From IMG/VR virus record IMGVR_UViG_3300023205_000110: 64,000 nt of DNA, one strand, 5' to 3'. This document shows positions 1 through 64,000 of the stretch, piece after piece; within the stretch, counting starts at the first letter, position 1; every line of letters starts with the position of its first letter. The notes under the pieces were generated by a model. That model ran no database searches, was not told the DNA's origin, and saw only the letters and a program-made list of their open reading frames with translations. The position numbers and the translations under genes were made by a program. The stretch is from an uncultured virus (IMG/VR IMGVR_UViG_3300023205_000110) (Duplodnaviria; Heunggongvirae; Uroviricota; Caudoviricetes; Crassvirales).

Positions 1-2
1 AC

Positions 3-722
3 GCTATTGGTAAAAATTCTGCTATTTGGCAAACTGCTGGATTTTGGGGAAATGGTGAAAGAATATTTGTAAGTGCTAAACTTCCTAATAATATTCTTGT
101 TAAAGGTGACCCTGTTGAAAATTATCTAGTATTTACTAATACTCATGATGGTAGCGGTGGAGTTAAGATTTTATTTACTCCTATTAGAGTTATTTGTCAA
201 AATACTCTTAATGCTGCTATTCGTACTAGTAGTAATTATGTTAGTTTTCGACATACAACTAGTGTTCATAATAAGATTTCTGTTGCACAAGAAATACTTG
301 GAATTAGTAAAATTAAATCTGAAGAATTTGGTCAATATTGTAATTTACTTGCTAATATTAAAGTTACTGATGAAGATGTAATTCAATTTATTGGAGAAAA
401 TCTTCTTACTAGTGATGAAATTCAACGTCTAAAAGATACAGGACATACTATTAAAGATATTGCTTATCGTAGTGGTTTAGCTTTAACTGATAGTAAAATA
501 AGTAGTAGAAAAATGAATGTTATTTCTGATACTTATAGTTATTATTTTGATGGTCCAGGTCAAAGAGATATTCTTGGTACAGCTTGGGGTGCCGTTAATG
601 CTATTAGTGGATATTATTCTAATATAGATAATATTGAAGATACTAAGCGATTTGATAGTATTTGTTATGGTGATAAATCAAGAAAAATAGAAAATGCTTT
701 TGCACTTGCAGAAGCTCTTTAA
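3..722 (+). CDS. DUF932/TIGR03299-like phage protein, 5'-truncated by the window edge
   Basis: Frame 3 is open from base 3 to TAA at 722 (ORF 513..722 is its tail). It reads ...WQTAGFWGNGERIFVSAKLP...YLVFTNTHDGSGGVKILFTPIRVICQNTL...GTAWGAVNAI, the DUF932 signature. Confidence 0.8.
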   Translation, partial: AIGKNSAIWQTAGFWGNGERIFVSAKLPNNILVKGDPVENYLVFTNTHDGSGGVKILFTPIRVICQNTLNAAIRTSSNYVSFRHTTSVHNKISVAQEILGISKIKSEEFGQYCNLLANIKVTDEDVIQFIGENLLTSDEIQRLKDTGHTIKDIAYRSGLALTDSKISSRKMNVISDTYSYYFDGPGQRDILGTAWGAVNAISGYYSNIDNIEDTKRFDSICYGDKSRKIENAFALAEAL

Positions 723-741
723 TTTAATAATTTAATTGTAT

Positions 742-1410
742 ATGGAAGTAAAAGTATTTAAACTGAAAGAGATTAAACTTCTTAGTGGAGATGTTTTAGA
801 TGTAAAGAAATGTTGTATGGTTCAACCCATTCTACCTACTTATGGTAAAGAAGGTGATGCTTGTATGGATATTTATCCTATTTGTTATGATTATGATGTA
901 GATAAAGATAGATTTATTTATCATACAGGTTTAGCATTTAATATTGGAAATGATGCTAATGGTGAACCTAATGAAATGTCTTTACGTCCTAGAAGTAATC
1001 TTACTAAATCTGATTTTTATATACCTAATTCTCCTTCTACTATTGATTGGGGTTATCGTGGAGAACTTTTGGTTGCTTTTAAGAATCGTACTTCTAGAGA
1101 TTTAGTTCATGCTGTATCTACTCTTGCTGAAATAGTTGATAAGTTGAGAGAACATATGCATTTACCTGATAGTATGGTTGGTAATGCTAGACTTAAACTT
1201 AATAATGTTAGAGCTACAACTACTAATATTCTTGATAAACTTTATACTCCGCCATATATTTGTGATGGTAAAGATAGATGTTGTCAACTTATTATTAATA
1301 GTGCTCAAAGAATTACTTGGAAAGAAGTTAAATCTATTGAAGAATTAGGAGAAAGTGAACGTGGAGACAAAGGATTTGGAGAAGGAACAGGAGGAGCAGC
1401 TAAAGCTTAA
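742..1410 (+). CDS. dut: trimeric dUTPase with an internal helical insertion
   Basis: Motifs ACMDI, RPRSN, TIDWGYRGEL, RCCQLII and SERGDKGFGEGTG are present. ATG at 742 preferred over TTG at 736. Confidence 0.9.
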   Translation: MEVKVFKLKEIKLLSGDVLDVKKCCMVQPILPTYGKEGDACMDIYPICYDYDVDKDRFIYHTGLAFNIGNDANGEPNEMSLRPRSNLTKSDFYIPNSPSTIDWGYRGELLVAFKNRTSRDLVHAVSTLAEIVDKLREHMHLPDSMVGNARLKLNNVRATTTNILDKLYTPPYICDGKDRCCQLIINSAQRITWKEVKSIEELGESERGDKGFGEGTGGAAKA

Positions 1411-1618
1411 AGTTGGTGCTCGTTATATTCATAATAAAGTGTCTAATGAATATACAATTATTAGTATTACTAAAATGAAACATCCAGATACAGGTGAATG
1501 GATTCCTGCTGTTATTTATAAACGTGATGGACTTAAATCTTTATGGTGTAGAAGTGTTGAAAGTTTTAAAAGTCATTTTAGTGATGCTAAAGTTGAAGGA
1601 GATGAAGTTTATCTATGA
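1355..1618 (+). CDS. DUF1653-like small protein (start uncertain)
   Basis: G.RYIH.K...Y.II...K..HPDTGEW...VIY...LWCR....F...F pattern. Confidence 0.6.
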   Translation: MNVETKDLEKEQEEQLKLKVGARYIHNKVSNEYTIISITKMKHPDTGEWIPAVIYKRDGLKSLWCRSVESFKSHFSDAKVEGDEVYL

Positions 1619-1884
1619 AAAAGTTAATCTTGTTTTATTTACCTGATTGTAATGTTAGTAAACTTTTTGAAGAAAGGCTTCATAAAGCTCTTGCTCTTCC
1701 TGAGTTTGCCGGTAGGTTTAATCTTATTAGGTATAATCTATATACTGATACTGGTAGACAAGAAGCGCGTAGTGCTGGTATTAGTGATGCTCCTACTGCT
1801 TATTGTAATGGTGATATTCTACGTGGTGTGCAAAGCGATTACACTATTAGGAAATATCTTCGCAAGCTGTTAGGAAAGTCATAG
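1615..1884 (+). CDS. thioredoxin-fold protein with degenerate active site
   Basis: LILFYLPDCNVS (CxxS) and GISDAPT cis-Pro-like loop; ATGA overlap with the upstream gene. Confidence 0.6.
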   Translation: MKKLILFYLPDCNVSKLFEERLHKALALPEFAGRFNLIRYNLYTDTGRQEARSAGISDAPTAYCNGDILRGVQSDYTIRKYLRKLLGKS

Positions 1885-2013
1885 ATATGATTCTTTTGCC
1901 CTACATTGAATTTTAATTGTTATTGTGATTAATCTATCACGATATGAATATCATTCAATGTGGGGCTTTAAAATAGCTAATTTTATAAATTCTCATTATA
2001 TTATACGAATACT

Positions 2014-2607
2014 ATGGTTAAAATTGAATTTTATTATAAAAGTGCTGATAAAGATAAAACAGAAGCTATGAGAGAAGCTATTGATATAGCTTTATTTGGT
2101 ACTAATGTTCAATGTAATTTTAAAAATCTTCCTGACCATCTTATTCTTGAAGATATGATACTTGAAAAGGCTGTTGCTGGTAAGAATATTACTGAATATC
2201 CTACTTGTATTATATATAGAGATGATACAGAATATAAACGATATAGTAATTCTGTTACTTGGGAAGAACTTCGTAATGATATTAATTATCTTACTGGAGA
2301 TGAACCTACAAGACAAACAAATAATATATTTGTTGAAGCGTTTATTGATGAACATGATTGTATAACTCGTGCTAAATGTGCTGATGCTATTGCTTGGATG
2401 TGGAAATATCAGAATACTAAAGTAGAATACATTCAAACTAATGTTAATAATCCGAATAAGTTTGCTGTTGTAATTAAAGATAGTTGGAGAACTTATGCTA
2501 CTTATGTATATTCTGATAGTCTTACTACTGAAATGATTAAGAATACTCTTCTTAGAGTTCCTAATACTATTAAAGAAGCTGTTAAAAATAATGCTATTGT
2601 GTTATGA
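2014..2607 (+). CDS. thioredoxin-fold-like protein, probably two degenerate domains
   Basis: KIEFYY...NITEYPTCII pattern, no CxxC; lies in the thioredoxin-like cluster. Confidence 0.45.
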   Translation: MVKIEFYYKSADKDKTEAMREAIDIALFGTNVQCNFKNLPDHLILEDMILEKAVAGKNITEYPTCIIYRDDTEYKRYSNSVTWEELRNDINYLTGDEPTRQTNNIFVEAFIDEHDCITRAKCADAIAWMWKYQNTKVEYIQTNVNNPNKFAVVIKDSWRTYATYVYSDSLTTEMIKNTLLRVPNTIKEAVKNNAIVL

Positions 2608-2882
2608 TACGTATTGATTGTTTTACTAGAGATGGTTGTGACGCTTGTAAAATAGCAATTAAAAATATAACTGATGCTATTAATGAAGCTAATTGTGATA
2701 TTACTCTTAATATTCGTAATACAAATCTAGATGATATTCTAAGAAAAGAAATTACTAAATTTCCTACTACTGTTATTACTAAAGTCGATAATGATTATAA
2801 AAGAAAAGAATTAGCTCGACTTGAAGGAAGTTTTCCTAGTGATTATATTAAAGATATTATTAATAAACTTGAAAAAGAATAA
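2604..2882 (+). CDS. thioredoxin/glutaredoxin-like protein
   Basis: FTRDGCDACK (CxxC), ITKFPTTVI, RLEG. Confidence 0.8.
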   Translation: MIRIDCFTRDGCDACKIAIKNITDAINEANCDITLNIRNTNLDDILRKEITKFPTTVITKVDNDYKRKELARLEGSFPSDYIKDIINKLEKE

Positions 2883-2885
2883 GCT

Positions 2886-3035
2886 ATGACAGTTAAAGAA
2901 CTTATAGATAAACTTCAACAATTTGATGAAGATAAACTTGTTTTAGTTGAAGATACTGAATATAAAGAATTTCAGGCTATTGATGTTGAACGGGTAGATG
3001 ATAGATTTATAATAATTACTACTACGATTAAATAA
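2886..3035 (+). CDS. small hypothetical phage protein (49 aa, not in the ORF track)
   Basis: ATG 2886 to TAA 3035: MTVKELIDKLQQFDEDKLVLV...; fills the gap between neighbours and has a common phage N-terminus. Confidence 0.7.
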   Translation: MTVKELIDKLQQFDEDKLVLVEDTEYKEFQAIDVERVDDRFIIITTTIK

Positions 3036-3054
3036 ATAATTAAATTTTAAAATT

Positions 3055-3504
3055 ATGAGTAAATTTATTGGAGTTAAAATGATTGAAGCTGTTCCTATGA
3101 CAGCTCGTGAAGCAAATGACAAAGGTTATAGAATTGGTAATCATTCTTTTGAAGAAGATGGTTATGAAGTAACTTATCCAGATGGATATAAATCTTGGAG
3201 TCCTGCTAAAGAATTTAAAAAAGCTTATTATGAACTTGAAGACCCTGCTGGAGATGTTCTTAAAGAAAATGATATTAAGAGATTTATTAAAGGTATTGAA
3301 AATGTAAAAGTTGGTACTAAAACAACTAATACTACTCTTACTTGTCTTACTGGATTTGAAGTTCATGGCCAATCAAGTTGTGTAAAACCTGAAAATTTTA
3401 ATTTAGGAATTGGTGCTGCTTATGCTCAAATTGAAGCTAAAAATAAAATTTGGGAAGGTCTTGGATTTGTTCTTCAATGGGCTAAATATGGACTAAAGAA
3501 GTAA
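3055..3504 (+). CDS. two-domain protein: GYxVxYxDGYxSWSP domain plus N4 gp49/Sf6 gp66-family domain
   Basis: DGYEVTYPDGYKSWSPAKEFKKAY followed by GFEVHGQSSCVKPENFNLGIG...KIWEGLGFVL. Confidence 0.7.
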   Translation: MSKFIGVKMIEAVPMTAREANDKGYRIGNHSFEEDGYEVTYPDGYKSWSPAKEFKKAYYELEDPAGDVLKENDIKRFIKGIENVKVGTKTTNTTLTCLTGFEVHGQSSCVKPENFNLGIGAAYAQIEAKNKIWEGLGFVLQWAKYGLKK

Positions 3505-3538
3505 ATAGTATTAATGCTAATGGTTTATATGTTATACG

Positions 3539-3567
3539 TAAAGCTGGCTCTAATAGAGCTGGCTTTA
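3539..3567 (+). terminator. probable intrinsic terminator
   Basis: aaagctggctct-aat-agagctggcttt hairpin (with G-U pairs) just after the 3504 stop. Confidence 0.45.
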
Positions 3568-3621
3568 TTAAATTTAATGATTAGCTTGGAACCGCTACGA
3601 GTGCTACGCACTCTTCGCTAT

Positions 3622-3734
3622 ACTCCCCGTAGAGGATGGAATGGTAGTTGTGCTAGTAATATTAGTATAGTTATTAATAATAATGATTATATTGATTGAA
3701 TGAATACTAGTCTATTCCATCCTCTACGGGGAGT
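3622..3734. repeat. perfect 21-bp inverted repeat formed by two copies of the dispersed motif around a 71-bp AT-rich spacer
   Basis: 3622-3642 actccccgtagaggatggaat is the reverse complement of 3714-3734 attccatcctctacggggagt. Confidence 0.95.
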
Positions 3735-3794
3735 TGAGCGTAGCGAAGCGGAGCGTTCTACTAATCCTTAAACTTATAGTCGTTGGCATGACTG

Positions 3795-3840
3795 AAACCT
3801 CGGTAGCTAAGCTAGTCTTACTACTGAGGTTTATTTTTAT
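3795..3840 (+). terminator. intrinsic terminator
   Basis: Stem aaacctcggtag / ctactgaggttt followed by atttttat. Confidence 0.65.
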
Positions 3841-3870
3841 CTTATTATTAAACTTAAATATATTATAATT

Positions 3871-4053
3871 ATGGTTGCATTTATTGTTCTTCTTGGAATT
3901 ATATTTGGTGGTGTTAAATTATTAGCTGTTGCTAATAATATTAGTGATAGTGAAGCTATGGATAAGTATAGTGGAAAACTATTTGTTATTGGTATTATAG
4001 TTTTTGTTATTCTTATGTGTGTTATTGGTAATAATGATGATGGTTTTAATTAA
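3871..4053 (+). CDS. small two-TM membrane protein
   Basis: 60 aa with two hydrophobic segments; AT-rich leader typical of Bacteroidota genes. Confidence 0.6.
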   Translation: MVAFIVLLGIIFGGVKLLAVANNISDSEAMDKYSGKLFVIGIIVFVILMCVIGNNDDGFN

Positions 4054-4208
4054 GATATTGCTATTATTAATAATCATATAGGCTATGCGCCTACGCACAA
4101 AGGTTGCACCTTTGATTGGCTTATAGAATAGACTAGATATTCGTAGTCGTTAAAGTGCTGATAATCAGCATAAAAGCTATGTTAAATCAACACCCGTAGT
4201 ATGACTGA

Positions 4209-4243
4209 TACAAAGATTAGTAGAACTAGTACAAAGATTAGTA
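4209..4243 (+). repeat. 14-bp direct repeat, 21-bp period (iteron-like)
   Basis: tacaaagattagta at 4209-4222 and 4230-4243, just upstream of repL. Confidence 0.75.
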
Positions 4244-4264
4244 TAATTTTTTATTCTATTAACA

Positions 4265-4292
4265 TTTGATATAGTTATATTTTTTATCTTTG
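4265..4292 (+). promoter_or_regulatory. Bacteroidota sigma-A-type promoter for repL
   Basis: TTTG at 4265-4268 and TATCTTTG (TAnnTTTG) at 4285-4292, 20 nt before the ATG. Confidence 0.5.
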
Positions 4293-4312
4293 GAATATAA
4301 AATTATATTCTT

Positions 4313-4879
4313 ATGCCTACATTTAAATCTATTAGTAAAAGTAATAAACCTAATAATAGTATAGTTAATTATGCTATTAATGATGTTAATACAGTAGCTA
4401 TTGTAACAAAAGATGGTGAAATTATTGATAAGAAAGATGTTCTTGTCATGTATGCTGATTCTAAAAGTCATAAACAACTTATTGATGAACAAAAGAAAAG
4501 ATTATATTTTAAAGTGTTTATTGATACTTTAGGTAATATTTATAATCTTACTAATAATGAAAAAAATGTTTTATTTTATATTAATAGTCATGTTCTTTTA
4601 ACAAGACAAAAACCAGATAAAACTAAACTTTATTTTTCAGTTAATGCTATGTTTTATGATGATTGTGAAGAAGAAACTAAAGTTCCAAAGCCATCTATAA
4701 AATCAGCATTATCTAGTCTTAAAGATAAAGGATTTATTAATCATTATAAAGATAAAGAGGATAAATGTGTTAAAGGTTGCTATGTTGCTAATCCTAAATA
4801 TATTTATAGTGGTACTCCTGAAGATTATGTTAATGATTGCTTTGAACTTCAAACTAAAGGTATTCTTGCATTAATATAA
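4313..4879 (+). CDS. repL: RepL-like plasmid replication protein (winged HTH)
   Basis: TKDGEII N-terminus, YFKVF..., HTH KPSIKSALSSLKDKGFI, G.YVANPKYIYSG; position matches my recollection of crAssphage RepL. Confidence 0.7.
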   Translation: MPTFKSISKSNKPNNSIVNYAINDVNTVAIVTKDGEIIDKKDVLVMYADSKSHKQLIDEQKKRLYFKVFIDTLGNIYNLTNNEKNVLFYINSHVLLTRQKPDKTKLYFSVNAMFYDDCEEETKVPKPSIKSALSSLKDKGFINHYKDKEDKCVKGCYVANPKYIYSGTPEDYVNDCFELQTKGILALI

Positions 4880-4880
4880 A

Positions 4881-4932
4881 ATAAAAGGGCTTGTCTAGGT
4901 AGTGATACCATAGGCAAGCCCTTATTTTTTTT
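4881..4932. terminator. bidirectional intrinsic terminator between the convergent gene blocks
   Basis: Stem aagggcttgtcta / taggcaagccctt, with an A-tract before and a T-tract after. Confidence 0.85.
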
Positions 4933-4950
4933 ACTAGATTCAAGTCCAGT

Positions 4951-7900
4951 TTATTCAAATATATCTTTACCTATATCTTTATAAGGTATAATACTAAGTA
5001 TATTTTCATCAACTTTATAATAACTATTATTATTAGGTAAATCAAGAACTCGATTAATACTACGAACAACAGGTATATTACGAACAGCCATAACTTCAAA
5101 CTTGTTCATACCTTTATATCTACCAGTAGTATATTCCTCAGTAAAATCTTCTTCAATAAGGAATCTAGCAGCCATAGCAGTAGTACCAAGTAAGTCATTA
5201 ATAGTTTGTCCAATAGCAACAGGACTAGACCATAGTTTTTTACCTTCAGCATAAGCACCAAATGGAGTAAATGAAGCAGCTTCAGAAGCAAGACGGTCAG
5301 CGTGATAAAGCATAAGATTATATATAATACTTTCATCATCATCTCCTCCCATACCAGTTATAGCAATTGCTCCAATAACAGCAGCACCTACATAAAGTAA
5401 ATCACCTAAATTACGTCTAATATTTGCTTTTTCATGTTCAGGAAGAAGTTCATAATTAAGTTTGAAATTAACAGCAAATGAAAGTAAATTCTTACCATAA
5501 ACTTGGAATGCTTTAAGAACATCACTTACATTATTAATTTCTCCTATGTTAGTTTCTTTAAATGGAATAGTCAAATAATCATAAAGACTAGTATAACTAC
5601 CTTTTTCAATAGTACCTAGAGTTTCATTATAATAACCATTCCAACGATAACGTTTCTTAAAACCGGGATAAAGATGTTTATGATATTGCATAACCATACC
5701 ACCCCACCAATGTTGTTCAATATTAGCAGAACCAAGTTTATCATAAACACCATGAACTTTCTTATTTACTTCACGAACTTTATCAATAAATTTAGCATAT
5801 TCTTTAAGAGTAAGTTTACTATCAGATTTTATTTGAGCAATTCCATCTTTAAGTTCAAACTGATTATAAACATCTGGAAGTTTAGCAAACTTTTTATCGA
5901 TATTCTTAATAAGTTCTTTACGTTTAGCTATATATTCTCTTTGTTGTTCTTCATTAAGATAAGTCTTAACAAAATCGAATATAGGATTAGCTTTAAATAG
6001 ATTATATTTAGCTCGTTTTTTATTATCAGCTTTAGCATCATCCATGAACTTATTGAATTGTTCAAATAGAGCTTGGTTCTCCTCTCCACGGGGAGTATTT
6101 ATTACAGACATAAGAGCATCTTGTTCAGCTTTACGATGATACATTTCTTTACTCATTATATCATAACCACCTCTACCATTATCAACAAGTCTATGAGATT
6201 TAAGCATAGCAAATAGCATAACATTTTGCATATAATGTTCACCAACAGATTGAGGACTAAATAGTAATCCACGAACTCTACGAATATTTTCTTTAAGACC
6301 TTCAACAGTACTAACTTCAGTTACTCTATCAAAATCAACTATATGACTAAGTTTAATAATAGCATCTTGAAGTGTACTACTATTTTCACTATACATATTA
6401 GCCATATAACTAACAGTTCCTTTAATCCATTCAGATTTACCAGCTTCCCAATCTTTAAGATTAATATATTCACCAGCAGCTCGTTCCATAAATATATTAC
6501 TAGAACCAGTAAGAACGTTAGCAATACCACCAGTAATATTCATCATCATATATTTACTACCAGCAATGTTTTGAGCAAGAGAACCTAGTTTAACTAGATT
6601 AGGAGTTTTATTATCTTTATATTGTTCAAATACAAGACGACGAATAAAGCTTCTAAGATGTTCACTAGTTCTAGTTTGTTTTTCTTGTTTATATTCAATT
6701 TCACCACCAGCACTAGCTTCTCTATTTTCACTTATACTACCTTTATAATTTATATCATAAGCAGTATTGCTAGTAATAATTTGGTCAGCAGTATAAAGAA
6801 GATTTTTAACTGTTTTAACAGCATTATATCTATTACTTTCAATTAAAAAACTATTAAATACTTCTTCCCAATTACGATTAAGAATATCATTATGAATTTT
6901 ATTATTCTTTTCAATAATCTCATCTTTAGCTTTAATAGCAGCAGCTTTACGTTTACTAAATTCTTCATCACTTTCATTAGGTTCTTTAAATTTAGGTATA
7001 GTAGGCAACTGTTGAGTATCTTTATTAACTAATTGAATTAATCTAGGATTAGGAATATCATAATCTTTATCAAAAGTTAAATCTTCATTATTTCTCCAAT
7101 TAGTATTATTAGGAACATTGGCTGTCCAACCAAGAAAACTAAGAGCTTGCTCAAAGTAATCTTTAACAGTCATATCTTTAGACTTAGGTAAAGCTGGAAG
7201 ATAACCCATATCAACATATCGCTTATTACTATTAGTAAAACAATACTTTTTCATAAGTTCATTTACTTTATTCATAAGTTCAAGTTGATACTCATTAAGA
7301 CTAGTATAATTAGGATTATCATATCCTGTTCCTACTTTGTACTTATTAACAAAACTACTATATTCTGGATTAACAAGTTCTTCTTTAGGAGTAATATGCA
7401 TTTGATTAATACGTGGTTCATAATTACCAACAACAGCTGAACCATCATCTTTAATCATTTGCATAGTAGTCCAAATACGAATAGGTTTAATAGTACGAGT
7501 ATATGGGTCAAAATAATGATTATCTCTATACCATTGTTTATATTCAACACTATCAATACCATATTTGTCAAGAACTTCTCTTTCTTTTATATAGTAATAT
7601 TGAGTAGTAGTTTCTCTAGTTCTCTTTTGAAGAATATTAATTGCAGCAGTTCTATCAATATCAGTCCATTTATCTAAATCTTTAGGTTTAATAATACCAT
7701 AAATAGTTCGATTAGGTCTTTCTGCAATAGTTCCATTTTCTTCAACTTGTTCACTAAATACTTCTAGCCATTTATCATAATATTTTTTACCTTTAGCAAA
7801 AGCTCTATTTTTATCAAGTTCGTATTGTTTCCAATTATAAGTAACATCACATTCATTTTCAATAAATTCAGCAACACGTTTTGCTTTAGCTTTATCAGTA

Positions 7901-10900
7901 CTCTTTTCACCTCTAGTAATTTCATTAAATACTTCAAAACCAGTCTTGAGTTGTTCTAAATCTTCTTGACTAATATCAGCAGTATTAAGAGTTCTAGTAG
8001 CATTATCAAAATATTTTTCAAGTATTTTATTAATAGCTTCTCCTACATTAATTTCTTCTTCGCTCTTAGATTTATTACCTGTAAGATAATTATAGAAATC
8101 AGCACGATAAATTCTAAGTTCATCTTCAGCAGAACGAATAATACCAACATAAGGCATACCATTGCCTTTAGTATATTTATATTTTCTAACTGTTTCAGCT
8201 TTAATAAGAGCTGCACGTTCTTCAGGTATTTTACGTCCATCAACTACATTAAATTCATCTTTAGCTTGAAATTCTTTAATAGCAAGATTAAGAACACTAT
8301 TACCTTTATTAGCATCTTTAAGTTCTTCAAACGCCCAATTTAAATCTTCTATATCTTTAATATCAAGAATATATCTAGTATTCTTACGAATCCATTCTTT
8401 AGCTTCATAATATTCAGGAACTTTCATAAGTTCTTCCATACTAATAAGAAGATTACCATTAGCATCACGTTGACTTTCATATTTACTAATAATAGAAAGT
8501 TGTTCTTTAAGTTTAGAATCAAATCCTTCTTTAGCTTGCTTATCATAGAACATTTCTTTAACTTTACGAATATTAGTTTGATAAGCACGAAGTCTTTCAG
8601 CTACATTTAAATCATGACCAATCTTTTTATTACCATCTTCATCATAAAGACTAGTAAGACTATCCATTTGAGCATATATACGTCCAAGTTCTTCATCTTG
8701 ACTTTGCGTAGTAACATTATCAGTCGCTTGACTTAAAATATCTCGTATTCTACCATTAAGTCTTTTATATTCAGCAAATTCTTTAGGAATACCATCATCT
8801 CCTTTTTTAAGACCAAGAAGACTTCTTTCAAGATTTATAATATAAGTAGAATATTCAATAGTAACATCATTACCATCTTCATCTTGAACTGTAATTGGTT
8901 TAAGCTGATGAATAGTAGTCATATCAATAAATTTAGCTTTATTAGATAAAGCAATAAGATGTTCAACACTATTTATACCAAATTTTTGTTCAGCTTCAAT
9001 AGCAGCATCTCTATATTTCTTCATCTTTTCTTCCCAAACAGGATTATTAGGTTGAATTAATCTACCATCATTATCAATTATACTATCAAGACTAACAAAT
9101 TTACCATCTTTAGCAGCTCTAGATTTAAGTTCTTTAAGATAATTTCTAAAGTCATTAGATTCTTTAATACCATTAAGACGACCTTCTTCAACAGTACCCA
9201 TTACATCTTTAAGTATATTCTGCAATACAAAGTTACGATTAGCACGAATATCTTGTATCCAATAGTCCATAAATCCAGTATCTCCATAAGCATCAAATTC
9301 TTTCATAAGACCACTTATATAATTAGGATTAGTAGTACGTAATTGAATCCATCTTTCAAACCAATCTTTTCTAGCAGAATGTACAGTAGTATTAGAATCA
9401 ACTTGATTAACTAATTTTTGAATCTTTCTAATATTCTCTTTAGTTTTATCATCAAGATTTGTACTATCAATATCAATTTCGCTAATAAGTTTGTATTTAT
9501 TCTTAAATGTATTAGCATTAAGAATAACATCTAAGAAACGATTTTGAAGTTGTTCATCTTTAAGAACTTTACCAATAACATCTTTATCGTTAATAGGTTT
9601 ATCAATACCGTCAATTTTAATAAAACGATTAATATCGTTAAGAATATTATTAGCTTCAACATCTATATAATTAGCTATAACTGATAATGAAAATTCAGAA
9701 TTATCAGAAAGACTACTACTATCAAGATAGTTAATTTCAGCATTATTTAAAGCATTAAGAACATTCTGGGCAGCAGGTTGACCATGACGAACAGCACGAG
9801 AAATAACTAAACTAGCATTTTTAGCAAATCTACCAATAGGAGTTTGGTCATCAATACTACTATATCTATCAGTATTACTAGTAACTCTATCTATTTCATT
9901 TTCATTAATTTTAATAAATAAACCAAGTTTATTATCTTCAATATTAGGATATTTAGCTTTATATTGTTTTAAATCATCGCTTAAATTAATAGCAGTAGTT
10001 CCATTAATGTTAAGATAAAATTTATCATTAATAGTATATATAGTATTATTCTCAAAAGGAGTATTCATAAAAGGCTGGAAATACTCATCAGATATATATT
10101 TACTATATAGTTCAGGAACTTCTTTATAACCTTTATTTACAGCTTCATTAATATTATCTTTAATACCATCAATAAATTTATCTCTTTTTTCTTGTTGAGT
10201 AAGACCTTTATAAAGAAGAACAGCTAATGGTTTATGAATATTATTATTAGTTATAATACTAGGTTCAATACTATTATAAGTTTCAAATGATTCAAGTCTA
10301 TCAATAGGATAATAAGCTAAAGTTCCATCATAAGTTCCTTTAATATATAAATTTCTATTAATTCTAATAACATTAACAGCATCTCCATTTCTTATTATTC
10401 CTACATTATCAAGATTTTCTTGACCATTAAAAGTAATAATACCACTTCTTTTTAGACTATAATTAATTTTATTATTAGTAAGTCTTTTAAATGTATAACT
10501 AGGACAATTAAAACTATTATAATTCTTACGAATAAAACCAATTATATCTTCAACATTATCTTTATCAACAAAACCATAACTATTAATACCTTTCATAGCT
10601 ATATCTCCAATAGCTATTCCGCCTTCACTCAATCCTCTAAGTGGAGTATTACTTATAAGTCTACTAATATTTCTAGTTCTAAATTTATGACCTTCAACAA
10701 TAAAAGCATATTTAACTAAATCAAGAGCTGTAAGTTTAATAAGAGGATTAGGATGATTCCAAGCTCTATCAAACAATCTATGGGCTTCATCATTAGTAAT
10801 ATCACCTTGTATGTAATTAATATATTGAATATTTACATTACGGCGATTACTTCTTTCGTCATTAGCAACTATTTCAATATGTTCAAATACACTACCATCT

Positions 10901-13900
10901 TGACTAAAATTACGTTTAATCCAATCAACTTTCTGAGCAGGAGTAAGTCTAGCAAATACATCAATTTCAGTTTGTGTAGGCTCAAATATATTTTTAACTA
11001 CAACATCATCTGTTTTAATATTAACTAATGTACCACTAACTCTACCAACTTCTAAAGCTCTAGATTGTCCAGTGCCATATTCTTTAATATATTTAGGATG
11101 AACAAAATCCCCATTAACAATAGTAACAGGTAAATTAAGATAAGAACTACCGTTATTACCTACTTCTAGTTTATTAATAAGATAATCTTTATAATCATTA
11201 TATAACTTTTCAGTCATTATTCCACCTTTAGTCCATTCTGCTATTCTATATACATAATCAATAAATACAGGATTAGCAGTTTCAAATACTTGTTGAGTAG
11301 CTTTAACACTAAGAGCAGTACTCATTTGTAAAAATGCAGCTAAACTAGGATAACTACTTTTAGATATATCAGATTTAATAAATGCATTTATACCACCACT
11401 AATATCAGGAAATACACTCTCTAACAGCAAGGTTTGACCCCCCGTAGAGTATGGAGCATAAATATTACTATTTTCAATAACAGTTCTAGCATCTCTAAAT
11501 ACTTTATCACTAGCATAAAAACTTTGTTTAGCACCATATTTATCAGCACTAAGAATATTAAGATTATTACTTATATCCTGTCCGATTGAGTTTAGCCGAT
11601 TGAATTGTGCTAGAACATAAAGGTCAAATAAAGCCTGCTGAATGCCATTCATTTCCCCTCTAAGACGAGATTTATATGCGTCTGATGAAAATATAAGGTC
11701 TGGTGATGAAAATGCGTCAGAAACGCTTAAATTGAATAATTTCTTGAAAGTTTCGCCATAACTTTTATCAATAGTTTCAATTAGCTTTTTACGTCCAGCA
11801 AAATTAACTTTTTCACCAAAACCAAGATTATGAGCAACTTCTCTAATAGCTTCAGTAAGCGGATTTTTAGTACCTTCTGCAAGAACACTATTAGTTTCTT
11901 TCCATTTACGAACTAGTATATCAATAGCAGGTTGCCACATAAATCCAATAGCAGTATCATAATTACTTCCAAAGTCAACAATAGTTTTGAAAGCATTAAA
12001 TGTATAAGTATTTTCATTATGTATAGCCCCCTCTTTCATAACATCGAGAATATGAGCAGTAGTCTGAGAACTATAAGGATTAATCAAATAGCCATCAACA
12101 TTCTTATCATCTCCAGACCAACCAAAATTTTTATGAGTAATACGAATATGTTTATTACCAATAGTTTCAACATTTTCTTTACCATATCTATTAACAGCTT
12201 CTTGCTCACTAATCACATCAGTAGTGTACATAACTTTAATACCTTCGCTATGATTAGCTTTAATAACATTACCAATACTCATAAAAGTATCTCTATTAAC
12301 ACTGATACCTTTAAGTTTAATACCAGAAGTAGCAGCATCAAACCAATCAAGTTGAGTAAAGAAATCACTAGGAGCAACAGTTGTTTTATTAGCACCAACT
12401 ATTTCTGCATAAGTTTCATTAGCTTCTTTGACATTTTCAAAGTTAGAAGTAGTAGTATTTTCTTCAAATGCAGCAGGATTATTAAGTATATCAATAAATG
12501 ATTGAATAATAGCATTAGTTCTAGCAGCTTGACTACTTGTATCCTCCACGGGGAGTTTCAAGTATGATTCGTAAGACTTAAGTCCACCATCATTAGCAAT
12601 TTTTTCAACAACTTTAAGATTGCCATTATAACCTTCAAGAGTAGCATTAATAGCATCTTCGCTATTTTTTAAAGAAGCTCTAATATTACCTTGTTTATTA
12701 TAAGTCTTACCAAGAATTTTACGACTAGCTTTATCTACATTATCTTTAACATAATTAATATATCCTACTTCATCTTTAGTATATCTGGCATGAGTAATTT
12801 CAGTTGGAATACCTTTAACAAGATTAAATGTTTTAGACATACCATAAACACTATCAACGTCAAAGTCAGAACCAGTTTGAGTAACCCATTCATCAGGAAC
12901 AACAACAGTACTACCATAAGCATCTGGAAGAAACTCTTTAACATACATAATACATATAGATTGTTTACCTTCAGTAGGAATACGATAACCAATCATAGTA
13001 CGTAAGCTATCAGGAACTTGTTCAATATTTAATCCTTTAAGTTTACTACTCCATCTAGGAAGTTTAATTTCAGTATAATAAACAGGAGTGCCATCAACTT
13101 CTCCAATCTTTTTATATTGAAGTTTACTATCCGTTTGAGTTTGTTTATCAACTTTAAATCCAAAATCAGATAGCTGAGCAGCGTGCCAACCACTAATAAG
13201 TTGTCTAGTAATATTAGTATTAAAATAACTATTAGCAATACTTTCAAGTTTACTATTAATATTAGATAAAAATAAAGGAAGATTATTAAATCCAGCACTA
13301 TCTAAATCGAAAAACTCAAGAAGAGCTTTTTCAACTCCTTGTTGTTGAGCATTTTCTTTAAATCTATCAAAGAATACAAAACGATTAAGATTTTTAATAG
13401 TACCATTAGAATTTAAATCAATATGACCATTATCATCTAATCCAATACCAAGTTCAGCACAAGTTTTTTCAAAACTATTTCTAATATTAGCTACATAGTT
13501 ATTAAATACTTTACTCTTAAGGTCATTAAGTTCAGTTCGATTAGGAAGATTATCAAGCATTTTCTTCATAATCTGAATAGCAGCTTTATTACTAGCATCA
13601 ACCATATGTTGAGGAACTTCTTGCTGACGATAAAGATAATTATAACTAAATAGTTCAGAATTATCAAATACATTATTATCAAATTCTTTAAGAGCTTCAT
13701 CAGTTAAAACACCATCGTTATTCCAAAGTGTCATTCTATTATGTTGTGCAACTTTAACAGTTTCAACAGTATTAATTTGATGAACACCTCTATTAGTCAT
13801 TATATTATAAACTTTTTCAAGTTCTGTTCCTTTAATAAGTTTAGGAATAAGAACAAACTCAGCGTTCTTTACTTGTCTAGGAACTTCAATACCAACAGTA

Positions 13901-16900
13901 GTATCATAATATAAATCATAATAGAAATTCTTTTGAATTTGAACTTTATTAGCAAATTTAGTCCAATCAATTTTATCTATTGGAGTATCATCTGTAAGAC
14001 TTTGAATAAGTCTAGCATATTTATCTAATTCACCAGCAGCAGTAATACGACGAATCCATTCTTCAAGAGTAATATAAGATTGAGCATCATTAGTATTAAC
14101 TTCTCCTTTAAACGGTTCTAGTATTCTTTCTCTGTCTTTTTTATCAAGTCCAGCTTTTTTAAGTTGGTCATCAAGTCTATCAATAACAACTTTATCAGAA
14201 GCTTTAAAAGTATTATAAATGGTAACACCCCTAAATTTATCTTGAAGAACTACTTTTTTACGTTTAGTAACTCCATTAACAGTATAAGGAACAGTAACAG
14301 CATTACCTTTAATAGTTATATCATATAAATCAGTAGCTATATCTAAATCATTTTTAGTAAAATCAGTATTACCAAAAGGATTACCACTAGCTTGTACTTC
14401 TTTAATACGTTTTAGAATAGCTTGACCATTCTTATAAAAACTTTGGTCACCACCATACATATCGTACATACTATCTCTAACAAGATAATCATTAACTAGA
14501 AATTCAGCTAAAGATTCATTATTAATCCTATCATCAATAAATGTACCATATTTATTTTTAAGTTCTTTATAACCATTAGTTATATATTCATTTAACCAAT
14601 TAGCAACAGCATCTTCAAGAGCAACACGTTGTTCTGCATTAAGAACTACTTGATTATTAACATAGCTAAGTCCACGTGTAGACCCCCCGTAGAGGATGTC
14701 AATAGTCTTACCATACCCAATTAGTTCATTAAATGCTCCATTACTATTAGGAGTAATTTTACTAACTAAACGTTTAAAACTAAATACTCTACCAGCTAAA
14801 ACTTTGTGCCCATCTTTAGTAATAAATACATTACCTTTTCCATCTTTATGATATTGATTATAAAAATGTTCAGGTTTATTATTATAAATATTACTAAATT
14901 CAAAATCTCCATTAGTTAAAATAGGATTACCATTAGCATTAGTCTTAAACATTACATTAACAGCTTGAGCCATATTAGTAAGTTCTTGAATAGCTATATT
15001 ATAATACTGTTTAAATAATGGATGTTCTCTATTTATAATTTTAGTTCCATCTTCTAATTGACTTCGTAATCCATTAAGACTATATCTAGGAGCAGTAATA
15101 GTAAAGTTTTTAGGAGCATCACTAGGTATAGGAAGTAAATAATTAGCAGTAGGAGTTTCAGAATTATTAATATCAGTCATAAATAATCCCATAGCAGTAA
15201 TTAAATAATCACCGTCACTCATACTACGATATAAGTCATTATTATTATTATCTAATTCACTAATACCATTAAGAAGAGAAGTTTTAAACATACTACGAGC
15301 ATATTCAGTAAGTTTAGGAGTTCCATTTCCAACTCTTCTAAACAATCCATAATTAATTATATTACCATTACTATCTCTATGTTCAAGAAGTAAATTACTA
15401 TAATCATATTGATGACTAGCAAACTTTTGTTTAGCATAAGCTTCAACCATAGCGTTTTGCTCTTCAACAGTAGATTTATCATCATTGATTATTTTAGCAA
15501 TATTAGTAATAAAACTTCTATTAATAACATCAGAACTTAAATTACCTTCGGGATTACGAGAATTAAGTTCAACAGGAATATAAATAATATCTTTAAAAAC
15601 ATCAGCCATTTGATATATAATAGAAGTATCACCTCTATTAATAAAACTATCAGGCATTTTAGTTTCTTTATCCTTTTTAAGCGCTTCTACATATTTATTA
15701 TAATTTTCAACTGTACGATTAATAACATTGGCAAAATTAATAAGATTATTAGCCATAGCTACACGACCAATCTTAGCAATAGCTAAATTAAAACTAGCTT
15801 GATTAATATCTGGAAATATTTCTTTAAAAGCATCATATAAATAAAGATTAGCATGAGGAGTATTTTTATATCTATCATATATACGAAACTTTTCACGAGC
15901 AGTAGGAACACGATTAGTAATAATATTATTCTTAACATTATTATAAAAAGTATTCTGTAAAATAGTACGAGAATCAGTATTAGGATTAGTTACACGAGCA
16001 CGAACATAACTATTACCATTAGAATCAGTTTGAATATAAGTTTCAATTTTAGATATAATAGGTTTATTAAACACCATCATATACTTATTAGCAAATACTT
16101 TATTTTTGCTAAGTAAATCATGTAATTGAATCAAACATTCACAATTTGGAACAGTTTCAGATATACGTTTAAGACTAGCTATAAAATTATCTACATTACT
16201 AGTATCAGCACTAGCATATAATATTTTAGATAAATAATTAGCATCAGAAAAAGTAACAACTCCTAATTCATTATTAGTATCAAAAGGATAACTTCCATTA
16301 TCAAGTTGAGAAGCAGCAGTAAGTTTAGGTAAACTTGCAAGATGATATTTAATAATTTCTTCTACGTGTTTATTAAAATCTTTAACTTCACCAATACTTA
16401 AATTCCAAAGTTGAGTCATCAAATCAATACCATCATCTATACTATTTTCATCACCTTCAGTAGAAGTTTCATCAAGATAACCGCCTAATTCTTCATAATC
16501 AGTAGTTTGATATAACTCATCTCGTTTAATAAGTTTAGCTACATTTTTATTATTAAAAAGAGCTTCATTAAATTCAGTATTAGTTAAAGAACGAAGTAAT
16601 GCACCATAATTAAAATCTTGAGCATCACCATATTTACGAAGAAATGCACCAAGACCATTAATTTTAGTAGCAGGATTTGGATTATTAATAAAACTATTAA
16701 GTTCATTATTTTTAGCTTCATCACTTCCAGCTAATTTCTTAGCGCGTTTAAGTCCAGCATTAATAACAGTTTCATTAGTACGTTTTTTAATTTCATTAAA
16801 ATTTAATGGAGCACCATTATATAGAAAATTAAAACTAAGTTTATTCATAATATCAGCCATATAAGTAATAGCTGTATCTCTAGCTTTAATTGTACTAAAC

Positions 16901-17163
16901 AAACCACGTTCTTCTTTTTCAGCAATAGAAGCTACATCGTCCATATTACGAAGTTTAATAGCTCTAGCTTCAAGAAGAGCATTATAAGCTTGTCTTCCAG
17001 AAGTTTTAACATTAATACCTCTATCAGCTACAATCTTCTTAAAGATTGGGTCTTCAACCATAACTATAAGACTATAATAATCAGCATTATTAGAACCATG
17101 TTCTTTAATAATAATATTATTAAGATTATTATATCCTACAAGTTTAATATTTCCACAGCTCAT
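4951..17163 (-). CDS. giant virion-packaged two-barrel RNA polymerase (4070 aa)
   Basis: Catalytic GSDFDVD (DxDxD, ~12853-12867) preceded by MIGYRIPTEGKQS; size and position match the crAss-like virion RNAP. Confidence 0.9.
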   Translation of the reverse strand: MSCGNIKLVGYNNLNNIIIKEHGSNNADYYSLIVMVEDPIFKKIVADRGINVKTSGRQAYNALLEARAIKLRNMDDVASIAEKEERGLFSTIKARDTAITYMADIMNKLSFNFLYNGAPLNFNEIKKRTNETVINAGLKRAKKLAGSDEAKNNELNSFINNPNPATKINGLGAFLRKYGDAQDFNYGALLRSLTNTEFNEALFNNKNVAKLIKRDELYQTTDYEELGGYLDETSTEGDENSIDDGIDLMTQLWNLSIGEVKDFNKHVEEIIKYHLASLPKLTAASQLDNGSYPFDTNNELGVVTFSDANYLSKILYASADTSNVDNFIASLKRISETVPNCECLIQLHDLLSKNKVFANKYMMVFNKPIISKIETYIQTDSNGNSYVRARVTNPNTDSRTILQNTFYNNVKNNIITNRVPTAREKFRIYDRYKNTPHANLYLYDAFKEIFPDINQASFNLAIAKIGRVAMANNLINFANVINRTVENYNKYVEALKKDKETKMPDSFINRGDTSIIYQMADVFKDIIYIPVELNSRNPEGNLSSDVINRSFITNIAKIINDDKSTVEEQNAMVEAYAKQKFASHQYDYSNLLLEHRDSNGNIINYGLFRRVGNGTPKLTEYARSMFKTSLLNGISELDNNNNDLYRSMSDGDYLITAMGLFMTDINNSETPTANYLLPIPSDAPKNFTITAPRYSLNGLRSQLEDGTKIINREHPLFKQYYNIAIQELTNMAQAVNVMFKTNANGNPILTNGDFEFSNIYNNKPEHFYNQYHKDGKGNVFITKDGHKVLAGRVFSFKRLVSKITPNSNGAFNELIGYGKTIDILYGGSTRGLSYVNNQVVLNAEQRVALEDAVANWLNEYITNGYKELKNKYGTFIDDRINNESLAEFLVNDYLVRDSMYDMYGGDQSFYKNGQAILKRIKEVQASGNPFGNTDFTKNDLDIATDLYDITIKGNAVTVPYTVNGVTKRKKVVLQDKFRGVTIYNTFKASDKVVIDRLDDQLKKAGLDKKDRERILEPFKGEVNTNDAQSYITLEEWIRRITAAGELDKYARLIQSLTDDTPIDKIDWTKFANKVQIQKNFYYDLYYDTTVGIEVPRQVKNAEFVLIPKLIKGTELEKVYNIMTNRGVHQINTVETVKVAQHNRMTLWNNDGVLTDEALKEFDNNVFDNSELFSYNYLYRQQEVPQHMVDASNKAAIQIMKKMLDNLPNRTELNDLKSKVFNNYVANIRNSFEKTCAELGIGLDDNGHIDLNSNGTIKNLNRFVFFDRFKENAQQQGVEKALLEFFDLDSAGFNNLPLFLSNINSKLESIANSYFNTNITRQLISGWHAAQLSDFGFKVDKQTQTDSKLQYKKIGEVDGTPVYYTEIKLPRWSSKLKGLNIEQVPDSLRTMIGYRIPTEGKQSICIMYVKEFLPDAYGSTVVVPDEWVTQTGSDFDVDSVYGMSKTFNLVKGIPTEITHARYTKDEVGYINYVKDNVDKASRKILGKTYNKQGNIRASLKNSEDAINATLEGYNGNLKVVEKIANDGGLKSYESYLKLPVEDTSSQAARTNAIIQSFIDILNNPAAFEENTTTSNFENVKEANETYAEIVGANKTTVAPSDFFTQLDWFDAATSGIKLKGISVNRDTFMSIGNVIKANHSEGIKVMYTTDVISEQEAVNRYGKENVETIGNKHIRITHKNFGWSGDDKNVDGYLINPYSSQTTAHILDVMKEGAIHNENTYTFNAFKTIVDFGSNYDTAIGFMWQPAIDILVRKWKETNSVLAEGTKNPLTEAIREVAHNLGFGEKVNFAGRKKLIETIDKSYGETFKKLFNLSVSDAFSSPDLIFSSDAYKSRLRGEMNGIQQALFDLYVLAQFNRLNSIGQDISNNLNILSADKYGAKQSFYASDKVFRDARTVIENSNIYAPYSTGGQTLLLESVFPDISGGINAFIKSDISKSSYPSLAAFLQMSTALSVKATQQVFETANPVFIDYVYRIAEWTKGGIMTEKLYNDYKDYLINKLEVGNNGSSYLNLPVTIVNGDFVHPKYIKEYGTGQSRALEVGRVSGTLVNIKTDDVVVKNIFEPTQTEIDVFARLTPAQKVDWIKRNFSQDGSVFEHIEIVANDERSNRRNVNIQYINYIQGDITNDEAHRLFDRAWNHPNPLIKLTALDLVKYAFIVEGHKFRTRNISRLISNTPLRGLSEGGIAIGDIAMKGINSYGFVDKDNVEDIIGFIRKNYNSFNCPSYTFKRLTNNKINYSLKRSGIITFNGQENLDNVGIIRNGDAVNVIRINRNLYIKGTYDGTLAYYPIDRLESFETYNSIEPSIITNNNIHKPLAVLLYKGLTQQEKRDKFIDGIKDNINEAVNKGYKEVPELYSKYISDEYFQPFMNTPFENNTIYTINDKFYLNINGTTAINLSDDLKQYKAKYPNIEDNKLGLFIKINENEIDRVTSNTDRYSSIDDQTPIGRFAKNASLVISRAVRHGQPAAQNVLNALNNAEINYLDSSSLSDNSEFSLSVIANYIDVEANNILNDINRFIKIDGIDKPINDKDVIGKVLKDEQLQNRFLDVILNANTFKNKYKLISEIDIDSTNLDDKTKENIRKIQKLVNQVDSNTTVHSARKDWFERWIQLRTTNPNYISGLMKEFDAYGDTGFMDYWIQDIRANRNFVLQNILKDVMGTVEEGRLNGIKESNDFRNYLKELKSRAAKDGKFVSLDSIIDNDGRLIQPNNPVWEEKMKKYRDAAIEAEQKFGINSVEHLIALSNKAKFIDMTTIHQLKPITVQDEDGNDVTIEYSTYIINLERSLLGLKKGDDGIPKEFAEYKRLNGRIRDILSQATDNVTTQSQDEELGRIYAQMDSLTSLYDEDGNKKIGHDLNVAERLRAYQTNIRKVKEMFYDKQAKEGFDSKLKEQLSIISKYESQRDANGNLLISMEELMKVPEYYEAKEWIRKNTRYILDIKDIEDLNWAFEELKDANKGNSVLNLAIKEFQAKDEFNVVDGRKIPEERAALIKAETVRKYKYTKGNGMPYVGIIRSAEDELRIYRADFYNYLTGNKSKSEEEINVGEAINKILEKYFDNATRTLNTADISQEDLEQLKTGFEVFNEITRGEKSTDKAKAKRVAEFIENECDVTYNWKQYELDKNRAFAKGKKYYDKWLEVFSEQVEENGTIAERPNRTIYGIIKPKDLDKWTDIDRTAAINILQKRTRETTTQYYYIKEREVLDKYGIDSVEYKQWYRDNHYFDPYTRTIKPIRIWTTMQMIKDDGSAVVGNYEPRINQMHITPKEELVNPEYSSFVNKYKVGTGYDNPNYTSLNEYQLELMNKVNELMKKYCFTNSNKRYVDMGYLPALPKSKDMTVKDYFEQALSFLGWTANVPNNTNWRNNEDLTFDKDYDIPNPRLIQLVNKDTQQLPTIPKFKEPNESDEEFSKRKAAAIKAKDEIIEKNNKIHNDILNRNWEEVFNSFLIESNRYNAVKTVKNLLYTADQIITSNTAYDINYKGSISENREASAGGEIEYKQEKQTRTSEHLRSFIRRLVFEQYKDNKTPNLVKLGSLAQNIAGSKYMMMNITGGIANVLTGSSNIFMERAAGEYINLKDWEAGKSEWIKGTVSYMANMYSENSSTLQDAIIKLSHIVDFDRVTEVSTVEGLKENIRRVRGLLFSPQSVGEHYMQNVMLFAMLKSHRLVDNGRGGYDIMSKEMYHRKAEQDALMSVINTPRGEENQALFEQFNKFMDDAKADNKKRAKYNLFKANPIFDFVKTYLNEEQQREYIAKRKELIKNIDKKFAKLPDVYNQFELKDGIAQIKSDSKLTLKEYAKFIDKVREVNKKVHGVYDKLGSANIEQHWWGGMVMQYHKHLYPGFKKRYRWNGYYNETLGTIEKGSYTSLYDYLTIPFKETNIGEINNVSDVLKAFQVYGKNLLSFAVNFKLNYELLPEHEKANIRRNLGDLLYVGAAVIGAIAITGMGGDDDESIIYNLMLYHADRLASEAASFTPFGAYAEGKKLWSSPVAIGQTINDLLGTTAMAARFLIEEDFTEEYTTGRYKGMNKFEVMAVRNIPVVRSINRVLDLPNNNSYYKVDENILSIIPYKDIGKDIFE

Positions 17164-17200
17164 AAGTTTATATTTAAGTTTAAATTCATTAATAGTAATA

Positions 17201-17247
17201 CCTCTATGACTAATGTAAAGTAAAATTTTATTACATCGTCATAGAGG
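17201..17247 (-). promoter_or_regulatory. long hairpin upstream of the RNAP start (terminator, attenuator or processing site)
   Basis: cctctatgac (17201-17210) pairs with gtcatagagg (17238-17247), with inner atgtaa/ttacat pairing. Confidence 0.55.
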
Positions 17248-17293
17248 CTGTTTTCTTTCGTTTTAAGCGACTTTTATATTTGCTCGATTAATT

Positions 17294-20200
17294 CTACATA
17301 CAGCTAAAACTGATGCGCCCTGTGTCAAGCAAAGTGGCAAATTTGGACTGTTGTGCTATCGGTAAACGGCTAGTTAATTCAGCCATATTTGACACTATAT
17401 CATCATCAACACTACTAAACATATCAAGTCCATCATTAAGATTATCATTATTATAATTATAATCTTGACTGTTATCTTCATTAGGATTTTCAGTTTGTTC
17501 TGTACTAGCAGTTTCTTCTTCAAACTGAAAAGTTCCTTGAATAGCCTCTTGATTACTTTCTTTAGGCATTTTCTTAATAGCTTTATAAGCATCTCTAGCA
17601 GCAGCTAATAAACTATCTTCATTAATCTTAATACCTAACATATCAGCAATAACTTCAAGAAGTCTACTAAATAAAGTCTTACGTTTATTAACTTTTCTAT
17701 TATCATATTTAATTTCATTAAGTGCAGTCATAAGAGCATTACTAGTAATACTTTCAACTAGAAATTCTTCAAGAGCTTCACTTGTATTAAAATTCTCAAA
17801 TAGATAAGGTTTAAGTCTTTCTTTAGTAGCATCATCTTGAGTATCAAGCCAAGCTTTAAATTTATCATATATAGGTTTAACTAAAGCAAGAGCTTGTTCA
17901 GTATTATATTTAGTATAAAGTTGTCTATGTAAACTTTCATGAAGTATAATATTAACAACTCGATAAACTCTTTGACCAGCAATAGCAGAACTATTAAGTT
18001 CAATAGTATCTGTATCACGATGATAAACAGCATTAACTTGATTACCATTATTATTAGTAATACTATCTACAACTTGAATATTCTTAGGCAATATACCAAT
18101 CTTTTGAAGAGCATTAATATAATCAATAGCAGTTTGGTCATTAGCAAAATACTTTTTAAGTCCACGAGTTAAATTCTTAGCAGTTATAGCAGATTCAAAA
18201 GCATTAAAATTAATAGCATTAAGAGTATCATCTAACATGAACTCTGATAACTGTTCAGGTATTGCTCCATCCTCCACGGGGGGTCTACCCTCAAGTTCAT
18301 AAGTAATATCGAGTTTAGAATGAATATCTATTTGCCAATTACCAGCAGTTTCATTAGTATTAGTATTAGCTAATTTAGTTCTAACTAAACCATTACTAAT
18401 AATAAAATCTTGATAACTATTATAACTATAAGTTTTATCATCAATATTTATAATAGTTTTACCATTTTCACGATAAATATATTTATTAGTTTTATCATTA
18501 GTTTTTGTACTATCATTAATAAAATCTTTACTAATAGCAAATTGGGCATAGTTAAACATTTCATCAATAACAGGACGAAGAGCATTATCTAATTCATCAA
18601 TAGTACTAGCATTAATACCATAACTTTTACCTATTTTAAAAGCACTATTAACAACATAAGGAGAATTAATAATAATATTACGTTTATAATTACCAGCATC
18701 AGAATTAATAGTAAAAGCATAATCTTTACCATTAAAATGTGCACCTTTAACATAAAAACCTATATTAGTAGGATTAATACTAATTTGAAGTCCATTATTT
18801 CTATCTCCGTTAATAAGTTTATTATTTCCAAATATATCTCCAAGACTTTGTTTAAGTTCGCCAAAACTTATTTTACCACTAATATAATCTCTACAAAGAT
18901 TATTAACTTCATTCTTAATAGAATTAATAATACGTCGAACATCACTTTTAAGTAGATTACTATTTAATGGAACTTGTTTACAAAAAGCATATAGAGAAGT
19001 ACCATCACTACTTGGAATACTAATAACAGGCATACCATTAGTAGTAAGATTTTCAATAATAGTAGGTTTACTTTCTCCATTAAGATATACTTGACCTTGT
19101 ACAACTACACCAAGTTTATTAACATCTTCATTATAATTAACTACTGTTTCTTGTACATCATTCCATTCGCCATTAGCATCATCAATAGTATTAAGAACTC
19201 CATATTTAACATTAACAGCTCTAATCTTACCTTTAAAATCACCTTTTACTATTGTAATAGCTTGGTCATAACTATTAAGAAGATTATTAAACCAACGATT
19301 AATACTAGCTTCATGACTATTTTCATAAGGCTGATTAAATATATATTTAGTAAGATTAACAAGATGTCCAGCTAAATCAAAACTTGCAACAGGAGTAGTA
19401 AAGTTTTTAACAATATCAGGATATTTAACTTCAAATTCTTTAAATAAAGTATCAAGTTCTTTATTTGTAACTTCTTCTTTAACGGCAAGTTCATATAAAT
19501 GACCAATAAATTCTTCATCAAATCTGTCACCGTCAAGAATACTAATTAAAGCATCTTTAAATGGAGAAATAACTTGACCATTTTCAGCATGAATATTATA
19601 TTTCCAACCTTGATTAACCATATCATAATTACCAAACTTATCAATATTTGGAACTCCTATATAACCAATAATTGTATCATTAGCAAATATATCAATACGT
19701 TTAAGTTTAACATTATATATGGCTTCTAAATAATCACCTTGCTTAATACTAGTAAATGCTTTAACATTTTCATTCTCTACTATATACTTAAGATTAACAT
19801 TATTAGTATGTTCAACTTGAAGTCTTTCAAGACGTTCTTTAGTAATACCGTCAACGTATTGAACAAATTGTCTAGCATTAAGTTTCTTAATAGTTGATTC
19901 ATCAGTAGCACGATATTTACCTTGATTATTAGTGCTGGCGTAAAGATAGTTTTTTATTTGATTAAACAAATAATTTTTAATAATTTTATTACCTGTAATA
20001 CTATCTATATATTCAACTAATTGACCAATACTAAGATAGACTTTACCATTAACAATTTTACCTCTAGTATTACCTTCACTATCAATACTATTAGCAAAAT
20101 CATTCATAACAGCTTCTATATTGCGTTCATTACCTGTAACAGTAGCATAAGTAGCATTAAGTAATAAACGTCTAGTACTATCATCTTGAATAGAACTATA

Positions 20201-23164
20201 TAAACTACCTCCTGTAAGACCATCAATAATATTATTAACTATATCAGCAGCTTCTGTTTGTTCAAATCCAGCTTGACTAAGTTTATCAATAAAAGACTGT
20301 CTAGCATTAAGTAAATCACTACTAGTAGATTCATGTCCTAAAGAATCTTCTAAATCAGCAATACTTTCATAAACTAAATCAGTACCTATTTGACCACGTT
20401 CAAAATCATCATCTGGAAGAGTATTATTAACTTCAGATTTAGGAGTACTAATAGGTTCTTGAGAAATTGGTTGTTCAGTTTGAGATTGAGGTTGTTCAGT
20501 ATTAGTAGGCTCACTAGGAACCGCTTCGCTTCGCTCCGCTATACTCCCCGTGGAGGATGGAGATGAGTTAGTATCATCTACATCAGTTTCATTAACTTCA
20601 TTAACATCAGGATTAACAGGAGCAACTTCCTCTTTAGGAGTATTATTAACATCGTTTTCAATTTCTGCAATTTCAGCTAATTGTTCTAATGTAGTTTTAA
20701 GATGTTCATTACCTTTAGAACTTAAATCAAGTGCAGCATAAGCATCTCTAATAACTTTATCTATATTAGGTTTATTACCATTATTAGCATCTTTAATAAC
20801 AGAATTAACATAATCTTTACCATATTGTTTATAAGCATTACGTAAATCGTCCATAACTTTATTAACAATCTTTTTACGACTATTATCAAAGAAGTTATTA
20901 AGATAAGTTATACGAGATTTAATATTATCATCAGATAGATTAAGTTGATTTTTATTAACTTCAACATTAATCTCAGCATTAACAACTTCTGCTAAATCTT
21001 TAAATACTTCATTATATTGTTTTTGAAGTTGAATAGCTGATTGAACATCATTTTTATTTTCAATATCAATAGGAATATAAAGTTTATTAATAGCATCTAA
21101 TCGCTCATTTAATTGAGCAATACGTTCTTGTTTAACAGAATTATTAATTGCAGCGTTATCTTGAATAGTTTTAATATCTCTTTGAATACTATCAATAATA
21201 TGTTGATAAATACCATTCTTAGCAGAATTAATATCAACATCTTCAATATGATTATTTGTAATATCTTGATTTAAAACATCATTAGCCCAATTAAGAAGAT
21301 TATTATAATTTTCTTGACGATTACGAGCATGAACCATTTGGGTAGCTATAATACGACCAACTTCAAATCCGCCACCAAGTCTATTAACTTTATTTAAAGT
21401 AGTATTATATTCATTTTTAAGATTATTAATTTCAGTTTTAAATCTATTAATAAGTTCATTACTATCTTGTTGTTGTAATCCAAGTTTATTAGTAATACTA
21501 TCATTAAATTCTTTACTATTAATAGAACTTTCAAGAAGTCCTAAATTACCAGCGTTCATAGAATTAATAATAATATTATCCATATATTCTTTTTCAGCTA
21601 TATTACGAAGTTCTTCTTCAGTACCAGTAATAATATCTGGATTAACCTGTTGACCATTTTCATCAGTAATAGTTATAAATGGATTTTTACCATTAGCAAT
21701 ACTATTAAGTCTTTCTTGATATGCTTGAAAAGTAGCAGTACGACCAAGAATTTCGTTTTCTCTTTGTTTTTCGGCAGAAGTCCAATCTTTATCAAGACGT
21801 TTATTAATAAACTCTCCAGCTTTATTCATAACACTACTAAAAGTAACACCACCAAGAGCACCCCAAAATGCTTGTTCCCATAACATTGGGTCTTGAAGAT
21901 AATCTTTAATAGTTTGTTGAGGAATATCTTTATCAAATACTTTTTTACCATTATATAAACCATCTTGACTAGCTATATAATTAATAGCTTCTTCAACCCC
22001 TTCTGTCCATTCAGCTCTAACACCATGAAGAATATCATTACCTATATCTTTTAATGTACTAGTAATAGCTTGTTTAGTAGTTTTATTACTTAAAGCATTA
22101 GTAATTGCAGCAGCATCATCAATATTACTATTAAATGCAATATTTAAATTTCTAAGTCTGGAACTAGTTGTATTACCACTTAAAGCATTTTTCCATAAGT
22201 TCTTTAAACTATAAACTTGCCATACGTCAAAAAGAACATTAGCCCAATCTTCAGCAAAAGTAATATCAGCACTATTTTTAGCAATATCTTTAGCTACTTC
22301 TTCATCAGACATATCTTTATATTTAGGATTATTATTATAAAACTCTTCTCTTTGTTTATCATTCATATTAGCAAGTTGAGTTTTAGAATAATCTTCAATA
22401 TCATTATAAGTTTGTCTAGCTTCTTGATAATTTTCAAGATAACGAGAAGGAACTCCAATAGCAGTAGCTTCTGCTATTCTACCAGTAATGGCTCTACTCT
22501 TTTGAGTCATATTAATAGCATTAGCCATTTTATTAGCTAATTTATTAAACTTTATACCTTTACCTAATAAAGAAACACCTTTAGCAAGACCAGTACTAGG
22601 AACCATAAGAGTTAAAGAACTAGCTATACTAGGAGCATTGCTAGCCCACCAAGCAAAATCTCCAATATCAAAAGCAGCATTAGGATTTTCTCTATATATA
22701 GCTAAACGCTCATTAATAGATTCTTTTAAAGATTCAAGTTCAGAACTTATTTCAGATTGATAATCATTAGGACTATTACTAACCATATTATAGAAAGCAT
22801 CAGCTAAATCTGCAAAACCAATAGCTGTTCCAACAGTAATTTCATTACCAATTTGCCCAATCATTCTTAATCCTTGTTCCCAATTACTTTGATTAACAGC
22901 ACGTTCTTTATCAAGTTTTTCTGGGTCATCAACAGGATTAACATAAACATCATAAGGAGCATATTTATCTATATCATATTGATTAAGATTATATGATTGT
23001 CCAGCAATACGACTAAATAAATGACCACGACCCCGGTCACTAATAGAAGTGCCGGGGTTGTAATCAACTAAAGTAGGAGGCTGTATAGCCCCCTTTTTAG
23101 TTTTAGGATTATATTCAGGATTAGGTGTTTTATTACCACCTTGTAGAAACTTTAATACATCCAT
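17294..23164 (-). CDS. large ejected (cargo) protein with a C-terminal zincin-like domain
   Basis: 1956 aa; NAVY...IEL...ILHESLH (HExxH, ~17927-17947)...LEEFLVE; adjacent to the RNAP as in crAss-like phages. Confidence 0.75.
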   Translation of the reverse strand: MDVLKFLQGGNKTPNPEYNPKTKKGAIQPPTLVDYNPGTSISDRGRGHLFSRIAGQSYNLNQYDIDKYAPYDVYVNPVDDPEKLDKERAVNQSNWEQGLRMIGQIGNEITVGTAIGFADLADAFYNMVSNSPNDYQSEISSELESLKESINERLAIYRENPNAAFDIGDFAWWASNAPSIASSLTLMVPSTGLAKGVSLLGKGIKFNKLANKMANAINMTQKSRAITGRIAEATAIGVPSRYLENYQEARQTYNDIEDYSKTQLANMNDKQREEFYNNNPKYKDMSDEEVAKDIAKNSADITFAEDWANVLFDVWQVYSLKNLWKNALSGNTTSSRLRNLNIAFNSNIDDAAAITNALSNKTTKQAITSTLKDIGNDILHGVRAEWTEGVEEAINYIASQDGLYNGKKVFDKDIPQQTIKDYLQDPMLWEQAFWGALGGVTFSSVMNKAGEFINKRLDKDWTSAEKQRENEILGRTATFQAYQERLNSIANGKNPFITITDENGQQVNPDIITGTEEELRNIAEKEYMDNIIINSMNAGNLGLLESSINSKEFNDSITNKLGLQQQDSNELINRFKTEINNLKNEYNTTLNKVNRLGGGFEVGRIIATQMVHARNRQENYNNLLNWANDVLNQDITNNHIEDVDINSAKNGIYQHIIDSIQRDIKTIQDNAAINNSVKQERIAQLNERLDAINKLYIPIDIENKNDVQSAIQLQKQYNEVFKDLAEVVNAEINVEVNKNQLNLSDDNIKSRITYLNNFFDNSRKKIVNKVMDDLRNAYKQYGKDYVNSVIKDANNGNKPNIDKVIRDAYAALDLSSKGNEHLKTTLEQLAEIAEIENDVNNTPKEEVAPVNPDVNEVNETDVDDTNSSPSSTGSIAERSEAVPSEPTNTEQPQSQTEQPISQEPISTPKSEVNNTLPDDDFERGQIGTDLVYESIADLEDSLGHESTSSDLLNARQSFIDKLSQAGFEQTEAADIVNNIIDGLTGGSLYSSIQDDSTRRLLLNATYATVTGNERNIEAVMNDFANSIDSEGNTRGKIVNGKVYLSIGQLVEYIDSITGNKIIKNYLFNQIKNYLYASTNNQGKYRATDESTIKKLNARQFVQYVDGITKERLERLQVEHTNNVNLKYIVENENVKAFTSIKQGDYLEAIYNVKLKRIDIFANDTIIGYIGVPNIDKFGNYDMVNQGWKYNIHAENGQVISPFKDALISILDGDRFDEEFIGHLYELAVKEEVTNKELDTLFKEFEVKYPDIVKNFTTPVASFDLAGHLVNLTKYIFNQPYENSHEASINRWFNNLLNSYDQAITIVKGDFKGKIRAVNVKYGVLNTIDDANGEWNDVQETVVNYNEDVNKLGVVVQGQVYLNGESKPTIIENLTTNGMPVISIPSSDGTSLYAFCKQVPLNSNLLKSDVRRIINSIKNEVNNLCRDYISGKISFGELKQSLGDIFGNNKLINGDRNNGLQISINPTNIGFYVKGAHFNGKDYAFTINSDAGNYKRNIIINSPYVVNSAFKIGKSYGINASTIDELDNALRPVIDEMFNYAQFAISKDFINDSTKTNDKTNKYIYRENGKTIINIDDKTYSYNSYQDFIISNGLVRTKLANTNTNETAGNWQIDIHSKLDITYELEGRPPVEDGAIPEQLSEFMLDDTLNAINFNAFESAITAKNLTRGLKKYFANDQTAIDYINALQKIGILPKNIQVVDSITNNNGNQVNAVYHRDTDTIELNSSAIAGQRVYRVVNIILHESLHRQLYTKYNTEQALALVKPIYDKFKAWLDTQDDATKERLKPYLFENFNTSEALEEFLVESITSNALMTALNEIKYDNRKVNKRKTLFSRLLEVIADMLGIKINEDSLLAAARDAYKAIKKMPKESNQEAIQGTFQFEEETASTEQTENPNEDNSQDYNYNNDNLNDGLDMFSSVDDDIVSNMAELTSRLPIAQQSKFATLLDTGRISFSCM

Positions 23165-23165
23165 A

Positions 23166-25739
23166 TTAATATAGATTATTAGTTAATTCATCATAGTAAT
23201 ATTGAATAACATAAGGGTCTGAACTTCCACTAAGTTGAGCAAGTTTAGTAGCAACATTTTGTTGAATAGCTTTAAGAGCATTTTCATCTACTGTCATGCC
23301 AGCTTTAACAGCAGTTATAGTTTGTTCCCATTGAGATAAATTATCTACAATATCAACAGCATTTTCTTTACTTACTAAACCAATAGTTTGATTATTAGTA
23401 GAATTAATTAAATTAAAACCTTCACCATTTGGTACTAATTTAAATTTATCAATTCCAGTAAATGCAGTATTATTAGTAAGAGAAATAGGTCTATTAGCAT
23501 TATAGTAATTTTCTACTTTACCAGCAGCTCTCCAACTAGTATCTTGATTCCAAGATTGAATAATAGAACTATCAATAGCACCACTACCTACAAGTAAAGT
23601 AATAGGTTCTCTTTTAAGTTTACCTTCTGTATCATAGTAACCTGCAATATTAATTTGAATTCCAACATCCCCAGTTTTTGGGTCACGAATAATAGTAGGA
23701 GTAATTTCATTTTCTTTAGCACTTCTAAGATAAGCTGTATAAGCTTTTCTATCTTCAGAAGACATAGGCTCAAATATTCCATTTTCACTAGTAATATAAG
23801 ATTCTCCTTGAGTTAAATCAATACCAGCTTTAATAGCAGACATAGCTTGTTCTTCTAATTGTTTCTTTTGAGCAGAATATTTACTAGCAGCTTCTGGATT
23901 AGAACTCATAACAAAATTAAGTTCAGCAAGTTCAGGAGTCATTGCAGATATACCAATAGTAGAAGAAGTTATTTGACCACCATCAAGAACAGCATCATTT
24001 TTAGATTTAAGAGAATCAACATAATCAATTAAACCAATATAAGGTTCTTTATTACCTGTTGGTAATCCAGCATGATGTTCTTCACCATTAGAATCAACTC
24101 TAACAAATTTATCACCATAACCAAAGAATCTAGTCTTAGCAGAATTAAGAAAAGCATTTAAAGGATTTCTAGTATCTTCAGCTTCTTTAACAGCTTTACC
24201 AAAACTATAAATAGATTTATGATAATCTTTAGGTAATTCAGCATATCTATAACCATTACCATCAGAACCAAATCTTACTCCAAGACTAGCAGCTTTTTTC
24301 TCTCCACCAATAGCATTAATAAATGAATTATAAACATCATCATTATTAAAATATTGTCTAATAGCAGAACTATCTCCAAATATTTGATTAACATATTTAC
24401 TATATCTATCTGAATATTTATTACTAGGTAAATCACTTAAACTAATAATAGAATTATATGTATCAAATCCATCAATACTATCTTGCGATTTACCAACTTT
24501 AAGACTATTAATATATTCTTGATTATCAATAATATCATTAAGATAACTTAAAGCATAGGCTCTATCAGATGGATTAGTAATATTAGTCATGATACTAGTT
24601 CTAATATCATCTGGATTAGCAGTGCTTAAATTAATATTAATATCAGGATTATATTTACTAAGCAATCCAGCTATTGATTGTCTATTACTAGTAATTTCAG
24701 CTTGAGCTTGAGCAGGCATAAAATTATCAATACGAACAGGAGTACCTTTATAAGTCAAATTATCAATAGCTTGTTTTCTTTGAGCACTACTTCCAGAACC
24801 AGCTTGTTTAGCTAAAGCTAATTGAGCTTTCCATGCTTCACCATAAGTAGTATTACTACTTTGATTATAAAAAGTTGCAGCATTATAGAAAGGGTCAATA
24901 CGTTTAGCAAGATACTGTTCAGGAGTAAGCAGAATACCATTTTTATCTGTTATATCAGGATTACTACCATTTTGGTCATATTTCCATTTAGCAATCTTAT
25001 AATCTTGTTCAAGACTAGCTTTAGCGCCAGGAGTATTTTCAATAACAGCTTTAACAGCTTCAGCAAGTTTAGCTTTACTTAATATTTGCCAATCACCTTT
25101 AGTATGAGAATAAATCTCTCCTGTAACAGATTTAGTAATATCATCAGTAACTTTACCGTTAGCATCAAGCCATCTTGTTTGACTACCACCGCCTTGTTCT
25201 TTAGCAGCCCATTGAAGTGCTTGATTAAGTATCTGATTCATAGGAATTTCAGAAACTTCTTTATCAATAGGAGTCCATTTACTTCCACCAATAACATTAC
25301 CATTCTTATCAGTTATATCTTGATAATTATATTTATTAACAGCACGATAATAATTCTTATAATCTTCCGATAAATCAGTACGTTTATCAAGATTATCCAT
25401 ATATGCTTTATAATCTTGTTGAGCACGTAAACGACCAATCATTCCGGGACTTGAAGTTATATCTCCATAAGTTCCAACTATATCATCAAGACTAGAATAC
25501 GCATTACCATATTGCATATTTTCGGTAAGAGCATTACGAACTTTATTAAGTTGTTCTTGACGCCAAGCATCTTCAGCTTCATTTAAATCTAATTGAGCAA
25601 GTTGAGCATCAATTTGAGATTTAGTTTGAATAGCTTGTTGATGACCTTGTTCAAGAGTATTATAAGTTCTAGCTAAGACATTTAAGTCAATAGGATTAAC
25701 TTGTTGTCTAAAAGTAGGAGTATAAAAGTTTATCGGCAT
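23166..25739 (-). CDS. virion cargo/ejection protein
   Basis: 857-aa ORF within the cargo cluster; function from synteny only. Confidence 0.55.
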   Translation of the reverse strand: MPINFYTPTFRQQVNPIDLNVLARTYNTLEQGHQQAIQTKSQIDAQLAQLDLNEAEDAWRQEQLNKVRNALTENMQYGNAYSSLDDIVGTYGDITSSPGMIGRLRAQQDYKAYMDNLDKRTDLSEDYKNYYRAVNKYNYQDITDKNGNVIGGSKWTPIDKEVSEIPMNQILNQALQWAAKEQGGGSQTRWLDANGKVTDDITKSVTGEIYSHTKGDWQILSKAKLAEAVKAVIENTPGAKASLEQDYKIAKWKYDQNGSNPDITDKNGILLTPEQYLAKRIDPFYNAATFYNQSSNTTYGEAWKAQLALAKQAGSGSSAQRKQAIDNLTYKGTPVRIDNFMPAQAQAEITSNRQSIAGLLSKYNPDININLSTANPDDIRTSIMTNITNPSDRAYALSYLNDIIDNQEYINSLKVGKSQDSIDGFDTYNSIISLSDLPSNKYSDRYSKYVNQIFGDSSAIRQYFNNDDVYNSFINAIGGEKKAASLGVRFGSDGNGYRYAELPKDYHKSIYSFGKAVKEAEDTRNPLNAFLNSAKTRFFGYGDKFVRVDSNGEEHHAGLPTGNKEPYIGLIDYVDSLKSKNDAVLDGGQITSSTIGISAMTPELAELNFVMSSNPEAASKYSAQKKQLEEQAMSAIKAGIDLTQGESYITSENGIFEPMSSEDRKAYTAYLRSAKENEITPTIIRDPKTGDVGIQINIAGYYDTEGKLKREPITLLVGSGAIDSSIIQSWNQDTSWRAAGKVENYYNANRPISLTNNTAFTGIDKFKLVPNGEGFNLINSTNNQTIGLVSKENAVDIVDNLSQWEQTITAVKAGMTVDENALKAIQQNVATKLAQLSGSSDPYVIQYYYDELTNNLY

Positions 25740-28303
25740 GATTGTTTTCCTCCAAGTTTTCTACGTTTACGAATAATAAATTCATCATAATCAACTCCAG
25801 CATCCCGCATAATTCTATCATCTACATTAGGAGCAGATGCTCTCATCGCACCAATAGTATTATTTAAAGCTTTACGATTTTCATATCTACTAATCATATC
25901 TTGAATACCAGCATTAATTCCACTAAATAAATTATTAATATTAGTTACTTTAGCTTCTCTAATACCATTATCAAATGCTGCTTTTCTATCTATATATTGA
26001 TTGTATTGTTGAGCATTAAATTGACGAACACTTTGTTGATTACGTCTATCTTGATTAATAAGATTAGTTTCTATATTTTCTTTATTACCATAAAGTTCAT
26101 TAGCAGCTTGGCCAGCAGCATTACGAACTCGTTGTTTACGAGCTAAACTTACACGACTACTAGCAGTATTAGAATCAATATCACGATAAGCCTCAAATTT
26201 ATCTTCTCTAATTCTATCAAGTTGAGGATTAATATTATATTTAGTTTTAAGTTTATTAGCACTAATAAGAGTAGGTTGACCTGGGCCTCTCATTTTATTA
26301 ATAGCTCTTCTACTAGCAAAATAGCTAGCTAAACTACCAGCTACATTACTGCCTAGTCCAATCCAATCAGCAGTAGTAAGATTTTTAAATTTACCTTGAC
26401 CTTTACCATCAAAAGATGTAGTTCCTTTAGCAGGAATATTAGTAGAAACAGGTAAAGTAGTAGGAATACTAGCTTCTACTTTAGGTAGATTACGATTATA
26501 AACAGTAATAGGAGGTGTTTTAGTAGGAATAGATTGAGTTGATTGACTTGACTTACTTCGTCCTCTACGGGGGGTCTTCCCGTTAGATTTAGTTTCAGAT
26601 AAACTTGGAATATTAGTATTATTTGTACTAATACCTTTGTTATTTCCATGACTCCAACCAGCTCTAACTAAACCACTAGTAATACCAGCACCATCTTCAA
26701 ATAAAGGAAGTCTGCGTTCTGCATAATATTGAGGACGACGATTACCATTATCAATATTAGATTTATTAGTATTAGTATTTGCATTATTATTTTTAGACCA
26801 TCTTCCATTTCTAAAAGTATAATCACTGCCAACAATAGTTTCACCTCTAGCAGATTTATTAATAGGATAAGCAGAAGTTCTATTAATAGTTCTATTAGTT
26901 ATAGGAACATAAGCTCCAATTTTTTCATCATATTCCCAAGTTCTTCCATGACGATTAATACGTTTTCCGCCAACAGCAAATTTATCGCGTAGACCCCCCG
27001 TAGAGGATTGAGAATGAATTAATCCATTCTTAACATTACCATTAATACTAACAACTAATCCAACATTACCTTTCTTTCTAAGTTCTGGATATTTATTATA
27101 AACTTTAGCTTTAACATCATTTCTACCATGTAATCCAGCTAATCTTAAAGCATCAACAGCATCTGCTTTTGTAGGAATAGGATAACTTCTATGTCCACCA
27201 GCAAAATCTTTTTTAGCTACACTAGGATAAGGTTTCTTTTTAGAACCATAGTCTTTATCTCTACTTAATCCACCCATAGCTTTTTTATTTTCATTTATAT
27301 TATTTTTATTTATATAATCAATAGTTCTAGGAAGATTACTACCATGTTTACCAATAGTTGTTCTATAAACTTCTTTAATTCCTTGATTAATCCAAGTATT
27401 ATCAATTTTATTAGCTAAATCATAAATCTTTTGTCTACCTAAATTAATAAAATTAGTAGCAGTTCTACCTATTCTAGAAGCTTTAGTTAGACCTTTAATA
27501 AATTTATAATTTCTATTACCAGCTATTGTAGGATAACCACCAATAATTATCGAACCACTTTCAGCGATTTGTCTTTTATATTCATCAGGTGCTTGATAAA
27601 TTTTACCACCTTCTTTATATTTAGTTCCATCATCATTAATTCTATTTCTATCTTTAAAATCTTCTTGAGCTTTAAATACTTTATTAGGATTAGCTCCACC
27701 CATAACTAATTTAGCAGGACTAGCACCATTAAGTATAGGCTGTGCAGAATAAACTTTAAGTTCATTACCATTAGTTTCAACTACTTCACCATCTTCTACT
27801 TCAATACCAGTTTTATCACTAGGACCAATATCAATACCACCTTGACTATGTTTTCTTCCATTCATATAAAAGAAATTATTACCAAGAGGTTGAGCAATAC
27901 CACCAGCAACTACATTTGGTACTTTACCACCAACAGCATATTGCTTTTGAGGAAGATTTTTTCCATTACTTCTAGGAGTTTGAATAATATTAAATGGAAA
28001 TGTTGGTCCAAGTTCATCATCACTAGGAAAAGATTCTTTATTAAAATCTTTAACATAATTAATAAGTCTACCAGCAGTATTATTCATTAATTTTTCTCTA
28101 TTATCTTTAGATACTAAATTGTTTACACCATTATAGAGAAATTCATTACCAAGTCTTATTAAACCAGTAGATTTAGCAACTTTATCATAAGCTCCACCAA
28201 GTGGAGGAATACCATTTTGAATAAATCTTCCATTACGAGTAACATTACCTCTAAATGTACTAGGTAAATTACTTATATGAATAACTTTATCTTTTCTAGG
28301 CAT
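25730..28303 (-). CDS. virion cargo protein with a low-complexity middle and C-terminal TM/coiled coil
   Basis: 857 aa; GRKHSQGGIDI/EVEDGE motif, repeated [YFK]xxGG motifs, hydrophobic WIGLGSNVAGSLASYF. Confidence 0.6.
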   Translation of the reverse strand: MPRKDKVIHISNLPSTFRGNVTRNGRFIQNGIPPLGGAYDKVAKSTGLIRLGNEFLYNGVNNLVSKDNREKLMNNTAGRLINYVKDFNKESFPSDDELGPTFPFNIIQTPRSNGKNLPQKQYAVGGKVPNVVAGGIAQPLGNNFFYMNGRKHSQGGIDIGPSDKTGIEVEDGEVVETNGNELKVYSAQPILNGASPAKLVMGGANPNKVFKAQEDFKDRNRINDDGTKYKEGGKIYQAPDEYKRQIAESGSIIIGGYPTIAGNRNYKFIKGLTKASRIGRTATNFINLGRQKIYDLANKIDNTWINQGIKEVYRTTIGKHGSNLPRTIDYINKNNINENKKAMGGLSRDKDYGSKKKPYPSVAKKDFAGGHRSYPIPTKADAVDALRLAGLHGRNDVKAKVYNKYPELRKKGNVGLVVSINGNVKNGLIHSQSSTGGLRDKFAVGGKRINRHGRTWEYDEKIGAYVPITNRTINRTSAYPINKSARGETIVGSDYTFRNGRWSKNNNANTNTNKSNIDNGNRRPQYYAERRLPLFEDGAGITSGLVRAGWSHGNNKGISTNNTNIPSLSETKSNGKTPRRGRSKSSQSTQSIPTKTPPITVYNRNLPKVEASIPTTLPVSTNIPAKGTTSFDGKGQGKFKNLTTADWIGLGSNVAGSLASYFASRRAINKMRGPGQPTLISANKLKTKYNINPQLDRIREDKFEAYRDIDSNTASSRVSLARKQRVRNAAGQAANELYGNKENIETNLINQDRRNQQSVRQFNAQQYNQYIDRKAAFDNGIREAKVTNINNLFSGINAGIQDMISRYENRKALNNTIGAMRASAPNVDDRIMRDAGVDYDEFIIRKRRKLGGKQSCR

Positions 28304-28423
28304 TTTATATAATATAATGAGAAATTGTAATTTGATTGATTTTAAGGCTCTCTGCTGAACGATAGCCTATCAGTCGATTAATAGTTCATACCTATATATA
28401 ATAATTCAACAGAGAGCAAAAGA

Positions 28424-29218
28424 CTAGCGTCTATGACCGCCACAGCGATATACATTTAGCCTATCTCGATATACTGATTGAGGCATAACAGGTTGTTGAA
28501 CAGTACCATTAGTAATCCATTCAGGACGTTCAAGACCAGTTTTAGGAGCACTATAACTAGCTTGGTCAGCTTGTTTAACTTGAATTGGTTGTTTTCCTTT
28601 ACTTCCAAACATACCACCAATTAAACTTCCAGCAGCACCAATAGCAGCACCAATCCATGCTTTTCTACGTCCGCCACATTTATATTTATTAATAAAACTA
28701 GAACGTTGATACATAGTCATTGGATTAGTCATTTTATCAGAAGTAATATTAAGTTGCTGTTGACCAGCTTGAAGTTGTTTACGTTGCTCAGCTTCTTGAG
28801 CAATACGTTTATTTTCATTAATTTGTTGATTAGCAGAAATACCTTGACCTATTGCAGTACCTAATTCACCAAGTCCTTGAACTCCTGTAATAGAACTAGC
28901 AAGACTACCTAAACCGGGAAGAGCATCAGCAAATTCAGTACCGAAACCAGCTTTACGTCGAACTCTACCGCCACATTTAAGAGTAAGCTTATCATTATAT
29001 TGGCCAACATAATCTTGATTAGCATAAGCACTAGTTAAAGCTTGAGCATTTTGTAAAGCATCTTTATGGTCTTGTGCAGCTTGAGCTTCAGCTTGGGCTT
29101 TTTCTTGAGCTTTCTTTTGTTTATTACCTTTAATTATACCACCAGCAATACTAGCAGCTGCACCAATAATAGCACCAATAAAAGCTTTTTGTCTTTGTCT
29201 ATCTCTATACTGTATCAT
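28424..29218 (-). CDS. small cargo/pilot-like protein with Gly/Ala-rich TM repeats
   Basis: Repeats KA(F/W)IGAxIGAA and xCGG(R/H). Confidence 0.55.
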   Translation of the reverse strand: MIQYRDRQRQKAFIGAIIGAAASIAGGIIKGNKQKKAQEKAQAEAQAAQDHKDALQNAQALTSAYANQDYVGQYNDKLTLKCGGRVRRKAGFGTEFADALPGLGSLASSITGVQGLGELGTAIGQGISANQQINENKRIAQEAEQRKQLQAGQQQLNITSDKMTNPMTMYQRSSFINKYKCGGRRKAWIGAAIGAAGSLIGGMFGSKGKQPIQVKQADQASYSAPKTGLERPEWITNGTVQQPVMPQSVYRDRLNVYRCGGHRR

Positions 29219-32200
29219 AATTTTCTAAATTGAGTTTGAGCACATTCAAGACTTTCAAATTCAATGCGCTTATTATCTGAATTATTAAATATGAAACGAA
29301 CTACAAAATAATTACCATATACTCTACGAAGTTTATCACTTACTGTATTAGGATGTTCTTTAATCGCATTACGGAAATAATTAAAGTTATATTGAGTAAG
29401 TTCATACCAAGGTTTTTTATACTTATTAAACTCATTAAGTTTATCAATATTAATATCTATATCATCAGTATCATTATCTTCATTAAATATACGAAGTATA
29501 TCTCCAGCATAAGGATGTTCTCTTAAATCAACAGGATTATTAATATTATCACTATAAATAGGAATATATATCTTATGTACTTTATATTTAATAAATTCAA
29601 GAAATTTAATAAGTTCATAAGATTCATTAACCATAATATCAATATAACTATTATGAACTAATATAGGCTCATCACCAACTTCTTGTTTAGATACTAGATA
29701 TAGACTTCTACTATCATCACCCATGTGAGTATTAAATCTACCATAATTATATTCATGAGTAAATACATGAAGAGGGCAGTTAAGTCTATCATCGTTATGT
29801 TCAGTTTGAAAATAACATTTAGTTTTAGTAGACCAAGCATTATTAAAATAATAATCATGTAAACTAATAAAACTACCTATTTTATAATTAAAACTAATAA
29901 CTTCATTATGTGATTCTATAATAGATTCTTTAGTATTAGGATTAATATTATCATAAGTATAATCAAATTTAATTAAAATACGATTATTAAATTTATTATG
30001 AGCAAATCTAACTTTATTAGGATGATATTTATCTAGCCATAATTTAATATCTTCATCCATTATTTTAAGTTGACCATCATCAAATTGATAAAGTTTATGA
30101 AAATCATCATTATAAAAAATATAACCAAATTCTCCAACTGTATATGCTAAATCATCTTGCAGTCCACCATAACCTTTATCACTAGTAAAGACTTCTTTAT
30201 AATCAACTTCAAAAGCATCAGGTTGATATAATTGAACATTTTCATCTCTAGTTTTAAGTGCAGCACTTATATCAAACATAAACATACTATGTTGAGTATG
30301 AACTAAAAGATAATATCCAATTCCAACTAAATTAGTTATACTTCCTTTATTTTCAGTAATATTTTTATAACCTTCAATAGGAAATATTCGCCAAGCGTTA
30401 ACTTCACTTTCATCTTGAATAACATTACTACGTCTTATAGTTTTATCAAAACGAGTAATATTAATAATATCATTACGATATTGAGTTAACAGTTTAGGAA
30501 CATATTGGTCAACATTTCCAATAGGGTCTTTAAATAAATCAACACTATTCTTAGGTTCTACAAATGTACCAAAAGCAACACTTTTCTTGTCAGTATCTTC
30601 TTTAATACTAAAAGCTATCTTACTAGGTTCATTATTAAAACGTTTACTTTCAAAGAACTTATCACTATATAAAGGAAATTGAATATAAACATTGAATGGA
30701 ATATCAAACCAACATGGTTCATCACCACTATAATAATATTGATTATTAGTAGGAGTATATAATTTATAATTACCTTCGTTCATTATAACTCCATTATCAT
30801 TATAAATAAGAACACCATCATAAGTCATTCTACCATTATATCCATGTTCAATAGAATAAGTTCCACCATTATAGCAAACGTCATTAAGTCTTACAAGTTC
30901 TTTTTCTTTGCTAGTATAAATATTTTTAGTACAATTAAGAACTGTTGCGAGAAACATAGTTTCAGCATCAAGTAGCAATTCCTTATAATCATCCATTTCA
31001 AGAGCAGTTCCTTTTCCTGCTCTACTATCAGTAACACTATCAGCAACTACTAATTTATAATTATTAATAGGTTTATATTCATTTCTACTAATTACACCTA
31101 TAACTGGCATATTATAACTATAAGGATAGGTAGTATTAACTACCATATCAACTACATCATGTTTCTCTTTATAAGGTTCAAATTTACATTTACCATCAAT
31201 ACGAATAATATTAAAATCATATTTAATACTATCATCAATATCAAATCGACCACTATATAGATAACATTTATCACTAGTAAAATTATTAGCTACAAAACCA
31301 GGTTTAGTACCCCAACTACCATCTTGCCAAGTAACATTACTAGCTATATTACAATAATCTTTTCTAGTTAGTAATCCAGTATATCTAGTAATAGGTTCAA
31401 CTTTTTCATAACTAATAAACCATCCAACATAACCTAATTCTTTAATTTGATTCCATAAAGTAGTATCAATATTAGCACGAATATAAAACTTATTAAAAGT
31501 ATTATTCATATTATATATAAAACCTCTAGTATGTTCATCACCAATAGCTTCAGCATCAAATATTAAATCAGGTATTCTAAATAGTTCATCACTATTAATA
31601 TTTTCGTAATAACCAAATTTAGCTTCATTATCAACACCAATAGCACCTATTACTTGATTACTACAAGGAGTATAACTACCACTATTTATAACTTGATAAA
31701 CATATAAATCATTATATTTATCTTTATCTTGATAATCAATAAAGTAATTAGATATAAGAGTATATAGTTCATCTTTATTAGTAGCTTCAAGTTCACCAGA
31801 ACTATTAAGTAATATATTAGTAGTAGGATTATTTATTGGTTCAGCAGTATAAACTACAATTTTATGATTAGCAATATATCTTTTAATATTAGAACTAATA
31901 GTAGATATTGGAATATCTCCACTAATAACTGCCCAATATGGAATATTACCATTACCTTGATTGTTCCAATTAAAAGTAATTATAGTACAATGAGAACCAT
32001 CATTAACAATATTATTTATATACTTATCTTTATTTGACAATTTATATCCTCTACTAGCATCACCATATTTATCAACAAAATGAATAAAAAAGTTATATAC
32101 TTCTCCAGGAATAAGAGTATCATTCTTTTTACGTTCATTAAAATCATAACTAGGTTCAATAGTAGAATGAGCAATTCTCATTTTACAATTATCAATATCA

Positions 32201-33726
32201 AATATAGTATCACCAAATAATACTTGTCCACTAGTAAATACAGCATCTTCTGTAAATCCAGTTCCATTATAAACATAACAAGCTATTTTAACTGTACTAG
32301 GTAAAGTATAAACAGATTGATTATTTTCATATTTATAACTTGTAGGAATAATAAAACAATGACAAGCAAGATATTCTTTAAGATTATGACTACCTCTACT
32401 ACCTACTTTTATTTTAGCATTATAATTAATCTTTAAGTATTCATGTGCTGCAATACCTTGTATAACTGTATCATTAAATAAAGTTCTAAAAGTACGAAAA
32501 GGATATTGATTATTATTGAATACTTTATTAATATCTTTAATTTGCCAATCAGCAGTACCAGTAATTTGAAGGCTAGCCATTTTAAAATATGGACCTTTTT
32601 CACTAACTGCATTAACAGTGGTATAATCATTATAATAAGCATTAACAGCTTTATTACGAAGTTTAATAGTAATATCTTTAACAGCCTCTTCTAATGTTTT
32701 ACCATTATTTAAAGTTCTATCATCGTTATCAGTTTTTTCATTATAATTAGCAATATATATTCTATTCTTATAATTAATGATATTACCAACATTATAATAA
32801 TTATAATAGTCAGTAGTTAAATCAGCAACATTATATTCAACAAGAACATCTCTACTAAATTTAAAAATATTATTATTTAAATCATCTGTTCTAAATGCTT
32901 GAGTACTATCTTTTTTACATACAATAAAACCAAGTTGATAAAGACCAGAACGACCTCCACTAATATTTATTTCAAAAGTTTGATTACATATATCTTTAGA
33001 ATCACTAAATGAATCGGTATTACCATAACAATAACCGTTTGGTTCATCTTTCGGTTCATAAACATTAGTTTTTCTAAAACAAACTTTATTAATAACTTGT
33101 GGAATTATAACATCATTAAAAATAGGAAATCCAATACTATACCATTTAGTATAATTAGTTTTATCTATCTTATATCTAATAAATATAAAATAAAATCCTT
33201 TATAAGCTCCACCACTAACATAATTTAAACCACTAATGGTATGTAAAGTTATTTGTGGAATAACAGATATTTCAGAATCAGGACGGTCAGAATCTAAATC
33301 AATATTAATAGTTTTAAGAGGAACATCAACAGAAGCATTACTTTCAGCAATAGCTATTATAAGATGATTTTTAACATTATAAGTATATGTTCCTTTAATC
33401 TTTCCACCATTATATTTCCAATTACTATTTACTCTATAACAATTATCAGCTTGTTCATTATATCTATAAATATAAGATTCATTAGAATCAGTATTAACAA
33501 TAAATAAAATAAGTTCAGTACTAGTTGGAATAACACCAACTATTTTAAAATTATTAATACCATCTTCATGAATAGAATTGGCAATTGCTTTACAATCTTC
33601 AAGCCCTTCTTCATTAACAATCATCCTATCATCATTACTCACTTTAACATTTTTAGCAGCAACTAATGAATAAGGTACACAATCACCCGGATGTTTATTA
33701 AGACTAAGTTTCTTTTGTATATTCAT
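29215..33726 (-). CDS. tail nozzle/muzzle protein (P22 gp10-like stabilisation protein)
   Basis: 1503-aa beta-rich ORF; SESE/WR.F..ENKG.ITNL..G-like C-terminal region; synteny upstream of the cargo genes. Confidence 0.7.
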   Translation of the reverse strand: MNIQKKLSLNKHPGDCVPYSLVAAKNVKVSNDDRMIVNEEGLEDCKAIANSIHEDGINNFKIVGVIPTSTELILFIVNTDSNESYIYRYNEQADNCYRVNSNWKYNGGKIKGTYTYNVKNHLIIAIAESNASVDVPLKTINIDLDSDRPDSEISVIPQITLHTISGLNYVSGGAYKGFYFIFIRYKIDKTNYTKWYSIGFPIFNDVIIPQVINKVCFRKTNVYEPKDEPNGYCYGNTDSFSDSKDICNQTFEINISGGRSGLYQLGFIVCKKDSTQAFRTDDLNNNIFKFSRDVLVEYNVADLTTDYYNYYNVGNIINYKNRIYIANYNEKTDNDDRTLNNGKTLEEAVKDITIKLRNKAVNAYYNDYTTVNAVSEKGPYFKMASLQITGTADWQIKDINKVFNNNQYPFRTFRTLFNDTVIQGIAAHEYLKINYNAKIKVGSRGSHNLKEYLACHCFIIPTSYKYENNQSVYTLPSTVKIACYVYNGTGFTEDAVFTSGQVLFGDTIFDIDNCKMRIAHSTIEPSYDFNERKKNDTLIPGEVYNFFIHFVDKYGDASRGYKLSNKDKYINNIVNDGSHCTIITFNWNNQGNGNIPYWAVISGDIPISTISSNIKRYIANHKIVVYTAEPINNPTTNILLNSSGELEATNKDELYTLISNYFIDYQDKDKYNDLYVYQVINSGSYTPCSNQVIGAIGVDNEAKFGYYENINSDELFRIPDLIFDAEAIGDEHTRGFIYNMNNTFNKFYIRANIDTTLWNQIKELGYVGWFISYEKVEPITRYTGLLTRKDYCNIASNVTWQDGSWGTKPGFVANNFTSDKCYLYSGRFDIDDSIKYDFNIIRIDGKCKFEPYKEKHDVVDMVVNTTYPYSYNMPVIGVISRNEYKPINNYKLVVADSVTDSRAGKGTALEMDDYKELLLDAETMFLATVLNCTKNIYTSKEKELVRLNDVCYNGGTYSIEHGYNGRMTYDGVLIYNDNGVIMNEGNYKLYTPTNNQYYYSGDEPCWFDIPFNVYIQFPLYSDKFFESKRFNNEPSKIAFSIKEDTDKKSVAFGTFVEPKNSVDLFKDPIGNVDQYVPKLLTQYRNDIINITRFDKTIRRSNVIQDESEVNAWRIFPIEGYKNITENKGSITNLVGIGYYLLVHTQHSMFMFDISAALKTRDENVQLYQPDAFEVDYKEVFTSDKGYGGLQDDLAYTVGEFGYIFYNDDFHKLYQFDDGQLKIMDEDIKLWLDKYHPNKVRFAHNKFNNRILIKFDYTYDNINPNTKESIIESHNEVISFNYKIGSFISLHDYYFNNAWSTKTKCYFQTEHNDDRLNCPLHVFTHEYNYGRFNTHMGDDSRSLYLVSKQEVGDEPILVHNSYIDIMVNESYELIKFLEFIKYKVHKIYIPIYSDNINNPVDLREHPYAGDILRIFNEDNDTDDIDINIDKLNEFNKYKKPWYELTQYNFNYFRNAIKEHPNTVSDKLRRVYGNYFVVRFIFNNSDNKRIEFESLECAQTQFRKL

Positions 33727-33728
33727 AA

Positions 33729-34625
33729 TTATTTAGGAAAAGTAAAGTTATAAAAGAACTCATTCCAACCACTATCATCATCACTTTGTTCATCTAATAG
33801 AATACTAGTCTTAATATCTTTCTTCATACTTTCCCATAGATAGAAAGGATTAGTTCCATATTGACTAGCAGAAAGATTAAACACAGGATGTTTATATCCT
33901 CTCATAAGCATACGAGCCATACAATAATAAGTAAGACCTTGAATTAATTTACCGTTAGCAGGTATAACAGGAATCTCACAATGATAATTATCACTATATT
34001 GAGTTTCAATATCTTTATAAACAACTGTTATACAAGTATCATTAAAATTAAGTTCAATAGTATTACCTCCAATAAGAATATAATTATGATTTGACTTATC
34101 ATATCCTCCACGGGGGGTCTGACAATGAGAATGAACTTCATGCTGACATCTTGGACATTCAGTATTATTATGAACTGTATAAACAACAGGATTACATCCT
34201 ACTTTACCAGTATCAATAACTTCTCTAGTTCTAGAACCATTAGGACAACAATCATAAGGCATACCAAGATAGTCTTTATTAGTAGCACGCTCCGGACTTT
34301 CGTCCTCCGCTTGACCCCCCGTAGAGGAGGGAGCAGATTCAGTATCACCACATCTATATTTACTAGTATCAGCTCTAGGTACTTCACAACCATTACTATC
34401 ATATACTTTAAGACCGTCATCAATAAGACAACATTTACTTTTAGCTATCTTATTAATGACGGTTAGTTTCATTTTCTTATCAACTTTACGAAGAACTTTA
34501 AGTTCATTCATAGCATCAACACACCAAGCAGGAACTCTAGGAATCCAATCACTTCCATCAGGATTGAAATCATTATCAAGTTTACCAATTATATGTTCTA
34601 TCGTAATCGTTTTATTATTTGCCAT
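33729..34625 (-). CDS. tail tubular/ring protein (P22 gp4-like)
   Basis: Start reassigned to ATG 34625 (MANNKTITIEHII), 4 nt after the upstream stop; Y.L.G..IELNF....I.V.Y..I...EIPVIP motif. Confidence 0.6.
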   Translation of the reverse strand: MANNKTITIEHIIGKLDNDFNPDGSDWIPRVPAWCVDAMNELKVLRKVDKKMKLTVINKIAKSKCCLIDDGLKVYDSNGCEVPRADTSKYRCGDTESAPSSTGGQAEDESPERATNKDYLGMPYDCCPNGSRTREVIDTGKVGCNPVVYTVHNNTECPRCQHEVHSHCQTPRGGYDKSNHNYILIGGNTIELNFNDTCITVVYKDIETQYSDNYHCEIPVIPANGKLIQGLTYYCMARMLMRGYKHPVFNLSASQYGTNPFYLWESMKKDIKTSILLDEQSDDDSGWNEFFYNFTFPK

Positions 34626-34629
34626 AATA

Positions 34630-35592
34630 TTAGTTTTTATATCTAGTTTTATTACCATTATTATGTGCTCCACGTTCATACTTTTGTTGATTAACATTTC
34701 TAATATATTTAAATGGAGCATTAGGTTCTCGTTCAAGATAAACAAGAAGTTTACTTCTTAATCCTAATTTAAGATTAAAAATATCATCAACAGTTTTACA
34801 TTCAGAATTAAGTTGTTTAGCATCTTTACCTCTAAGTTCTCTATTAATATAATTAGCATACTTGAATTTAATAGCACTATAACTATGAGTTCCATTATTA
34901 ATAAGTTGTATTTCATAAAACTCTTTATTAGTTTTATAAACTACATAAGGAATACCATCATACTTAAGTCCACGAATTTTATATATTTCTGCTTCTTCTT
35001 TATCATAAGGTTTAAGACCAGCATCAATAATTTCTTGTTTTTTAAGTCTAGTAGCGTTCCAATCAACATAAGTATCTCTAGGTTTATCTCTATATCTCCA
35101 GAAATTAATAACTAAATCACCAATTTCATATTTAAAATGATAAGCGTAGCCTTCAAGAACACATTTATGAACACCATAACTATAATACCTATGAATGTAC
35201 TTTTTATAATCAGAAAGACTTAATTCAGAACGTCTTGTAGCAAGTTTAAGAGCAATAATATAATCGTTTGCTTTTTTAGCTAAGTTACAATAACGCAAAA
35301 GTTGGAGAAGAACAATACGTCTTTCTCCAACTGTATAACTAAGTTGATTATTAATTAATTGCTCTAACTTATTAATTAATTCAACATTATCATTAAGAAA
35401 TTGAAACCCATATTCATTAAGATTAATTTTTAAATCATCTTTAATAACTTGATTTTTACTTTTAATATAAGCACGGCAATCAGCTTTCATCTTATTTATA
35501 ACTTCAAGTTCTTTATTATATTTTGCCATATCGTCATTAGAAGTTTCAATAAACTTTTTATAATAATGACTAATATCTATATCTTTAATCAT
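34630..35592 (-). CDS. conserved basic crAss protein, IHF/HU-like C-terminal region
   Basis: VLEGYAYHFKYEIGDLVI...VDWNATRLKK pattern and synteny. Confidence 0.5.
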   Translation of the reverse strand: MIKDIDISHYYKKFIETSNDDMAKYNKELEVINKMKADCRAYIKSKNQVIKDDLKINLNEYGFQFLNDNVELINKLEQLINNQLSYTVGERRIVLLQLLRYCNLAKKANDYIIALKLATRRSELSLSDYKKYIHRYYSYGVHKCVLEGYAYHFKYEIGDLVINFWRYRDKPRDTYVDWNATRLKKQEIIDAGLKPYDKEEAEIYKIRGLKYDGIPYVVYKTNKEFYEIQLINNGTHSYSAIKFKYANYINRELRGKDAKQLNSECKTVDDIFNLKLGLRSKLLVYLEREPNAPFKYIRNVNQQKYERGAHNNGNKTRYKN

Positions 35593-35595
35593 AAT

Positions 35596-36300
35596 TTATC
35601 TAGTTACAAAATTATCAATAGGAGTTTCATTTGTTTGACGAGGAACTTCAATAAGATTACGTTTAAATACAATCTCTTTAAGAGCTCCAATCATATCTTC
35701 AGGAATAAGAAATTCATCATCATCGTATTTAGCTTCATCATCAATAGGGTCATAATTTACATCTTTAGCTTTTTCAATAGTTTCGGTAGGAACAAGATAA
35801 GGAATTTCAAATGGAGATTCAATAATAATAGAACCTATATTTTGAAACCAATCTTTATTATTACTAAAGAAATAAATATAACCATTAATATAATCATAAA
35901 CAGGAAGATTACACATACCTGCAAGATAATGATAAAACTTAGCACTAGCTTCTTTTGCAAATGGTATTTCTATCCCAGTATGTCCGGTAGTTCTAATTGA
36001 TTGGAAAGGTAAGTTATTAATAAGTCTAACTGGCTTTGGAACTTCTTGTTTAGTACGTTTAATTGCAGGAAGCCCAAGAGTTTGACTATTATATAGGTCA
36101 CCATCAGGAACATTAATAATAGAAACACGAATACGTTGTTGCAAACCTTTATCAACATATTTATGATTTTCATAACTTTTACGAATTAGTTCATTACGAC
36201 CATGAAGAATAGCATATCGAAGATTACGTCTAAGAGGAATACTATTAGGATTGCCAACAGCATGAGCAAATTCACTAACTAATTGATTAAGACTAGCCAT
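35596..36300 (-). CDS. tail ring protein
   Basis: 234 aa; MASLNQLV...YDYINGYIY...DEFLIPEDMI; synteny. Confidence 0.55.
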   Translation of the reverse strand: MASLNQLVSEFAHAVGNPNSIPLRRNLRYAILHGRNELIRKSYENHKYVDKGLQQRIRVSIINVPDGDLYNSQTLGLPAIKRTKQEVPKPVRLINNLPFQSIRTTGHTGIEIPFAKEASAKFYHYLAGMCNLPVYDYINGYIYFFSNNKDWFQNIGSIIIESPFEIPYLVPTETIEKAKDVNYDPIDDEAKYDDDEFLIPEDMIGALKEIVFKRNLIEVPRQTNETPIDNFVTR

Positions 36301-36301
36301 G

Positions 36302-36583
36302 TTAAGATTGACTTGCGTTTTCTAATTGATGAACTCTTTGTTCAAGTTCATTAATCTTATTAGAATATGTTTCAACTTTAGTTTTAAGTTCATTAACTGT
36401 TTCAACTAATTCATTATGCTTTTGTTCTATAACTTTAACTTTTTGTTCAAGTTCAGTATTATTAGTATAATCAACAATAGACTTTAATAATTCAATTAAT
36501 AAGTTTCTATCTTTATTAGATATATCACTATTTAAACAGCATATAGTTCTAATAATATCATCTTTAAGTTTATCTTTAGTCAT
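36302..36583 (-). CDS. small coiled-coil protein
   Basis: Heptad C-terminus ending INELEQRVHQLE. Confidence 0.65.
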   Translation of the reverse strand: MTKDKLKDDIIRTICCLNSDISNKDRNLLIELLKSIVDYTNNTELEQKVKVIEQKHNELVETVNELKTKVETYSNKINELEQRVHQLENASQS

Positions 36584-36589
36584 AATATA

Positions 36590-36748
36590 TTATGTTTGAG
36601 GTTTGACATTTTCTTTTCTATTTTTAACATAAATACGCCAATCATATTTAGTAATTTTAAAATTAATAGGAAAATGATTAAGTCTATGTATAGAATAAAA
36701 TAGAGTTTTATCTCTACTATCAGCATAATAAGCTTTACCATTTCTAAT
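36590..36748 (-). pseudogene. start-less 52-codon gene remnant, possibly the 3' end of a deleted DGR reverse transcriptase
   Basis: Open frame IRNGKAYYADSRDK...KENVKPQT* preceded by an in-frame TAA and lacking a start; lies downstream of TR where RT normally sits. No RT motifs are retained. Confidence 0.4.
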
Positions 36749-36849
36749 TTAGTTTCTAAATAACGTTATCTTTTACCAAGAGGTAAGGTTATACTTCCCA
36801 AAATAATATTTATATTAATCTTATATTCATTAGTTTTAGGAATTATATA

Positions 36850-36954
36850 AAAGAAGCCGACATTAGCATTAGAATCTGACTGAACTCAATTAGAATTAAA
36901 GTTACTAGAGCTAGCTTTAGAACTGTTATTAGCGTTACTGCTAAGCAGAAGCAC
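36850..36954 (-). repeat. DGR template repeat (TR)
   Basis: 105-bp ungapped match to 37120-37224; all 21 differences fall at minus-strand adenines of this copy; rich in AAY codons; in-frame TGA, so non-coding. Confidence 0.95.
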
Positions 36955-37008
36955 TGTATCTAAATGTCAATCATTCTAAGAAATATAACCTTAAACATTA
37001 TTATAATA

Positions 37009-37084
37009 AACTGTTGCAGGAGTAGTATCGAGAAATGCAAAAACAGAAAACAAATTAATTAACCAACTACTCCTAACAACAGTT
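37009..37084. other. stem-loop between VR and TR (candidate DGR cis element)
   Basis: aactgttgcaggagtagt (37009-37026) pairs with actactcctaacaacagtt (37066-37084); palindrome tccacgtgga at 37084-37093. Confidence 0.6.
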
Positions 37085-37098
37085 CCACGTGGACTTAT

Positions 37099-38559
37099 TT
37101 AATCAAGTTTAACTGTAGTAAAGAAGCCGACATGAGCAGAAGAATCCGACCGAACCCAAGAAGAATAAAAGCAACCAGAGCCAGCCGCAGAACCGTTATG
37201 AGCGTCACCGCCAAGCAGAAGCACACGAGCAGCTTTATCTGTATCTTGCCCATCATTACCTCTTTTCCAATTATAATCAACTTTTTTATTACTTCCAACT
37301 TTATTAGGAATAAAATAAACTCCTCTTTGAAAATCAAATTCAGTAATAAAATTATTAGTATTAGCTTGATATCCAATTAGATAACATTTTTCATTAACAT
37401 TATCTTTTGTAACATCAGCGTGATTAACTCCTTTTTTAAGAATATAAACATAATTATAATCTTTATCTTTATTGATAATGACTACATCTCTAATAAATGT
37501 CCATATATCTCCAAAGAAATTTAGAATACCACGATAAATAGCGGGATAAGTACTTAAATTACTTCCATCTGCATTATAATTTCCTAATTCATAATGGTCA
37601 CCATTAGTACTACCATTACCAATATTATGTTCAGCAGTCCAATAAGTTTGTACAATAGGATTATTACCATTAAAAGCTGTCCATCTTTCCCAATTTAAAT
37701 TTGTAACACCAGCGCCAAGACCACCTTGTTTAAATCCATCACTAGTTAAATTAGTATTTAATGCAGCTTGATTATCAAAATTAGCATACTCAATATAACA
37801 AAGAGCTTGTAAAGCACAATACTCAAGATAATCAATCATCGTAATCCAATCTCCGCGATTAGCACAAAATTCATTGGCTTTATCGTAATTAATACCGGTT
37901 CTAGGTCTACCTTGTAATTTAATAGCATTAACAGAAGAATTTTTATCTCCTCCTAAATATCTAGCATCATCGGGTTTAATACAAGCACTAAATACTTCTT
38001 CTTTACCATCTTCTCTAGTTCTAGTCATAGTTTTGGTATGACTTATAATAAAAGGATGAACTCTAGTAAATGTTCCATCAATATTAAAATCACTTATCCA
38101 AAGTTGATATTTAGTACCAGTATCTTTAACGCACATATAAAACTCTGGAATTCTTACCCCAACATCGCCATCACTTCCATCAAGAGGAGGAATAAGACCA
38201 TTTTCAAGAGGTTTAGCCCAACCCGTAGGATTAAGGAAATAACTGATTTTCTTTTCATTATAGACACAACCTTTAAGTCTATTTTGAATAGGAAGTTCTC
38301 TATGAAATTTAGCATTACCAATTCTAATTATATCATTATCATCTTTAGTCCATTCAATACCATAAGCAGCATTTTCAAAAGTAGGAATAAATGCAGCAGA
38401 ACCCCAAGCTGGATTACCTTGTTCATTAATAATTAAACTATCTCCTTTAGATACTCCATCTAAATTAGGTAGATGTTTAAGTCCTTCTGCAAGTTCATTT
38501 AGTATATGCTTGTTAAATCTTAACAAGCCATTATACATTTCTACTAAATTAAAATTCAT
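37099..38559 (-). CDS. DGR target protein with CLec/FGE-type C-terminus, putative receptor-binding fibre
   Basis: YRGILNFFGDIWTF and LLLGG...GSG.F.S......S..VGF motifs; carries the VR. Confidence 0.85.
   Translation of the reverse strand: MNFNLVEMYNGLLRFNKHILNELAEGLKHLPNLDGVSKGDSLIINEQGNPAWGSAAFIPTFENAAYGIEWTKDDNDIIRIGNAKFHRELPIQNRLKGCVYNEKKISYFLNPTGWAKPLENGLIPPLDGSDGDVGVRIPEFYMCVKDTGTKYQLWISDFNIDGTFTRVHPFIISHTKTMTRTREDGKEEVFSACIKPDDARYLGGDKNSSVNAIKLQGRPRTGINYDKANEFCANRGDWITMIDYLEYCALQALCYIEYANFDNQAALNTNLTSDGFKQGGLGAGVTNLNWERWTAFNGNNPIVQTYWTAEHNIGNGSTNGDHYELGNYNADGSNLSTYPAIYRGILNFFGDIWTFIRDVVIINKDKDYNYVYILKKGVNHADVTKDNVNEKCYLIGYQANTNNFITEFDFQRGVYFIPNKVGSNKKVDYNWKRGNDGQDTDKAARVLLLGGDAHNGSAAGSGCFYSSWVRSDSSAHVGFFTTVKLD
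37120..37224 (-). repeat. DGR variable repeat (VR)
   Basis: Encodes VLLLGGDAHNGSAAGSGCFYSSWVRSDSSAHVGFF at the target C-terminus. Confidence 0.95.
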
Positions 38560-38560
38560 G

Positions 38561-39064
38561 TTAAGCTTGTTCTAGAGCATCAACTCGACCATCAAGAGAA
38601 TTAATATTATTAGTATTTTGATTAACTTTAGTTACAAGTCCTTGAAGAGCAGTAATTATAGCATCGTTTTTAGTATCATTGCTAGCTTTCATATCATTAA
38701 CGGCAGCAATTAAAGCATTAAACTTACCTTGTAATGCACTACTCATATTCTTTATATTTGTATCAATAGTAGTAAGTTTATCACTAATAGTAGCTAAATC
38801 AGAATGAACTAAATCAAATTTTTCAGTAATAAGAGTTTGAGTTTCATCTGATTCACTTTTATGTTGATTTTCAAATTCATCAAATTCAGCTTTAACCATT
38901 TCATGTAATTCAGTAATCTTTTGACTAATCTCATCAAGATTAACTATAACATTATTTTCTCCAAGCTCATCATGTTCTTTATTACCAGAAATACTAAGTT
39001 TAAGATTATTAATAAGTTTATTAATAGCATCTAACTTATAATTAACTCTTTTATCATCTTCCAT
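38561..39064 (-). CDS. coiled-coil fibre-associated protein
   Basis: Heptads ending INSLDGRVDALEQA; TATATTTG (-7-like) element at 39087-39094 upstream. Confidence 0.6.
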   Translation of the reverse strand: MEDDKRVNYKLDAINKLINNLKLSISGNKEHDELGENNVIVNLDEISQKITELHEMVKAEFDEFENQHKSESDETQTLITEKFDLVHSDLATISDKLTTIDTNIKNMSSALQGKFNALIAAVNDMKASNDTKNDAIITALQGLVTKVNQNTNNINSLDGRVDALEQA

Positions 39065-39145
39065 ATCTTTAGAATTTAGTTTGTTACAAATATAAATTAT
39101 ATTATTAATAACAAGTAGTTTAACTATATTATTAACATTTTTTAA

Positions 39146-39487
39146 TTAAGCAGTTTTAGAACTATTAATACCTAGATATTTAGTCCAAGTATAATGTTTA
39201 CGTTCACTAATATAATCAAGATTATCATCATTAATATGAGCTTCTTCTTCAAAACTTACATCTTTATAAGCATCATGTTGTTTAATATGAAATAGTCTTA
39301 TAATAAGATATTCAACACCATACCATATATAGAAAAAGATATATAACATCTCTTTCATTTGTTCTGTATGAATAGCTTCATGATTAAGTTCTTTATTACT
39401 TAATTCACCTTTAGTAAATATAATACCAAAAAGATTAATAGCTTTATAACCATTAAAAGGAAAATGTTTAGTCTTAATAACTCTCAT
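39146..39487 (-). CDS. small zincin-like metalloprotein
   Basis: AINLFG...LNHEAIHTEQ (HExxH)...AY..VSFEEEA. Confidence 0.7.
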   Translation of the reverse strand: MRVIKTKHFPFNGYKAINLFGIIFTKGELSNKELNHEAIHTEQMKEMLYIFFYIWYGVEYLIIRLFHIKQHDAYKDVSFEEEAHINDDNLDYISERKHYTWTKYLGINSSKTA

Positions 39488-39695
39488 AACTTTATTATTT
39501 TAAAATTTAATATTGTAAATATTTATGTACGTCCATAGAGTCACTTTTTAGGCTCATAGCAAGACTTTCATTAAATCATGTACAGTTAATCAGCTAGGTT
39601 TAAAACTAGCCAAATTCGGCAAGCTATACTCCCCGTAGAGGATGGAGCAGGCTTGAATCAGTCAATCAAATCTAGCTAATCAATCTTATACAATC

Positions 39696-40025
39696 TTAAC
39701 CAATAATATTATCAATATCTTTATAACCAATTCCAAGTTTCTTTAGAATAGGACTAACAACCCAACTCCAAAACACAGGAGCAAGAACAGCACTATTAAC
39801 AAGCATAATAGTATTATCATACCCAGATGCAATATAAATCATAGCCATAGTAAAAATACTTATTACTAATACACATCGTTTTTGCCAAGTAGGAACTTTA
39901 TTATCACCATTAAAGTAATCAATAACTTTAATAATAATATAAGTTAGAACATTAACAATAAACATAAATCCAAAATCAAAATTACTAAGGATTCCATCTA
40001 CAATTACATCAATAAATTTGTCCAT
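39696..40025 (-). CDS. holin-like membrane protein
   Basis: 109 aa, about three hydrophobic segments, charged C-terminus. Confidence 0.55.
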   Translation of the reverse strand: MDKFIDVIVDGILSNFDFGFMFIVNVLTYIIIKVIDYFNGDNKVPTWQKRCVLVISIFTMAMIYIASGYDNTIMLVNSAVLAPVFWSWVVSPILKKLGIGYKDIDNIIG

Positions 40026-40043
40026 ACTAAAATTTAGATAAAT

Positions 40044-40077
40044 AAAAAAGGGAACTATCCGAAGATAATTCCCTTTT
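40044..40077 (-). terminator. intrinsic terminator
   Basis: Minus strand aaaagggaattatc-TTCG-gatagttccc-tttttt (cUUCGg loop). Confidence 0.85.
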
Positions 40078-40095
40078 ACAGTTTTACAATAATGA

Positions 40096-40476
40096 TTAGT
40101 TATTCATGTGGAAATATTCCCATACTTTATCACCATCAAAATCTACATCTTTAAACCAAAATGTAATAGCACTTTCAAACACTTTATTATCTATATTACC
40201 ACCAAACCATTCTTCAAATAGTTTAGCATAATCATGATATTGAGCATTAATTGCAACATAAACATCACAAGGTTCAACATCATTAGGCAATACTTCTTTA
40301 TAGCGTTCACAAATCTCATGAGCTTTATTCATATCATATTTTTCACCAATATATTTCTTATTGTCTTTAACATGATACATTTGTTCTACAACTTCTTTAG
40401 CTTCATACTCATCAAAATGATAGCCATCGTCATTATATCCACCGCTCATAAGCATAGTTAAAATCTTTTTGTTCAT
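40096..40476 (-). CDS. hypothetical protein, possibly N-terminally truncated
   Basis: HFDEYEAK...DVYVAINAQYHDY...FWFKDVD...KVWEYF; start overlaps a short upstream ORF. Confidence 0.6.
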   Translation of the reverse strand: MNKKILTMLMSGGYNDDGYHFDEYEAKEVVEQMYHVKDNKKYIGEKYDMNKAHEICERYKEVLPNDVEPCDVYVAINAQYHDYAKLFEEWFGGNIDNKVFESAITFWFKDVDFDGDKVWEYFHMNN

Positions 40477-40555
40477 CAATGCTATTAGTCATTTTTTCAC
40501 TAGGGTATAGTAAAGGGTCACTATTACCTAGTATGAATTGAGTAACAGGTATCAT
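40433..40555 (-). pseudogene. short 40-codon ORF, likely a truncated gene start
   Basis: MIPVTQFILGNSDPLLYPSEKMTNSIDEQKDFNYAYERWI*; starts 40 nt after the previous stop and runs out of frame into the next gene. Confidence 0.4.
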
Positions 40556-40595
40556 ATCTCTTTCAATTTTATGTTCTTAATCAAACTTAGTAATA

Positions 40596-41366
40596 TTACT
40601 GAGCAGGAGTTCCGCTAGCAGGTTGAGTAAAACCACATGGTAAACATCCACAAGCATTACGTCCAACTAGACCAGTAACAGTAGGTTCATTTGGAAGAGT
40701 AACTACACCATAGATAACATTACAAGTCTTTCTATCAGTATAGTTGATACCAGCCGTAAACATCTTTTCCATTTCGCATTGGATAAGTTTATCTTGATAA
40801 GGACGAATAGCTTTAGTAACAGCCAATTCAGCTTTCAAATCAGATAACTCTTTACGGATATCATCATCAGCATCACGAGTATATTTGTAAAGATTAAAAT
40901 GGTCAGTGTTATTTTTCTCAATAAGAGCATCAGTACGATTACGCCCGTCAATATAAACACCAAACAATTCACTATTAAGACGTTCTCTATCTTCAAAACG
41001 TTGATTCTGTTGAGTCAAAGCCCATTGATAAAGACCACCTTGAAGAGCTAAAGTATCTTCACAAGATTTTTCCCATGCTTGAAAAGCAGTAGGGGCACCG
41101 CTTCCACTACCAGCAGTAGCACCAAGTACGTTAATATTAGTAGAGCCATCACCTAACATTCCACCACCAGCGCCACCTAAAATACTAGCACCAGCAGAAC
41201 GACGATTACCAAACAAAGCCCAAGCACCAAGTGCAGTACCGATAATACCAAGAGTTAAACCTGCATTAGCTTTACCGTTTACATCACGACGATTACCACC
41301 GTCATAATTCATTCCAGCACCATTATAGCCCTCTGGAACAACTTTCACTTTTTCAATTACTTGCAT
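40596..41366 (-). CDS. membrane-anchored Gly-rich/coiled-coil protein
   Basis: GKANAGLTLGIIGTALG TM segment, coiled coil, Cys-rich tail. Confidence 0.65.
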   Translation of the reverse strand: MQVIEKVKVVPEGYNGAGMNYDGGNRRDVNGKANAGLTLGIIGTALGAWALFGNRRSAGASILGGAGGGMLGDGSTNINVLGATAGSGSGAPTAFQAWEKSCEDTLALQGGLYQWALTQQNQRFEDRERLNSELFGVYIDGRNRTDALIEKNNTDHFNLYKYTRDADDDIRKELSDLKAELAVTKAIRPYQDKLIQCEMEKMFTAGINYTDRKTCNVIYGVVTLPNEPTVTGLVGRNACGCLPCGFTQPASGTPAQ

Positions 41367-41471
41367 AATAAATTAAGGTTTAAGTTAAAAAAATAGATTA
41401 ATACTTGTAGTTTGAACTACATAATCTATAACACTTAAACCGTTATTTTTTGTTTGGTAATTAACATTAAT

Positions 41472-42575
41472 TTAACTTTCAATAGGACTATATATTGTCA
41501 ATTCACCAATTTTATTAAGTTTAGTATATTTTATTTCACCTATTGAAGTCTTACCATCATCAGCTTTACCACCTTGTGTACCAACATAACATTGAATAGT
41601 TTGTTGTCCTCTAAATTCAGAATTACCTGCAACAAAACCAAATCTAAATTTATAGTTATCAGTATAATTATTATTATAAACAGTGTTATCTTCATTTAAC
41701 AAAACTGTATGATATTCATAACTATAATTATCATCACTAGTTATATTAAGAGTTGGTTTATCAAGAGTTAAAGGAGTACCAGTTGTATTAACTTGATTAT
41801 TCCAAACTTTATATTTATCATTAGGTTGATTTTCATACCAACAATAACCATCACGATGAATATAACCACCACCATGACGAATTATTTTAATATTATCTAA
41901 ACCAATAGTTTTATCATTAACAGGATTAATTCTAAAATATTTTACTTCATTATTAGATTTAGCAACTCTTTTAATAACTTCACCATACCAACATTCTTTA
42001 TAACCACCATGTCCATCAGGCATATTAATAGTTCCATCAGCCAAAGGAAAAATAAACATTCCTCTATTATCAACATCAATTTCATGATTCTTTAATTGCC
42101 AAGCATGAACAATAACTCCACCTTTATAAGCAGTACATTCAACAGTAACATGACCTCTACTCAAACTTCCAAACCAATTAGCACAAAGATTCATTTTCAT
42201 TATATCAGGCATTTTATCTTCAAGGTCAATCATAGATTCAATATTAAACATAACACATTCAGCACCTGAATCAGTATTATCACCACCCCAATATAGGTAA
42301 GGAATTTGACTTAAATTCCAAGACCAACCAACAGCTACATAGTTTAAACTATTAATAGGAGAATTAACATAATATGATTTAGTATCCAAATCTCGACCAT
42401 CATCACTACCCCAAATGTATCTAAGTTGGACACTAGTAAAATCACTAAAATGAATAACAGAAGTAGGCCAAATATGATTAGCACCATCATAAACATGAGC
42501 AATATTAATTTGACCTACTGTTCGTTTCTTAAGAGGTTTAGCAATTCCTCCTTCACGTCCAAGAGTTAAACTCAT
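41472..42575 (-). CDS. putative distal tail-fibre protein
   Basis: N-terminal GQINIAHVYDGANHIWP adaptor motif; DLDT...WGGDN..SGAE beta-domain. Confidence 0.5.
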   Translation of the reverse strand: MSLTLGREGGIAKPLKKRTVGQINIAHVYDGANHIWPTSVIHFSDFTSVQLRYIWGSDDGRDLDTKSYYVNSPINSLNYVAVGWSWNLSQIPYLYWGGDNTDSGAECVMFNIESMIDLEDKMPDIMKMNLCANWFGSLSRGHVTVECTAYKGGVIVHAWQLKNHEIDVDNRGMFIFPLADGTINMPDGHGGYKECWYGEVIKRVAKSNNEVKYFRINPVNDKTIGLDNIKIIRHGGGYIHRDGYCWYENQPNDKYKVWNNQVNTTGTPLTLDKPTLNITSDDNYSYEYHTVLLNEDNTVYNNNYTDNYKFRFGFVAGNSEFRGQQTIQCYVGTQGGKADDGKTSIGEIKYTKLNKIGELTIYSPIES

Positions 42576-44260
42576 TATTCATCAACAATATTATAAGTCA
42601 TTCCAGCAACTGGGGTAATAGTTGCATATTGGGTAGCAGTTCCTGTCCAAATTGGAAGACTAAGTTTATTATTATTTGTACTAGGCATAGTCATATTAAC
42701 TCCGCATCCATCATTAATAGCTTTTTGAATCTTATCAAGATTAACACTATTAGTAATAGTTTGATTTATTTCTTCTTTAAAGTTATTAAATGTATCATTA
42801 GTAACATATCCATTAAGTAAATTATTAACTTCTTCTTTATTATAAGTTTCAGACTTAGTATAATAATTTTTAAGTAAGTTATTAATTTCTTGTTTAGTAT
42901 AACTATCAAATGAAGAAGTATCTCCCATTACTCTCCATTCAGTACCATTCCAATAACAAATCTTTCCATTACGATATTCAATCTGACCTTTAGCCCAATT
43001 ACTACAAGTTACATTAGGAAGATATTCAGACTCTTCACCAACCATACCTGTAAGTTTACATTTATTTAAATCAATAGTACCATTTTCAATAATACCACCT
43101 TCAAATACAAGTTCACAACCAACAGGCATTGTAATAGTTTTACCACTTAAATCAAAAGCATAACGAATAATATAACGAGTATTTTCTTCGTTAACCATAT
43201 CTTGAGTAAGAACAGCTTTATAATTAAGATAAATATTATTCTTAACTTGAACTAGATTTTCTTCATTAAAATAATATTTAATATTATCTACTGAATTAAC
43301 ATATATAATACCAAGTCTTGGACGTTCATCAGAAAGACAAGTATTATAAATATTATAATCTTCACTATTTCCATAAGCAGGAGTGTTGACCCCCTGTAGA
43401 GGATGAACTCTATCAGTAGGTTCTACAATAGTCCATCTAGTATAATAATTATAAAAACCAACTCCATCATGAATAGTCTTAACTCTAAGAACAAATAATT
43501 TATGATATGTATCATAATAAATACCAACAGTATTACCTAAATCTGTTCTAATAACTTCATATTTATCAGTATTAAGAATTATTTGACCATATTGTTCACA
43601 ATAAGTATCATCAAGAAAACCATCAAATAAAAGCTGTTCTGCATTACTAGCATCATCCTCCACGGGGAGTAAGACCTTGCGAATTATTTTATATCCTTTA
43701 CCACTTTTATATTCAGGCTCATAAGGTCTATCTTTAAGACTAAGACGATTAATATTACAACAACCCGGGCTTAATCTTATAGTAATATCTTCTTCGTCAG
43801 GATAATTAATAATATTAACTTTATCATTTCCTGCAATCATTTGTTTAAGAGCTTCATTAAGCATATCCCAATCAATAGTTCCATCAGCAATTGGAATCTT
43901 AGCTCCACTTTCTTCAAGATACTTCTCACTAAGAATTTTTGTCCAATTATCATCAGAAACCCAACTAGTTTCAACACCAGCTTGAAGATTACTACCTATA
44001 TAACTTTCAGTTACAGATAGATTATGTTCAGCATCATAATAACTAATAGTAAGACTATTACGTCTAAAAATAGCAGGAACAGCTTTACGAGTATTAACTC
44101 TAGTTCCTTGATATGGAATCCATAAATGATTAAATCTAGATAGAACAACAGTTAAATCATTGTTTGTATCTTTGTCAAGAATATTTTGAAGATAAGTAAT
44201 AGGAAATACTTTATCATAACTATTCTGACCTAGCTTTTCATATAGTTGTTTATTGTTCAT
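42575..44260 (-). CDS. tail fibre protein
   Basis: DEEDIT/LTQDMVNEENTRYIIRY module shared with 51188..53794; YTKxE repeats; C-terminal WTGTATQY motif. Confidence 0.65.
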   Translation of the reverse strand: MNNKQLYEKLGQNSYDKVFPITYLQNILDKDTNNDLTVVLSRFNHLWIPYQGTRVNTRKAVPAIFRRNSLTISYYDAEHNLSVTESYIGSNLQAGVETSWVSDDNWTKILSEKYLEESGAKIPIADGTIDWDMLNEALKQMIAGNDKVNIINYPDEEDITIRLSPGCCNINRLSLKDRPYEPEYKSGKGYKIIRKVLLPVEDDASNAEQLLFDGFLDDTYCEQYGQIILNTDKYEVIRTDLGNTVGIYYDTYHKLFVLRVKTIHDGVGFYNYYTRWTIVEPTDRVHPLQGVNTPAYGNSEDYNIYNTCLSDERPRLGIIYVNSVDNIKYYFNEENLVQVKNNIYLNYKAVLTQDMVNEENTRYIIRYAFDLSGKTITMPVGCELVFEGGIIENGTIDLNKCKLTGMVGEESEYLPNVTCSNWAKGQIEYRNGKICYWNGTEWRVMGDTSSFDSYTKQEINNLLKNYYTKSETYNKEEVNNLLNGYVTNDTFNNFKEEINQTITNSVNLDKIQKAINDGCGVNMTMPSTNNNKLSLPIWTGTATQYATITPVAGMTYNIVDE

Positions 44261-44350
44261 AATTATGTGATTAATTTAAATAACTTTAATGAGTAAATAA
44301 ACAATATAAGCATTAGTAATATTGTTATATTAAATAGTATTCTTATCATA

Positions 44351-47300
44351 TTAATTACCAGTACCTTTAGCTATAAATACTCTAAATTTTAGTTCAGCAT
44401 ATTCAAATGTAACTTTACATAGATTAATAGGCAATGTTTGAATGTAACTTGTTACAAATGTTCTTATAACAGTTTTATCTTCTTCAAGACCAACACTAGT
44501 TTTAGTATGTGTATTTATATCAGTAAAACCAGTTAATTTACAAGCATCATTAGGATTATTATTTCTTATTAATTTTACAGTTATACTTCTACTAGTCATC
44601 ATATTTGATGTACTAAATAGATATAAATATTGTTCACCACTACCAGCACAACCTTCAGTTATAGTATTATTATTATATAATTTTGTTCTAGTAACATTAT
44701 TAACATTAACAGTAAAAGGTTGGTCTTTTTGTTCAAGAATTTCATTACACCATATTTGCCAATATAATCTAGGACGTCTAACATATAAAGTAATGATTAT
44801 ATTATTATTAGTTATATATTGTGCTGAATATTCTTCTTCATCAGCAGTATTTTTAGATATTATACTAAAACTACCGTAATAAGAATTATCAGTATCTTTA
44901 TATAAAAAAGTACTAGTATTAAATGAAATATCTTTATGACGATTAATACTACCATAAGATTCAGAAGAAATAGTATTACCTGTATTATTCCATTTATAGC
45001 TTTCAGTAATAATAACTTTAAACCGAATATCATAACTAACTGCTCCATTATAATTTTCATTATTATCTCTAGCGTTATTAATATACACAGAATTATTAAT
45101 TGCTTCAACATAATTACTAGCTCCTTCATACAAAAACAATACTTTTGTAGAAGAAGTTATATTTGTTTTAACACCAGCAGATTGTGTAATATTAATTGAT
45201 TTACTAACTCCACTATAAGTTGCAGTAACAGTTGTACTTCTACTTGTTGTAGCAGTTCTATTACCATAAGTAAGTTTACTTCCGCTAGTAGTGCCACTTA
45301 ATGTACCATCTCCAGATTTACTTAAAGTCGGACTACCATTTTCAGTTTCAGTATAAGTAGTACCCACTCCATTCCAAGTATAATTTCTAGTACGAGAAGC
45401 ATGACAAAGAATTGTAGAACTACCACCACTAGCAACAATATTCATAGAACTAGCAGATATAGTTACTTGCCAAGATGTCCAACTTCCAGTAACTTTATTA
45501 CCGCCATATTGCATAACATCACAATAATCAGTAACTCCATTATAATTAGCAGTAACTCTAGTTGTTCTAGCATCAGGAGATGTGTTATTACTAAAAGTTA
45601 AAGTATTACCACTTAAAACTCCAACACCACTTGTAACAGAAATAGTAGGAGTAGCATTATCAGACTCAGTGCCACCAGAACCTGCAACACCATTCCAAGT
45701 CCATGTTCTATTTCTTGAAGCACTACTATAAATAGTTACTGAATCACCTCCTGCCAAAACTTTATAGCTACTAGCACTACAACTTACAGACCAACTAGAC
45801 CAATTACCATAAACTTTAGCTCCAGCTGATTGTGTTATAGTAATAGATTTAGAAACACTATCAATAGTTGCTCTAAATACAGAACTACGGGAACTAGTAG
45901 AAGTATTATTACCATAACTAACAGTAGAAGCACTTAAAGAAGCTGCACCATTAACTTTATTTAATGTTGGAGAACCACTAGCATTTTCAGTATAAGTTGC
46001 TCCTGTGCCATTCCATTGCCAAGTACGACTTCTAGTAGCAGAAGTAGATAATGTAGCATTTCCACCAGCAGCAGCAATAGTTGTTACATTAGCACTTAAA
46101 CTAATAGACCATGCTCCCCAACTACTATAAGTTTTAGAACCAGCATTTTGAGTTACAGTAGTATCTTTAGTTACAGAATCCATTGTAGCCCTAATAACTG
46201 TATTTCTAGCACTTGTAGAAGTATTATTATCATAAGTTACTTTATTACTAGCAAAAGAACCAACACCACTAATTTTACTAAGAGTAGGAGTTCCAGTTCC
46301 TGTTTCAGTTCCACCACTTCCATTAACTCCGTTCCATGTCCAAGTTCTTGTTCTACTTGCAGAAGTAGTTATATTTGAACTACCTCCACTAGGAGCAACA
46401 TTTCCACTATTAGAAATATTAACTGTCCATGCAGACCAAGCACTATATTGTTTAGCCCCAGCAGATTGACTAATAGTTATATCTTTAGTAGTTGAATCAA
46501 TAGTAGCACGAATAACAGTTGATTTACCACTTGTACTAGTATTATTTCCATAAGTAACTTTAGGACTAGCCCAATTACCTGTACCACTAACTTTACTTAA
46601 TGCAGGACTTCCATTTCCAGTTTCTGTACCACCAGAACCGGCAACACCATTCCATGTATAACTTCTAGTTCTACTAGCACTAGTTGATATAGTAGCTGTT
46701 CCACCTGTTGCACCAATACTAGTTTTATCAGCACTAATATTAACAGTCCAAGCAGACCAATTACCATAAACTTTAGCTCCAGCTGATTGATTAATAGTAA
46801 TAGATTTAGAAACACTATTACTAGTAGCAGTAATAGTTATACTACGACTATTTGTTGTAGTATTGTTACTAGCAGTAACAGTTTTACCACTTAAAGTAAA
46901 TCCGCCAGCACTACCACTAAGTGTAGGTGTAGCAGTTTCTGTATCAGTATGTGTAGTACCAACTCCATTCCAAGTCCAAGTACGAGAACGACTAGCATTA
47001 GTAGTTATCGTAGATGAACCACCACTTGCAGCTATCGTTTGCGTGCTTGCCGAGATAGAAACAGTCCAAGCAGACCACGCTGAATACACTTTTGAGCCTG
47101 CCTGTTGTGTTATCGTAACCGTTTTGGACAATCCTACATAACTAGCTGTAAGTGTCGCTGAACGGGCTGAAACGCTCTCGTTTGATGTAAATTTTATTTG
47201 ATTTCCACTAAGACTAGCACTACCACTAATACTAAGAGTAGGAGTAGCAGTTTCACTATAAATAGTACCAGTGTTATTCCATTTATAAGTTCTACGAGCA

Positions 47301-48235
47301 ATATTAGCTGTAACTGTTCTAGTGCCGCCTTTAGCTTCAACACTAGTTCCATCAGTTTGTAAATCTAGTACCCAATCAGTATAAACTTTAGCGCCAGCAG
47401 CTTGATTTAAAGCAGCACTAACTTCTTTAGTTTGTTTATTTTCTAAAGTAAATATAACAGTTAAAGTTCCACTTTTAGCATTAGTAGATTCATTATTAGG
47501 TATAGTTAATACATTATTACTTATACTACCTAAAGTAGTAGAACTAGTAAAGCTAGCAGTAAGATTAACAACAGTTTCAATCCAAGTTCCAGCATAAGTA
47601 GAACCCTTGGTTATACTCCCCGTGGAAGGTGCATAATCAGTTCTCTTATATCCACTTTTAACAGAACTAGTAGAAAGTTTTAAATCATAACTTCCACCAG
47701 TATTAGCTATACTACTATCAACTACTGTTAATGTACTAGTATCATATATACTAGCTTTACTACCTTTAAACGTAACAGTATAACTATCTTTAGCTTCTGT
47801 ATCATCAATTAATACAACTAACTTACCATTAGTTATAACTCCTTTTTCTATTCCATCAAATAAAACTTTAACTCCATCAGTAGGAAAAGTAACAGTATAA
47901 GAAATAAATCTTTGTTCCCATTCTAATTCTACATTATGAGTTATAGGTAAATAACCACTGTTACCACTAATAGTTTGAGATTTATAATGTTCAGCAGTAA
48001 TATTAGCAGTATAATCAGTCTTAACAGGAATAGTAAATACAAATTTAGTATTATTTTCACTTATAACAGGAGTATAACCATTAATAGTAACAGTTCCGGA
48101 AACATTTAATTTAAACGTAATAGTAATTTCAGTATTCTCTGGATAAACAAGTTTAGAACCTTGATATATTTCAAATACATTTATACTACCAAGTTTAATA
48201 TCATGTATTCCAATATCTCCTTGATATATAGCCAT
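44351..48235 (-). CDS. tandem BACON (Ig-like) repeat fibre protein
   Basis: About eight ~100-aa Ser/Thr-rich repeats W.V.IS...A.GG...SASR.R.WTWNG...N.....RS....T.....ITQ.AG. Confidence 0.85.
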   Translation of the reverse strand: MAIYQGDIGIHDIKLGSINVFEIYQGSKLVYPENTEITITFKLNVSGTVTINGYTPVISENNTKFVFTIPVKTDYTANITAEHYKSQTISGNSGYLPITHNVELEWEQRFISYTVTFPTDGVKVLFDGIEKGVITNGKLVVLIDDTEAKDSYTVTFKGSKASIYDTSTLTVVDSSIANTGGSYDLKLSTSSVKSGYKRTDYAPSTGSITKGSTYAGTWIETVVNLTASFTSSTTLGSISNNVLTIPNNESTNAKSGTLTVIFTLENKQTKEVSAALNQAAGAKVYTDWVLDLQTDGTSVEAKGGTRTVTANIARRTYKWNNTGTIYSETATPTLSISGSASLSGNQIKFTSNESVSARSATLTASYVGLSKTVTITQQAGSKVYSAWSAWTVSISASTQTIAASGGSSTITTNASRSRTWTWNGVGTTHTDTETATPTLSGSAGGFTLSGKTVTASNNTTTNSRSITITATSNSVSKSITINQSAGAKVYGNWSAWTVNISADKTSIGATGGTATISTSASRTRSYTWNGVAGSGGTETGNGSPALSKVSGTGNWASPKVTYGNNTSTSGKSTVIRATIDSTTKDITISQSAGAKQYSAWSAWTVNISNSGNVAPSGGSSNITTSASRTRTWTWNGVNGSGGTETGTGTPTLSKISGVGSFASNKVTYDNNTSTSARNTVIRATMDSVTKDTTVTQNAGSKTYSSWGAWSISLSANVTTIAAAGGNATLSTSATRSRTWQWNGTGATYTENASGSPTLNKVNGAASLSASTVSYGNNTSTSSRSSVFRATIDSVSKSITITQSAGAKVYGNWSSWSVSCSASSYKVLAGGDSVTIYSSASRNRTWTWNGVAGSGGTESDNATPTISVTSGVGVLSGNTLTFSNNTSPDARTTRVTANYNGVTDYCDVMQYGGNKVTGSWTSWQVTISASSMNIVASGGSSTILCHASRTRNYTWNGVGTTYTETENGSPTLSKSGDGTLSGTTSGSKLTYGNRTATTSRSTTVTATYSGVSKSINITQSAGVKTNITSSTKVLFLYEGASNYVEAINNSVYINNARDNNENYNGAVSYDIRFKVIITESYKWNNTGNTISSESYGSINRHKDISFNTSTFLYKDTDNSYYGSFSIISKNTADEEEYSAQYITNNNIIITLYVRRPRLYWQIWCNEILEQKDQPFTVNVNNVTRTKLYNNNTITEGCAGSGEQYLYLFSTSNMMTSRSITVKLIRNNNPNDACKLTGFTDINTHTKTSVGLEEDKTVIRTFVTSYIQTLPINLCKVTFEYAELKFRVFIAKGTGN

Positions 48236-48238
48236 AAC

Positions 48239-49042
48239 TTAAGCATCTGATTTAACTATATAAGTAGTATTGTTATCTTTTTGTGCAATAGCTGCATATT
48301 GAGTAGCAGTACCAACCCATATTTTAGGATTAACTATTGGTTCAATAGTAAGATTAGATAATCTATAAAGAGTTTGGTCAACTATTTGAATAGTATTATA
48401 ATCATAATTGCCATCATTACGTAAAGCCACATGATTTATTGTATTACTATTACTCCATTGTATAATTATAGTATCACCAGTATATCTAATATAAAATTTA
48501 CCGTAGGTATTATTATAAAATACAGAATTAGGTTTACCGATAGCAGCAACAAATCCATCAAAATTAGTAAATGTAGTATTTATAGCATTTAATATTTCCG
48601 TAGGAGTACCATTATTAGTTAATAACATAATAATAGTATTAATATTATATGGTTGAATGATTTGATTACTATTTATAGCTACAAAAGTATTAATACTTTT
48701 TGTTTCTTCACCTCCAACTCTAGTTAAACCTTTATCCCAACTTAAATCAATTTTATTAATTCCACCGCCATTAGGAGAAAAATAAGTAATCGTAGCACTA
48801 ATGCTATTATTACCTATATCAATTCTATCAAAATTAATTCTACTATTGTTATTATCAACAGCAATAATACTTCCGCCTTTTAATAATATTTCTTTTACTT
48901 CATCAAAAGTTTTATCACAAGTAAAATCTTTTTGCCCATTAATATATATTCCAGTAGGAACAGTTATAACTACACCATAAACAGGAATAAATCCTTCAGG
49001 TGTGCTTTTATTTTCATATAATTGTTGATTAATATCTTGCAT
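48239..49042 (-). CDS. tail fibre adaptor protein
   Basis: ATG 49042 (MQDINQQLYE, compare MNNKQLYE) preferred because a hairpin covers 49061-49085; C-terminal WVGTATQYAAIAQKDNNTTYIV. Confidence 0.55.
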   Translation of the reverse strand: MQDINQQLYENKSTPEGFIPVYGVVITVPTGIYINGQKDFTCDKTFDEVKEILLKGGSIIAVDNNNSRINFDRIDIGNNSISATITYFSPNGGGINKIDLSWDKGLTRVGGEETKSINTFVAINSNQIIQPYNINTIIMLLTNNGTPTEILNAINTTFTNFDGFVAAIGKPNSVFYNNTYGKFYIRYTGDTIIIQWSNSNTINHVALRNDGNYDYNTIQIVDQTLYRLSNLTIEPIVNPKIWVGTATQYAAIAQKDNNTTYIVKSDA

Positions 49043-49094
49043 AACTTTATAAACTTTAAATGGTGGCACTTATTCAGTACCACCATGATTAATA

Positions 49095-51185
49095 TTAAGT
49101 TGTTTTCTTTTTAATAACAAGTTCATAACCAGCAGGAATTAAAGCTTTAATAGCATCAGCAATAGCTTTATCAACTTCTGTTTTAGTATAAGTATTTTCT
49201 ACTGTTGGTACATTATCAAACCTATTATTAATTTCTTCTTTAGTATAAACATTATTACTAAGTTCAGTAATTTGATTAGGTAAAGTTTCATCAAGTTTAA
49301 CTTTATCAGCAGCAGACATAACTCCAGATTCAGTTTTACTAACAATAGGAAATGTTATACTATCATTAAAAGGTTTACTTTCATAAACATTTGTTGTATT
49401 ATTAAATTCATAATGATGTGAACCAATTGCGATATTTCCATTAGATGACCTAAATAATTTAATTTGTGTACTAGGAATATATTTAGGTAAACTATTAACA
49501 ATATCAGTAGTTTTCTTACCTTTACCGCCATCATAAGCAGTACCTGTAACTTCACCTAAAGCTAAAGTTTCAGATATAACTGAATATTTAGTTCCAGACC
49601 AACGATAAGTCTTACCGCTATAATCAGTACTTTCACTTATATCAACATAAATTTTACCTTTTTCAGGAGTATAATATACAGAAGCATCTTCTATATACTT
49701 TTCAGCAAAATGAGTTTCATCAACATAATATCCTTCAAGAACATCATCAACATAACTAGGTAATTGACTTGCTGGGACTTTACCATCTTCATCAAGACTA
49801 GCAATACCATTTGCTACACCACGTTTAGCTTCAATAGCTTCATTACAGAATTGAATAATCTTCTCTTTAATAATAGGATAATTATCTATATTACTAAGGA
49901 TATGTTCAACTGTAGATTCAACTTTATTCTCAATAACAACTTTAAGGTTAGGATGATTATCAATATTATCAAAGATATTTTCTATATTACCTTTAATAAC
50001 ATTAAGTAGTTCAGTAAAATTATTAATATGCTCAAATATATAAGTAACTCTAGCTTCTACTTTAGTTTCAATAAGATTCTTAAGAATAGGAAATCTATCA
50101 ATATTATTGAAAATATAATCAACTCTACTATTTACAGCATTATTAATACAAGTAACAAGAGCAGGATAATTATTAATATTAGCAAATATATTCTTAACAC
50201 AATTACAAACTAAATCAGAAAGAATACCAATGAATTCAGGATAATTATTAATATTATTAAATATATAATCAACTCGTTCATTAATATTATTCTGAATAGC
50301 TTCCTGTAATTCCGGATATTGACCAATATTTTTAAATATATCAACTACTTTATTAACAGTATTAGTAATAATAAGATTCTTAATAGCAGGATAATTATCA
50401 ATATTATTAAATATATTACCAATAGTAGTTTCTACATGAGAATTAATAGCATTAGTTATGAATTGATTAAGAGCAGGATAAGAAGAAATATTATTAAAGA
50501 TAGATTCAGTCCATTGTTTAATATATTGATTAAATATCTCTTTAAGCTCAGGATATTCATTAATATTATTAAATATATCTCTAATAATAATAGGCAAACT
50601 TTCAACTGTACTATTCTTAATAATTTCAACTAGTTTAGGATAATTATTGATATTATTAAACACATTAATAACAAAATCATTAATAAAACTAGTAATAATA
50701 TCAAGAAAGTCTTTATAATCACCTATATTAGTAAATATCTCTTCAAGTGCTTCTGCTAAATCTTTAATAACAGTATCAAAAGACCATCCTTCCCAATTAG
50801 CAGGATTAGTCCAAGCAACATCACTAATATCATCACTATTATATCGTTGTGTCCAATTAATATTAGTTGCATCACGATAAGTAATAATATATCCTTTACG
50901 ACGATAAATTTTATCAAGTTTATTAACAGTATTAGCAAAAGTACCTTCCCAAGTTAAATAAACACTATTACAAGCAGCAAGTATTCTATCAAGTCTAGTA
51001 CCAGTTAAACCATCAAATACAGCTTGTATAACAGTTAAAGGATATATATTATATCTAGTATCATTTTCTTCACAATACTTATCTAGTATATGAATTGGCA
51101 TATTGCCCTCTTTATCACATTGAACTTTACTAGGGTCAAAAGATTGACAATTAGTACCAACAAAAACATTTTCTTCTTCAGCCAT
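49095..51185 (-). CDS. tail fibre protein with twelve ~25-aa repeats
   Basis: IFNNIxxYPxL repeats; NGIASLDEDGKVPASQLPSYVDDV, YRWSGT and GVMSAADKVKLD fibre motifs. Confidence 0.75.
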   Translation of the reverse strand: MAEEENVFVGTNCQSFDPSKVQCDKEGNMPIHILDKYCEENDTRYNIYPLTVIQAVFDGLTGTRLDRILAACNSVYLTWEGTFANTVNKLDKIYRRKGYIITYRDATNINWTQRYNSDDISDVAWTNPANWEGWSFDTVIKDLAEALEEIFTNIGDYKDFLDIITSFINDFVINVFNNINNYPKLVEIIKNSTVESLPIIIRDIFNNINEYPELKEIFNQYIKQWTESIFNNISSYPALNQFITNAINSHVETTIGNIFNNIDNYPAIKNLIITNTVNKVVDIFKNIGQYPELQEAIQNNINERVDYIFNNINNYPEFIGILSDLVCNCVKNIFANINNYPALVTCINNAVNSRVDYIFNNIDRFPILKNLIETKVEARVTYIFEHINNFTELLNVIKGNIENIFDNIDNHPNLKVVIENKVESTVEHILSNIDNYPIIKEKIIQFCNEAIEAKRGVANGIASLDEDGKVPASQLPSYVDDVLEGYYVDETHFAEKYIEDASVYYTPEKGKIYVDISESTDYSGKTYRWSGTKYSVISETLALGEVTGTAYDGGKGKKTTDIVNSLPKYIPSTQIKLFRSSNGNIAIGSHHYEFNNTTNVYESKPFNDSITFPIVSKTESGVMSAADKVKLDETLPNQITELSNNVYTKEEINNRFDNVPTVENTYTKTEVDKAIADAIKALIPAGYELVIKKKTT

Positions 51186-51187
51186 AA

Positions 51188-53794
51188 TTACCACGGATTA
51201 GAAACACGTTTAATATAATGTAAAGCAATAGTAGGCATAAGTTTATTAATAGCAAGATAATCACCTGTCCATCTATTACCACTTATTTGACTCCAAGTCA
51301 TTTCACCATTATTACTAATATTTGGACCAGTCATATACCAATTAGTAGAACGATTAATGCCAAGATTATTAAATTGACCTCTATCAGTACCATAAGGCCA
51401 AGTATTACGAACATCTTTATCTAAGTCGCCTGATACAAAACGCCAGTTACCCGGTGATACAACATGATGATTACCATCACCACATTTTCCTTTACCAACA
51501 GCAACAGCATGTTGATGAAGAGGTAAATCTGTACCACCAATATAAAATGCATATGCACTTACATTACGACCCGGAGCAGCAGGGTCATATGTATCTTTAA
51601 TATTTTCAAGAACTGTTTTCCAATCAAGATTTCCTTGTTTAGGATTATTATAAATATTAATACCATTAGGTATATAACCCATAACAAAACGTCCTTGTGC
51701 AGCAGTATAAACTTCCCAACCATTAGGAGGAGTTGAAGTATCCCAAAGCATAATAGAACCAATAGGAACAACGGCAGCAATCCAAGCTTGAATTTGACTA
51801 GCAGCAACTCCACCACCTTGTCCACTTCCACCACCTTGCCCAAATCCTTCTCCAACTAATTTATTTTTAATATCAGTATAGAGAGAATTAAAATCTACAT
51901 CAAGTCTGCTAGGTTTAGTTTCACTATCTGCAAATTTATTCATAACAAGATATTTACCTGTTCTAGCTTCACCAAGTTGAGTAACAGACATAACATTATG
52001 AGTGCCATCTCCACCAGAGCCACCACCTCCTTCAAGACCAGCAATAATATCATTAATTTCTTGCTTAGTATAATAATTATTAAGTATAGAATTAATAATA
52101 TTACGTACTTCTTCTTCGGTTAATCCACCTCCGCCAGAACCTCCACCGGCAGCGTTAATAGTAATAGTACCATCATCATTTTCAACAAAAGTAATATTAG
52201 TACCCGGTCTAATCTTATTTTTAAACATTGATACATAATTACTTTCAAAATATTGTTTATACTCATTACTAATATTACTACCACTTTGGTTTATTTTATT
52301 AAGAATTTCTTCAATCTTATTATTAATATATTGCTCAAGATTATTAATACTACCTTCTATACTACTATTTAAATCTCCAATCTTATTATAAATATCTTCA
52401 AATTTAGCGTTATATTCAGTAATAAGATTATCTATTCTAGTATTAATATTAGAAACTTCTTGTTGAAGATTACTTATCTGTTGGTCATGAAGTTCAAGAT
52501 GTTCATTAATCTTTCTAAGTTCTTCAAGAAGCCAAGCATAAAACTTTTCCATCTCTTCTCTTAACTTCTCTAAGAAAGCTTCAAATTCAGCACGAGTAAG
52601 ATATACAGATAAATCAAAACCCATACTTACCCATTTTTCACCATCCCAAAACCAATAAAAATCATTAGTATAAGCTCCACCCCAACCAACAATTTCAACT
52701 TGTTTATTATCTTCACCTAAATCAAGAGGATGATAAAGTATTTGACCAACAGCCCAATTTCCATCAAGAGATATAGATTCTTTATCAAACATATCTTCTT
52801 GACGATAATTACTAAGAAGTCTACATTGATTTAATTTAACTGCACCATCATACATTCTACCACCTCTCCAAAGAATAATACTATTATCTGGAAGTTCAAT
52901 AGTTTGTCCAGCTAAACAATAATCATATTGAAGTATATAAATAGTATTAGGCTCGTTAATCATATCTTGAGTAAGAGTATTAACACCACTAATCATATTC
53001 TTACGAAGATATTTACGAGCCTTTCCACTATAATCATTTGTATTATAGTCTTTATCTGCAAATTTAAGAAGATTATCAACAACAGTTAAATCTTCTTCAT
53101 CAGCTGCATTAGTAATCTGTGAAGCAGTAAACATTTGTTTAACAGATTCACTAAGCATTTCAGGAGTAATCTGACCTTCAAGTATTTGAACAGCATTATC
53201 TTCAAAATACTGTTTAAGCACTTGTGCCATATAATTAACTACAACATTACGACGAAGATAATTATCTTGAATATTAATACCAAATTCATCAGCAACTGCA
53301 CGTTCTGCAATTGCTCTTGGAAACATACCACTAAATGATTCTACAAATTTAGAACCAATTTCAGAATCAGCTTCAAGATGCCATTTCTTTGCATTAGTAA
53401 CAGGAGTTATTTCATCAAGAATATAACTCTTTTTAGTTTCAATAACATAAACTTCACAACCTACTCCAATCTGTTCCCAAGTAAGAGCATCTCTATCTTC
53501 CATTGTAGATACTACAATTCTAGCAGCTTTAAGACCTCTTTGAACAACAGCAATAAGTTCTAGTATTTCTTTCTTGAAAGTTTCATAATCAATAACTAAA
53601 TCTTCTCGAAGTTTAGCAATAGGCTGCCAATACTCTTCATTAGATAAAGGAATACCAGCAGGAACAGCTTTACGAGATATATAGCTAGCATAGAAACCGT
53701 CATGAACTATACATAGTCTTTCATAAGGTCTATCATTCCATTGACCATTACAAGTAAGACTAACTTTACCAAGTTCTTCTTCTATTGTTTTCAT
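51188..53794 (-). CDS. tail-collar fibre protein
   Basis: C-terminal collar motif PIGSIMLW...PPNGW...GRFVMG...LPLHQH...MPTIALHYIKR; coiled coil; Gly linkers. Confidence 0.8.
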   Translation of the reverse strand: MKTIEEELGKVSLTCNGQWNDRPYERLCIVHDGFYASYISRKAVPAGIPLSNEEYWQPIAKLREDLVIDYETFKKEILELIAVVQRGLKAARIVVSTMEDRDALTWEQIGVGCEVYVIETKKSYILDEITPVTNAKKWHLEADSEIGSKFVESFSGMFPRAIAERAVADEFGINIQDNYLRRNVVVNYMAQVLKQYFEDNAVQILEGQITPEMLSESVKQMFTASQITNAADEEDLTVVDNLLKFADKDYNTNDYSGKARKYLRKNMISGVNTLTQDMINEPNTIYILQYDYCLAGQTIELPDNSIILWRGGRMYDGAVKLNQCRLLSNYRQEDMFDKESISLDGNWAVGQILYHPLDLGEDNKQVEIVGWGGAYTNDFYWFWDGEKWVSMGFDLSVYLTRAEFEAFLEKLREEMEKFYAWLLEELRKINEHLELHDQQISNLQQEVSNINTRIDNLITEYNAKFEDIYNKIGDLNSSIEGSINNLEQYINNKIEEILNKINQSGSNISNEYKQYFESNYVSMFKNKIRPGTNITFVENDDGTITINAAGGGSGGGGLTEEEVRNIINSILNNYYTKQEINDIIAGLEGGGGSGGDGTHNVMSVTQLGEARTGKYLVMNKFADSETKPSRLDVDFNSLYTDIKNKLVGEGFGQGGGSGQGGGVAASQIQAWIAAVVPIGSIMLWDTSTPPNGWEVYTAAQGRFVMGYIPNGINIYNNPKQGNLDWKTVLENIKDTYDPAAPGRNVSAYAFYIGGTDLPLHQHAVAVGKGKCGDGNHHVVSPGNWRFVSGDLDKDVRNTWPYGTDRGQFNNLGINRSTNWYMTGPNISNNGEMTWSQISGNRWTGDYLAINKLMPTIALHYIKRVSNPW

Positions 53795-53857
53795 ACGTTC
53801 TCTAGGTTTACTAAATTCATAGTGTAGACCCCCCGTAGAGGATGGAACACATTCACA

Positions 53858-54385
53858 TTATTCATTATCATAATCAACATCACTAAGACTATAAGTTTCA
53901 TTATATTCTTTGCCTTCTTCTTTCTTCTCCCAAAGTTTACCAGTTTCAGGGTCAACATAAAATTTAGGAGCATCTCCACAACTAACTATTGCATGAATTT
54001 TACCTTCTTCATCAACAGGAAGAGTAATAGAACCACTATACTGAACTTGTTCACTACCTTCATAAATAATATTAAGTTGACCTTTAATATATTTAAGAAG
54101 AGTTTCAGCAAGTTTATCTTGACCAAGTTGATATGCTGCCATAGCAGATTGAAACATATTCCAACAAGTAACAATATTTTTATTATTACCTTTACAAGTA
54201 GCAGAACAATCATTAAGCATATCAAGTCCATATTGTGCCATAAGAACTAATAGTTTATGATAAACACAAACATATTTGCTAGGAACAGTCATATAAACAT
54301 ATTGAGGGTCAATCTCAACTTGTTCAGTTCCATCAGCTTTTACATAGACACCATTAACATAATTATCATCTATTTGTTCACTCAT
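53858..54385 (-). CDS. conserved virion protein (tail hub candidate)
   Basis: 175 aa, Cys-containing; synteny only. Confidence 0.5.
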   Translation of the reverse strand: MSEQIDDNYVNGVYVKADGTEQVEIDPQYVYMTVPSKYVCVYHKLLVLMAQYGLDMLNDCSATCKGNNKNIVTCWNMFQSAMAAYQLGQDKLAETLLKYIKGQLNIIYEGSEQVQYSGSITLPVDEEGKIHAIVSCGDAPKFYVDPETGKLWEKKEEGKEYNETYSLSDVDYDNE

Positions 54386-54621
54386 TCTATCATCAAGTTA
54401 TTGTATGAATTAATAATTGATTTTTGTTGCTCATCAGAAAGCAATTCTAAGGCTTCTAGTGCTTGAATCAAAATTTGTCCTTGTGTTAGTTTGCACCAAT
54501 TTTTTTCGTTCAATGGGAAGCCTAATTCTGCTATTCTCACCTGTTTTTCAGCCATGCTTGCAATACGCAATTGCATCTCTTTCGATAGCTGTTTTGGATT
54601 ACTAATATAACCTCTTATCAT
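54382..54621 (-). CDS. hypothetical protein (79 aa)
   Basis: Tightly packed in the operon with an ATGA-type overlap. Confidence 0.6.
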   Translation of the reverse strand: MIRGYISNPKQLSKEMQLRIASMAEKQVRIAELGFPLNEKNWCKLTQGQILIQALEALELLSDEQQKSIINSYNNLMIE

Positions 54622-54630
54622 AATATCATC

Positions 54631-55164
54631 TTATTTAAATGCCTTATTAATAATATAAGCAGTATAATCATTAACTCTAATATCAATACGTTTATTAAAC
54701 GCAATAATACGTTGATTAGAATTAAGATTTTTATTATAAACAATATTTATAATATCACCATAAATATCTTCTTTCCATTCTTCTTTCATATAATGACTAA
54801 GATAATCTTCATCACCACGATACATATTAAGTTTAGAATAAGCATCATAATAAACACTATTAACTAAATGTCTAGCGTTATATTCTATTTGGTCACGATT
54901 ATTATCAACATTATTAGTAATAATAGTTGAAGCAACAAACTTTGCACATTCCGAAGCTGCATTAACCATAGTAATAGAAATAACAGCTTTAGATTTTTCT
55001 CTATCTTTTTCAATAATATCTCTAGTAACTATGTTAAGAAGTTTGGCAATATCATCTAAAGGATTTCTTTTGTTATTATCAATTATCTTATTAATTATAA
55101 GATAAATAACAATAACAATACCGGGAATAAGACCTTGTTCAAAGGCATTTTGAATTAATTCCAT
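54631..55164 (-). CDS. membrane protein with an N-terminal TM segment
   Basis: Start reassigned to ATG 55164 (MELIQNAF); the upstream extension lies within a hairpin. Confidence 0.6.
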   Translation of the reverse strand: MELIQNAFEQGLIPGIVIVIYLIINKIIDNNKRNPLDDIAKLLNIVTRDIIEKDREKSKAVISITMVNAASECAKFVASTIITNNVDNNRDQIEYNARHLVNSVYYDAYSKLNMYRGDEDYLSHYMKEEWKEDIYGDIINIVYNKNLNSNQRIIAFNKRIDIRVNDYTAYIINKAFK

Positions 55165-55178
55165 TTTTATAGATACAA

Positions 55179-55230
55179 GAATAGGGACTATCAGTATCAA
55201 CACTAATGCTAATACCAATAGCCCCTATTC
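55179..55230 (-). terminator. probable terminator hairpin after the capsid operon
   Basis: Minus strand gaataggggctattggtattagca...tgttgatactgatagtccctattc. Confidence 0.55.
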
Positions 55231-55274
55231 GATTAATATTACCTAATATTTACCTAATCGAGTCGGGTAATAGG

Positions 55275-56138
55275 TTATGCTTTTTCTTCAGTAGCAATAG
55301 CTTTAAGAATAGTTTCAACAGTTGCAATAGCAGTAGCTTCAGTAGGGAATGCTATTTGTACAATCTGATGAACAACTTCATCTCTAGTTTTCATTTCACG
55401 TGGAACAGCAAAACGAAGAGTAAAGATAGTATATCCAGCATCTGCACTATCAGGTTGTTTCAAAGGATTAAGCGGATATGTAGGATACAGTTCAGTATAA
55501 GTATCTCGATAAGTATATTCGATACCAGCATCGGCAGCAGCTTTATTAGCCAAATCAGTAATATAAGCCGCATCTCCATATGCAGGAAAACCAGTAGCTG
55601 TAACTGCGACTGCAATACCAACTAATTCATCAGCTCCAAGAATTTCATAATCAATACCTTTAGACTCAGCAGTTAAAGTAATTTTAGCATCAGTAACAGT
55701 TGCTTTAATACCATGTCCAATAGTATTATTATTAATTTGGTTAGCTAATTTCTTTGCTACATCATTAGCAGTAGGATTAAGACCAGTATGAATGGTAGCA
55801 GTCCAACGATTACGTTCATTAAACTTTAATCCTTTTTTCACAATTATAATAGAATAATCAGAATAAGCATTTACATCTCCGATAGTAAGATTAGCAGAGA
55901 AAGTAGTAGCAGCTTGATAAACACCTTTAACAAAAGTAAGATGTTTCTTATAAGCTGGAAGAACTACTGGACCATTTGCTTCACGACCAAGATTAATGTA
56001 AAACTTATCGGTAATCTTAGTACCGTCAGCGTCAATAGTTTCCTTGCCATTAGCAAGATAAGTAAAAGCAACCGCTCCAGCAGCAAGAGGTAAGTCTGCT
56101 CCATAAGCGACTTTGCCCGCCAACAAAAACTGTCTCAT
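55275..56138 (-). CDS. auxiliary capsid/structural protein
   Basis: 287 aa, Ala/Thr-rich, expression-biased codons, three genes downstream of the major capsid gene. Confidence 0.55.
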   Translation of the reverse strand: MRQFLLAGKVAYGADLPLAAGAVAFTYLANGKETIDADGTKITDKFYINLGREANGPVVLPAYKKHLTFVKGVYQAATTFSANLTIGDVNAYSDYSIIIVKKGLKFNERNRWTATIHTGLNPTANDVAKKLANQINNNTIGHGIKATVTDAKITLTAESKGIDYEILGADELVGIAVAVTATGFPAYGDAAYITDLANKAAADAGIEYTYRDTYTELYPTYPLNPLKQPDSADAGYTIFTLRFAVPREMKTRDEVVHQIVQIAFPTEATAIATVETILKAIATEEKA

Positions 56139-56157
56139 TTTTAATTTAATTTAGAGT

Positions 56158-56856
56158 TTAACTTTGTTTATCAGCTCCATTAGAAGTAGCACCAATACTA
56201 GCAAGATAAATCTGTACTGCACGCATAACTATTTCCATGTGTAAATAAGGAGGTAAATCACAATTAACCCAATCTTCTTCTCTATCTTCATCAAACTTAA
56301 CTTTAGCAGGTTCTTTGATATAAAGATATTTAACTAATTGAGGTTTAACTGTATTATTACGTCCAGTATATATATCAACATTAATACCAGATTCATCTCC
56401 AAATATAGTAACTATCGGAGCATCTTTCGCAGCACGATTACAGAAATCTCTTAGCGTTTGACCTAAATCTTCAGCTTCAATAATTCTGCAATCATAAATT
56501 GTCTTGCCATTATAACTAACTTGAAAGCCTGTATATAGCATTATTCCGTCGCTATCAATGTTAATTTTATAAGGGTCAACTTCTGTTCCACCACCTGTAA
56601 TATCTCCGCCGTTAACAGTACCCGCTGTGTATAAAGTTCTAAGAGCATTAACAGGACTAATAGAAGCATTTTGTCGAGCAACCTTATCATTATAAGGAAC
56701 AGGTCCGACGTTTTCTACTATTACATTTCTAGCTTTTTCAATTATAGCAGCATTAAGACAAATATCTATATCTTCCATGAGAATAGCACGAACGGTCTGC
56801 ATACCCATCTGTTGTGCCAGTTCTCTGAACGTCACGTGCATCTCCCCAATGTTCAT
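56158..56856 (-). CDS. tail ring/connector protein
   Basis: MNIGEMHVTF...YLYIKEPAKV...CDLPPYLHMEIV pattern of the conserved crAss structural block. Confidence 0.6.
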   Translation of the reverse strand: MNIGEMHVTFRELAQQMGMQTVRAILMEDIDICLNAAIIEKARNVIVENVGPVPYNDKVARQNASISPVNALRTLYTAGTVNGGDITGGGTEVDPYKINIDSDGIMLYTGFQVSYNGKTIYDCRIIEAEDLGQTLRDFCNRAAKDAPIVTIFGDESGINVDIYTGRNNTVKPQLVKYLYIKEPAKVKFDEDREEDWVNCDLPPYLHMEIVMRAVQIYLASIGATSNGADKQS

Positions 56857-56858
56857 AA

Positions 56859-58016
56859 TCAAATGTTTTTAAGTTTATTTTTATAAGCACTAACAAGAGC
56901 ACTATTGGTAGGATTCTTAAACCATGTAACAGCTTCCTTAACATTAGCACCAATGAACTCACCATCAGGAGTAGTAATATTCTGATTATGAATTGCTCTG
57001 ATAAATTCTCCACGAGAAATAAGAACCTCAATTAAAGATTTAATAGTAATATCTTTATCATTGCAAAGTTTATTAAACTTAGCAGGTTCATTTGTACTAA
57101 ATTTATCAAGATGAGTTTGTTTATCAACAGTATCCATAGCCATACCGTTAGGAATATTAATATTATTGGCAACACAGTATTGAATAAATACAGCATCAAA
57201 CAAATCACTATTCGTGAGAAGTTTAACATAATTGCCTTTAGCCGAATTAATTTCCTGACGATGTTTAGCAAGACGCTCAGCTTCTCTTTGGTCATCTTTA
57301 AAATAAAATCTAATAGATGGGTCAGAATTAATAAGAGCAATATCTTTAGCTACATCTTTATATAATAAACAATGACGATAAATTAGATAATCATCAAGAA
57401 CAATAGGATAACCATATTTATACTTTTCACTTTCAAGAAGATTTAACTTAGTAATTTTAGCTTCAAGAGCTTCTCTAAGTTCTTTAACTCCTTTACGGTC
57501 ACTATTCATATAAGCAGTTTCAATAGCTTCTTCTTCAGCTCTAAAACGAAGATAATCTCGTTTACGATTCCAAAAGAAAGAAATATCAAAAGTTTTACCT
57601 AGTTCATCAACTGAAACACTAATATTATTAAGATAAGCCTTAACCCGTGAAATAAAGTTTTCATTATTAGGAGCAAGACCAATTAAAGCAGGAAAATAAG
57701 ATTCAATCTCACCTTTATTAGAAGAAAGAGTACGAGAACTACGAACACAACTACCAATCTTATCCATTCGTTTAGGTAATGTTTTATCATTAACTCTACG
57801 ATATAATGAATAATTAGTAACTAAATTAATAGTAATAGTTCGTTTTTCAGTATAAGGTTCATCAAGACTTTCATCTCTAAATCCTACTGTATTAGCAGGC
57901 TGTTTATCTACTCCATCCTCTACGGGGGGTATAACCTGTTTATCTGTATTTATATTAGAAGCAGCAGGAGTATTTTCTCCTGCTTTATTAGCTTCATTTA
58001 CTTTGTTAAAATCCAT
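56859..58016 (-). CDS. conserved crAss protein downstream of the major capsid gene
   Basis: 385 aa; GYPIVLDDYLIYR; synteny. Confidence 0.6.
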   Translation of the reverse strand: MDFNKVNEANKAGENTPAASNINTDKQVIPPVEDGVDKQPANTVGFRDESLDEPYTEKRTITINLVTNYSLYRRVNDKTLPKRMDKIGSCVRSSRTLSSNKGEIESYFPALIGLAPNNENFISRVKAYLNNISVSVDELGKTFDISFFWNRKRDYLRFRAEEEAIETAYMNSDRKGVKELREALEAKITKLNLLESEKYKYGYPIVLDDYLIYRHCLLYKDVAKDIALINSDPSIRFYFKDDQREAERLAKHRQEINSAKGNYVKLLTNSDLFDAVFIQYCVANNINIPNGMAMDTVDKQTHLDKFSTNEPAKFNKLCNDKDITIKSLIEVLISRGEFIRAIHNQNITTPDGEFIGANVKEAVTWFKNPTNSALVSAYKNKLKNI

Positions 58017-58041
58017 ATCTTAAATAGCTTCTTTTAAATGA

Positions 58042-59514
58042 TTATAATACACATTTCAATAAGAACATCTTAGTAGTGTTATCTACCTGCAAACCAATAG
58101 AGCCTTTAACTTCATAACGAGCCATATCAATTTCAGTAGCTGCATGATTAGTATTAGGCAATCCCCAGCAAGAAGGAATATCAGTCATACCTTCAATAAC
58201 TTTAGCTTTATAAGCCTGTCCTTTTTGACGTACTATACGAACATTCTGATTACCTTTATAATTACTCATATCAATCAAAGCAGCTTGATGAGAAGTAATA
58301 GGCAAACCAGTAGTAGGATGAATCATACCATTTTGTTTAGCAGCTTCAGCATCAGTACCCTTATCGAAATAAGCATTATGAATAACAGTAATGATATATC
58401 CATCTGGAGTTTTATACTTATTAAAGTAACGTCCATAAGAAAGACCATCACCATTATCTTGAATCATCTTTTCACCAAGAGGAGTAATAAATCCGTTTTC
58501 TTTAGCATCAGTTCTGATAGCCATTTCAAAGTCACGAATAAATCCTTTACCGCCCATAAGAGCTACATTCTTATCGCCATCTTGAGTATCACGGTCAAGA
58601 ACATCACCAATTGTACGTTCAAGTTTGTTAAGAGTCAGAAGTTCACCATAAGTATCATAGTTAGATTCACGACAAATTTCTAACATACCAGCAGTATGAG
58701 GAATAGGTTTACCATTATCATGGTCTTTCAAAGGAATAGTACCATCAGGTAAACGGTTATATTCAGACTTCCACAAACGTTCTTCGTTCATTACTCTCAT
58801 GTGCAAGTTGAACTGTCGCATCTCTTCGTTAATCCAAAGATTAGAAGTACCACCATTATCATTTTGGAATTGATATTGAGTAACAACATTAGCAAGATTA
58901 CCAGCTATTTCTTTAGAATAACGATAAAACTCAAGTTGAGAAGTCATTCCAGCAGGGCCCATAGTATTGCTTCTGTTACCTTTAGAATAAGATTCAGAAA
59001 CAGTAGGAGCACTCATTGCCCAATACATACCTTTAGCCAACCATTGAGGGTCAACATAAGCATCAGGATTAGGAGAAGTAAGTTTCAAAAGATAAGCATA
59101 ACCATAAGCAGATTCACCTAAGTCTTTCTGAATACGAACTTGAGTAACACCATCGGGAGCAGTAAGACCATGTTGTTCAATAAACCAATGAGTAGAGAAA
59201 TGAACTTCAAATTCACTACCATTTTGACCAGGTTTAGTAACAGCAGTATTAAAGTAAGTTACAAAGTCTGTAAACTTCATACGACCCATAGTTTTCCAAG
59301 TCCATTGTACAGTAGCAACATTTTTAATACCACGACTACCTTGACCTTCAGTAATAAAACTTAAAGGAAAACGGTCATCATCCATACCATAATTATAAGT
59401 CAGAAAACTATTAATTTCTTCTGGCTTTTGAAGCTGAAGATAAGCAATGGATTCTTCATTAGAATAACCTCTATCTTCATAACGAGTTTGTCCAATAACA
59501 CGTAATGTTTTCAT
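58042..59514 (-). CDS. major capsid protein
   Basis: 490 aa, high-expression codon bias, terminase-portal-scaffold-MCP order, crAss MCP-like motifs (FPLSFITEG, TAGMLE). Confidence 0.85.
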   Translation of the reverse strand: MKTLRVIGQTRYEDRGYSNEESIAYLQLQKPEEINSFLTYNYGMDDDRFPLSFITEGQGSRGIKNVATVQWTWKTMGRMKFTDFVTYFNTAVTKPGQNGSEFEVHFSTHWFIEQHGLTAPDGVTQVRIQKDLGESAYGYAYLLKLTSPNPDAYVDPQWLAKGMYWAMSAPTVSESYSKGNRSNTMGPAGMTSQLEFYRYSKEIAGNLANVVTQYQFQNDNGGTSNLWINEEMRQFNLHMRVMNEERLWKSEYNRLPDGTIPLKDHDNGKPIPHTAGMLEICRESNYDTYGELLTLNKLERTIGDVLDRDTQDGDKNVALMGGKGFIRDFEMAIRTDAKENGFITPLGEKMIQDNGDGLSYGRYFNKYKTPDGYIITVIHNAYFDKGTDAEAAKQNGMIHPTTGLPITSHQAALIDMSNYKGNQNVRIVRQKGQAYKAKVIEGMTDIPSCWGLPNTNHAATEIDMARYEVKGSIGLQVDNTTKMFLLKCVL

Positions 59515-59533
59515 CTACAAATTTACTATTATG

Positions 59534-60844
59534 TTAATAACCAAAACGCTCATCTTTCAGAGCATCTTTTTTACTGTCAGGTTTAGTTATTTTAATAGCT
59601 CCTTTTGTAGATTTACGTTGACTAGCAGTAAGTTTCAACTTTTTAGCTTCTTTATCAGAAACAGCCATTTCTATCAAACTATCATAACCTTTACCTGTAT
59701 ATTTAAGCCAAGCTTTAAGCAGTTCTTCATCGCGTCTTTCAGCAGGAGATAACTTCATTAAATCATTTTCATAACGAGAAAGTCCTTTATCATCAACTTG
59801 ATAAACATAATTGAAGAAATCTTCTGGAGTAGTAGAAATTTGTTTTCCATTACGTTCAATAATAACAGTTTCAGGAATACGATAACCAGCAATTTGTCGT
59901 TTATCAATACATTCTTTAACTCCATTCCAAAATTCCACAAGTTGTTTCTCTTCTTCTGCTTTAACTCGCATAGCTTCTTTAGCATTAGCTTCACGCATTT
60001 CGTTATCAGCTTTCTGAAGAGCTTCAAGTTCTTCTTTAGCAACATTGAAAAGTTCATTGCTATCTTTAAGATATTGAATATACTTATCAACATTACCACG
60101 ACGATTAAATTCCTTAAACGCCTCACGAACAATAGCTTCTTGTTGACTTACATTATTTTCATCTACTTCAATACCGCTTCTATCTCGAAGTTCACCAAAG
60201 CCTTCAAATGAATTACCATTTGCAACATAATAATTAAGAAAATCACCAACGATAGGATAATCTTCAAATAATTTATTAACACCAGCTTGAGCAAATTCAT
60301 CACGTTTTAAATCAATAACGGATTGAATATAACTTGCAACTCCTTGAGGAGTATTTTCAAAAGTAACAGCTTTACCATCTTCTGAAGTAACAGAAACACC
60401 TACAAGTTCTTGAATTGATTTAACATCAATAGTATTTTCTTCTTTAGTATCTTCTACTTCAAATTCTTTAAGATAAGCAGCAACTTCATTTTTAGCTTTA
60501 AAGATATTACCTTTATCGTCAATAAGATTACCGTCTTTATCGACAATATATTTATTATCTCCATCTTCGATAATAGTACCTTCTTCTAAACCATGTTCAG
60601 CATCAGCGTCATTCGCTTTGTCATTAGGCTTACCCCCCGTGGAGGATGAAGATTGGTTATCTTTATTAGCATTAGAATCACTATTCCCATCTCCATTACC
60701 ATTATTAGTAATATCATCAATAGGATTACCATCAGCATCTAACTGCCCTGTTTTACCTGTATCGAGGTCTGTAATGTCGTCAGTAGGTTTTCCATCACCA
60801 TTAGATGTTTCACCATTAAAACCAAAACTATCAAAATTAGGCAT
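59534..60844 (-). CDS. acidic scaffold-like head assembly protein
   Basis: Asp-rich disordered N-terminus, helical C-terminus, between portal and MCP. Confidence 0.55.
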   Translation of the reverse strand: MPNFDSFGFNGETSNGDGKPTDDITDLDTGKTGQLDADGNPIDDITNNGNGDGNSDSNANKDNQSSSSTGGKPNDKANDADAEHGLEEGTIIEDGDNKYIVDKDGNLIDDKGNIFKAKNEVAAYLKEFEVEDTKEENTIDVKSIQELVGVSVTSEDGKAVTFENTPQGVASYIQSVIDLKRDEFAQAGVNKLFEDYPIVGDFLNYYVANGNSFEGFGELRDRSGIEVDENNVSQQEAIVREAFKEFNRRGNVDKYIQYLKDSNELFNVAKEELEALQKADNEMREANAKEAMRVKAEEEKQLVEFWNGVKECIDKRQIAGYRIPETVIIERNGKQISTTPEDFFNYVYQVDDKGLSRYENDLMKLSPAERRDEELLKAWLKYTGKGYDSLIEMAVSDKEAKKLKLTASQRKSTKGAIKITKPDSKKDALKDERFGY

Positions 60845-60875
60845 AACTCTTTGTTTTTAATTAATTACTATATCA

Positions 60876-60883
60876 CAAATATA
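60876..60883 (-). promoter_or_regulatory. Bacteroidota -7 promoter element for the capsid operon
   Basis: Minus strand TATATTTG about 30 nt before ATG 60844; the same TTTATATTTGT context occurs at 39086-39096. Confidence 0.5.
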
Positions 60884-61110
60884 AACTATAATAATAATAT
60901 GAGTTTTACTTGTATCGTTAAAATATGTTCACCTTTAAGCCGATTTGCCGACTAACATACTATTGCTAACTAGGATATTTATTACTGATAACCTAACCCA
61001 TCGCTTTCAGAGAAGCCGTGTATGAATCAAATTTTATCATAATGATTAATCTATCACGAAATGAATAAAGTGCTTAAAATGAGCTTAAAATGGCTCATGT
61101 GGTGTAAAGA

Positions 61111-61155
61111 AAAATGAAAATGGGCTGAACCTACTTTCACAAGCAAGTCCAGCCC
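61111..61155 (-). terminator. intrinsic terminator after the portal gene
   Basis: Minus strand gggctggacttgctt-gtga-aagtaggttcagccc-attttcatttt. Confidence 0.75.
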
Positions 61156-61186
61156 TATTATGAACAAAATTTAGAAGTACATCCGA

Positions 61187-63598
61187 TTAGTTACTTTTAC
61201 TATCATAACGATTTTTATTCGTTTTTGCAATCTTAACTTTATCATCACTTTCTTTAAGTTTAACAGCTAATTCTTTTTCTTTAAGTTGTGCTTCAACAGA
61301 AGTCTTTTGAGCATCTAAACTAAGTTTACTACGTTCAAGATTAAGTCTAGCATTTTCCATACGTTCTTCAGCTTGACTCTTTTCAGCATCACTAAGACCA
61401 TTATCAAAACTCATAATATTAGCATTTGCTTTCATAGCTTCAATTTGACCATCAAGATATTTTTCAACTCTAATAGTTTCTCTATCTTGTTCTGCTTTTC
61501 TATCAATCTTAGCAAGTTCAAATTCTTGACGAAGTTGTTCTATTTGTTGAGAAACACGTTCAACATCAAGTTCATGTTCACGTTGAATGTTTTGATACTT
61601 ATCAATAAGCTTACTAATTTGAGCAACATTATCTCCACGTATAGCAGCATTAGCCATATCCATATTACCATTCTGAGCAGCACTAAATGCAAGTTGTTTA
61701 TATTGTTCAAGTTTCTCGCGTTCTTTAACAGAAGTTTTACAAGTAACAATATAATTGGCAAATATATGACTATTAACATCAAGACTTAAATATCTAATAT
61801 CACCATCTTTAGTTTTATAAGAAGTATTAAGACCATCAATCCAAGCAAGTTTAGTATAATCCATTTCAGCTTGATAATCTCGTTCTCTCATTTTATCAAA
61901 TATAAATTCAATAATAACAGAACCCATACTTCCACGAATAACTGCTTCATCAGTAACTCCTTTACCAGCACTATTAGCAATCTCACCATAACGTTGTGGA
62001 GTCATATCACATTCCATTTTAGCAGTCTGTTCAATCCCTTGAATAAGTTGCCCAAGTTCCGTAATATAATTATTCATACGACTTTCAAGATAACGAACAT
62101 TTTGTGCTTTAACTAAATTAGCATCATCTTCATCATCAATATAAAGTACACCATCAGCAGCCATACGATATATAGTTTCAGCAGGTTTTTTACCAAGAAG
62201 AGATTTAGCAATCATAAGAACATTCATCTTATTTTTAGCAATAGCCATTTCTCTATGATAAGAAACTATATTACGAAATACTTGATAAGGAATAACTGTA
62301 TCTACAACACTAAATCTTCCAAAACCAGGCAAAAGTTCTGCAATACCATTATAAGGAAGTTTACCATTCCTATTGTAAGCAATAGGACGAGCCTTATAAG
62401 GATATATACTTGTAGCACGAGAGCCAATTCTAACGCTCTCATAAACTTGTGGACGCCACACCCATTCAATACTAATATCACCACCAGCAGGGTTAAGCTG
62501 ATAAGTTTCATCAACAATTCTTGTTGTAACAAATGCTCCATTACTATATGTAAGAATACCTTCTTTTATTTCACCTCTCCAAACAGTATGCCAAACTTCA
62601 AATAAACCATTATTAGCATCACGAGCCATTATATTAGTGTTCTTAATATGTTGCAAATCATCTTTATTAAATTTACTACATATATCACCAAAATAATACA
62701 TATATTTATCCCAATTTAAAAGTGCTTTATCGCTAGAAGTAGTAGCACTATATTGATAATATGTATCAAGAGCTTCACGTTCTTTTTCAGAAAGATATTC
62801 ATAAAATTCATCTATAATTTGTTGTTTAGTTAACATACGACGTTCAGCAAACATATCATAATCTTCTGCAAACATACTATCGTTAGGAACAGGAAAAGCA
62901 TCTCTAACACTAACAACACGTTTAATTAATTGACTACCTACAACATCTCTATATGTATAACAAGCTCCAAAAGCAACAAATTCAAAATAAGCTCTAGCGT
63001 ATATAGTAAAAGCATCAGTAAGGTCATCAATAACATTAATTAAATCTTGTCCTTGTGCACTAATATCATCAATAAAATTTTCATTAAATTCTTTAATAAA
63101 AGCTTCAATATCAACAGCTTGTTCAGGATTAAATTGTTCAGGATTATTACCTTCATTAACAAACTGCATATAACTTTCTTGTATTTTCTTAGCAACAGCT
63201 TGTTCTGCAAGCATCATAATTTGTTTACCAAGTTCAGCATCTCTAGCAAATACAACTTCTGGATTATTAGCTCCAACAATAAAATCATGCGGATTTTTAA
63301 TATATTCACCAATATATCTTCTAATAATACCTTTCATCATATCATAATTACGCATAGTAGCTGGAAAACGAGTAAGATTTTCATCTTTCTCATTATAAGG
63401 ATTAAGAGTTTTTCTATAATATTCTCTAGGAATATTGCCAAGAAGAATATTAAACTTTTCTTCTACATTAAAATCAGCTTTACAAGCAATACCAGCTTCT
63501 ATAACATAATCACAACATTTAGCATACCAATCAACTTCTTGTTTTTCAGCATAACTAACGTGCTGATTAGGAAAATCAAGTCTACCAAAATTATACAT
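61187..63598 (-). CDS. portal protein
   Basis: 803 aa, follows the terminase, C-terminal coiled coil, crAss portal-like motifs (FPATMRNYD, KLPYNG, QRYGEI). Confidence 0.85.
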   Translation of the reverse strand: MYNFGRLDFPNQHVSYAEKQEVDWYAKCCDYVIEAGIACKADFNVEEKFNILLGNIPREYYRKTLNPYNEKDENLTRFPATMRNYDMMKGIIRRYIGEYIKNPHDFIVGANNPEVVFARDAELGKQIMMLAEQAVAKKIQESYMQFVNEGNNPEQFNPEQAVDIEAFIKEFNENFIDDISAQGQDLINVIDDLTDAFTIYARAYFEFVAFGACYTYRDVVGSQLIKRVVSVRDAFPVPNDSMFAEDYDMFAERRMLTKQQIIDEFYEYLSEKEREALDTYYQYSATTSSDKALLNWDKYMYYFGDICSKFNKDDLQHIKNTNIMARDANNGLFEVWHTVWRGEIKEGILTYSNGAFVTTRIVDETYQLNPAGGDISIEWVWRPQVYESVRIGSRATSIYPYKARPIAYNRNGKLPYNGIAELLPGFGRFSVVDTVIPYQVFRNIVSYHREMAIAKNKMNVLMIAKSLLGKKPAETIYRMAADGVLYIDDEDDANLVKAQNVRYLESRMNNYITELGQLIQGIEQTAKMECDMTPQRYGEIANSAGKGVTDEAVIRGSMGSVIIEFIFDKMRERDYQAEMDYTKLAWIDGLNTSYKTKDGDIRYLSLDVNSHIFANYIVTCKTSVKEREKLEQYKQLAFSAAQNGNMDMANAAIRGDNVAQISKLIDKYQNIQREHELDVERVSQQIEQLRQEFELAKIDRKAEQDRETIRVEKYLDGQIEAMKANANIMSFDNGLSDAEKSQAEERMENARLNLERSKLSLDAQKTSVEAQLKEKELAVKLKESDDKVKIAKTNKNRYDSKSN

Positions 63599-63616
63599 AT
63601 CTTTATCTATTTAATC

Positions 63617-64000
63617 TTAAAACCATTGTCTATTAAAAATATCTGTTTTATCATTATCTTCTGTAACTTTCTTACGACTAGCAAGTTCTCGTTTACCTTT
63701 AATATCAATAGACTTCCAATATATACCTAAAAGTATAAGACTAGATATACGGTCAAAATTACCTTCGGCATTAAACTTTTTAAGTTCAAGAATTGTTTGA
63801 TAATCAAGAAATCTTTCAAAAACATAAATATCTTCTCCAAATTCATTCTTACCAATAACTTCATATAAGAACTCTTTAAGAAGTCGAAGACCATCTAGTT
63901 TCTTAGGACCACTACCAATATTATAACCATAACTAGTACTAACTTTTTCTTTAACAGTAGAATCCCAAACATATAAAGGTTCATAACCTAGATATTTAGT
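63617..64000 (-). CDS. terminase large subunit, C-terminal part
   Basis: Open frame from the window edge: ...ILELKKFNAEGNFDRISSLI...RQWF*; nuclease-domain GNFDR motif, directly upstream of the portal. Confidence 0.8.
   Translation of the reverse strand, partial: TKYLGYEPLYVWDSTVKEKVSTSYGYNIGSGPKKLDGLRLLKEFLYEVIGKNEFGEDIYVFERFLDYQTILELKKFNAEGNFDRISSLILLGIYWKSIDIKGKRELASRKKVTEDNDKTDIFNRQWF

Follow-up and report, generated by a model that had tools for sequence, protein, structure and literature searches.

The window, i.e., the whole stretch of 64,000 nucleotides analysed, comes from p-crAssphage (Carjivirus communis), the prototype human-gut crAssphage, whose 97-kb genome BK010471 was used as the reference. 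It contains 15 exact and two one-mismatch copies of the 12-nt core motif TCCTCYACGGGG, compared with 0.03 expected, and the reference contains 32 copies scattered genome-wide. Seven copies of the whole reference genome, four of them in the window, are followed by a nested hairpin and are designated long forms (A to D in the window). The remaining copies, 13 of 17 in the window and 25 of 32 in the reference, have no such hairpin.

Three short forms are located in the 4070-aa ORF at 4951-17163, which matches the crAss 'RNAP catalytic subunit' gene: 11440..11451 (minus strand, one mismatch in the window and exact in the reference), 12542..12553 (plus strand, antisense) and 14685..14696 (minus strand). 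Other short forms were found at 18270..18281, 26561..26572, 43656..43667 and 57916..57927 on the plus strand, and at 26996..27007, 43392..43403 (one mismatch), 53831..53842 (intergenic) and 60635..60646 on the minus strand. The copy at 34104..34115 (plus strand) is the convergent partner of long form D in the tail tubular protein gene, and Delmidovirus has the motif at the same place in another reading frame. Behind the intergenic copy at 39631..39642 (minus strand) there is a weaker hairpin of another kind (the GCC-GAATTT-GGC region), and this copy is not counted among the long forms.

The core motif is not palindromic. Its copies are evenly spaced within each strand (CV 0.31 and 0.50 versus 0.92 for random placement), but only for each strand separately and not for both strands pooled, which suggests a strand-reading process; the core word itself appears to be strand-read. 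In comparisons between genera, a copy was kept at the orthologous place in 20 of 39 cases, with the same orientation in all 20. The word occurs in five different frame/orientation contexts and is orientation-neutral overall with respect to the genes of the reference (19 sense and 13 antisense copies). The hairpin is an add-on to this core word, an older signal that is tiled evenly along each strand and common to other crAss genera.

The divergent pair A/B and the adjoining cassette

Long forms A and B face outward from an AT-rich spacer of 83 nt (3637..3719, 24% G+C). Arm A comprises the core motif TCCTCTACGGGG (3625..3636, minus strand) and hairpin A, GC/GAA/GAGTGC-GTA-GCACTC/GTA/GC (3594..3618, minus strand), which begins 6 nt 3' of the motif and is antisense to the adjoining plus-strand genes. 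Arm B comprises the core motif (3720..3731, plus strand), hairpin B (3738..3754, plus strand), which reads GCGTAGCGAAGCGGAGC, that is, (GCGNA)3GC or GC/GTA/GC-GAA-GC/GGA/GC, and a third module, a TACTAAT tail (3759..3765, plus strand). At the spacer there is also an inverted repeat, I1, with 30-nt arms that are 90% complementary. A terminator scan of 3300-4400 gave a single site, at 4094-4078, and none at A or B. The search of the whole window against Rfam 15 gave no matches at the gathering score; the sub-threshold matches were only miRNA-precursor-like ones to the long inverted repeat 3601-3750.

Downstream of the pair, a 188-aa ORF (4313..4879, plus strand) occupies the position that RepL (gp43) has in the reference. 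Most of its sequence bears no relation to RepL, and its predicted structure shows a winged-helix core. The A/B pair is kept in strains with RepL, without RepL or with another cassette. Judging from this genomic context, which can be considered established, the tagged pair appears to stand upstream of a swappable cassette of the initiator type. A second divergent pair, one arm of which is a long form, is located upstream of RepL gp88 in the reference, and a published study placed an origin there by an Ori-Finder prediction and nanopore coverage (PMC10983915).

Architecture and folding of the long forms

Long forms C and D are sense copies inside genes. The motif of C (20546..20557, minus strand) and hairpin C (20523..20539, minus strand), which reads GCGGAGCGAAGCGAAGC or GC/GGA/GC-GAA-GC/GAA/GC, lie in a 1956-aa ORF homologous to KP06_gp45. 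Hairpin C is translated there as AERSEA (...SIAERSEAV...), in agreement with the peptide IAERSEAV reported over this stretch in the initial annotation, and a strain variant, GAA to GGA, alters the residue and leaves the structure intact. The motif of D (34317..34328, minus strand) and hairpin D, GC/GGA/GGAC-GAAA-GTCC/GGA/GC (34289..34310, minus strand), lie in the tail tubular protein gene, a homologue of KP06_gp50; in three other genera the motif is kept at the corresponding place and the hairpin is absent.

The initial annotation had described hairpins at 3738-3754 (plus), 20523-20539 (minus), 3599-3613 (minus) and 34294-34305 (minus), all on the same side of the motif. All four were confirmed, and each lies 3' of a same-strand TCCTCYACGGGG (motifs at 3720+, 20546-, 3625- and 34317-). 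The hairpin type is indeed kept despite differing sequences, but it is better described as one nested architecture than as three hairpin types. A long form consists of the 12-nt core, a 6-nt spacer and a nested hairpin, all on the core-bearing strand, and in all four cases the hairpin follows the order GC / GNA / inner stem / GNA or GAAA loop / inner stem / GNA / GC, with a GNA or GAAA loop at its tip and a GNA x GNA internal loop between the stems. In all four window sites, 6 nt separate the G-run from the first GC of the hairpin; in the reference the spacer measures 6 nt in six of seven sites, and the remaining site, whose outer stem has 5 bp, has 4 nt. Read on the motif strand, all apical loops are GNA or GAAA; the complement would read TNC.

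A scan that ignored the motif (outer stem of at least 2 / GNA / inner stem of 2-7 closed by C-G / GNA or GNNA loop / GNA / outer stem) found four matches in the window and seven in BK010471, all of them at most 30 nt 3' of a motif, while 100 dinucleotide shuffles of the window averaged 0.01 matches and never exceeded 1. The heptamer GCGNAGC occurs eight times in the window, seven times within 60 nt 3' of a same-strand motif (0.13 expected) and never on the 5' side; in the reference, nine of ten occurrences are placed in this way 3' of a motif. The seven exact occurrences belong to three of the four window sites (3603, 3738-3748, 20523-20533), and the fourth site, D, has C-GAAA-G on a 4-bp stem, GGAC-GAAA-GTCC. 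No TIR or TSD, as in MITE or RPE-like inserts, was seen around the motif-hairpin units. At the level of sequence, the anatomy, the strand specificity and the DNA-type loops can be regarded as established, and they support the view that motif and hairpin make up a composite strand-specific unit, in which the hairpin invariably follows the motif on the 3' side of the same strand. What is new here is the GNA-hairpin module, together with its constant spacing and its position at divergent pairs linked to initiators.

By their sequence, the hairpins fall into the mini-hairpin DNA class of Hirao, d(GCGNAGC) / d(GCGNNAGC), in which a GNA or GNNA loop containing a sheared G.A pair is closed by two G-C pairs. 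The melting temperature of d(GCGNAGC) is given as 70-76 °C, the form being restricted to GNA triloops, and SSB is described as binding mini-hairpins poorly (PMC13037366). Nearest-neighbour folding of 51-57-nt stretches gave z from -1.6 to +1.0, i.e., no unusual stability, with models that contain no mini-hairpin bonus. The unusual stability claimed in the initial annotation is thus in line with the published melting data (PMC13037366) but not with generic folding, and the word 'stable' would have to rest on those d(GCGNAGC) data rather than on the folds computed here. The pentamer-repeat forms B and C have about 0 kcal/mol as DNA and -1.9 as RNA (z +0.2 to +0.4), while hairpins A and D as RNA reach -10.2 and -8.0 kcal/mol (z about -2.7), folding into precisely the nested structure. 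A function shared by all four is more readily imagined for DNA, because B and C have no predicted RNA fold.

The RNA folds of A and D would nevertheless suit an element that acts in the transcript, where the hairpin would terminate transcription, protect the 3' end or mark a processing site, in the manner of REP hairpins behind stop codons. Six of the seven reference long forms are sense to local genes, and two follow a stop codon by 18 and 21 nt (ref 6021 after gp11 and ref 93667 after gp84). In Diorhovirus cr3_1, a motif at 10885 is directly followed by a 14-bp hairpin and a T-run, and the arm-B hairpin in other genera, which has invariant G.U-type wobbles and is followed by a T-run, resembles an ordinary intrinsic terminator. 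The REP/BIME elements of enterobacteria are short GC-rich imperfect palindromes, intergenic and situated just after stop codons in either orientation. Unlike the long forms, REPs are not known to be attached to a separate conserved 12-nt word, to occur in ORFs or to be GNA-capped, and no RAYT-type transposase is evident in the phage. An RNA-level role seems unlikely, since hairpins B and C lack an RNA fold, and the C-G-closed GNA triloop is a DNA-specific stable form, the RNA analogue r(GCGAAAGC) melting at 39 °C (PMC13037366). In addition, a T-run directly after the stem is absent in all seven p-crAss hairpins, the strongest hairpin, A, runs antisense to the adjoining genes, two long forms are placed in the middle of long ORFs, where termination would be harmful, and the core word shows no preference for the sense orientation.

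Variation among strains and genera

The strain loci (IMG/VR) were gathered by the motif itself, and hairpin changes were scored among motif-bearing loci. Eleven distinct substitutions were found in the strain hairpins, six at the N of GNA, four in stems with the pair kept and one at a loop G, and none of the 11 breaks a pair. The N positions account for 22 of 148 positions and received six of the 11 substitutions. The four pair-keeping changes comprise one G-C to A-T double change, seen as the compensated variant GAGTAC-GAA-GTACTC of hairpin A, and two G.T wobbles, both of which read G.T on the motif strand. At the site upstream of RepL gp88, the apical hairpin is GAGC-GAA-GCTC, GGAC-GAAA-GTCC or GGC-GAA-GCC depending on the strain. 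Hairpin B is invariant in all 25 locus/record instances collected, a count that includes the same contig regions more than once. Stem covariation across strains had been proposed as a check on the hairpins, and a lack of compensatory conservation of the stems in relatives as a ground for rejecting them; with no pair-breaking change and three apical hairpins at one site, the hairpins are not refuted on this ground. Structure-preserving change in strains and relatives keeps the hairpins, and selection for the fold can be regarded as shown.

Gene conversion between copies could swap hairpins as well, mimicking N-only variation without selection at every site.

The hairpin lies outside the basic unit: most copies in the window and the reference lack it, and at orthologous sites in other genera the motif stands without it. 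Beside the motif, GCGNAGC was not found in four of the six genomes compared, so that the mini-hairpin is not needed for the function of the core word. In Diorhovirus cr3_1, the related hairpins GCAGGGC-GAA-GCCCTGC and GCAC-GA-GC-GAA-GC-GA-GTGC each follow a motif copy at a distance of 4 nt. Genomes cr11_1 and cr110_1 and contigs G003/G004 likewise have a divergent motif pair in the syntenic position, behind the homologues of gp40/gp41, with a 3' hairpin of 11-14 bp on each arm; these hairpins evolve by compensatory and wobble changes on the motif strand.

Some of this variation could be expected of by-products with little or no function of their own, produced by (GCGNA)n slippage, palindromic inserts through template switching and spread by gene conversion. 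In forms B and C the sequence is simply (GCGNA)3 repeated in tandem, and the hairpin is missing from the orthologous motif sites of other genera. One 22-nt hairpin is present at two sites in different strains (58699-58720 in the reference and upstream of gp88 in loci L014, L146, L211, L238 and L268), which shows exchange between copies. The shared tails point to common descent: TACTAAT occurs at most 30 nt after the hairpin in four of the seven reference sites (per-site expectation about 0.016), and GGGTCnnAGC is common to three of the seven. Such an origin is quite improbable, and so is the idea that the array is simply tolerated only in intergenic DNA and disordered protein loops. A neutral process leaves unexplained the constant GNA/GAAA apical loops closed by C-G, the fixed 6-nt spacer, the lack of pair-breaking substitutions and the hairpins on both arms of the syntenic pair in five other genomes, as well as the independent appearance, in an unrelated genus, of hairpins with a GAA cap behind the same motif.

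Possible reading of the long forms on single-stranded DNA

The preferred, though tentative, reading is that the long forms are signals for initiation on single-stranded DNA, comparable to ssiA/ssiB of RSF1010 or to the G4 origin. The four structures of the window are its share of the seven long forms, which are versions of a strand-specific DNA word spread over the whole crAss-phage genome. A hairpin-tagged word suggests reading on single-stranded DNA, perhaps to start DNA copying; we infer that the structure acts as DNA and not as RNA, that the process would be the priming of DNA synthesis and who its reader may be. The initial annotation had spoken of an ssDNA recognition unit for a primase or a virion RNA polymerase. 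The composite strand-specific unit and its DNA-type loop agree with the recognition unit, but the absence of the hairpin from most motif copies does not. A point against the primase option is that no primase, Toprim or AEP family was found in the 31 reference proteins scanned (E <= 0.001-0.01).

In RSF1010, ssiA and ssiB are inverted relative to each other and lie on opposite strands. The A/B pair resembles these signals of RSF1010/R1162, which are used by the primase RepB': there are two signals on opposite strands, inverted, by an AT-rich stretch and an initiator gene, with A (3594-3636, minus) and B (3720-3754, plus) placed around the 83-nt spacer upstream of 4313-4879. The RSF1010 signal likewise combines a conserved single-stranded sequence with a hairpin capped by a GAA mini-hairpin (CCGAAGG in ssiA), and this hairpin is described as supporting recognition of the neighbouring bases (PMC13037366). 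The systems differ in that there is no sequence similarity and no RepB'-like primase among the 31 reference proteins scanned, some 30 additional copies of the crAss core are spread through genes on both strands, and the crAss hairpins have the GNA x GNA internal loop. The same source reports this mini-hairpin type in the G4, St-1 and alpha3 priming origins, in RSF1010 ssiA and in the N4 P2 promoter; in the complementary-strand origins of G4, St-1 and alpha3, where DnaG works on SSB-coated ssDNA, mini-hairpins of the GCGAAAGC or GCGTTAGC type are found where primase starts (PMC13037366). Those are, however, single origins of ssDNA phages served by a host primase, whereas the crAss genome is a 97-kb dsDNA with seven tagged sites.

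The hairpin would act in single-stranded or supercoil-extruded DNA. A compact, SSB-resistant mini-hairpin could leave the adjacent core exposed and correctly placed for the reading enzyme. An untagged copy would be readable only once the DNA is single-stranded, and the hairpin would make an entry site able to fire from the duplex. At the A/B pair (3594-3754), with its arms directed outward on opposite strands around the AT-rich spacer and beside the initiator-type cassette, synthesis primed on the two hairpin strands would proceed inward over the spacer and would thus be bidirectional, as it is at ssiA/ssiB of RSF1010.

Some observations speak against a DNA-initiation signal: the hairpins do not stand out in standard DNA energy models, most long forms are in the sense orientation, and A and D fold well as RNA.

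The virion RNA polymerase option would make the long forms N4-type hairpin promoters, from which an injected enzyme would drive early mRNAs. The N4 early promoters P1-P3 also have a small hairpin with a 3-nt GGA or GAA loop, a sheared G.A and a GC-rich heptamer (PMC4496689, PMC13037366); their hairpins are reported to be extruded from supercoiled DNA and spared by SSB, with one strand read, and N4 injects its own RNAP (PMC4496689). The virion RNAP of the crAss phage phi14:2 transcribes single-stranded and not double-stranded DNA (10.1101/2020.03.07.982082). With the hairpin strand as the template, arm A would give a transcript into gp42 and the initiator cassette, and the long form at ref 95864 a transcript into gp87. 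Yet the fit is poor and this option is very doubtful. The transcript would be antisense to local genes at five of the seven reference sites and sense only at two, 28077- and 95864+, and long forms also lie in late structural genes, in contrast to the three N4 promoters, which belong to the early region and all precede early genes on the template strand. The N4 vRNAP is T7-like, the crAss enzyme two-barrel and QDE-1-like, and the account of phi14:2 early transcripts in that report describes them as having no common upstream motif (10.1101/2020.03.07.982082). The N4 stems have 5-7 bp and no internal loops, while the crAss apical stems have 2, 2, 4 and 6 bp, with GTA, GAA and GAAA loops and an internal loop.

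Linear phage-plasmids have scattered centromere sites. A duplex-DNA site with a cruciform, bound by a partition/centromere protein, a nickase, a recombinase or an IHF/HU-like virion protein and with the hairpins as a distorted target at selected sites, would suit the dispersed copies conserved in position, the IHF-like proteins encoded by the phage and its reported phage-plasmid nature (PMC10983915), but it is most unlikely with a core that is not palindromic, spacing that is even per strand and not for both strands together, GNA loops on one strand only and wobble variants that favour one strand.

Nested hairpins attached to a strand-specific word

The four hairpins described in the initial annotation were found at the coordinates assigned to them, of which 3599-3613 and 34294-34305 are the inner parts of A and D; in full the structures are A (3594-3618, minus), B (3738-3754, plus), C (20523-20539, minus) and D (34289-34310, minus). 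The peptide reported at hairpin C reads SSTGSIAERSEAV on the minus strand, as proposed. It had also been stated that the sequences differ and the hairpin type is kept. The type is indeed kept, but the three hairpin types are better described as one nested architecture, common to all four: outer GC, GNA, inner stem, GNA or GAAA loop, inner stem, GNA, outer GC. The inner stems are closed by C-G and comprise 2, 2, 4 or 6 bp in the four window structures. In each of the four copies, 6 nt separate the G-run of the adjacent motif, the strand-specific 12-mer TCCTCYACGGGG, from the first GC.

A scan for this architecture, blind to the motif, revealed exactly four instances in the window and seven in the reference p-crAssphage genome, all of them no more than 30 nt 3' of a motif; shuffling the window 100 times gave a mean of 0.01, and the same scan of five other crAss genomes gave none. 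The word GCGNAGC occurs eight times in the window, seven times within 60 nt 3' of a same-strand motif (0.13 expected) and never on the 5' side of a motif; nine of its ten reference copies likewise lie within 60 nt 3' of a same-strand motif. Long forms, comprising motif, spacer and nested hairpin, make up only 7 of the 32 reference motif copies (6021+, 28077-, 28172+, 44953-, 58727-, 93667- and 95864+). The signal itself is older, and the hairpin is an accessory to it.

Nearest-neighbour folding fails to single out these elements. With 45-nt flanks, DNA parameters and a 1% tail it flagged 1 of 17 window and 2 of 32 reference copies, and the whole elements folded with z from -1.6 to +1.0. Generic folding was dropped as a hairpin detector, being uninformative because the GNA bonus is missing from the model. 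For the pentamer-repeat forms (GCGNA)3GC practically no fold is predicted, whether as DNA or as RNA; as RNA, hairpins A and D fold well. The unusual stability ascribed to the hairpins was not reproduced by folding and derives from published measurements: the review of Kimoto and Hirao (PMC13037366) gives d(GCGNAGC) a Tm of 70-76 C and r(GCGAAAGC) a Tm of 39 C, and reserves stability of the d(GCGNAGC) type for GNA triloops.

Strain variants of all seven reference sites were collected from two IMG/VR scans and compared with the majority form; instance counts include contigs fetched by both scans, so that distinct variants alone are counted here. Variation across strains had been suggested as a check on the structure, and it proved to be structure-preserving, with 11 distinct substitutions and not one broken pair. 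Six fall on the N of GNA, a class comprising 22 of 148 hairpin positions, four lie in stems with pairing retained, and one affects a loop G. Hairpin A shows a double change of G-C to A-T (GAGTGC-GTA-GCACTC to GAGTAC-GAA-GTACTC), and two stem substitutions produce G.T wobbles on the motif strand. At the two sites that lie in coding sequence, a change of N also changes the encoded residue; therefore, it is the fold and not the peptide that is kept. The site upstream of the RepL gene gp88 carries three apical hairpins depending on the strain, GAGC-GAA-GCTC, GGAC-GAAA-GTCC and GGC-GAA-GCC. The 22-nt hairpin D is also present there, which indicates that exchange between copies clearly happens. The "N-only" pattern may therefore partly reflect conversion between copies instead of point mutations having been filtered.

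Distribution and conservation of the core motif

The window has a G+C content of 29% and is about 97% identical to Carjivirus communis (p-crAssphage, BK010471.1), its positions corresponding to reference positions minus approximately 24,450 in the stretches compared. Nearly all large ORFs from 4951 on lie on the minus strand, the first being the 4070-aa virion RNAP gene. A tRNA search of the window found none, and an Rfam search gave no family at gathering score, with sub-threshold matches to the inverted repeat only. The motif is present in 15 exact and two one-mismatch copies (0.03 expected), in 32 copies in the reference (31 exact), and in 17 to 28 copies in each of the five other crAss-like genomes, namely Delmidovirus cr11_1 and cr110_1, Diorhovirus cr3_1 and two IMG/VR contigs. 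Read backwards as a control, the 12-mer has no copies in these five genomes.

The window copies are read in five frame and orientation contexts (PSSTGG, ILYGGS, HPLQGV, PPVED and TPRGG), and therefore the motif does not represent a peptide signal. Both motif copies of the tail tubular protein gene occupy orthologous places in Delmidovirus, where the proteins are only 44-49% identical, and one of them is read there in a different frame (SPVED versus TPRGG). When all 21 coding reference copies were compared, a motif was found within 60 nt of the orthologous place in 20 of the 39 comparisons having a homologue, and its orientation to the gene was unchanged in all 20. The spacing on each strand is more even than random (CV 0.31 and 0.50 versus about 0.92, P <= 0.006); with both strands pooled it is less even than per strand.

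A role as a host signal was rejected, as none of the matches listed in a bacterial-genome scan (80 of at least 133 stretches) is titled Bacteroides or Phocaeicola. Among the matches listed, multi-hit contigs are crAssphage-sized or small contaminant contigs, and single matches lie in high-GC genomes at chance level. Contigs of 97-98 kb or multi-hit sets of small contigs (L328-L330, L353-L356, L393 and others) appear under Clostridia, Mycoplasma, Chitinophaga silvisoli and Atlantibacter assemblies and are probably binning or contamination artefacts.

At window positions 6082, 10633, 11440, 43392 and 47618 the motif is degraded by one or two substitutions relative to the same BK010471 sites, four of which are exact; the counterpart of 10633 (reference 35040) has one mismatch. 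This indicates that single copies can decay between strains about 97% alike. The convergent pair, at 34104-34115 and 34317-34328 in the window and at 582-593 and 749-760 in locus L181, flanks the most variable, indel-rich part of the tail tubular protein. The 135-kb IMG/VR contig G003 has its 32 motif copies (28 exact, four one-mismatch) confined to the first 91 kb, with none in the remaining 44 kb, so that this contig may be a crAss genome joined to other DNA.

Assembled Logan contigs from four RNA-library runs were placed on 2001-21500 and, being contigs, yielded no starts or ends. Contigs of several runs tend to break at or beside the motif (3729, 11412/11474, 14665/14735 and 20542/20570), for which strains differing at the Y position, or the repetition of the word, could be responsible, and no biological meaning is claimed for it. 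"Joints" and loose ends at motif sites were rejected as evidence of recombination, since they have short sides (20-23 nt) and are paralogous matches of the repeated word.

Divergent pairs, initiator-type cassettes and related genomes

The elements of hairpins A (3594-3636, minus) and B (3720-3754, plus) point outward, are separated by an 83-nt spacer of 24% G+C and together form an inverted repeat with 30-nt arms that are 90% complementary. Downstream of them follows a 60-aa ORF, behind which the reference has RepL gp43 (Pfam RepL, E 4e-9). The window strain carries an unrelated 188-aa ORF (4313-4879, plus) in place of gp43, the cassette stretch being 4064-4870; of this ORF only the last ~42 residues are shared with a RepL-bearing protein, P0010. 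MW067002 lacks the cassette (820 nt shorter) but has intact copies of both A and B. What lies downstream of the pair is a swappable cassette.

The 188-aa protein had no match in a tblastn search of 50,697 phage records or among PDB sequences, and its family matches, to Rep3_N, DnaD-like and TrmB, are all sub-threshold. The predicted structure (pLDDT 57.7) has a confident winged-helix core and MarR-like fold matches at TM ~0.3. On this evidence the protein was rejected as a proven initiator, and it is classed here simply as a putative winged-helix DNA-binding protein.

Upstream of the other RepL, gp88, there is a further divergent pair, formed by 95745- and the hairpin-bearing 95864+; an origin is placed there by Ori-Finder prediction and by nanopore coverage (PMC10983915). 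Between the tagged motif and the gp88 start (BK010471 95.9-96.13 kb, ~45,900-46,130 of its part L180) there are two direct copies of a ~25-nt ATACCATACATGGAATAGATTTCG-like unit, candidate iterons or operator. The accessible text of PMC10983915 contains neither "hairpin" nor "inverted repeat". A sigma-70-type promoter scan of 3300-4400 gave fewer sites than shuffles. The reference TDR is listed as 1853 bp, a length without coordinates, in Table S6 of PMC6712665; distances between neighbouring motifs near the predicted end (2078 and 2380) do not match it and gave no link between motif and terminal repeat.

Two long forms are present in Diorhovirus cr3_1, both with a gap of 4 nt behind the motif: GCAGGGC-GAA-GCCCTGC at 44003+ and GCAC-GA-GC-GAA-GC-GA-GTGC at 77144+. 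The former is downstream of the gp41 homologue and antisense to it, like hairpin A in p-crAssphage. Synteny of the latter with reference 6021+ was rejected, since the gp14 helicase homologue of cr3_1 is located at 63049-64470 and does not adjoin 77144.

The two Delmidovirus genomes and the IMG/VR contigs G003 and G004 have no GCGNAGC beside a motif. All four possess a divergent motif pair at the place syntenic with A/B, just downstream of the gp40/gp41 homologues, with an 11-14 bp hairpin 26-36 nt after each arm. The B-equivalent arm differs between the two lineages in three stem pairs, altered on both sides, and has two invariant G.T wobbles; the A-equivalent arm has two pairs changed to wobbles. 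A T-run comes after the B-type hairpin, which may be no more than a terminator. The arm-A hairpin is composed of GGCAAGATTGGCA words, of which G004 has two in direct and one in inverted orientation, and these repeats are absent from p-crAssphage. The arm-A hairpin is followed by a conserved non-coding block, CCATGTATAACATATAAAA (L197 4316-4400, L209 1344-1428, L187 17254-17338 and L201 17745-17828). Another IMG/VR contig (L089, near reference 59.05-59.15 kb) has an insertion between the gp50 and gp51 region that contains one more divergent motif pair, with a degenerate pentamer array, GTGGAGCGCAGCGGAAC, after one arm.

Possible reading of the tagged copies

Three points suggest that the structure is formed by the motif strand as single-stranded DNA: every loop is GNA on this strand, where the complement would be TNC; the wobble variants are compatible with the motif strand only; and half of the four window hairpins are understandable only if the DNA-specific mini-hairpin stability applies. 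According to PMC13037366, priming origins of G4, St-1 and alpha3 use exactly this type of mini-hairpin, as does ssiA of RSF1010 with its RepB' primase. The N4 virion-RNAP promoter has the same type, and its hairpin extrudes from supercoiled DNA and resists SSB (PMC4496689 and PMC13037366).

On the reading preferred here, although it is held at less than even odds, a tag would allow a copy of the strand-read word to be opened and used while the DNA is still duplex. Priming at A/B, on both hairpin strands, would then proceed inward over the spacer and beyond, resulting in bidirectional synthesis. A further-reaching version, which we consider rather improbable, has the GNA tags serve, via hairpin extrusion, as entry points into duplex DNA for a crAss-specific enzyme reading ssDNA. 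This enzyme could be a primase that has escaped recognition, or the QDE-1-like virion RNA polymerase in a priming role, and the ~30 untagged copies, tiled evenly on each strand, would be its restart sites for complementary-strand synthesis. If so, crAss phages would replicate largely by strand displacement from priming signals coded in sequence within genes. The primase suggested as the reader in the initial annotation found no backing in a Pfam search for primase, Toprim and AEP families, which gave none in 31 reference proteins (the BK010471 replication block, L179, and gp83-86, L180).

A role of the hairpins at the RNA level is a serious rival of the entry-point reading. Six of the seven long forms are sense, two stand closely after stop codons and A and D have the good RNA folds mentioned; the loops, wobbles and DNA-type stability point to the single-stranded DNA of the motif strand. 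An N4-type promoter for the virion RNAP, the other reader initially suggested, fits less well: the crAss enzyme does transcribe ssDNA, but with the hairpin strand as template only two of seven transcripts would be sense, the enzyme belongs to a different family from that of N4, and the accessible part of the same preprint (10.1101/2020.03.07.982082) reports no common early promoter motif for phi14:2.

The hairpin class itself is already known. That it is attached at fixed spacing to a genome-wide crAss word, and that it stands at initiator-linked divergent pairs, has apparently not been described: a search of published full texts for four spellings of the 12-mer, which does not extend to logos in figures, returned unrelated papers only, and among the papers listed in a search on crAssphage repeats, motifs and hairpins nothing was relevant, the passages of one being concerned with terminal repeats and methylation motifs.

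No virus of the human gut is more abundant than crAssphage, and we know of no description of how its transcription and DNA replication start or of the promoters of its injected RNA polymerase. The tagged copies give a first structural hint of how the word is read, on one strand and as ssDNA, through a hairpin type for which priming origins and the N4 promoter are the examples known to date. Two concrete candidate origins next to initiator cassettes are also indicated by the tagged copies, which make the question of initiation approachable with short oligonucleotides and the culture system now available. The helicase annotated in the replication block and gp83-86 of BK010471 is of the SF1 (PIF1/RecD-like) type.

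Follow-up and report, generated by a model that had tools for sequence, protein, structure and literature searches.

A head-to-head doublet of a dispersed, candidate recognition motif near the repL cassette of a crAssphage strain

The DUS of Neisseria and the USS of Haemophilus are built on a core of about 10–12 nt that is vastly over-represented in both orientations, in any reading frame as well as between genes. Inverted pairs of these sequences occur as hairpins at gene ends, dialects distinguish lineages, and single sites turn over while the total is kept. REPINs comprise two inverted repeats of about 21 nt separated by a spacer of about 70 nt. Mycobacteriophages L5 and Bxb1 carry asymmetric repressor sites, the stoperators, which are spread through the genome at about 25–30 copies, mainly intergenic and oriented with transcription. 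Among origins of the iteron or DnaA-box type, P1 oriL lies within repL. In the human gut no virus is more abundant than crAssphage, the persistence, replication and gene regulation of which are, to our knowledge, largely unexplained.

The DNA analysed in this study, referred to as the window, is the whole 64,000 nt stretch of IMG/VR record IMGVR_UViG_3300023205_000110. It is a strain of the prototypical crAssphage, Carjivirus communis, and was compared with its nearest relative, contig C7 of G001, which is complete, 98 kb long and 94–98.5% identical to the window. The original prediction had proposed a bidirectional origin, in which two inverted motif copies face each other across an AT-rich spacer, with mini-hairpins and terminator-like hairpins outside and a RepL-like gene downstream (Table 1). 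The inverted repeat is confirmed: a perfect copy of 3622–3642 lies inverted at 3714–3734 (0.00 expected; 100 shuffles), within imperfect arms of 30 nt at 3613–3642 and 3714–3743 that show 90% complementarity and have 71 nt between them. The terminator-like hairpins are likewise present on both sides, with z-scores of −5.7 (3538–3568) and −4.2 (3795–3832). Other parts of the prediction required revision. The spacer has the predicted length and is not exceptionally AT-rich, having 22.5% GC against a window mean of 29.4%; 17% of all 71 nt windows are at least as AT-rich, which does not mark it as an easily melted segment. The spacer (3643–3713) is itself partly palindromic, and on folding the stem continues into it. 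Of the two mini-hairpins, the left one (3599–3613) is supported (z = −2.9) and the right one is not (z = −1.6, equalled in 18 of 200 shuffles); the right stretch pairs instead with the left outer arm. The RepL-like gene does lie downstream, with the distance of about 570 bp corrected to 555 bp (ORF start 4313).

Table 1. Coordinates of the element, its surroundings and the other box copies in the window.
Feature	Position	Strand	Remarks
Terminator-like hairpin T1	3538..3568	+	3′ of N4_gp49-family gene (3055–3504); 14-bp stem, weak U-tract
Left GC-rich arm extension ('long form', CGCT-type repeats)	3591..3624	+	Contains mini-hairpin 3599–3613
Left 21-nt arm	3622..3642	+	Box core CCCCGTAGAGGATGGA at 3625–3640
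Spacer, 71 nt	3643..3713	.	22.5% GC; most variable part of the element
Right 21-nt arm	3714..3734	-	Box core 3716–3731, - strand
Right GC-rich arm extension	3732..3760	-	Pairs with left outer arm; no variation in population sample
Terminator-like hairpin T2 + U-run	3795..3843	+	Upstream of 60-aa ORF 3871–4053
Variable repL cassette (context, outside element)	4065..4885	+	Absent or replaced in other strains
Box	11440..11455	+	1 mismatch; inside 4070-aa RNAP gene, antisense
Box	12538..12553	-	2 mismatches; RNAP gene, sense (LPVED); orthologous copy in cr110
Box	14685..14700	+	2 mismatches; RNAP gene, antisense (ILYGG)
Box	18266..18281	-	Exact; 1956-aa gene, sense (PPVEDG)
Long-form box	20517..20561	+	CGCT-type GC-rich extension + core, left-arm-like; 1956-aa gene, antisense
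Box	26557..26572	-	1 mismatch; coding, sense (PRRG frame)
Box	26996..27011	+	1 mismatch; coding, antisense
Box	34317..34332	+	1 mismatch; tail-tubular-like gene, antisense (SSTGG); orthologous copies in cr110, cr11 and cr3
Box	39631..39646	+	Exact; intergenic; orthologous spot in Delmidovirus is an inverted pair
Box	43392..43407	+	1 mismatch; coding, antisense
Box	43652..43667	-	1 mismatch; coding, sense
Box	53831..53846	+	Exact; in 63-nt gap separating two - strand genes
Box	57912..57927	-	Exact; coding, sense (PPVEDG)
Box	60635..60650	+	Exact; coding, antisense

The core of the arms is CCCCGTRGAGGATGGA; a 16-mer search allowing at most two mismatches found 16 copies in the window against 0.00 expected. 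In G001 the same search matched 28 times, each time on contig C7; G002 had 21 matches, and the reversed pattern had none. Because the arms are copies of this dispersed motif, hereafter the box, the element looks like a double copy of a genome-wide signal rather than a one-off origin. In C7 the box lies on both strands, within genes and between genes, and by k-mer count it is the commonest 12-mer in both C7 and Delmidovirus cr110_1. The motif is GC-rich and 16–20 nt long, with the Carjivirus consensus TAGAC(C/T)-CCCCGTRGAGGATGGA and the family-wide core CCCC[GA]T[AG][AG]AGGA. Exact matches to this generalised core number 28, 28, 28, 27 and 21 in five Intestiviridae genomes of four genera (Carjivirus, two Delmidovirus, Diorhovirus and Jahgtovirus crAss002) and 0 in Steigviridae crAss001, and the reversed control gave 0 in all six. 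K-mer analysis of crAss001 returned a weak candidate only (a 10-mer, 12 times) and no equivalent box, and a search of a plasmid collection returned chance AT-rich matches only. The flanks of the box are genus-specific in the manner of dialects, and within Carjivirus there are two sub-types, ACC..GTA and ACT..GTG. Boxes occur at about one per 3.3 kb with fairly even spacing (CV 0.6–0.84). The loose ends seen at 3619–3716 in RNA-library contigs are other box copies.

Most boxes lie in coding sequence, 91 of 120 copies (76%) falling in ORFs of at least 100 aa, and the coding copies use five of the six possible reading frames. Relative to transcription, 19 are sense and 25 antisense among the 44 coding copies of C7 and cr110. 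Six of the 12 alignable coding copies of C7 are matched by a box at the orthologous position in cr110, and boxes at orthologous positions are found inside primase, SNF2, PolB and tail genes; some other copies are lineage-specific or decayed. The SNF2 box is kept in all five genomes, as is the primase box, which reads ILYGG/FLYGG in two of them and PLRG in three. Because orthologous coding boxes are read in different frames, the constraint acts on nucleotides. Boxes shared between the window and C7 differ at roughly five positions in about 256 nt, close to the genome-wide rate, and selection per site is therefore weak or slow, a point that counts against a recognition site.

The arrangement of the boxes follows a pairing rule. 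A perfect inverted partner within 150 nt accompanies 20 of the 130 sites, and a partner matching 10–11 of 12 positions accompanies four; the remaining sites (82%) are solo, with nothing beyond background nearby. The 18 adjacent pairs spaced by up to 250 nt are inverted without exception, and those closer than 150 nt are convergent in 11 of 11 cases, with none direct. A convergent doublet also lies near the equivalent module end in Delmidovirus and crAss002. Doublet spacing ranges from 26 to 153 nt, so that a rigid dimeric operator is unlikely; this variability is awkward for a recognition site with a rigid dimeric binder and fits base-pairing better. Neighbouring boxes alternate in orientation above chance (83 of 127 steps, a count that is not independent because the genomes are related), which goes beyond what a plain binding-site model predicts. 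An ECF-type promoter was considered and dropped, there being no conserved positions upstream of the box.

The size and layout of the doublet resemble those of a REPIN, and the motif contains GTAG. The doublet might thus be a complete non-autonomous element of a selfish REPIN- or MITE-like repeat, and the solo boxes its halves or decayed derivatives, dispersed by gene conversion or a transposase; the two Carjivirus sub-types, the lineage-specific or decayed copies and the long-form copies in genes would agree with such an origin. We regard it as highly unlikely. A Y1 (RAYT-type) transposase was found in none of four genomes or records searched with PF01797, which did match control genomes. Furthermore, three-quarters of the copies lie in ORFs and 82% stand alone, copy number is nearly constant (27–28 over three genera), and the core is kept at orthologous sites through genera and frame changes, unlike neutral relics.

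Across 78 sequences, no positions in a 900 nt stretch vary less than the arms and their GC-rich extensions. Nucleotide diversity (pi) is 0.002–0.007 in the arm extensions, and at extension positions left free by the search pattern it is 0.006 (left, 3613–3624), 0.002 and 0.000 (right); the spacer reaches 0.056 and the adjacent 60-aa ORF 0.034. The spacer also has a minority haplotype that differs at about 14 positions. The reading of the arms as two binding sites thus survives in part: they behave as recognition sites in being the least variable positions, and they are not origin-specific, being dispersed at about 28 per genome. The degenerate R position varies independently between the arms, the left/right combinations A/T, A/C, G/C and G/T occurring in 46, 27, 2 and 2 of 77 copies, respectively. 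A short segment between perfect 21-bp inverted repeats could also be an invertible DNA switch, the spacer flipping between the repeats, as the original prediction had allowed. In none of 77 metagenome or IMG/VR copies, assemblies that display the majority form only, and in none of three additional reference sequences (BK010471, MK238400 and G001:C7) is the spacer flipped with respect to its flanks, a search of the neighbouring ORFs and the forward block revealed no recombinase domain, and there is no invertase gene nearby. We give inversion practically no credence.

For the 191 nt stretch around the element, the folding energy is −89.2 kcal/mol (+ strand, z = −10.2) versus −66.6 kcal/mol (− strand, z = −7.8), and the mean over 56 variants is −85.6 versus −67.4 kcal/mol. 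T1 (3538–3568) folds at −18.1 kcal/mol on the + strand and −11.7 on the − strand, with G–U pairs on the + strand only; T2 (3795–3832; −19.0 kcal/mol, z = −4.2), which is followed by a U-run, also folds better on the + strand. A consensus terminator scan flagged neither. The large hairpin has no U-run on its 3′ side that would make it an intrinsic terminator, although the neighbouring hairpin at 3795–3832 has one. These folds raise the prospect of an RNA element, a + strand hairpin of about 160 nt between T1 and T2 that might stabilize or end the mRNA of the replication module or give rise, through cleavage by RNase III for example, to small RNAs, the arms of which could pair with box copies in phage mRNAs. 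The + strand advantage of 22.6 kcal/mol, gained through G–U pairs and shared by T1 and T2, is in keeping with this idea, and the convergent polarity of all 11 close pairs would give the same hairpin from either strand. Compensatory and G–U to A–U changes are also present: one G–C to A–U change in the mini-hairpin at 3599–3613 (six of 56 distinct sequences) and compensatory changes at the stem base in five sequences. This retention of pairing also speaks for the folding doublet preferred below. For the long hairpin as a whole, three pairs have changed on both sides, a count matched by 120 of 500 shuffles, and this scant covariation also weakens the hairpin component of a recognition site. Mismatches of the G–T type are expected from composition alone because the + strand is poor in C. 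An A–C mismatch arises between the arms on the + strand in 27 of 77 copies, and six divergent haplotypes, in which four inner-stem pairs are broken, lack the + strand advantage (−73 to −78 versus −74 to −80 kcal/mol). Solo boxes, moreover, lie in both orientations, and 82% of all boxes are without a partner. Rfam, at gathering and permissive thresholds, and ARAGORN yielded nothing meaningful; the window has no Rfam match at the gathering threshold, and the best match below it is a chance microRNA precursor (38 bits versus a threshold of 130). On balance, we consider an RNA element unlikely.

The element is probably not the replication origin of the phage. Palindromes built from this motif resemble origins, and sequence alone cannot call them origins. 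In the alternative considered, the element would be the origin, or an origin accessory, of a RepL-type plasmid replicon with boxes flanking a melting region; RepL, or a host or phage initiator reading the box, would start replication there, and the dispersed single boxes would titrate the factor, as DnaA boxes do. In its favour are the RepL-like ORF (4313–4879) 555 bp downstream and the finding that both large AT-spaced doublets of Carjivirus stand upstream of RepL-like genes, an observation that speaks against a mere recognition site and permits a role in replication. The sister doublet (C7 62264–62400) combines an AT-rich spacer of about 100 nt with a long GC-rich arm. The other repL (PF05732, E = 5e-5) follows about 260 bp downstream of it, and the interval contains two 34-nt direct repeats. 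The available part of one report places an Ori-Finder origin 'directly upstream' of that repL, in text without coordinates (Schmidtke et al., PMC10983915). If the cr110 record is circular, a RepL-like gene would follow about 450 nt downstream of its doublet at 106/259.

Several observations argue against an origin at this site. Initiator-like repeats should be clustered at and specific to the site, and box copies are spread genome-wide, 16 of them in the window and 28 in C7. The spacer, ordinary in AT content, is the variable part of the element. The adjacent repL cassette has iteron-like 21-nt direct repeats of its own (4197–4238) and does not always accompany the element: MW067002 keeps the element and lacks the cassette, which is also missing, by span or annotation, in four more of nine Carjivirus records and in one 16.5 kb RNA-library contig. 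The box is constant while RepL paralogues are only about 25–30% identical, and no RepL was detected in cr3 and crAss002 (tblastn, E up to 1) despite their 27 and 21 boxes; this absence rests on tblastn because the Pfam RepL model is insensitive, missing even BLAST-supported RepL homologues in Delmidovirus. Cumulative GC skew reaches its maximum here, on what is commonly taken for the terminus side, so that the proposed skew check did not favour an origin. The switch in skew coincides with the change of coding strand, and because skew here follows the coding strand it does not by itself report replication. The published predicted origins and the coverage peak, as far as the available part of the source describes them, map to where the forward gene block begins, at the opposite end of the module (Schmidtke et al., PMC10983915). 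The bidirectional origin is consequently not supported, and an origin in the wider RepL-type sense is decidedly unlikely. The position of the site, at the skew maximum and no more than about 1.2 kb from the coding-strand and GC-skew switch, would also suit a replication terminus or dimer-resolution site where the two gene blocks converge, and a doublet near the corresponding module end is conserved in three genera. We find this very improbable, given that no recombinase is encoded nearby, that boxes in mixed orientation throughout the genome are unsuited to polar fork barriers and that the skew tracks the coding strand.

We tentatively prefer, with a confidence just short of even, to interpret the element as a convergent, head-to-head pair of copies of a conserved recognition motif, one that in addition forms a long hairpin. 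The box would be a cis-acting recognition sequence for a conserved, sequence-specific putative factor encoded by phage or host. Most copies would act as single sites, and close facing copies would provide a double site together with a stable hairpin in single-stranded DNA or RNA. The doublet at 3591–3760, in which each copy carries a GC-rich CGCT-type arm, is the largest of these. It lies at the 3′ end of the replication module, where terminator-like hairpins insulate the gap that contains it. Its most likely roles there would be strong binding or nucleation and, as a hairpin, transcript ending or insulation. Counting against this interpretation, no DNA-binding candidate was found next to the element by Pfam or PHROGs, the latter assigning no functions. 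In phylogenetic profiling for a reader protein the crAss001 homologues were mostly too diverged for tblastn. Literature searches with the motif letters, and with crAss or Intestiviridae plus motif, returned no description of the box, supplements aside. Term look-up did not find it in the structural atlas of crAss001, in the available part of a Crassvirales review or in that of a preprint on the phi14:2 RNA polymerase; the promoter motifs given in the latter part are of a different, sigma-70-like type.

A wider proposal, which we rate as somewhat unlikely, is that the boxes, many of them fixed in position within essential genes whatever the reading frame, form a genome-wide code of the Intestiviridae, read by a conserved factor that would mark, silence, compact or organize the phage genome, with the large repL-side doublets, this element included, as nucleation or control centres. 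Such a code could serve, for example, the non-lytic, plasmid-like carriage reported for crAssphage. A motif kept at about 28 copies per genome in four genera, and through frame changes in primase, points to a central cis-acting system, apparently undescribed so far. It also offers an experimental handle, with the 16–20 nt motif as bait and a culturable relative, crAss002, that has its own dialect.

Compared with known systems, the box resembles DUS and USS in its over-represented core, its occurrence in both orientations in coding and intergenic DNA, its lineage dialects, its hairpin-forming inverted pairs, its fairly even spacing (CV 0.6–0.84) and the turnover of single sites under a stable total. 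It differs from them in belonging to a phage genome with no known uptake machinery or receptor, in its lower density of about one per 3.3 kb and in the many positions conserved between genera. With REP, BIME and REPIN sequences it shares GC-rich repeats of about 20 nt containing GTAG, the existence of singlets and short-spacer inverted doublets that form long hairpins, although only 24 of 130 sites are partnered; it differs in being mostly intragenic (91 of 120) and 82% solo, in that the single unit is no clear palindrome and in that no Y1 transposase was found. The palindromic elements of Rickettsia are likewise GC-rich, nucleotide-level repeats tolerated in genes of an AT-rich genome; they are, however, longer palindromic insertions (a hairpin and a mirror tail), whereas the box is a short motif, for the most part not palindromic, that keeps its positions from genus to genus. 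Like iteron and DnaA-box origins, the element has paired site-like repeats by an AT-rich stretch upstream of a Rep-family gene, as does the sister element upstream of the other repL. In contrast to such origins, its repeats are genome-wide and unclustered, its spacer is unexceptional, the element outlives the rep cassette, and skew and the coverage in the available part of the published report point elsewhere (PMC10983915). The stoperators of L5 and Bxb1 provide a further parallel, being asymmetric short sites present about 25–30 times per phage genome. The box differs from them in being 76% coding and in its mixed orientation (19 sense and 25 antisense), and its repressor is putative. CrAssphage has been reported, in the available part of the source, to persist without lysis, and a stoperator-like copy number fits such non-lytic persistence (PMC10983915).

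The element, an inverted repeat at approximately 3591-3760 of the window, lies in a non-coding gap of the forward block of genes, the replication block. Positions 3000-5000 match nine records of Carjivirus, the prototypical crAssphage, at 93-96% identity, and C7, the 98,042 bp phage contig of genome G001 and a complete Carjivirus relative, aligns to the whole window in reverse orientation at 94-98.5% identity. The inverted repeat of the original prediction is confirmed, with 30-nt arms (3613-3642 and 3714-3743) of 90% complementarity separated by 71 nt, as are its perfect inverted 21-mer copies (0.00 chance matches in shuffles). The spacer is partly self-pairing, which makes a single long, imperfect palindrome of the entire unit. 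The terminator-like hairpins on either side are both real, with the + strand favoured and a U-run on the downstream hairpin; of the mini-hairpins proposed outside the arms, fold statistics and variation across sequences support the left one and not the right. The AT-richness ascribed to the spacer is not distinguishing (22.5% GC versus 29.4% for the window), since 17% of 71-nt windows are equally AT-rich. Conservation in close relatives, on which the prediction depended, is evident: the element is kept in nine of nine Carjivirus records at 96.7-99.4% identity. It is real and conserved, and looks functional.

Features near the element and one extended box copy, in window coordinates
Feature	Coordinates	Strand	Remarks
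N4_gp49/Sf6_gp66-family gene	3055-3504		forward block, before the element; PF13876 in the C7 copy
60-aa hydrophobic ORF	3871-4053		after the element
RepL-like ORF	4313-4879		after the 60-aa ORF
4070-aa RNA polymerase gene	4951-17163	-	convergent with the forward block
Box copy with CGCT-type extension	20517-20561		inside a 1956-aa gene

The key result is that the arms of the element are members of a dispersed motif family, whose short GC-rich core is termed the box. The 21-mer has four additional near-copies within the window. With up to two mismatches, its 16-mer core matches 16 times in the window (0.00 expected), 28 times in G001, always on C7, and 21 times in a second genome, G002; the reversed pattern has no match in G001 or G002. 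The 12-mer box core is the most frequent 12-mer both of C7 and of the Delmidovirus genome cr110_1 (cr110), and with up to one mismatch it occurs 32 times in C7, 28 in cr110, 30 in a second Delmidovirus, cr11_1 (cr11), 30 in the Diorhovirus cr3, 14 in the Jahgtovirus crAss002, nine in cr107 and not at all in crAss001 (Steigviridae). Exact copies of a generalised core, CCCC[GA]T[AG][AG]AGGA, number 28 in Carjivirus, 28 in each of the two Delmidovirus genomes, 27 in Diorhovirus, 21 in crAss002 and none in crAss001, and its reversed control has no copy in these six genomes. Box flanks vary between genera, and a GC-rich CGCT-type extension like that of the element's arms is present on some other copies. 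In crAss001 (MH675552), the top over-represented 10-mer is seen 12 times (observed/expected ~190); it is much weaker than the box and may derive from repeated coding sequence.

Boxes are spaced on average ~3 kb apart (coefficient of variation 0.61-0.84). Neighbours alternate in orientation above chance, in 83 of 127 steps across five Intestiviridae genomes, which are related and do not give independent counts; in C7 alternation is perfect over the first ten boxes. Neighbours no more than 250 nt apart form 18 pairs, every one of them inverted and none direct. Those closer than 150 nt are convergent (11/11), and those at 150-250 nt are divergent in six of seven cases, all six in coding sequence. 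Most boxes are solo: among 130, a perfect convergent partner lies within 150 nt of 20 and a 10-11/12 partner accompanies four, the others showing partner matching at background level. Close to its 3' end the replication module carries a convergent doublet in Carjivirus (the element), both Delmidovirus genomes and crAss002, and one box with a degenerate partner in Diorhovirus. The element is the largest head-to-head doublet of this previously unreported, family-wide motif.

Comparison of the sequences indicates that the constraint on the box acts on nucleotides and that many box positions are old. Coding copies use five of six reading frames and favour neither strand of the gene: of 44 in C7 and cr110, 19 are sense and 25 antisense. 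Protein context allowed 12 of the 32 C7 copies to be aligned with cr110 (six others had no tblastn match and 14 no open frame across 240 nt either side), and an orthologous box is found in 6/12. In a multi-genome alignment the primase site is kept in 5/5 genomes of four genera, although two frames are used. Among the orthologues (C7 44183-45394 and relatives), the protein at the box is ILYGG/FLYGG in two and PLRG in the other three; the protein on either side still aligns, but the frame through the box differs. The SNF2 site is likewise kept in 5/5 genomes, and the tail-tubular, PolB and ligase sites in two to four, with decayed forms elsewhere. Since 91 of 120 boxes lie inside ORFs of at least 100 aa, which make up ~91% of the genomes, the sequence outside such ORFs holds moderately more boxes than its share.

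An IMG/VR scan and a scan of metagenomes (at least 120 stretches, 80 of them taken with flanks) together gave at least 86 loci. Among the matches listed, 77 of 86 are the element and nine a second doublet locus, for which orientation has no meaning. An invertible segment, an alternative in the original prediction, finds no support, as the spacer has the same orientation relative to its flanks in 77/77 element loci listed. Across 78 aligned sequences among the matches listed, the least variable positions are the arm extensions outside the fixed search pattern (pi 0.006, 0.002 and 0.000), compared with 0.056 for the spacer and 0.034 for the neighbouring small ORF. The upstream N4_gp49-family gene (3225-3504) stands out in the same sample with a pi of 0.17, well in excess of the sequence around it, a value that could stem from two classes of allele or from an alignment error. 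Another small variable slot is 2908-3037 (small ORF 2886-3035), where two RNA-library contigs have 128 nt swapped for 121 other letters.

A main rival reading is that the element acts as an RNA hairpin. It is favoured by the folding of the 191-nt stretch, at -89.2 kcal/mol (z -10.2) on the + strand against -66.6 kcal/mol (z -7.8) on the - strand. This + strand advantage is lost in a divergent haplotype (six members among the matches listed) with a rewritten inner spacer. At the degenerate R position the two arms differ in 29 of the 77 copies listed (27 A/C, 2 G/T), a pattern better explained by two motif copies that vary on their own than by a stem held to strict pairing. At other positions pairing is maintained: compensatory changes affect one mini-hairpin pair (6/56 distinct sequences listed) and a pair at the base of the stem (5/56). 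Overall, 98.1% of cells are paired in a structure taken from the sequence of the window itself, and only three pairs change on both sides, a number reached by 120 of 500 shuffles. Recognition of the box by a conserved factor would be the most likely mechanism, with hairpin formation as an extra property of doublets.

The element is not a unique, symmetric origin. Against the bidirectional origin originally proposed stand the dispersed arms, the unremarkable spacer, the skew, published origins elsewhere and a variable repL cassette. The cumulative GC skew peak at 4-5 kb is exactly the coding-strand switch. Using Ori-Finder, GC skew and Nanopore coverage, Schmidtke et al. place two putative origins near the forward-block start, one adjoining the first repL and one ~2.6 kb from that repL (PMC10983915). 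The second large Carjivirus doublet (C7 62264-62400), whose AT-rich spacer measures ~100 nt and which has a long arm rich in GC, precedes the PF05732-positive repL1 (C7 61348-62004) by ~260 bp; the interval contains two direct repeats of 34 nt that are 94% alike (region C7 62050-62400). This may be the place that Schmidtke et al. describe as 'directly upstream of repL', the published Ori-Finder origin (PMC10983915). Both AT-spaced Carjivirus doublets thus precede RepL-like genes, which makes an origin-accessory role, the other main rival, possible. A point against an origin is that RepL is not detectable in cr3 (27 boxes) or crAss002 (21 boxes).

The repL cassette at 4065-4885 forms a hypervariable slot, which was seen in three versions: a 188-aa RepL-like gene in the window, an unrelated-looking RepL in BK010471, MK238400 and MT006214, and an empty slot in MW067002, where the small ORF after the element is directly followed by the RNA polymerase gene, and in one 16.5-kb RNA-library contig, where 4057 is joined to 4886 via eight other letters. 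Alignment of BK010471 and MK238400 to the window breaks at 4065; the N-terminal part of the 188-aa protein is unrelated to the BK010471 RepL, and only a short C-terminal motif is shared with RepL proteins. Two 21-nt direct repeats in tandem (family D12; 4197-4238, 81% alike) precede the start codon of the RepL-like ORF by 75-116 nt; they belong to the cassette and resemble iterons or an operator. By tblastn, RepL homologues occur in cr110_1 (60021-60617, 86343-86894 and 88708-89442) and cr11_1 (75980-76546 and 8746-9456), with E down to 4e-18 over the two; they are annotated 'transcription regulator' or hypothetical and missed by the Pfam RepL model, so RepL-like paralogues are more widespread in Crudevirinae than annotations show.

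No Rfam family fits the element, and no description of the box was found in the searchable literature, supplements aside. Boxes break the rules of stoperators on orientation and location. The doublet geometry resembles REP/REPIN, but the features that define those elements are lacking: boxes are not confined to extragenic sequence, and a search for a Y1 transposase in four genomes or records gave none. The closest match to the distribution pattern is DUS/USS (uptake/self-recognition sequences), in which, as with the boxes, an over-represented short core occurs in both orientations, with genic copies, hairpin-forming inverted pairs at gene ends and lineage dialects.

What the first reader, a model, noticed from the sequence alone, without database searches (positions are those of the whole stretch)
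3622..60649. Genome-wide GC-rich DNA motif in 19 copies, on both strands and in five reading frames
Seen: consensus (T/G)AC(T/C)CCCCGT(A/G)GAGGATGG recurs at plus 3622, 11435, 14681, 20542, 26991, 34312, 39627, 43387, 47613, 53826, 60631 and minus 3714, 6084, 12541, 18266, 26561, 34103, 43654, 57911, roughly one per 3.4 kb, in a very AT-rich genome. Fifteen copies are inside essential virion genes, where they translate differently: TPRG/TPRR (6084, 26561, 34103), (L/P)PVED (12541, 18266, 43654, 57911), STG(G/S) (11435, 20542, 26991, 34312, 47613, 60631), ILYGG (14681) and HPLQG (43387). The constraint is therefore on the DNA, not the protein. Inference: a dispersed cis-acting system. Candidates are binding sites for a phage protein (parS-like partition or compaction, which would suit long-term persistence), programmed nick sites as in T5-type genomes, priming/restart sites, or ejection/packaging signals. 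I know of no description of it, but could not search.
Basis: partly seen in the sequence, partly recalled or inferred. Interest (0 to 1): 0.9.

Follow-up and report, generated by a model that had tools for sequence, protein, structure and literature searches.

The report
Strand-tiled DNA word in crAssphage
The prototypical human-gut crAssphage keeps one ~19-letter GC-rich DNA word every 5-6 kb along each strand, even inside essential genes, and its relatives keep their own spellings at the same places, so it is a conserved DNA signal whose reader is still unknown.

Summary
The window is a strain of Carjivirus communis (p-crAssphage). All 19 listed copies exist, within 1-5 nt of the stated coordinates, plus one decayed copy at 10630-10648. 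Dinucleotide shuffles give 0 copies and codon-preserving shuffles give 0.04, against 12 coding copies seen.

The constraint is on DNA, not protein. The word is read in five frames. The same 12-nt core, CCCCGTRGAGGA, sits at the same alignment columns of orthologous genes in Delmidovirus and Diorhovirus: core identity 0.90-0.93 against 0.31-0.38 in flanks, and once in different frames. Each genus has its own flanks ("dialects"). Three more Intestiviridae genera carry variants.

Copies are spaced far more evenly on each strand than chance allows (window + strand CV 0.26, P<5e-5). The word is absent from sampled Bacteroidota genomes, does not fold, matches no Rfam family, and does not track RepL.

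Against it: among six strains the word varies as freely as its flanks at third-codon sites.

My best guess (about 0.3) is a strand-specific start signal for DNA synthesis, by priming or nicking. Rivals are a Chi-like self-mark and a protein roadblock or architecture site.

I found no description in print. Earlier agents of this scan noted the same kind of word in other crAss-like genomes.

The parts
3621..3639 (+). Word copy, 0 mismatches, intergenic. Left arm of a convergent pair; carries a GC-rich 5' extension with a short hairpin.
3717..3735 (-). Word copy, 1 mismatch, intergenic. Right arm of the convergent pair.
3585..3770 (.). Large imperfect inverted repeat made of the two extended copies around an AT-rich ~75-nt loop. 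It lies upstream of the RepL-position gene (4313-4879).
   Evidence: -43.9 kcal/mol as ssDNA, z = -11.2, 0 of 200 shuffles fold as well
6079..6097 (-). Decayed copy (4 mismatches), sense in the giant RNAP-subunit ORF 4951-17163; peptide NTPRGEE. In the reference this site is a 5-residue insertion relative to the other genera.
10630..10648 (-). Decayed copy (3 mismatches), sense in ORF 4951-17163.
11436..11454 (+). Copy (1 mismatch), antisense in ORF 4951-17163; peptide PYSTGGQ.
12539..12557 (-). Copy (3 mismatches, all in the 3' tail), sense in ORF 4951-17163; peptide KLPVEDT. Same alignment column in Delmidovirus cr110_1 and cr11_1.
14681..14699 (+). Copy (1 mismatch), antisense in ORF 4951-17163; peptide DILYGGS. 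Same alignment column in Diorhovirus cr3_1.
18267..18285 (-). Copy (0 mismatches), sense in ORF 17294-23164 (RNAP-associated/zincin protein); peptide RPPVEDG. A counterpart in cr3_1 lies within 2 alignment columns.
20542..20560 (+). Copy (0 mismatches) with a GC-rich pentamer-repeat 5' extension, antisense in ORF 17294-23164; peptide PSSTGSI. Orthologous site in all four genomes compared.
26558..26576 (-). Copy (2 mismatches), sense in ORF 25730-28303; peptide KTPRRGR.
26992..27010 (+). Copy (1 mismatch), antisense in ORF 25730-28303; peptide QSSTGGL.
34101..34119 (-). Copy (2 mismatches), sense in ORF 33729-34745 (tail tubular protein); peptide QTPRGGY.
34313..34331 (+). Copy (1 mismatch) with a GC-rich hairpin extension, antisense in ORF 33729-34745; peptide PSSTGGQ. 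Orthologous site in all four genomes compared.
39627..39645 (+). Copy (0 mismatches), intergenic.
43388..43406 (+). Copy (2 mismatches), antisense in ORF 42575-44260 (tail protein); peptide VHPLQGV. Present in the reference and the window; the homologous stretch in strains LMMB and ZA is a different sequence.
43653..43671 (-). Copy (1 mismatch), sense in ORF 42575-44260; peptide LLPVEDD.
47614..47632 (+). Copy (3 mismatches), antisense in ORF 44351-48235 (BACON-domain protein); peptide APSTGSI.
53827..53845 (+). Copy (0 mismatches), intergenic.
57913..57931 (-). Copy (0 mismatches), sense in ORF 56859-58016; peptide IPPVEDG.
60631..60649 (+). Copy (1 mismatch), antisense in ORF 59534-60844; peptide SSSTGGK. 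Specific to Carjivirus among the genomes compared.

Best explanation
SHOWN. The word is a real, phage-private DNA signal. Its Carjivirus spelling is KACYCCCCGTRGAGGATGG, with the core CCCCGTRGAGGA. It is kept at about 32 places per 97-kb genome (about 14-20 per strand in the four genomes compared). It is written through coding sequence in whichever frame is open. It is kept at orthologous places across genera, with genus-specific flanks. It is spaced much more evenly along each strand than chance allows.

INFERRED. A phage-encoded factor reads the word in an orientation- or strand-specific way, and has co-evolved with it; that would explain the dialects. What is selected is coverage of each strand, with no long gaps, rather than any single site. 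This would explain why sites move while their number and order stay the same.

GUESS (the mechanism I commit to). Each word is a start signal for DNA synthesis on its strand. It is either a site where a sequence-specific primase or RNA polymerase lays a primer on exposed single-stranded DNA, or a site nicked to give a 3' end. Either way, both strands of this very AT-rich genome can be copied from many evenly spaced starts. Close opposite-strand pairs would then act as two-way starts. The GC-rich word would also give a stable primer-template hybrid.
For: REALITY. 16 matches against 0 in 100 shuffles. 12 coding copies against a mean of 0.04 in 200 codon-preserving shuffles.

DNA LEVEL. Five reading frames are used. 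At 7 sites orthologous in Carjivirus, two Delmidovirus genomes and Diorhovirus, the 12-nt core is 0.90-0.93 identical while flanks are 0.31-0.38. At the primase site the same word is read as ILYGGS, PLRGV or FLYGG in different genera.

POSITIONS. 14 of 20 reference coding sites in alignable ORFs have a counterpart within 7 alignment columns in another genus, and 7 are shared by all four genomes (my count). My rough chance expectation is below 1.

TURNOVER. In the giant RNAP gene, Carjivirus and Delmidovirus have the same count and the same antisense/sense order but partly different columns.

DIALECTS. Flanks differ by genus. Variants occur in crAss002, cr271_1 and ctbg_1.

EVEN SPACING PER STRAND. 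Window + strand: n=11, CV 0.26, P<5e-5. Reference: + CV 0.31, - CV 0.50. cr110_1: 0.59 and 0.32. cr11_1: 0.49 and 0.39. cr3_1: 0.41 and 0.33. Random placement gives about 0.92.

CLOSE OPPOSITE-STRAND PAIRS. 5 of 14 reference minus-strand sites have a plus-strand site within 300 nt, against a null of 1.6, P=0.0095.

PHAGE-PRIVATE. In the 1.7-Mb genome G001, all 28 core matches lie on the crAss contig and none elsewhere. The 300 Bacteroidota genomes other than G003 have 0-3 per strand, like the control. The 19-mer scan of 185,579 species genomes hit essentially only crAss contigs plus scattered singles.

HAIRPIN EXTENSIONS. Intergenic copies often carry a short GC hairpin 10-14 nt 5' of the word, as single-strand initiation signals do (recalled).

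LITERATURE CONTEXT. The crAss-like virion RNA polymerase transcribes single-stranded but not double-stranded DNA (passages of preprint 10.1101/2020.03.07.982082). The two SSB genes are the most often expressed C. communis genes in metatranscriptomes (passage of PMC10983915).

DENSITY. One signal per 5-7 kb per strand is the density of one complementary-strand origin per small ssDNA phage or rolling-circle plasmid. This is recalled, not tested.
Against: No experiment or read-level datum links the word to DNA synthesis. Only assembled contigs were available.

Single copies have no hairpin: z = 0.4 to 1.3, and -1.47 for one. Known single-strand initiation signals are structured.

Known DnaG-type primases read three bases, not 12-19 (recalled).

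There is no saw-tooth of GC or AT skew between successive same-strand sites, which long single-stranded exposure might leave.

Among six strains, third-codon sites in the word vary like the flanks: 16/161 against 445/4147, P=0.90. Only the 5' half, ACYCCCCGT, is less variable (10/288 against 1420/18538, P=0.005), and that is a post-hoc split.

Early transcripts of phage phi14:2 made by the virion RNAP had no common upstream motif. The first 50 kb of phi14:2 shows no strong word.

No reader protein is identified. The primase and several neighbouring proteins gave no Pfam domain.
Confidence: 0.3

Rival explanations
1. A Chi-like self-mark. A helicase-nuclease, encoded by phage or host, enters at DNA ends, degrades until it meets the word in the right orientation, and then switches to repair. 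Phage DNA is spared while unmarked DNA is destroyed.
For: The word is orientation-specific, present in both orientations everywhere, and one per about 5-6 kb per orientation. It is phage-private, which suits a self/non-self mark. The phage encodes a PD-(D/E)XK nuclease, an SF1 helicase, RecT and a Gam-like protein (annotation; helicase domains).
Against: The word is 12-19 nt, far longer than known Chi sites (recalled). Four-gamete breakpoints among five genomes are not enriched near sites (P = 0.26-0.41), though Chi acts at a distance and power is low. Even spacing is not a known property of Chi (recalled).
Confidence: 0.15
2. Binding sites for a phage DNA-binding protein that acts as a roadblock, silencer or genome organiser. 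This would be stoperator-like repression during carriage as a phage-plasmid, or anchoring and compaction.
For: The word is an asymmetric site of 19-25 nt with genus-specific flanks, as expected for co-evolution with a protein. C. communis is reported to persist as a phage-plasmid (abstract and passages of PMC10983915). About 30 sites per genome resembles the stoperator number (recalled).
Against: Orientation does not follow transcription: 8 sense and 8 antisense coding copies in the window. 16 of 20 copies are inside genes, not between them. RepL-like proteins do not track the word. Even spacing per strand has no obvious meaning for a double-strand binder.
Confidence: 0.15
3. An RNA-level role. 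Antisense and sense copies within one long transcript pair to form 12-19-bp duplexes that are processed, in an RNase III-like way, or that stabilise mRNA.
For: Opposite orientations alternate more than chance in two of the four genomes: 22 of 32 switches in the reference, P=0.04; cr3_1 24 of 32, P=0.01. There is an excess of close inverted pairs. The pair at 3585-3770 folds strongly. GC hairpins with 3-4-nt loops lie beside intergenic copies.
Against: Alternation follows from even spacing on each strand and is not significant in cr110_1 or cr11_1 (P = 0.14 and 0.12). Most neighbours are kilobases apart. No Rfam family matches. Sites are equally frequent in both orientations in modules transcribed one way. 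The available RNA runs were contigs only and showed no ends.
Confidence: 0.05
4. A selfish mini-insertion, like GC clusters of yeast mitochondria or Rickettsia palindromic elements, that spreads into an AT-rich genome and decays.
For: One reference site (window 6079-6097) is a 5-residue insertion relative to the other genera. Strain-level variation in the word equals that of the flanks. The word is GC-rich in an AT-rich genome.
Against: The site set is fixed within the species: every site of five strains has a reference counterpart. Sites are orthologous across genera, with 0.90-0.93 core identity beside flanks at 0.31-0.38, which decay cannot give. There are no terminal repeats or target duplications and no palindrome. 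Other lineage-specific sites arose without an indel. Even spacing is not expected of insertions.
Confidence: 0.03

Closest known systems
Single-strand initiation signals (ssiA/ssiB of IncQ plasmid RSF1010; complementary-strand origins of G4/M13-type phages; sso of rolling-circle plasmids)
   Same: Strand- and orientation-specific. Private to the replicon and its own priming enzyme. About one per 5-9 kb of strand. Opposite-strand pairs make a two-way origin. Intergenic crAss copies carry a short GC hairpin beside the word.
   Different: Known ssi/sso are structured elements of 40 nt or more, in non-coding DNA, one or two per replicon. Here there are about 32 short unstructured words, mostly inside genes. 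No priming has been shown.
Nick-associated consensus motifs of phages with localised single-strand interruptions (T5/BF23; phiKMV-like; tf/LUZ24-like)
   Same: A dispersed, asymmetric phage-private consensus of about 10-20 nt at fixed genome positions.
   Different: Those phages have 3-14 sites, in T5 on one strand only (recalled), with no reported even tiling or overprinting of genes across a family. Nicks are not shown here.
Chi sites (RecBCD/AddAB)
   Same: An oriented word, about one per 5 kb, that marks 'self' DNA for a tracking enzyme.
   Different: Chi is 5-8 nt, is the host's word enriched genome-wide in the host, is skewed with replication, and is not evenly spaced. This word is absent from sampled Bacteroidota genomes.
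DNA uptake sequences (USS of Pasteurellaceae, DUS of Neisseriaceae)
   Same: Written into coding DNA in several frames. Lineage 'dialects'. Inverted pairs between genes. Partly conserved positions.
   Different: Those are bacterial, about one per kb, not evenly spaced, and read by the competence machinery. A phage has no uptake step of that kind.
Stoperators of Cluster A mycobacteriophages
   Same: About 30 asymmetric sites per phage genome, read by one phage protein.
   Different: Stoperators are intergenic and oriented with transcription. Here 16 of 20 copies are intragenic and orientation is 8 sense to 8 antisense.

Membership tests
Chi sites | The word is over-represented in the host genome whose RecBCD/AddAB reads it | tested here: not met
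   The 12-nt core occurs 0-3 times per strand in the 300 sampled Bacteroidota genomes other than G003, like the reversed control; one genome has 8 against 5. There are 0 outside the crAss contig in G001. The true host genus could not be named, because handles are coded.
Chi sites | Stimulates recombination near or downstream of the site | tested here: inconclusive
   Four-gamete incompatibilities among 5 genomes are not enriched within 0-300 nt of sites (P = 0.26-0.41). Power is low, and Chi acts over kilobases.
Chi sites | Short (5-8 nt) recognition sequence | tested here: not met
   The conserved core is 12 nt, and 19-25 nt within a genus.
Single-strand initiation signals (ssi/sso) | Strand-specific signal present on each strand to be copied | tested here: met
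   The word is asymmetric. Each strand carries its own evenly spaced set.
Single-strand initiation signals (ssi/sso) | Stable stem-loop in the single strand | tested here: not met
   5 single copies folded as ssDNA give z = 0.44 to 1.32, and -1.47 for one. Only some intergenic copies have an adjacent GC hairpin.
Single-strand initiation signals (ssi/sso) | Primer synthesis starts at the signal | not testable with these tools
   No raw reads were available; all 24 runs are kept as contigs.
Nick-associated phage motifs (T5, phiKMV-like, tf-like) | A physical single-strand break at the motif in virion DNA | not testable with these tools
   Contigs cannot show ends.
Stoperators | Sites oriented with the direction of transcription and mostly intergenic | tested here: not met
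   8 sense and 8 antisense coding copies; 16 of 20 copies are inside ORFs.
parS / partition sites | Palindromic site, few copies clustered near the origin | tested here: not met
   The word is asymmetric and unstructured, with about 32 copies spread over the whole genome.
Selfish GC-rich mini-elements (mitochondrial GC clusters, RPE, REP/MITE) | Insertion polymorphism, terminal or palindromic structure, and decay after insertion | tested here: not met
   The site set is fixed among strains. Sites are orthologous across genera with a conserved core. There is no palindrome.
Known RNA families (Rfam 15) | Match at gathering score | tested here: not met
   0 matches in the window.
RepL iterons / RepL-read sites | The word co-occurs with a RepL protein | tested here: not met
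   Pfam RepL is in 1 of 5 word-bearing records. blastp finds diverged RepL-like ORFs in Delmidovirus but none in cr3_1, and the window's gene at that position has no match to the reference RepLs.

The most novel reading that the evidence does not exclude
crAss-like phages copy their genomes from about 14-20 sequence-defined start sites on each strand. A phage enzyme (a sequence-specific primase, the ssDNA-dependent RNA polymerase, or a nickase) reads the word and begins DNA synthesis there. That would be a multi-start, strand-tiled replication mode not described for any dsDNA phage, with the word and its reader co-evolving as genus-specific dialects.
Probability: 0.25. Interest if true: 0.9.

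Novelty: new variant of a known kind. Interest (0 to 1): 0.8.

Why it matters
crAssphage is the most abundant known virus of the human gut, and how it replicates and persists is still open. A DNA word that is kept for a family's whole history, overrides coding sequence in essential genes and is tiled evenly along each strand points to a central, unrecognised step in the handling of its DNA.

The question is directly testable now that C. communis, crAss001 and crAss002 are in culture. The tests are end-mapping, pull-down with the word, and synonymous removal of words. The dialects also give a simple sequence marker for genus-level typing of crAss-like contigs.

Tried and rejected
SEQUENCING RUNS. 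All 24 runs found were contigs, none raw reads. Laying 4 RNA-run contig sets on 3001-23000 gave no molecule starts or ends. Contigs often stop at word copies (for example 14665|14735, 20542, 3729). The 'joints' have only 20-23 letters on one side, so they are cross-matches of the word, not real junctions.

SKEW. No GC/AT-skew saw-tooth between same-strand sites.

RECOMBINATION. The four-gamete breakpoint test showed no enrichment. HSP ends between strains fall near some sites, but the words lie in indel-prone loops, so I drew nothing from that.

RepL AS READER. Rejected.

CANDIDATE READER PROTEINS. Pfam on the primase, neighbouring small proteins and the PD-(D/E)XK nuclease gave no informative domain.

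HAIRPIN. Rejected for single copies. The Y and R positions do not co-vary (by eye, on the list).

KNOWN RNA FAMILIES. Rfam gave nothing.

STEIGVIRIDAE. In the first 50 kb of crAss001 the top 9-mer may be peptide-driven (9 hits against 2 in the control). In the first 50 kb of phi14:2 there is no strong word. I make no claim for that family.

WHOLE GENOME. None is held for the window; I used BK010471 and G001:C7 instead.

LITERATURE. Searches found no description of the word.

Full report
WHAT THE WINDOW IS. The first 25 kb match Carjivirus communis (p-crAssphage, BK010471.1) at 97.8% identity over 97% of the query. The whole window aligns to reference positions about 23.4-89.1 kb, with a few replaced segments. 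It covers the end of the replication module on the + strand, and the virion-RNAP and structural genes on the - strand. GC content is 27-33%.

THE OBSERVATION. The 19-mer KACYCCCCGTRGAGGATGG has 16 matches at up to 2 mismatches, and none in 100 dinucleotide-preserving shuffles. Allowing 4 mismatches gives 20 copies. Sixteen lie in long ORFs and four between genes. Coding copies use five frames: sense LPVED-type x4, sense TPRG-type x4, antisense SSTGG-type x6, ILYGG x1 and HPLQG x1. The sixth frame contains TAG when R is A. Shuffling synonymous codons within each ORF gives a mean of 0.04 coding copies (maximum 1 in 200) against 12 observed at up to 2 mismatches.

THE WHOLE GENOME. The reference has 34 hits to the 13-nt core at up to 2 mismatches, of which 32 carry the flanks. 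They lie on both strands across all modules. Strains LMMB, ZA, O-152 and the contig G001:C7 have 30-32. Every site in the five strains, counting the window as one, has a reference counterpart, so the set is fixed within the species. One site (window 43388) is replaced by unrelated sequence in LMMB and ZA.

VARIATION AMONG STRAINS. Against three strains, substitutions in the 13-nt core were 33/1092 (3.0%), compared with 415/12132 and 388/11998 in the flanks. With five strains, segregating third-codon sites were 16/161 in the 21-nt word and 445/4147 in the flanks (P=0.90). Non-coding sites were 16/189 against 464/6094. So at this depth the word is not visibly more conserved than its surroundings. 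Position by position, K and R vary freely (7/32 each) and the 3' tail varies at 14%. The 5' half, ACYCCCCGT, is quieter (10/288 against 1420/18538, P=0.005). I chose that split after seeing the data, so it is exploratory.

CROSS-GENUS EVIDENCE. This decides that the DNA is constrained. A relaxed core (CCCCGTRRRGGA, up to 1 mismatch) finds 32 copies in the reference, 35 in each of Delmidovirus cr110_1 and cr11_1, and 32 in Diorhovirus cr3_1. I aligned orthologous ORFs with MAFFT. The word falls in the same column in all four genomes in PolB, the SNF2 ATPase, the ligase, the primase (within 3 columns), gp78, gp50 and gp45 (within 7 columns). It falls in the same column in subsets of genomes at seven more sites. 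By my count, 14 of 20 reference coding sites in alignable ORFs have a counterpart in another genus. My rough chance expectation is below one.

The neighbouring protein sequence is poorly conserved and often gapped. At the primase site the word is read in different frames in different genera. Anchored on the core, the 7 four-way sites are 0.90-0.93 identical in the 12 nt but 0.31-0.38 in the 39 nt beyond either side.

Sites also turn over. In the giant RNAP gene, Carjivirus and Delmidovirus each have five sites in the same antisense, sense, antisense, sense, sense order but partly at different columns. One Carjivirus site is a 5-residue insertion. Others arose without indels.

DIALECTS AND SPREAD. 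Flanks are genus-specific.
- Carjivirus: tAgAC(C/T) before the core and TGGAg after it.
- Delmidovirus: GAGACC before the core and T/A after it.
- Diorhovirus: TTG(T/C)TC before the core and A after it.

In the first 50 kb of three further Intestiviridae genomes, the most enriched words are variants of the same core:
- crAss002: 12 hits.
- cr271_1: 7 hits.
- ctbg_1: 8 hits, against 0 in the reversed control.

A 30-nt blastn query of the Carjivirus spelling against 50,697 phage records hit only 26 records, all Carjivirus, Delmidovirus, cr3_1 or unnamed gut 'Bacteriophage sp.' fragments. For Steigviridae I make no claim.

ARRANGEMENT. Prompted by earlier notes of this scan, I tested spacing per strand.
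- Window + strand: 11 copies, gaps of 3.2-7.8 kb, CV 0.26, none of 20,000 random placements as even.
- Window - strand: 9 copies, CV 0.56, P=0.09.
- Whole genomes: reference + 0.31 (P<5e-5) and - 0.50 (P=0.006); cr110_1 0.59 and 0.32; cr11_1 0.49 and 0.39; cr3_1 0.41 and 0.33. Random placement gives about 0.92.

Orientation alternates somewhat more than chance in the reference and cr3_1 but not in Delmidovirus, as expected if it simply follows from two evenly spaced sets.

There is also an excess of close opposite-strand pairs: 5 of 14 reference minus sites have a plus site within 300 nt, null 1.6, P=0.0095. In the window the pair 3621/3717 with its GC-rich extensions forms a 186-nt inverted repeat (-43.9 kcal/mol, z=-11.2), just upstream of the RepL-position gene. 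In the reference both RepL genes are preceded by such a pair.

Several intergenic copies, and two antisense coding ones, carry a GC-rich 5' extension. It is made of NCGCT-like pentamers and/or a 4-7-bp hairpin with a 3-4-nt loop, 10-14 nt before the C-run. cr3_1 has this too.

WHAT IT IS NOT.
- Not a hairpin. Five single copies fold no better than shuffles.
- Not a known RNA family.
- Not a host repeat. In the 1.7-Mb genome G001, all 28 core matches are on the crAss contig. The 19-mer scan of 185,579 species genomes gave 93 stretches, most on about 90-98-kb crAss contigs binned into MAGs or on small contigs of one isolate assembly, plus scattered singles. The 300 sampled Bacteroidota genomes other than G003 have 0-3 core matches per strand, like the control.
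- Not read by RepL.
- Not a detectable recombination hotspot.
- No skew gradient between sites.

HOW IT MOST LIKELY WORKS. Shown: a phage-private, orientation-specific DNA word under long-term selection, with selection on per-strand coverage. Inferred: a co-evolving phage reader that acts along one strand or in one direction. Even spacing is the signature of start sites for a process that must cover a whole template, where the largest gap is what costs; I recall that replication origins in yeasts are argued to be spaced this way.

The process that must cover each strand regardless of gene direction is DNA synthesis. I therefore rank first a start signal for DNA synthesis on each strand, by priming on exposed single strands or by nicking. 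Three things fit:
- The density matches one complementary-strand origin per 5-9 kb small replicon (recalled).
- Opposite-strand pairs beside initiator-like genes and hairpin-plus-word 'full' copies resemble known initiation signals.
- A GC-rich word would give a stable primer hybrid in 29%-GC DNA.

Two items from the literature fit the same picture. The crAss-like virion RNAP transcribes only single-stranded DNA, and the SSBs are the most often expressed genes.

None of this is direct, and I put it at about 0.3. The rivals, with their evidence, are in the Rival explanations section: a Chi-like self-mark (0.15), a protein roadblock or architecture site (0.15), RNA duplexes (0.05) and selfish insertion (0.03).

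COMPARISON WITH KNOWN SYSTEMS. The word works like an oriented genomic word (Chi, uptake sequences, stoperators, nick motifs, ssi signals), but it fails a defining feature of each family that I could test (see Membership tests). I file it under none.

NOVELTY. Full-text searches were by topic and by the literal motif in five spellings (six unrelated papers). I also read passages of the C. communis culture preprint (PMC10983915), the virion-RNAP preprint and the crAss001 persistence paper (PMC8375218). None describes the word. Subscription-only papers and bioRxiv supplements were not visible; Supplementary file 1 of the RNAP preprint lists promoter motifs that I could not see.

Earlier agents of this scan reported the same kind of evenly spaced word in other crAss-like genomes. 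Those are unchecked AI notes. Here I tested even spacing, absence of a hairpin and absence from host-phylum genomes myself.

LIMITS. Three Intestiviridae genomes were examined over 50 kb only. Orthology counts rest on one MAFFT run per ORF. The host genus could not be singled out among coded genomes. No read-level data were available.

Noticed in passing
window 1029-1050 (reference BK010471 24455-25490): The ~1.0-kb intron with its HNH endonuclease that splits the dUTPase gene in the reference has no counterpart here. The window has an uninterrupted 224-aa ORF at 736-1410.
   Followed up: partly
window 4063-4870: The RepL-position gene (ORF 4313-4879) is replaced relative to the reference. There is no megablast alignment and no blastp hit to either reference RepL. 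It has weak sub-threshold TrmB/Rep3_N winged-helix hits. This looks like an initiator-gene swap between strains that share the same word dialect.
   Followed up: partly
window 36326-36999 and 40468 (reference 60736-61071 and 64541-65567): Two further strain differences. The first is a variable segment between the IHF-like genes and the tail-fibre genes; strain LMMB carries a reverse-transcriptase gene there. The second is about 1 kb of the reference (around gp58-gp60) that is absent from the window.
   Followed up: no
window 3590-3620, 3736-3765, 20515-20541, 34280-34312: GC-rich 5' extensions of some word copies, built of NCGCT-like pentamer repeats and short hairpins with TAC/TTC/TTCG-type loops. 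Two of them are written antisense through coding sequence. Similar extensions occur in Diorhovirus cr3_1.
   Followed up: partly
window 3001-23000 in public RNA-run contigs: Assembled contigs of four runs often end at word copies (14665|14735, 20542, 3729, 11412|11474). This could be a repeat-graph effect or a local coverage drop; contigs cannot tell which.
   Followed up: no
loci L198-L277 (genome contigs): Near-complete crAssphage contigs of about 90-98 kb sit inside public MAGs labelled as Clostridia, Mycoplasma or 'bacterium'. Small crAss contigs sit in one isolate assembly of another phylum. This is binning or contamination, not host evidence.
   Followed up: partly
L298 (crAss001, first 50 kb): The most enriched 9-mer, CTCCAGAAG (14 copies), extends to an 11-mer with 9 hits against 2 in the control, mostly on the coding strand. 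It may be a peptide repeat rather than a relative of the word.
   Followed up: partly
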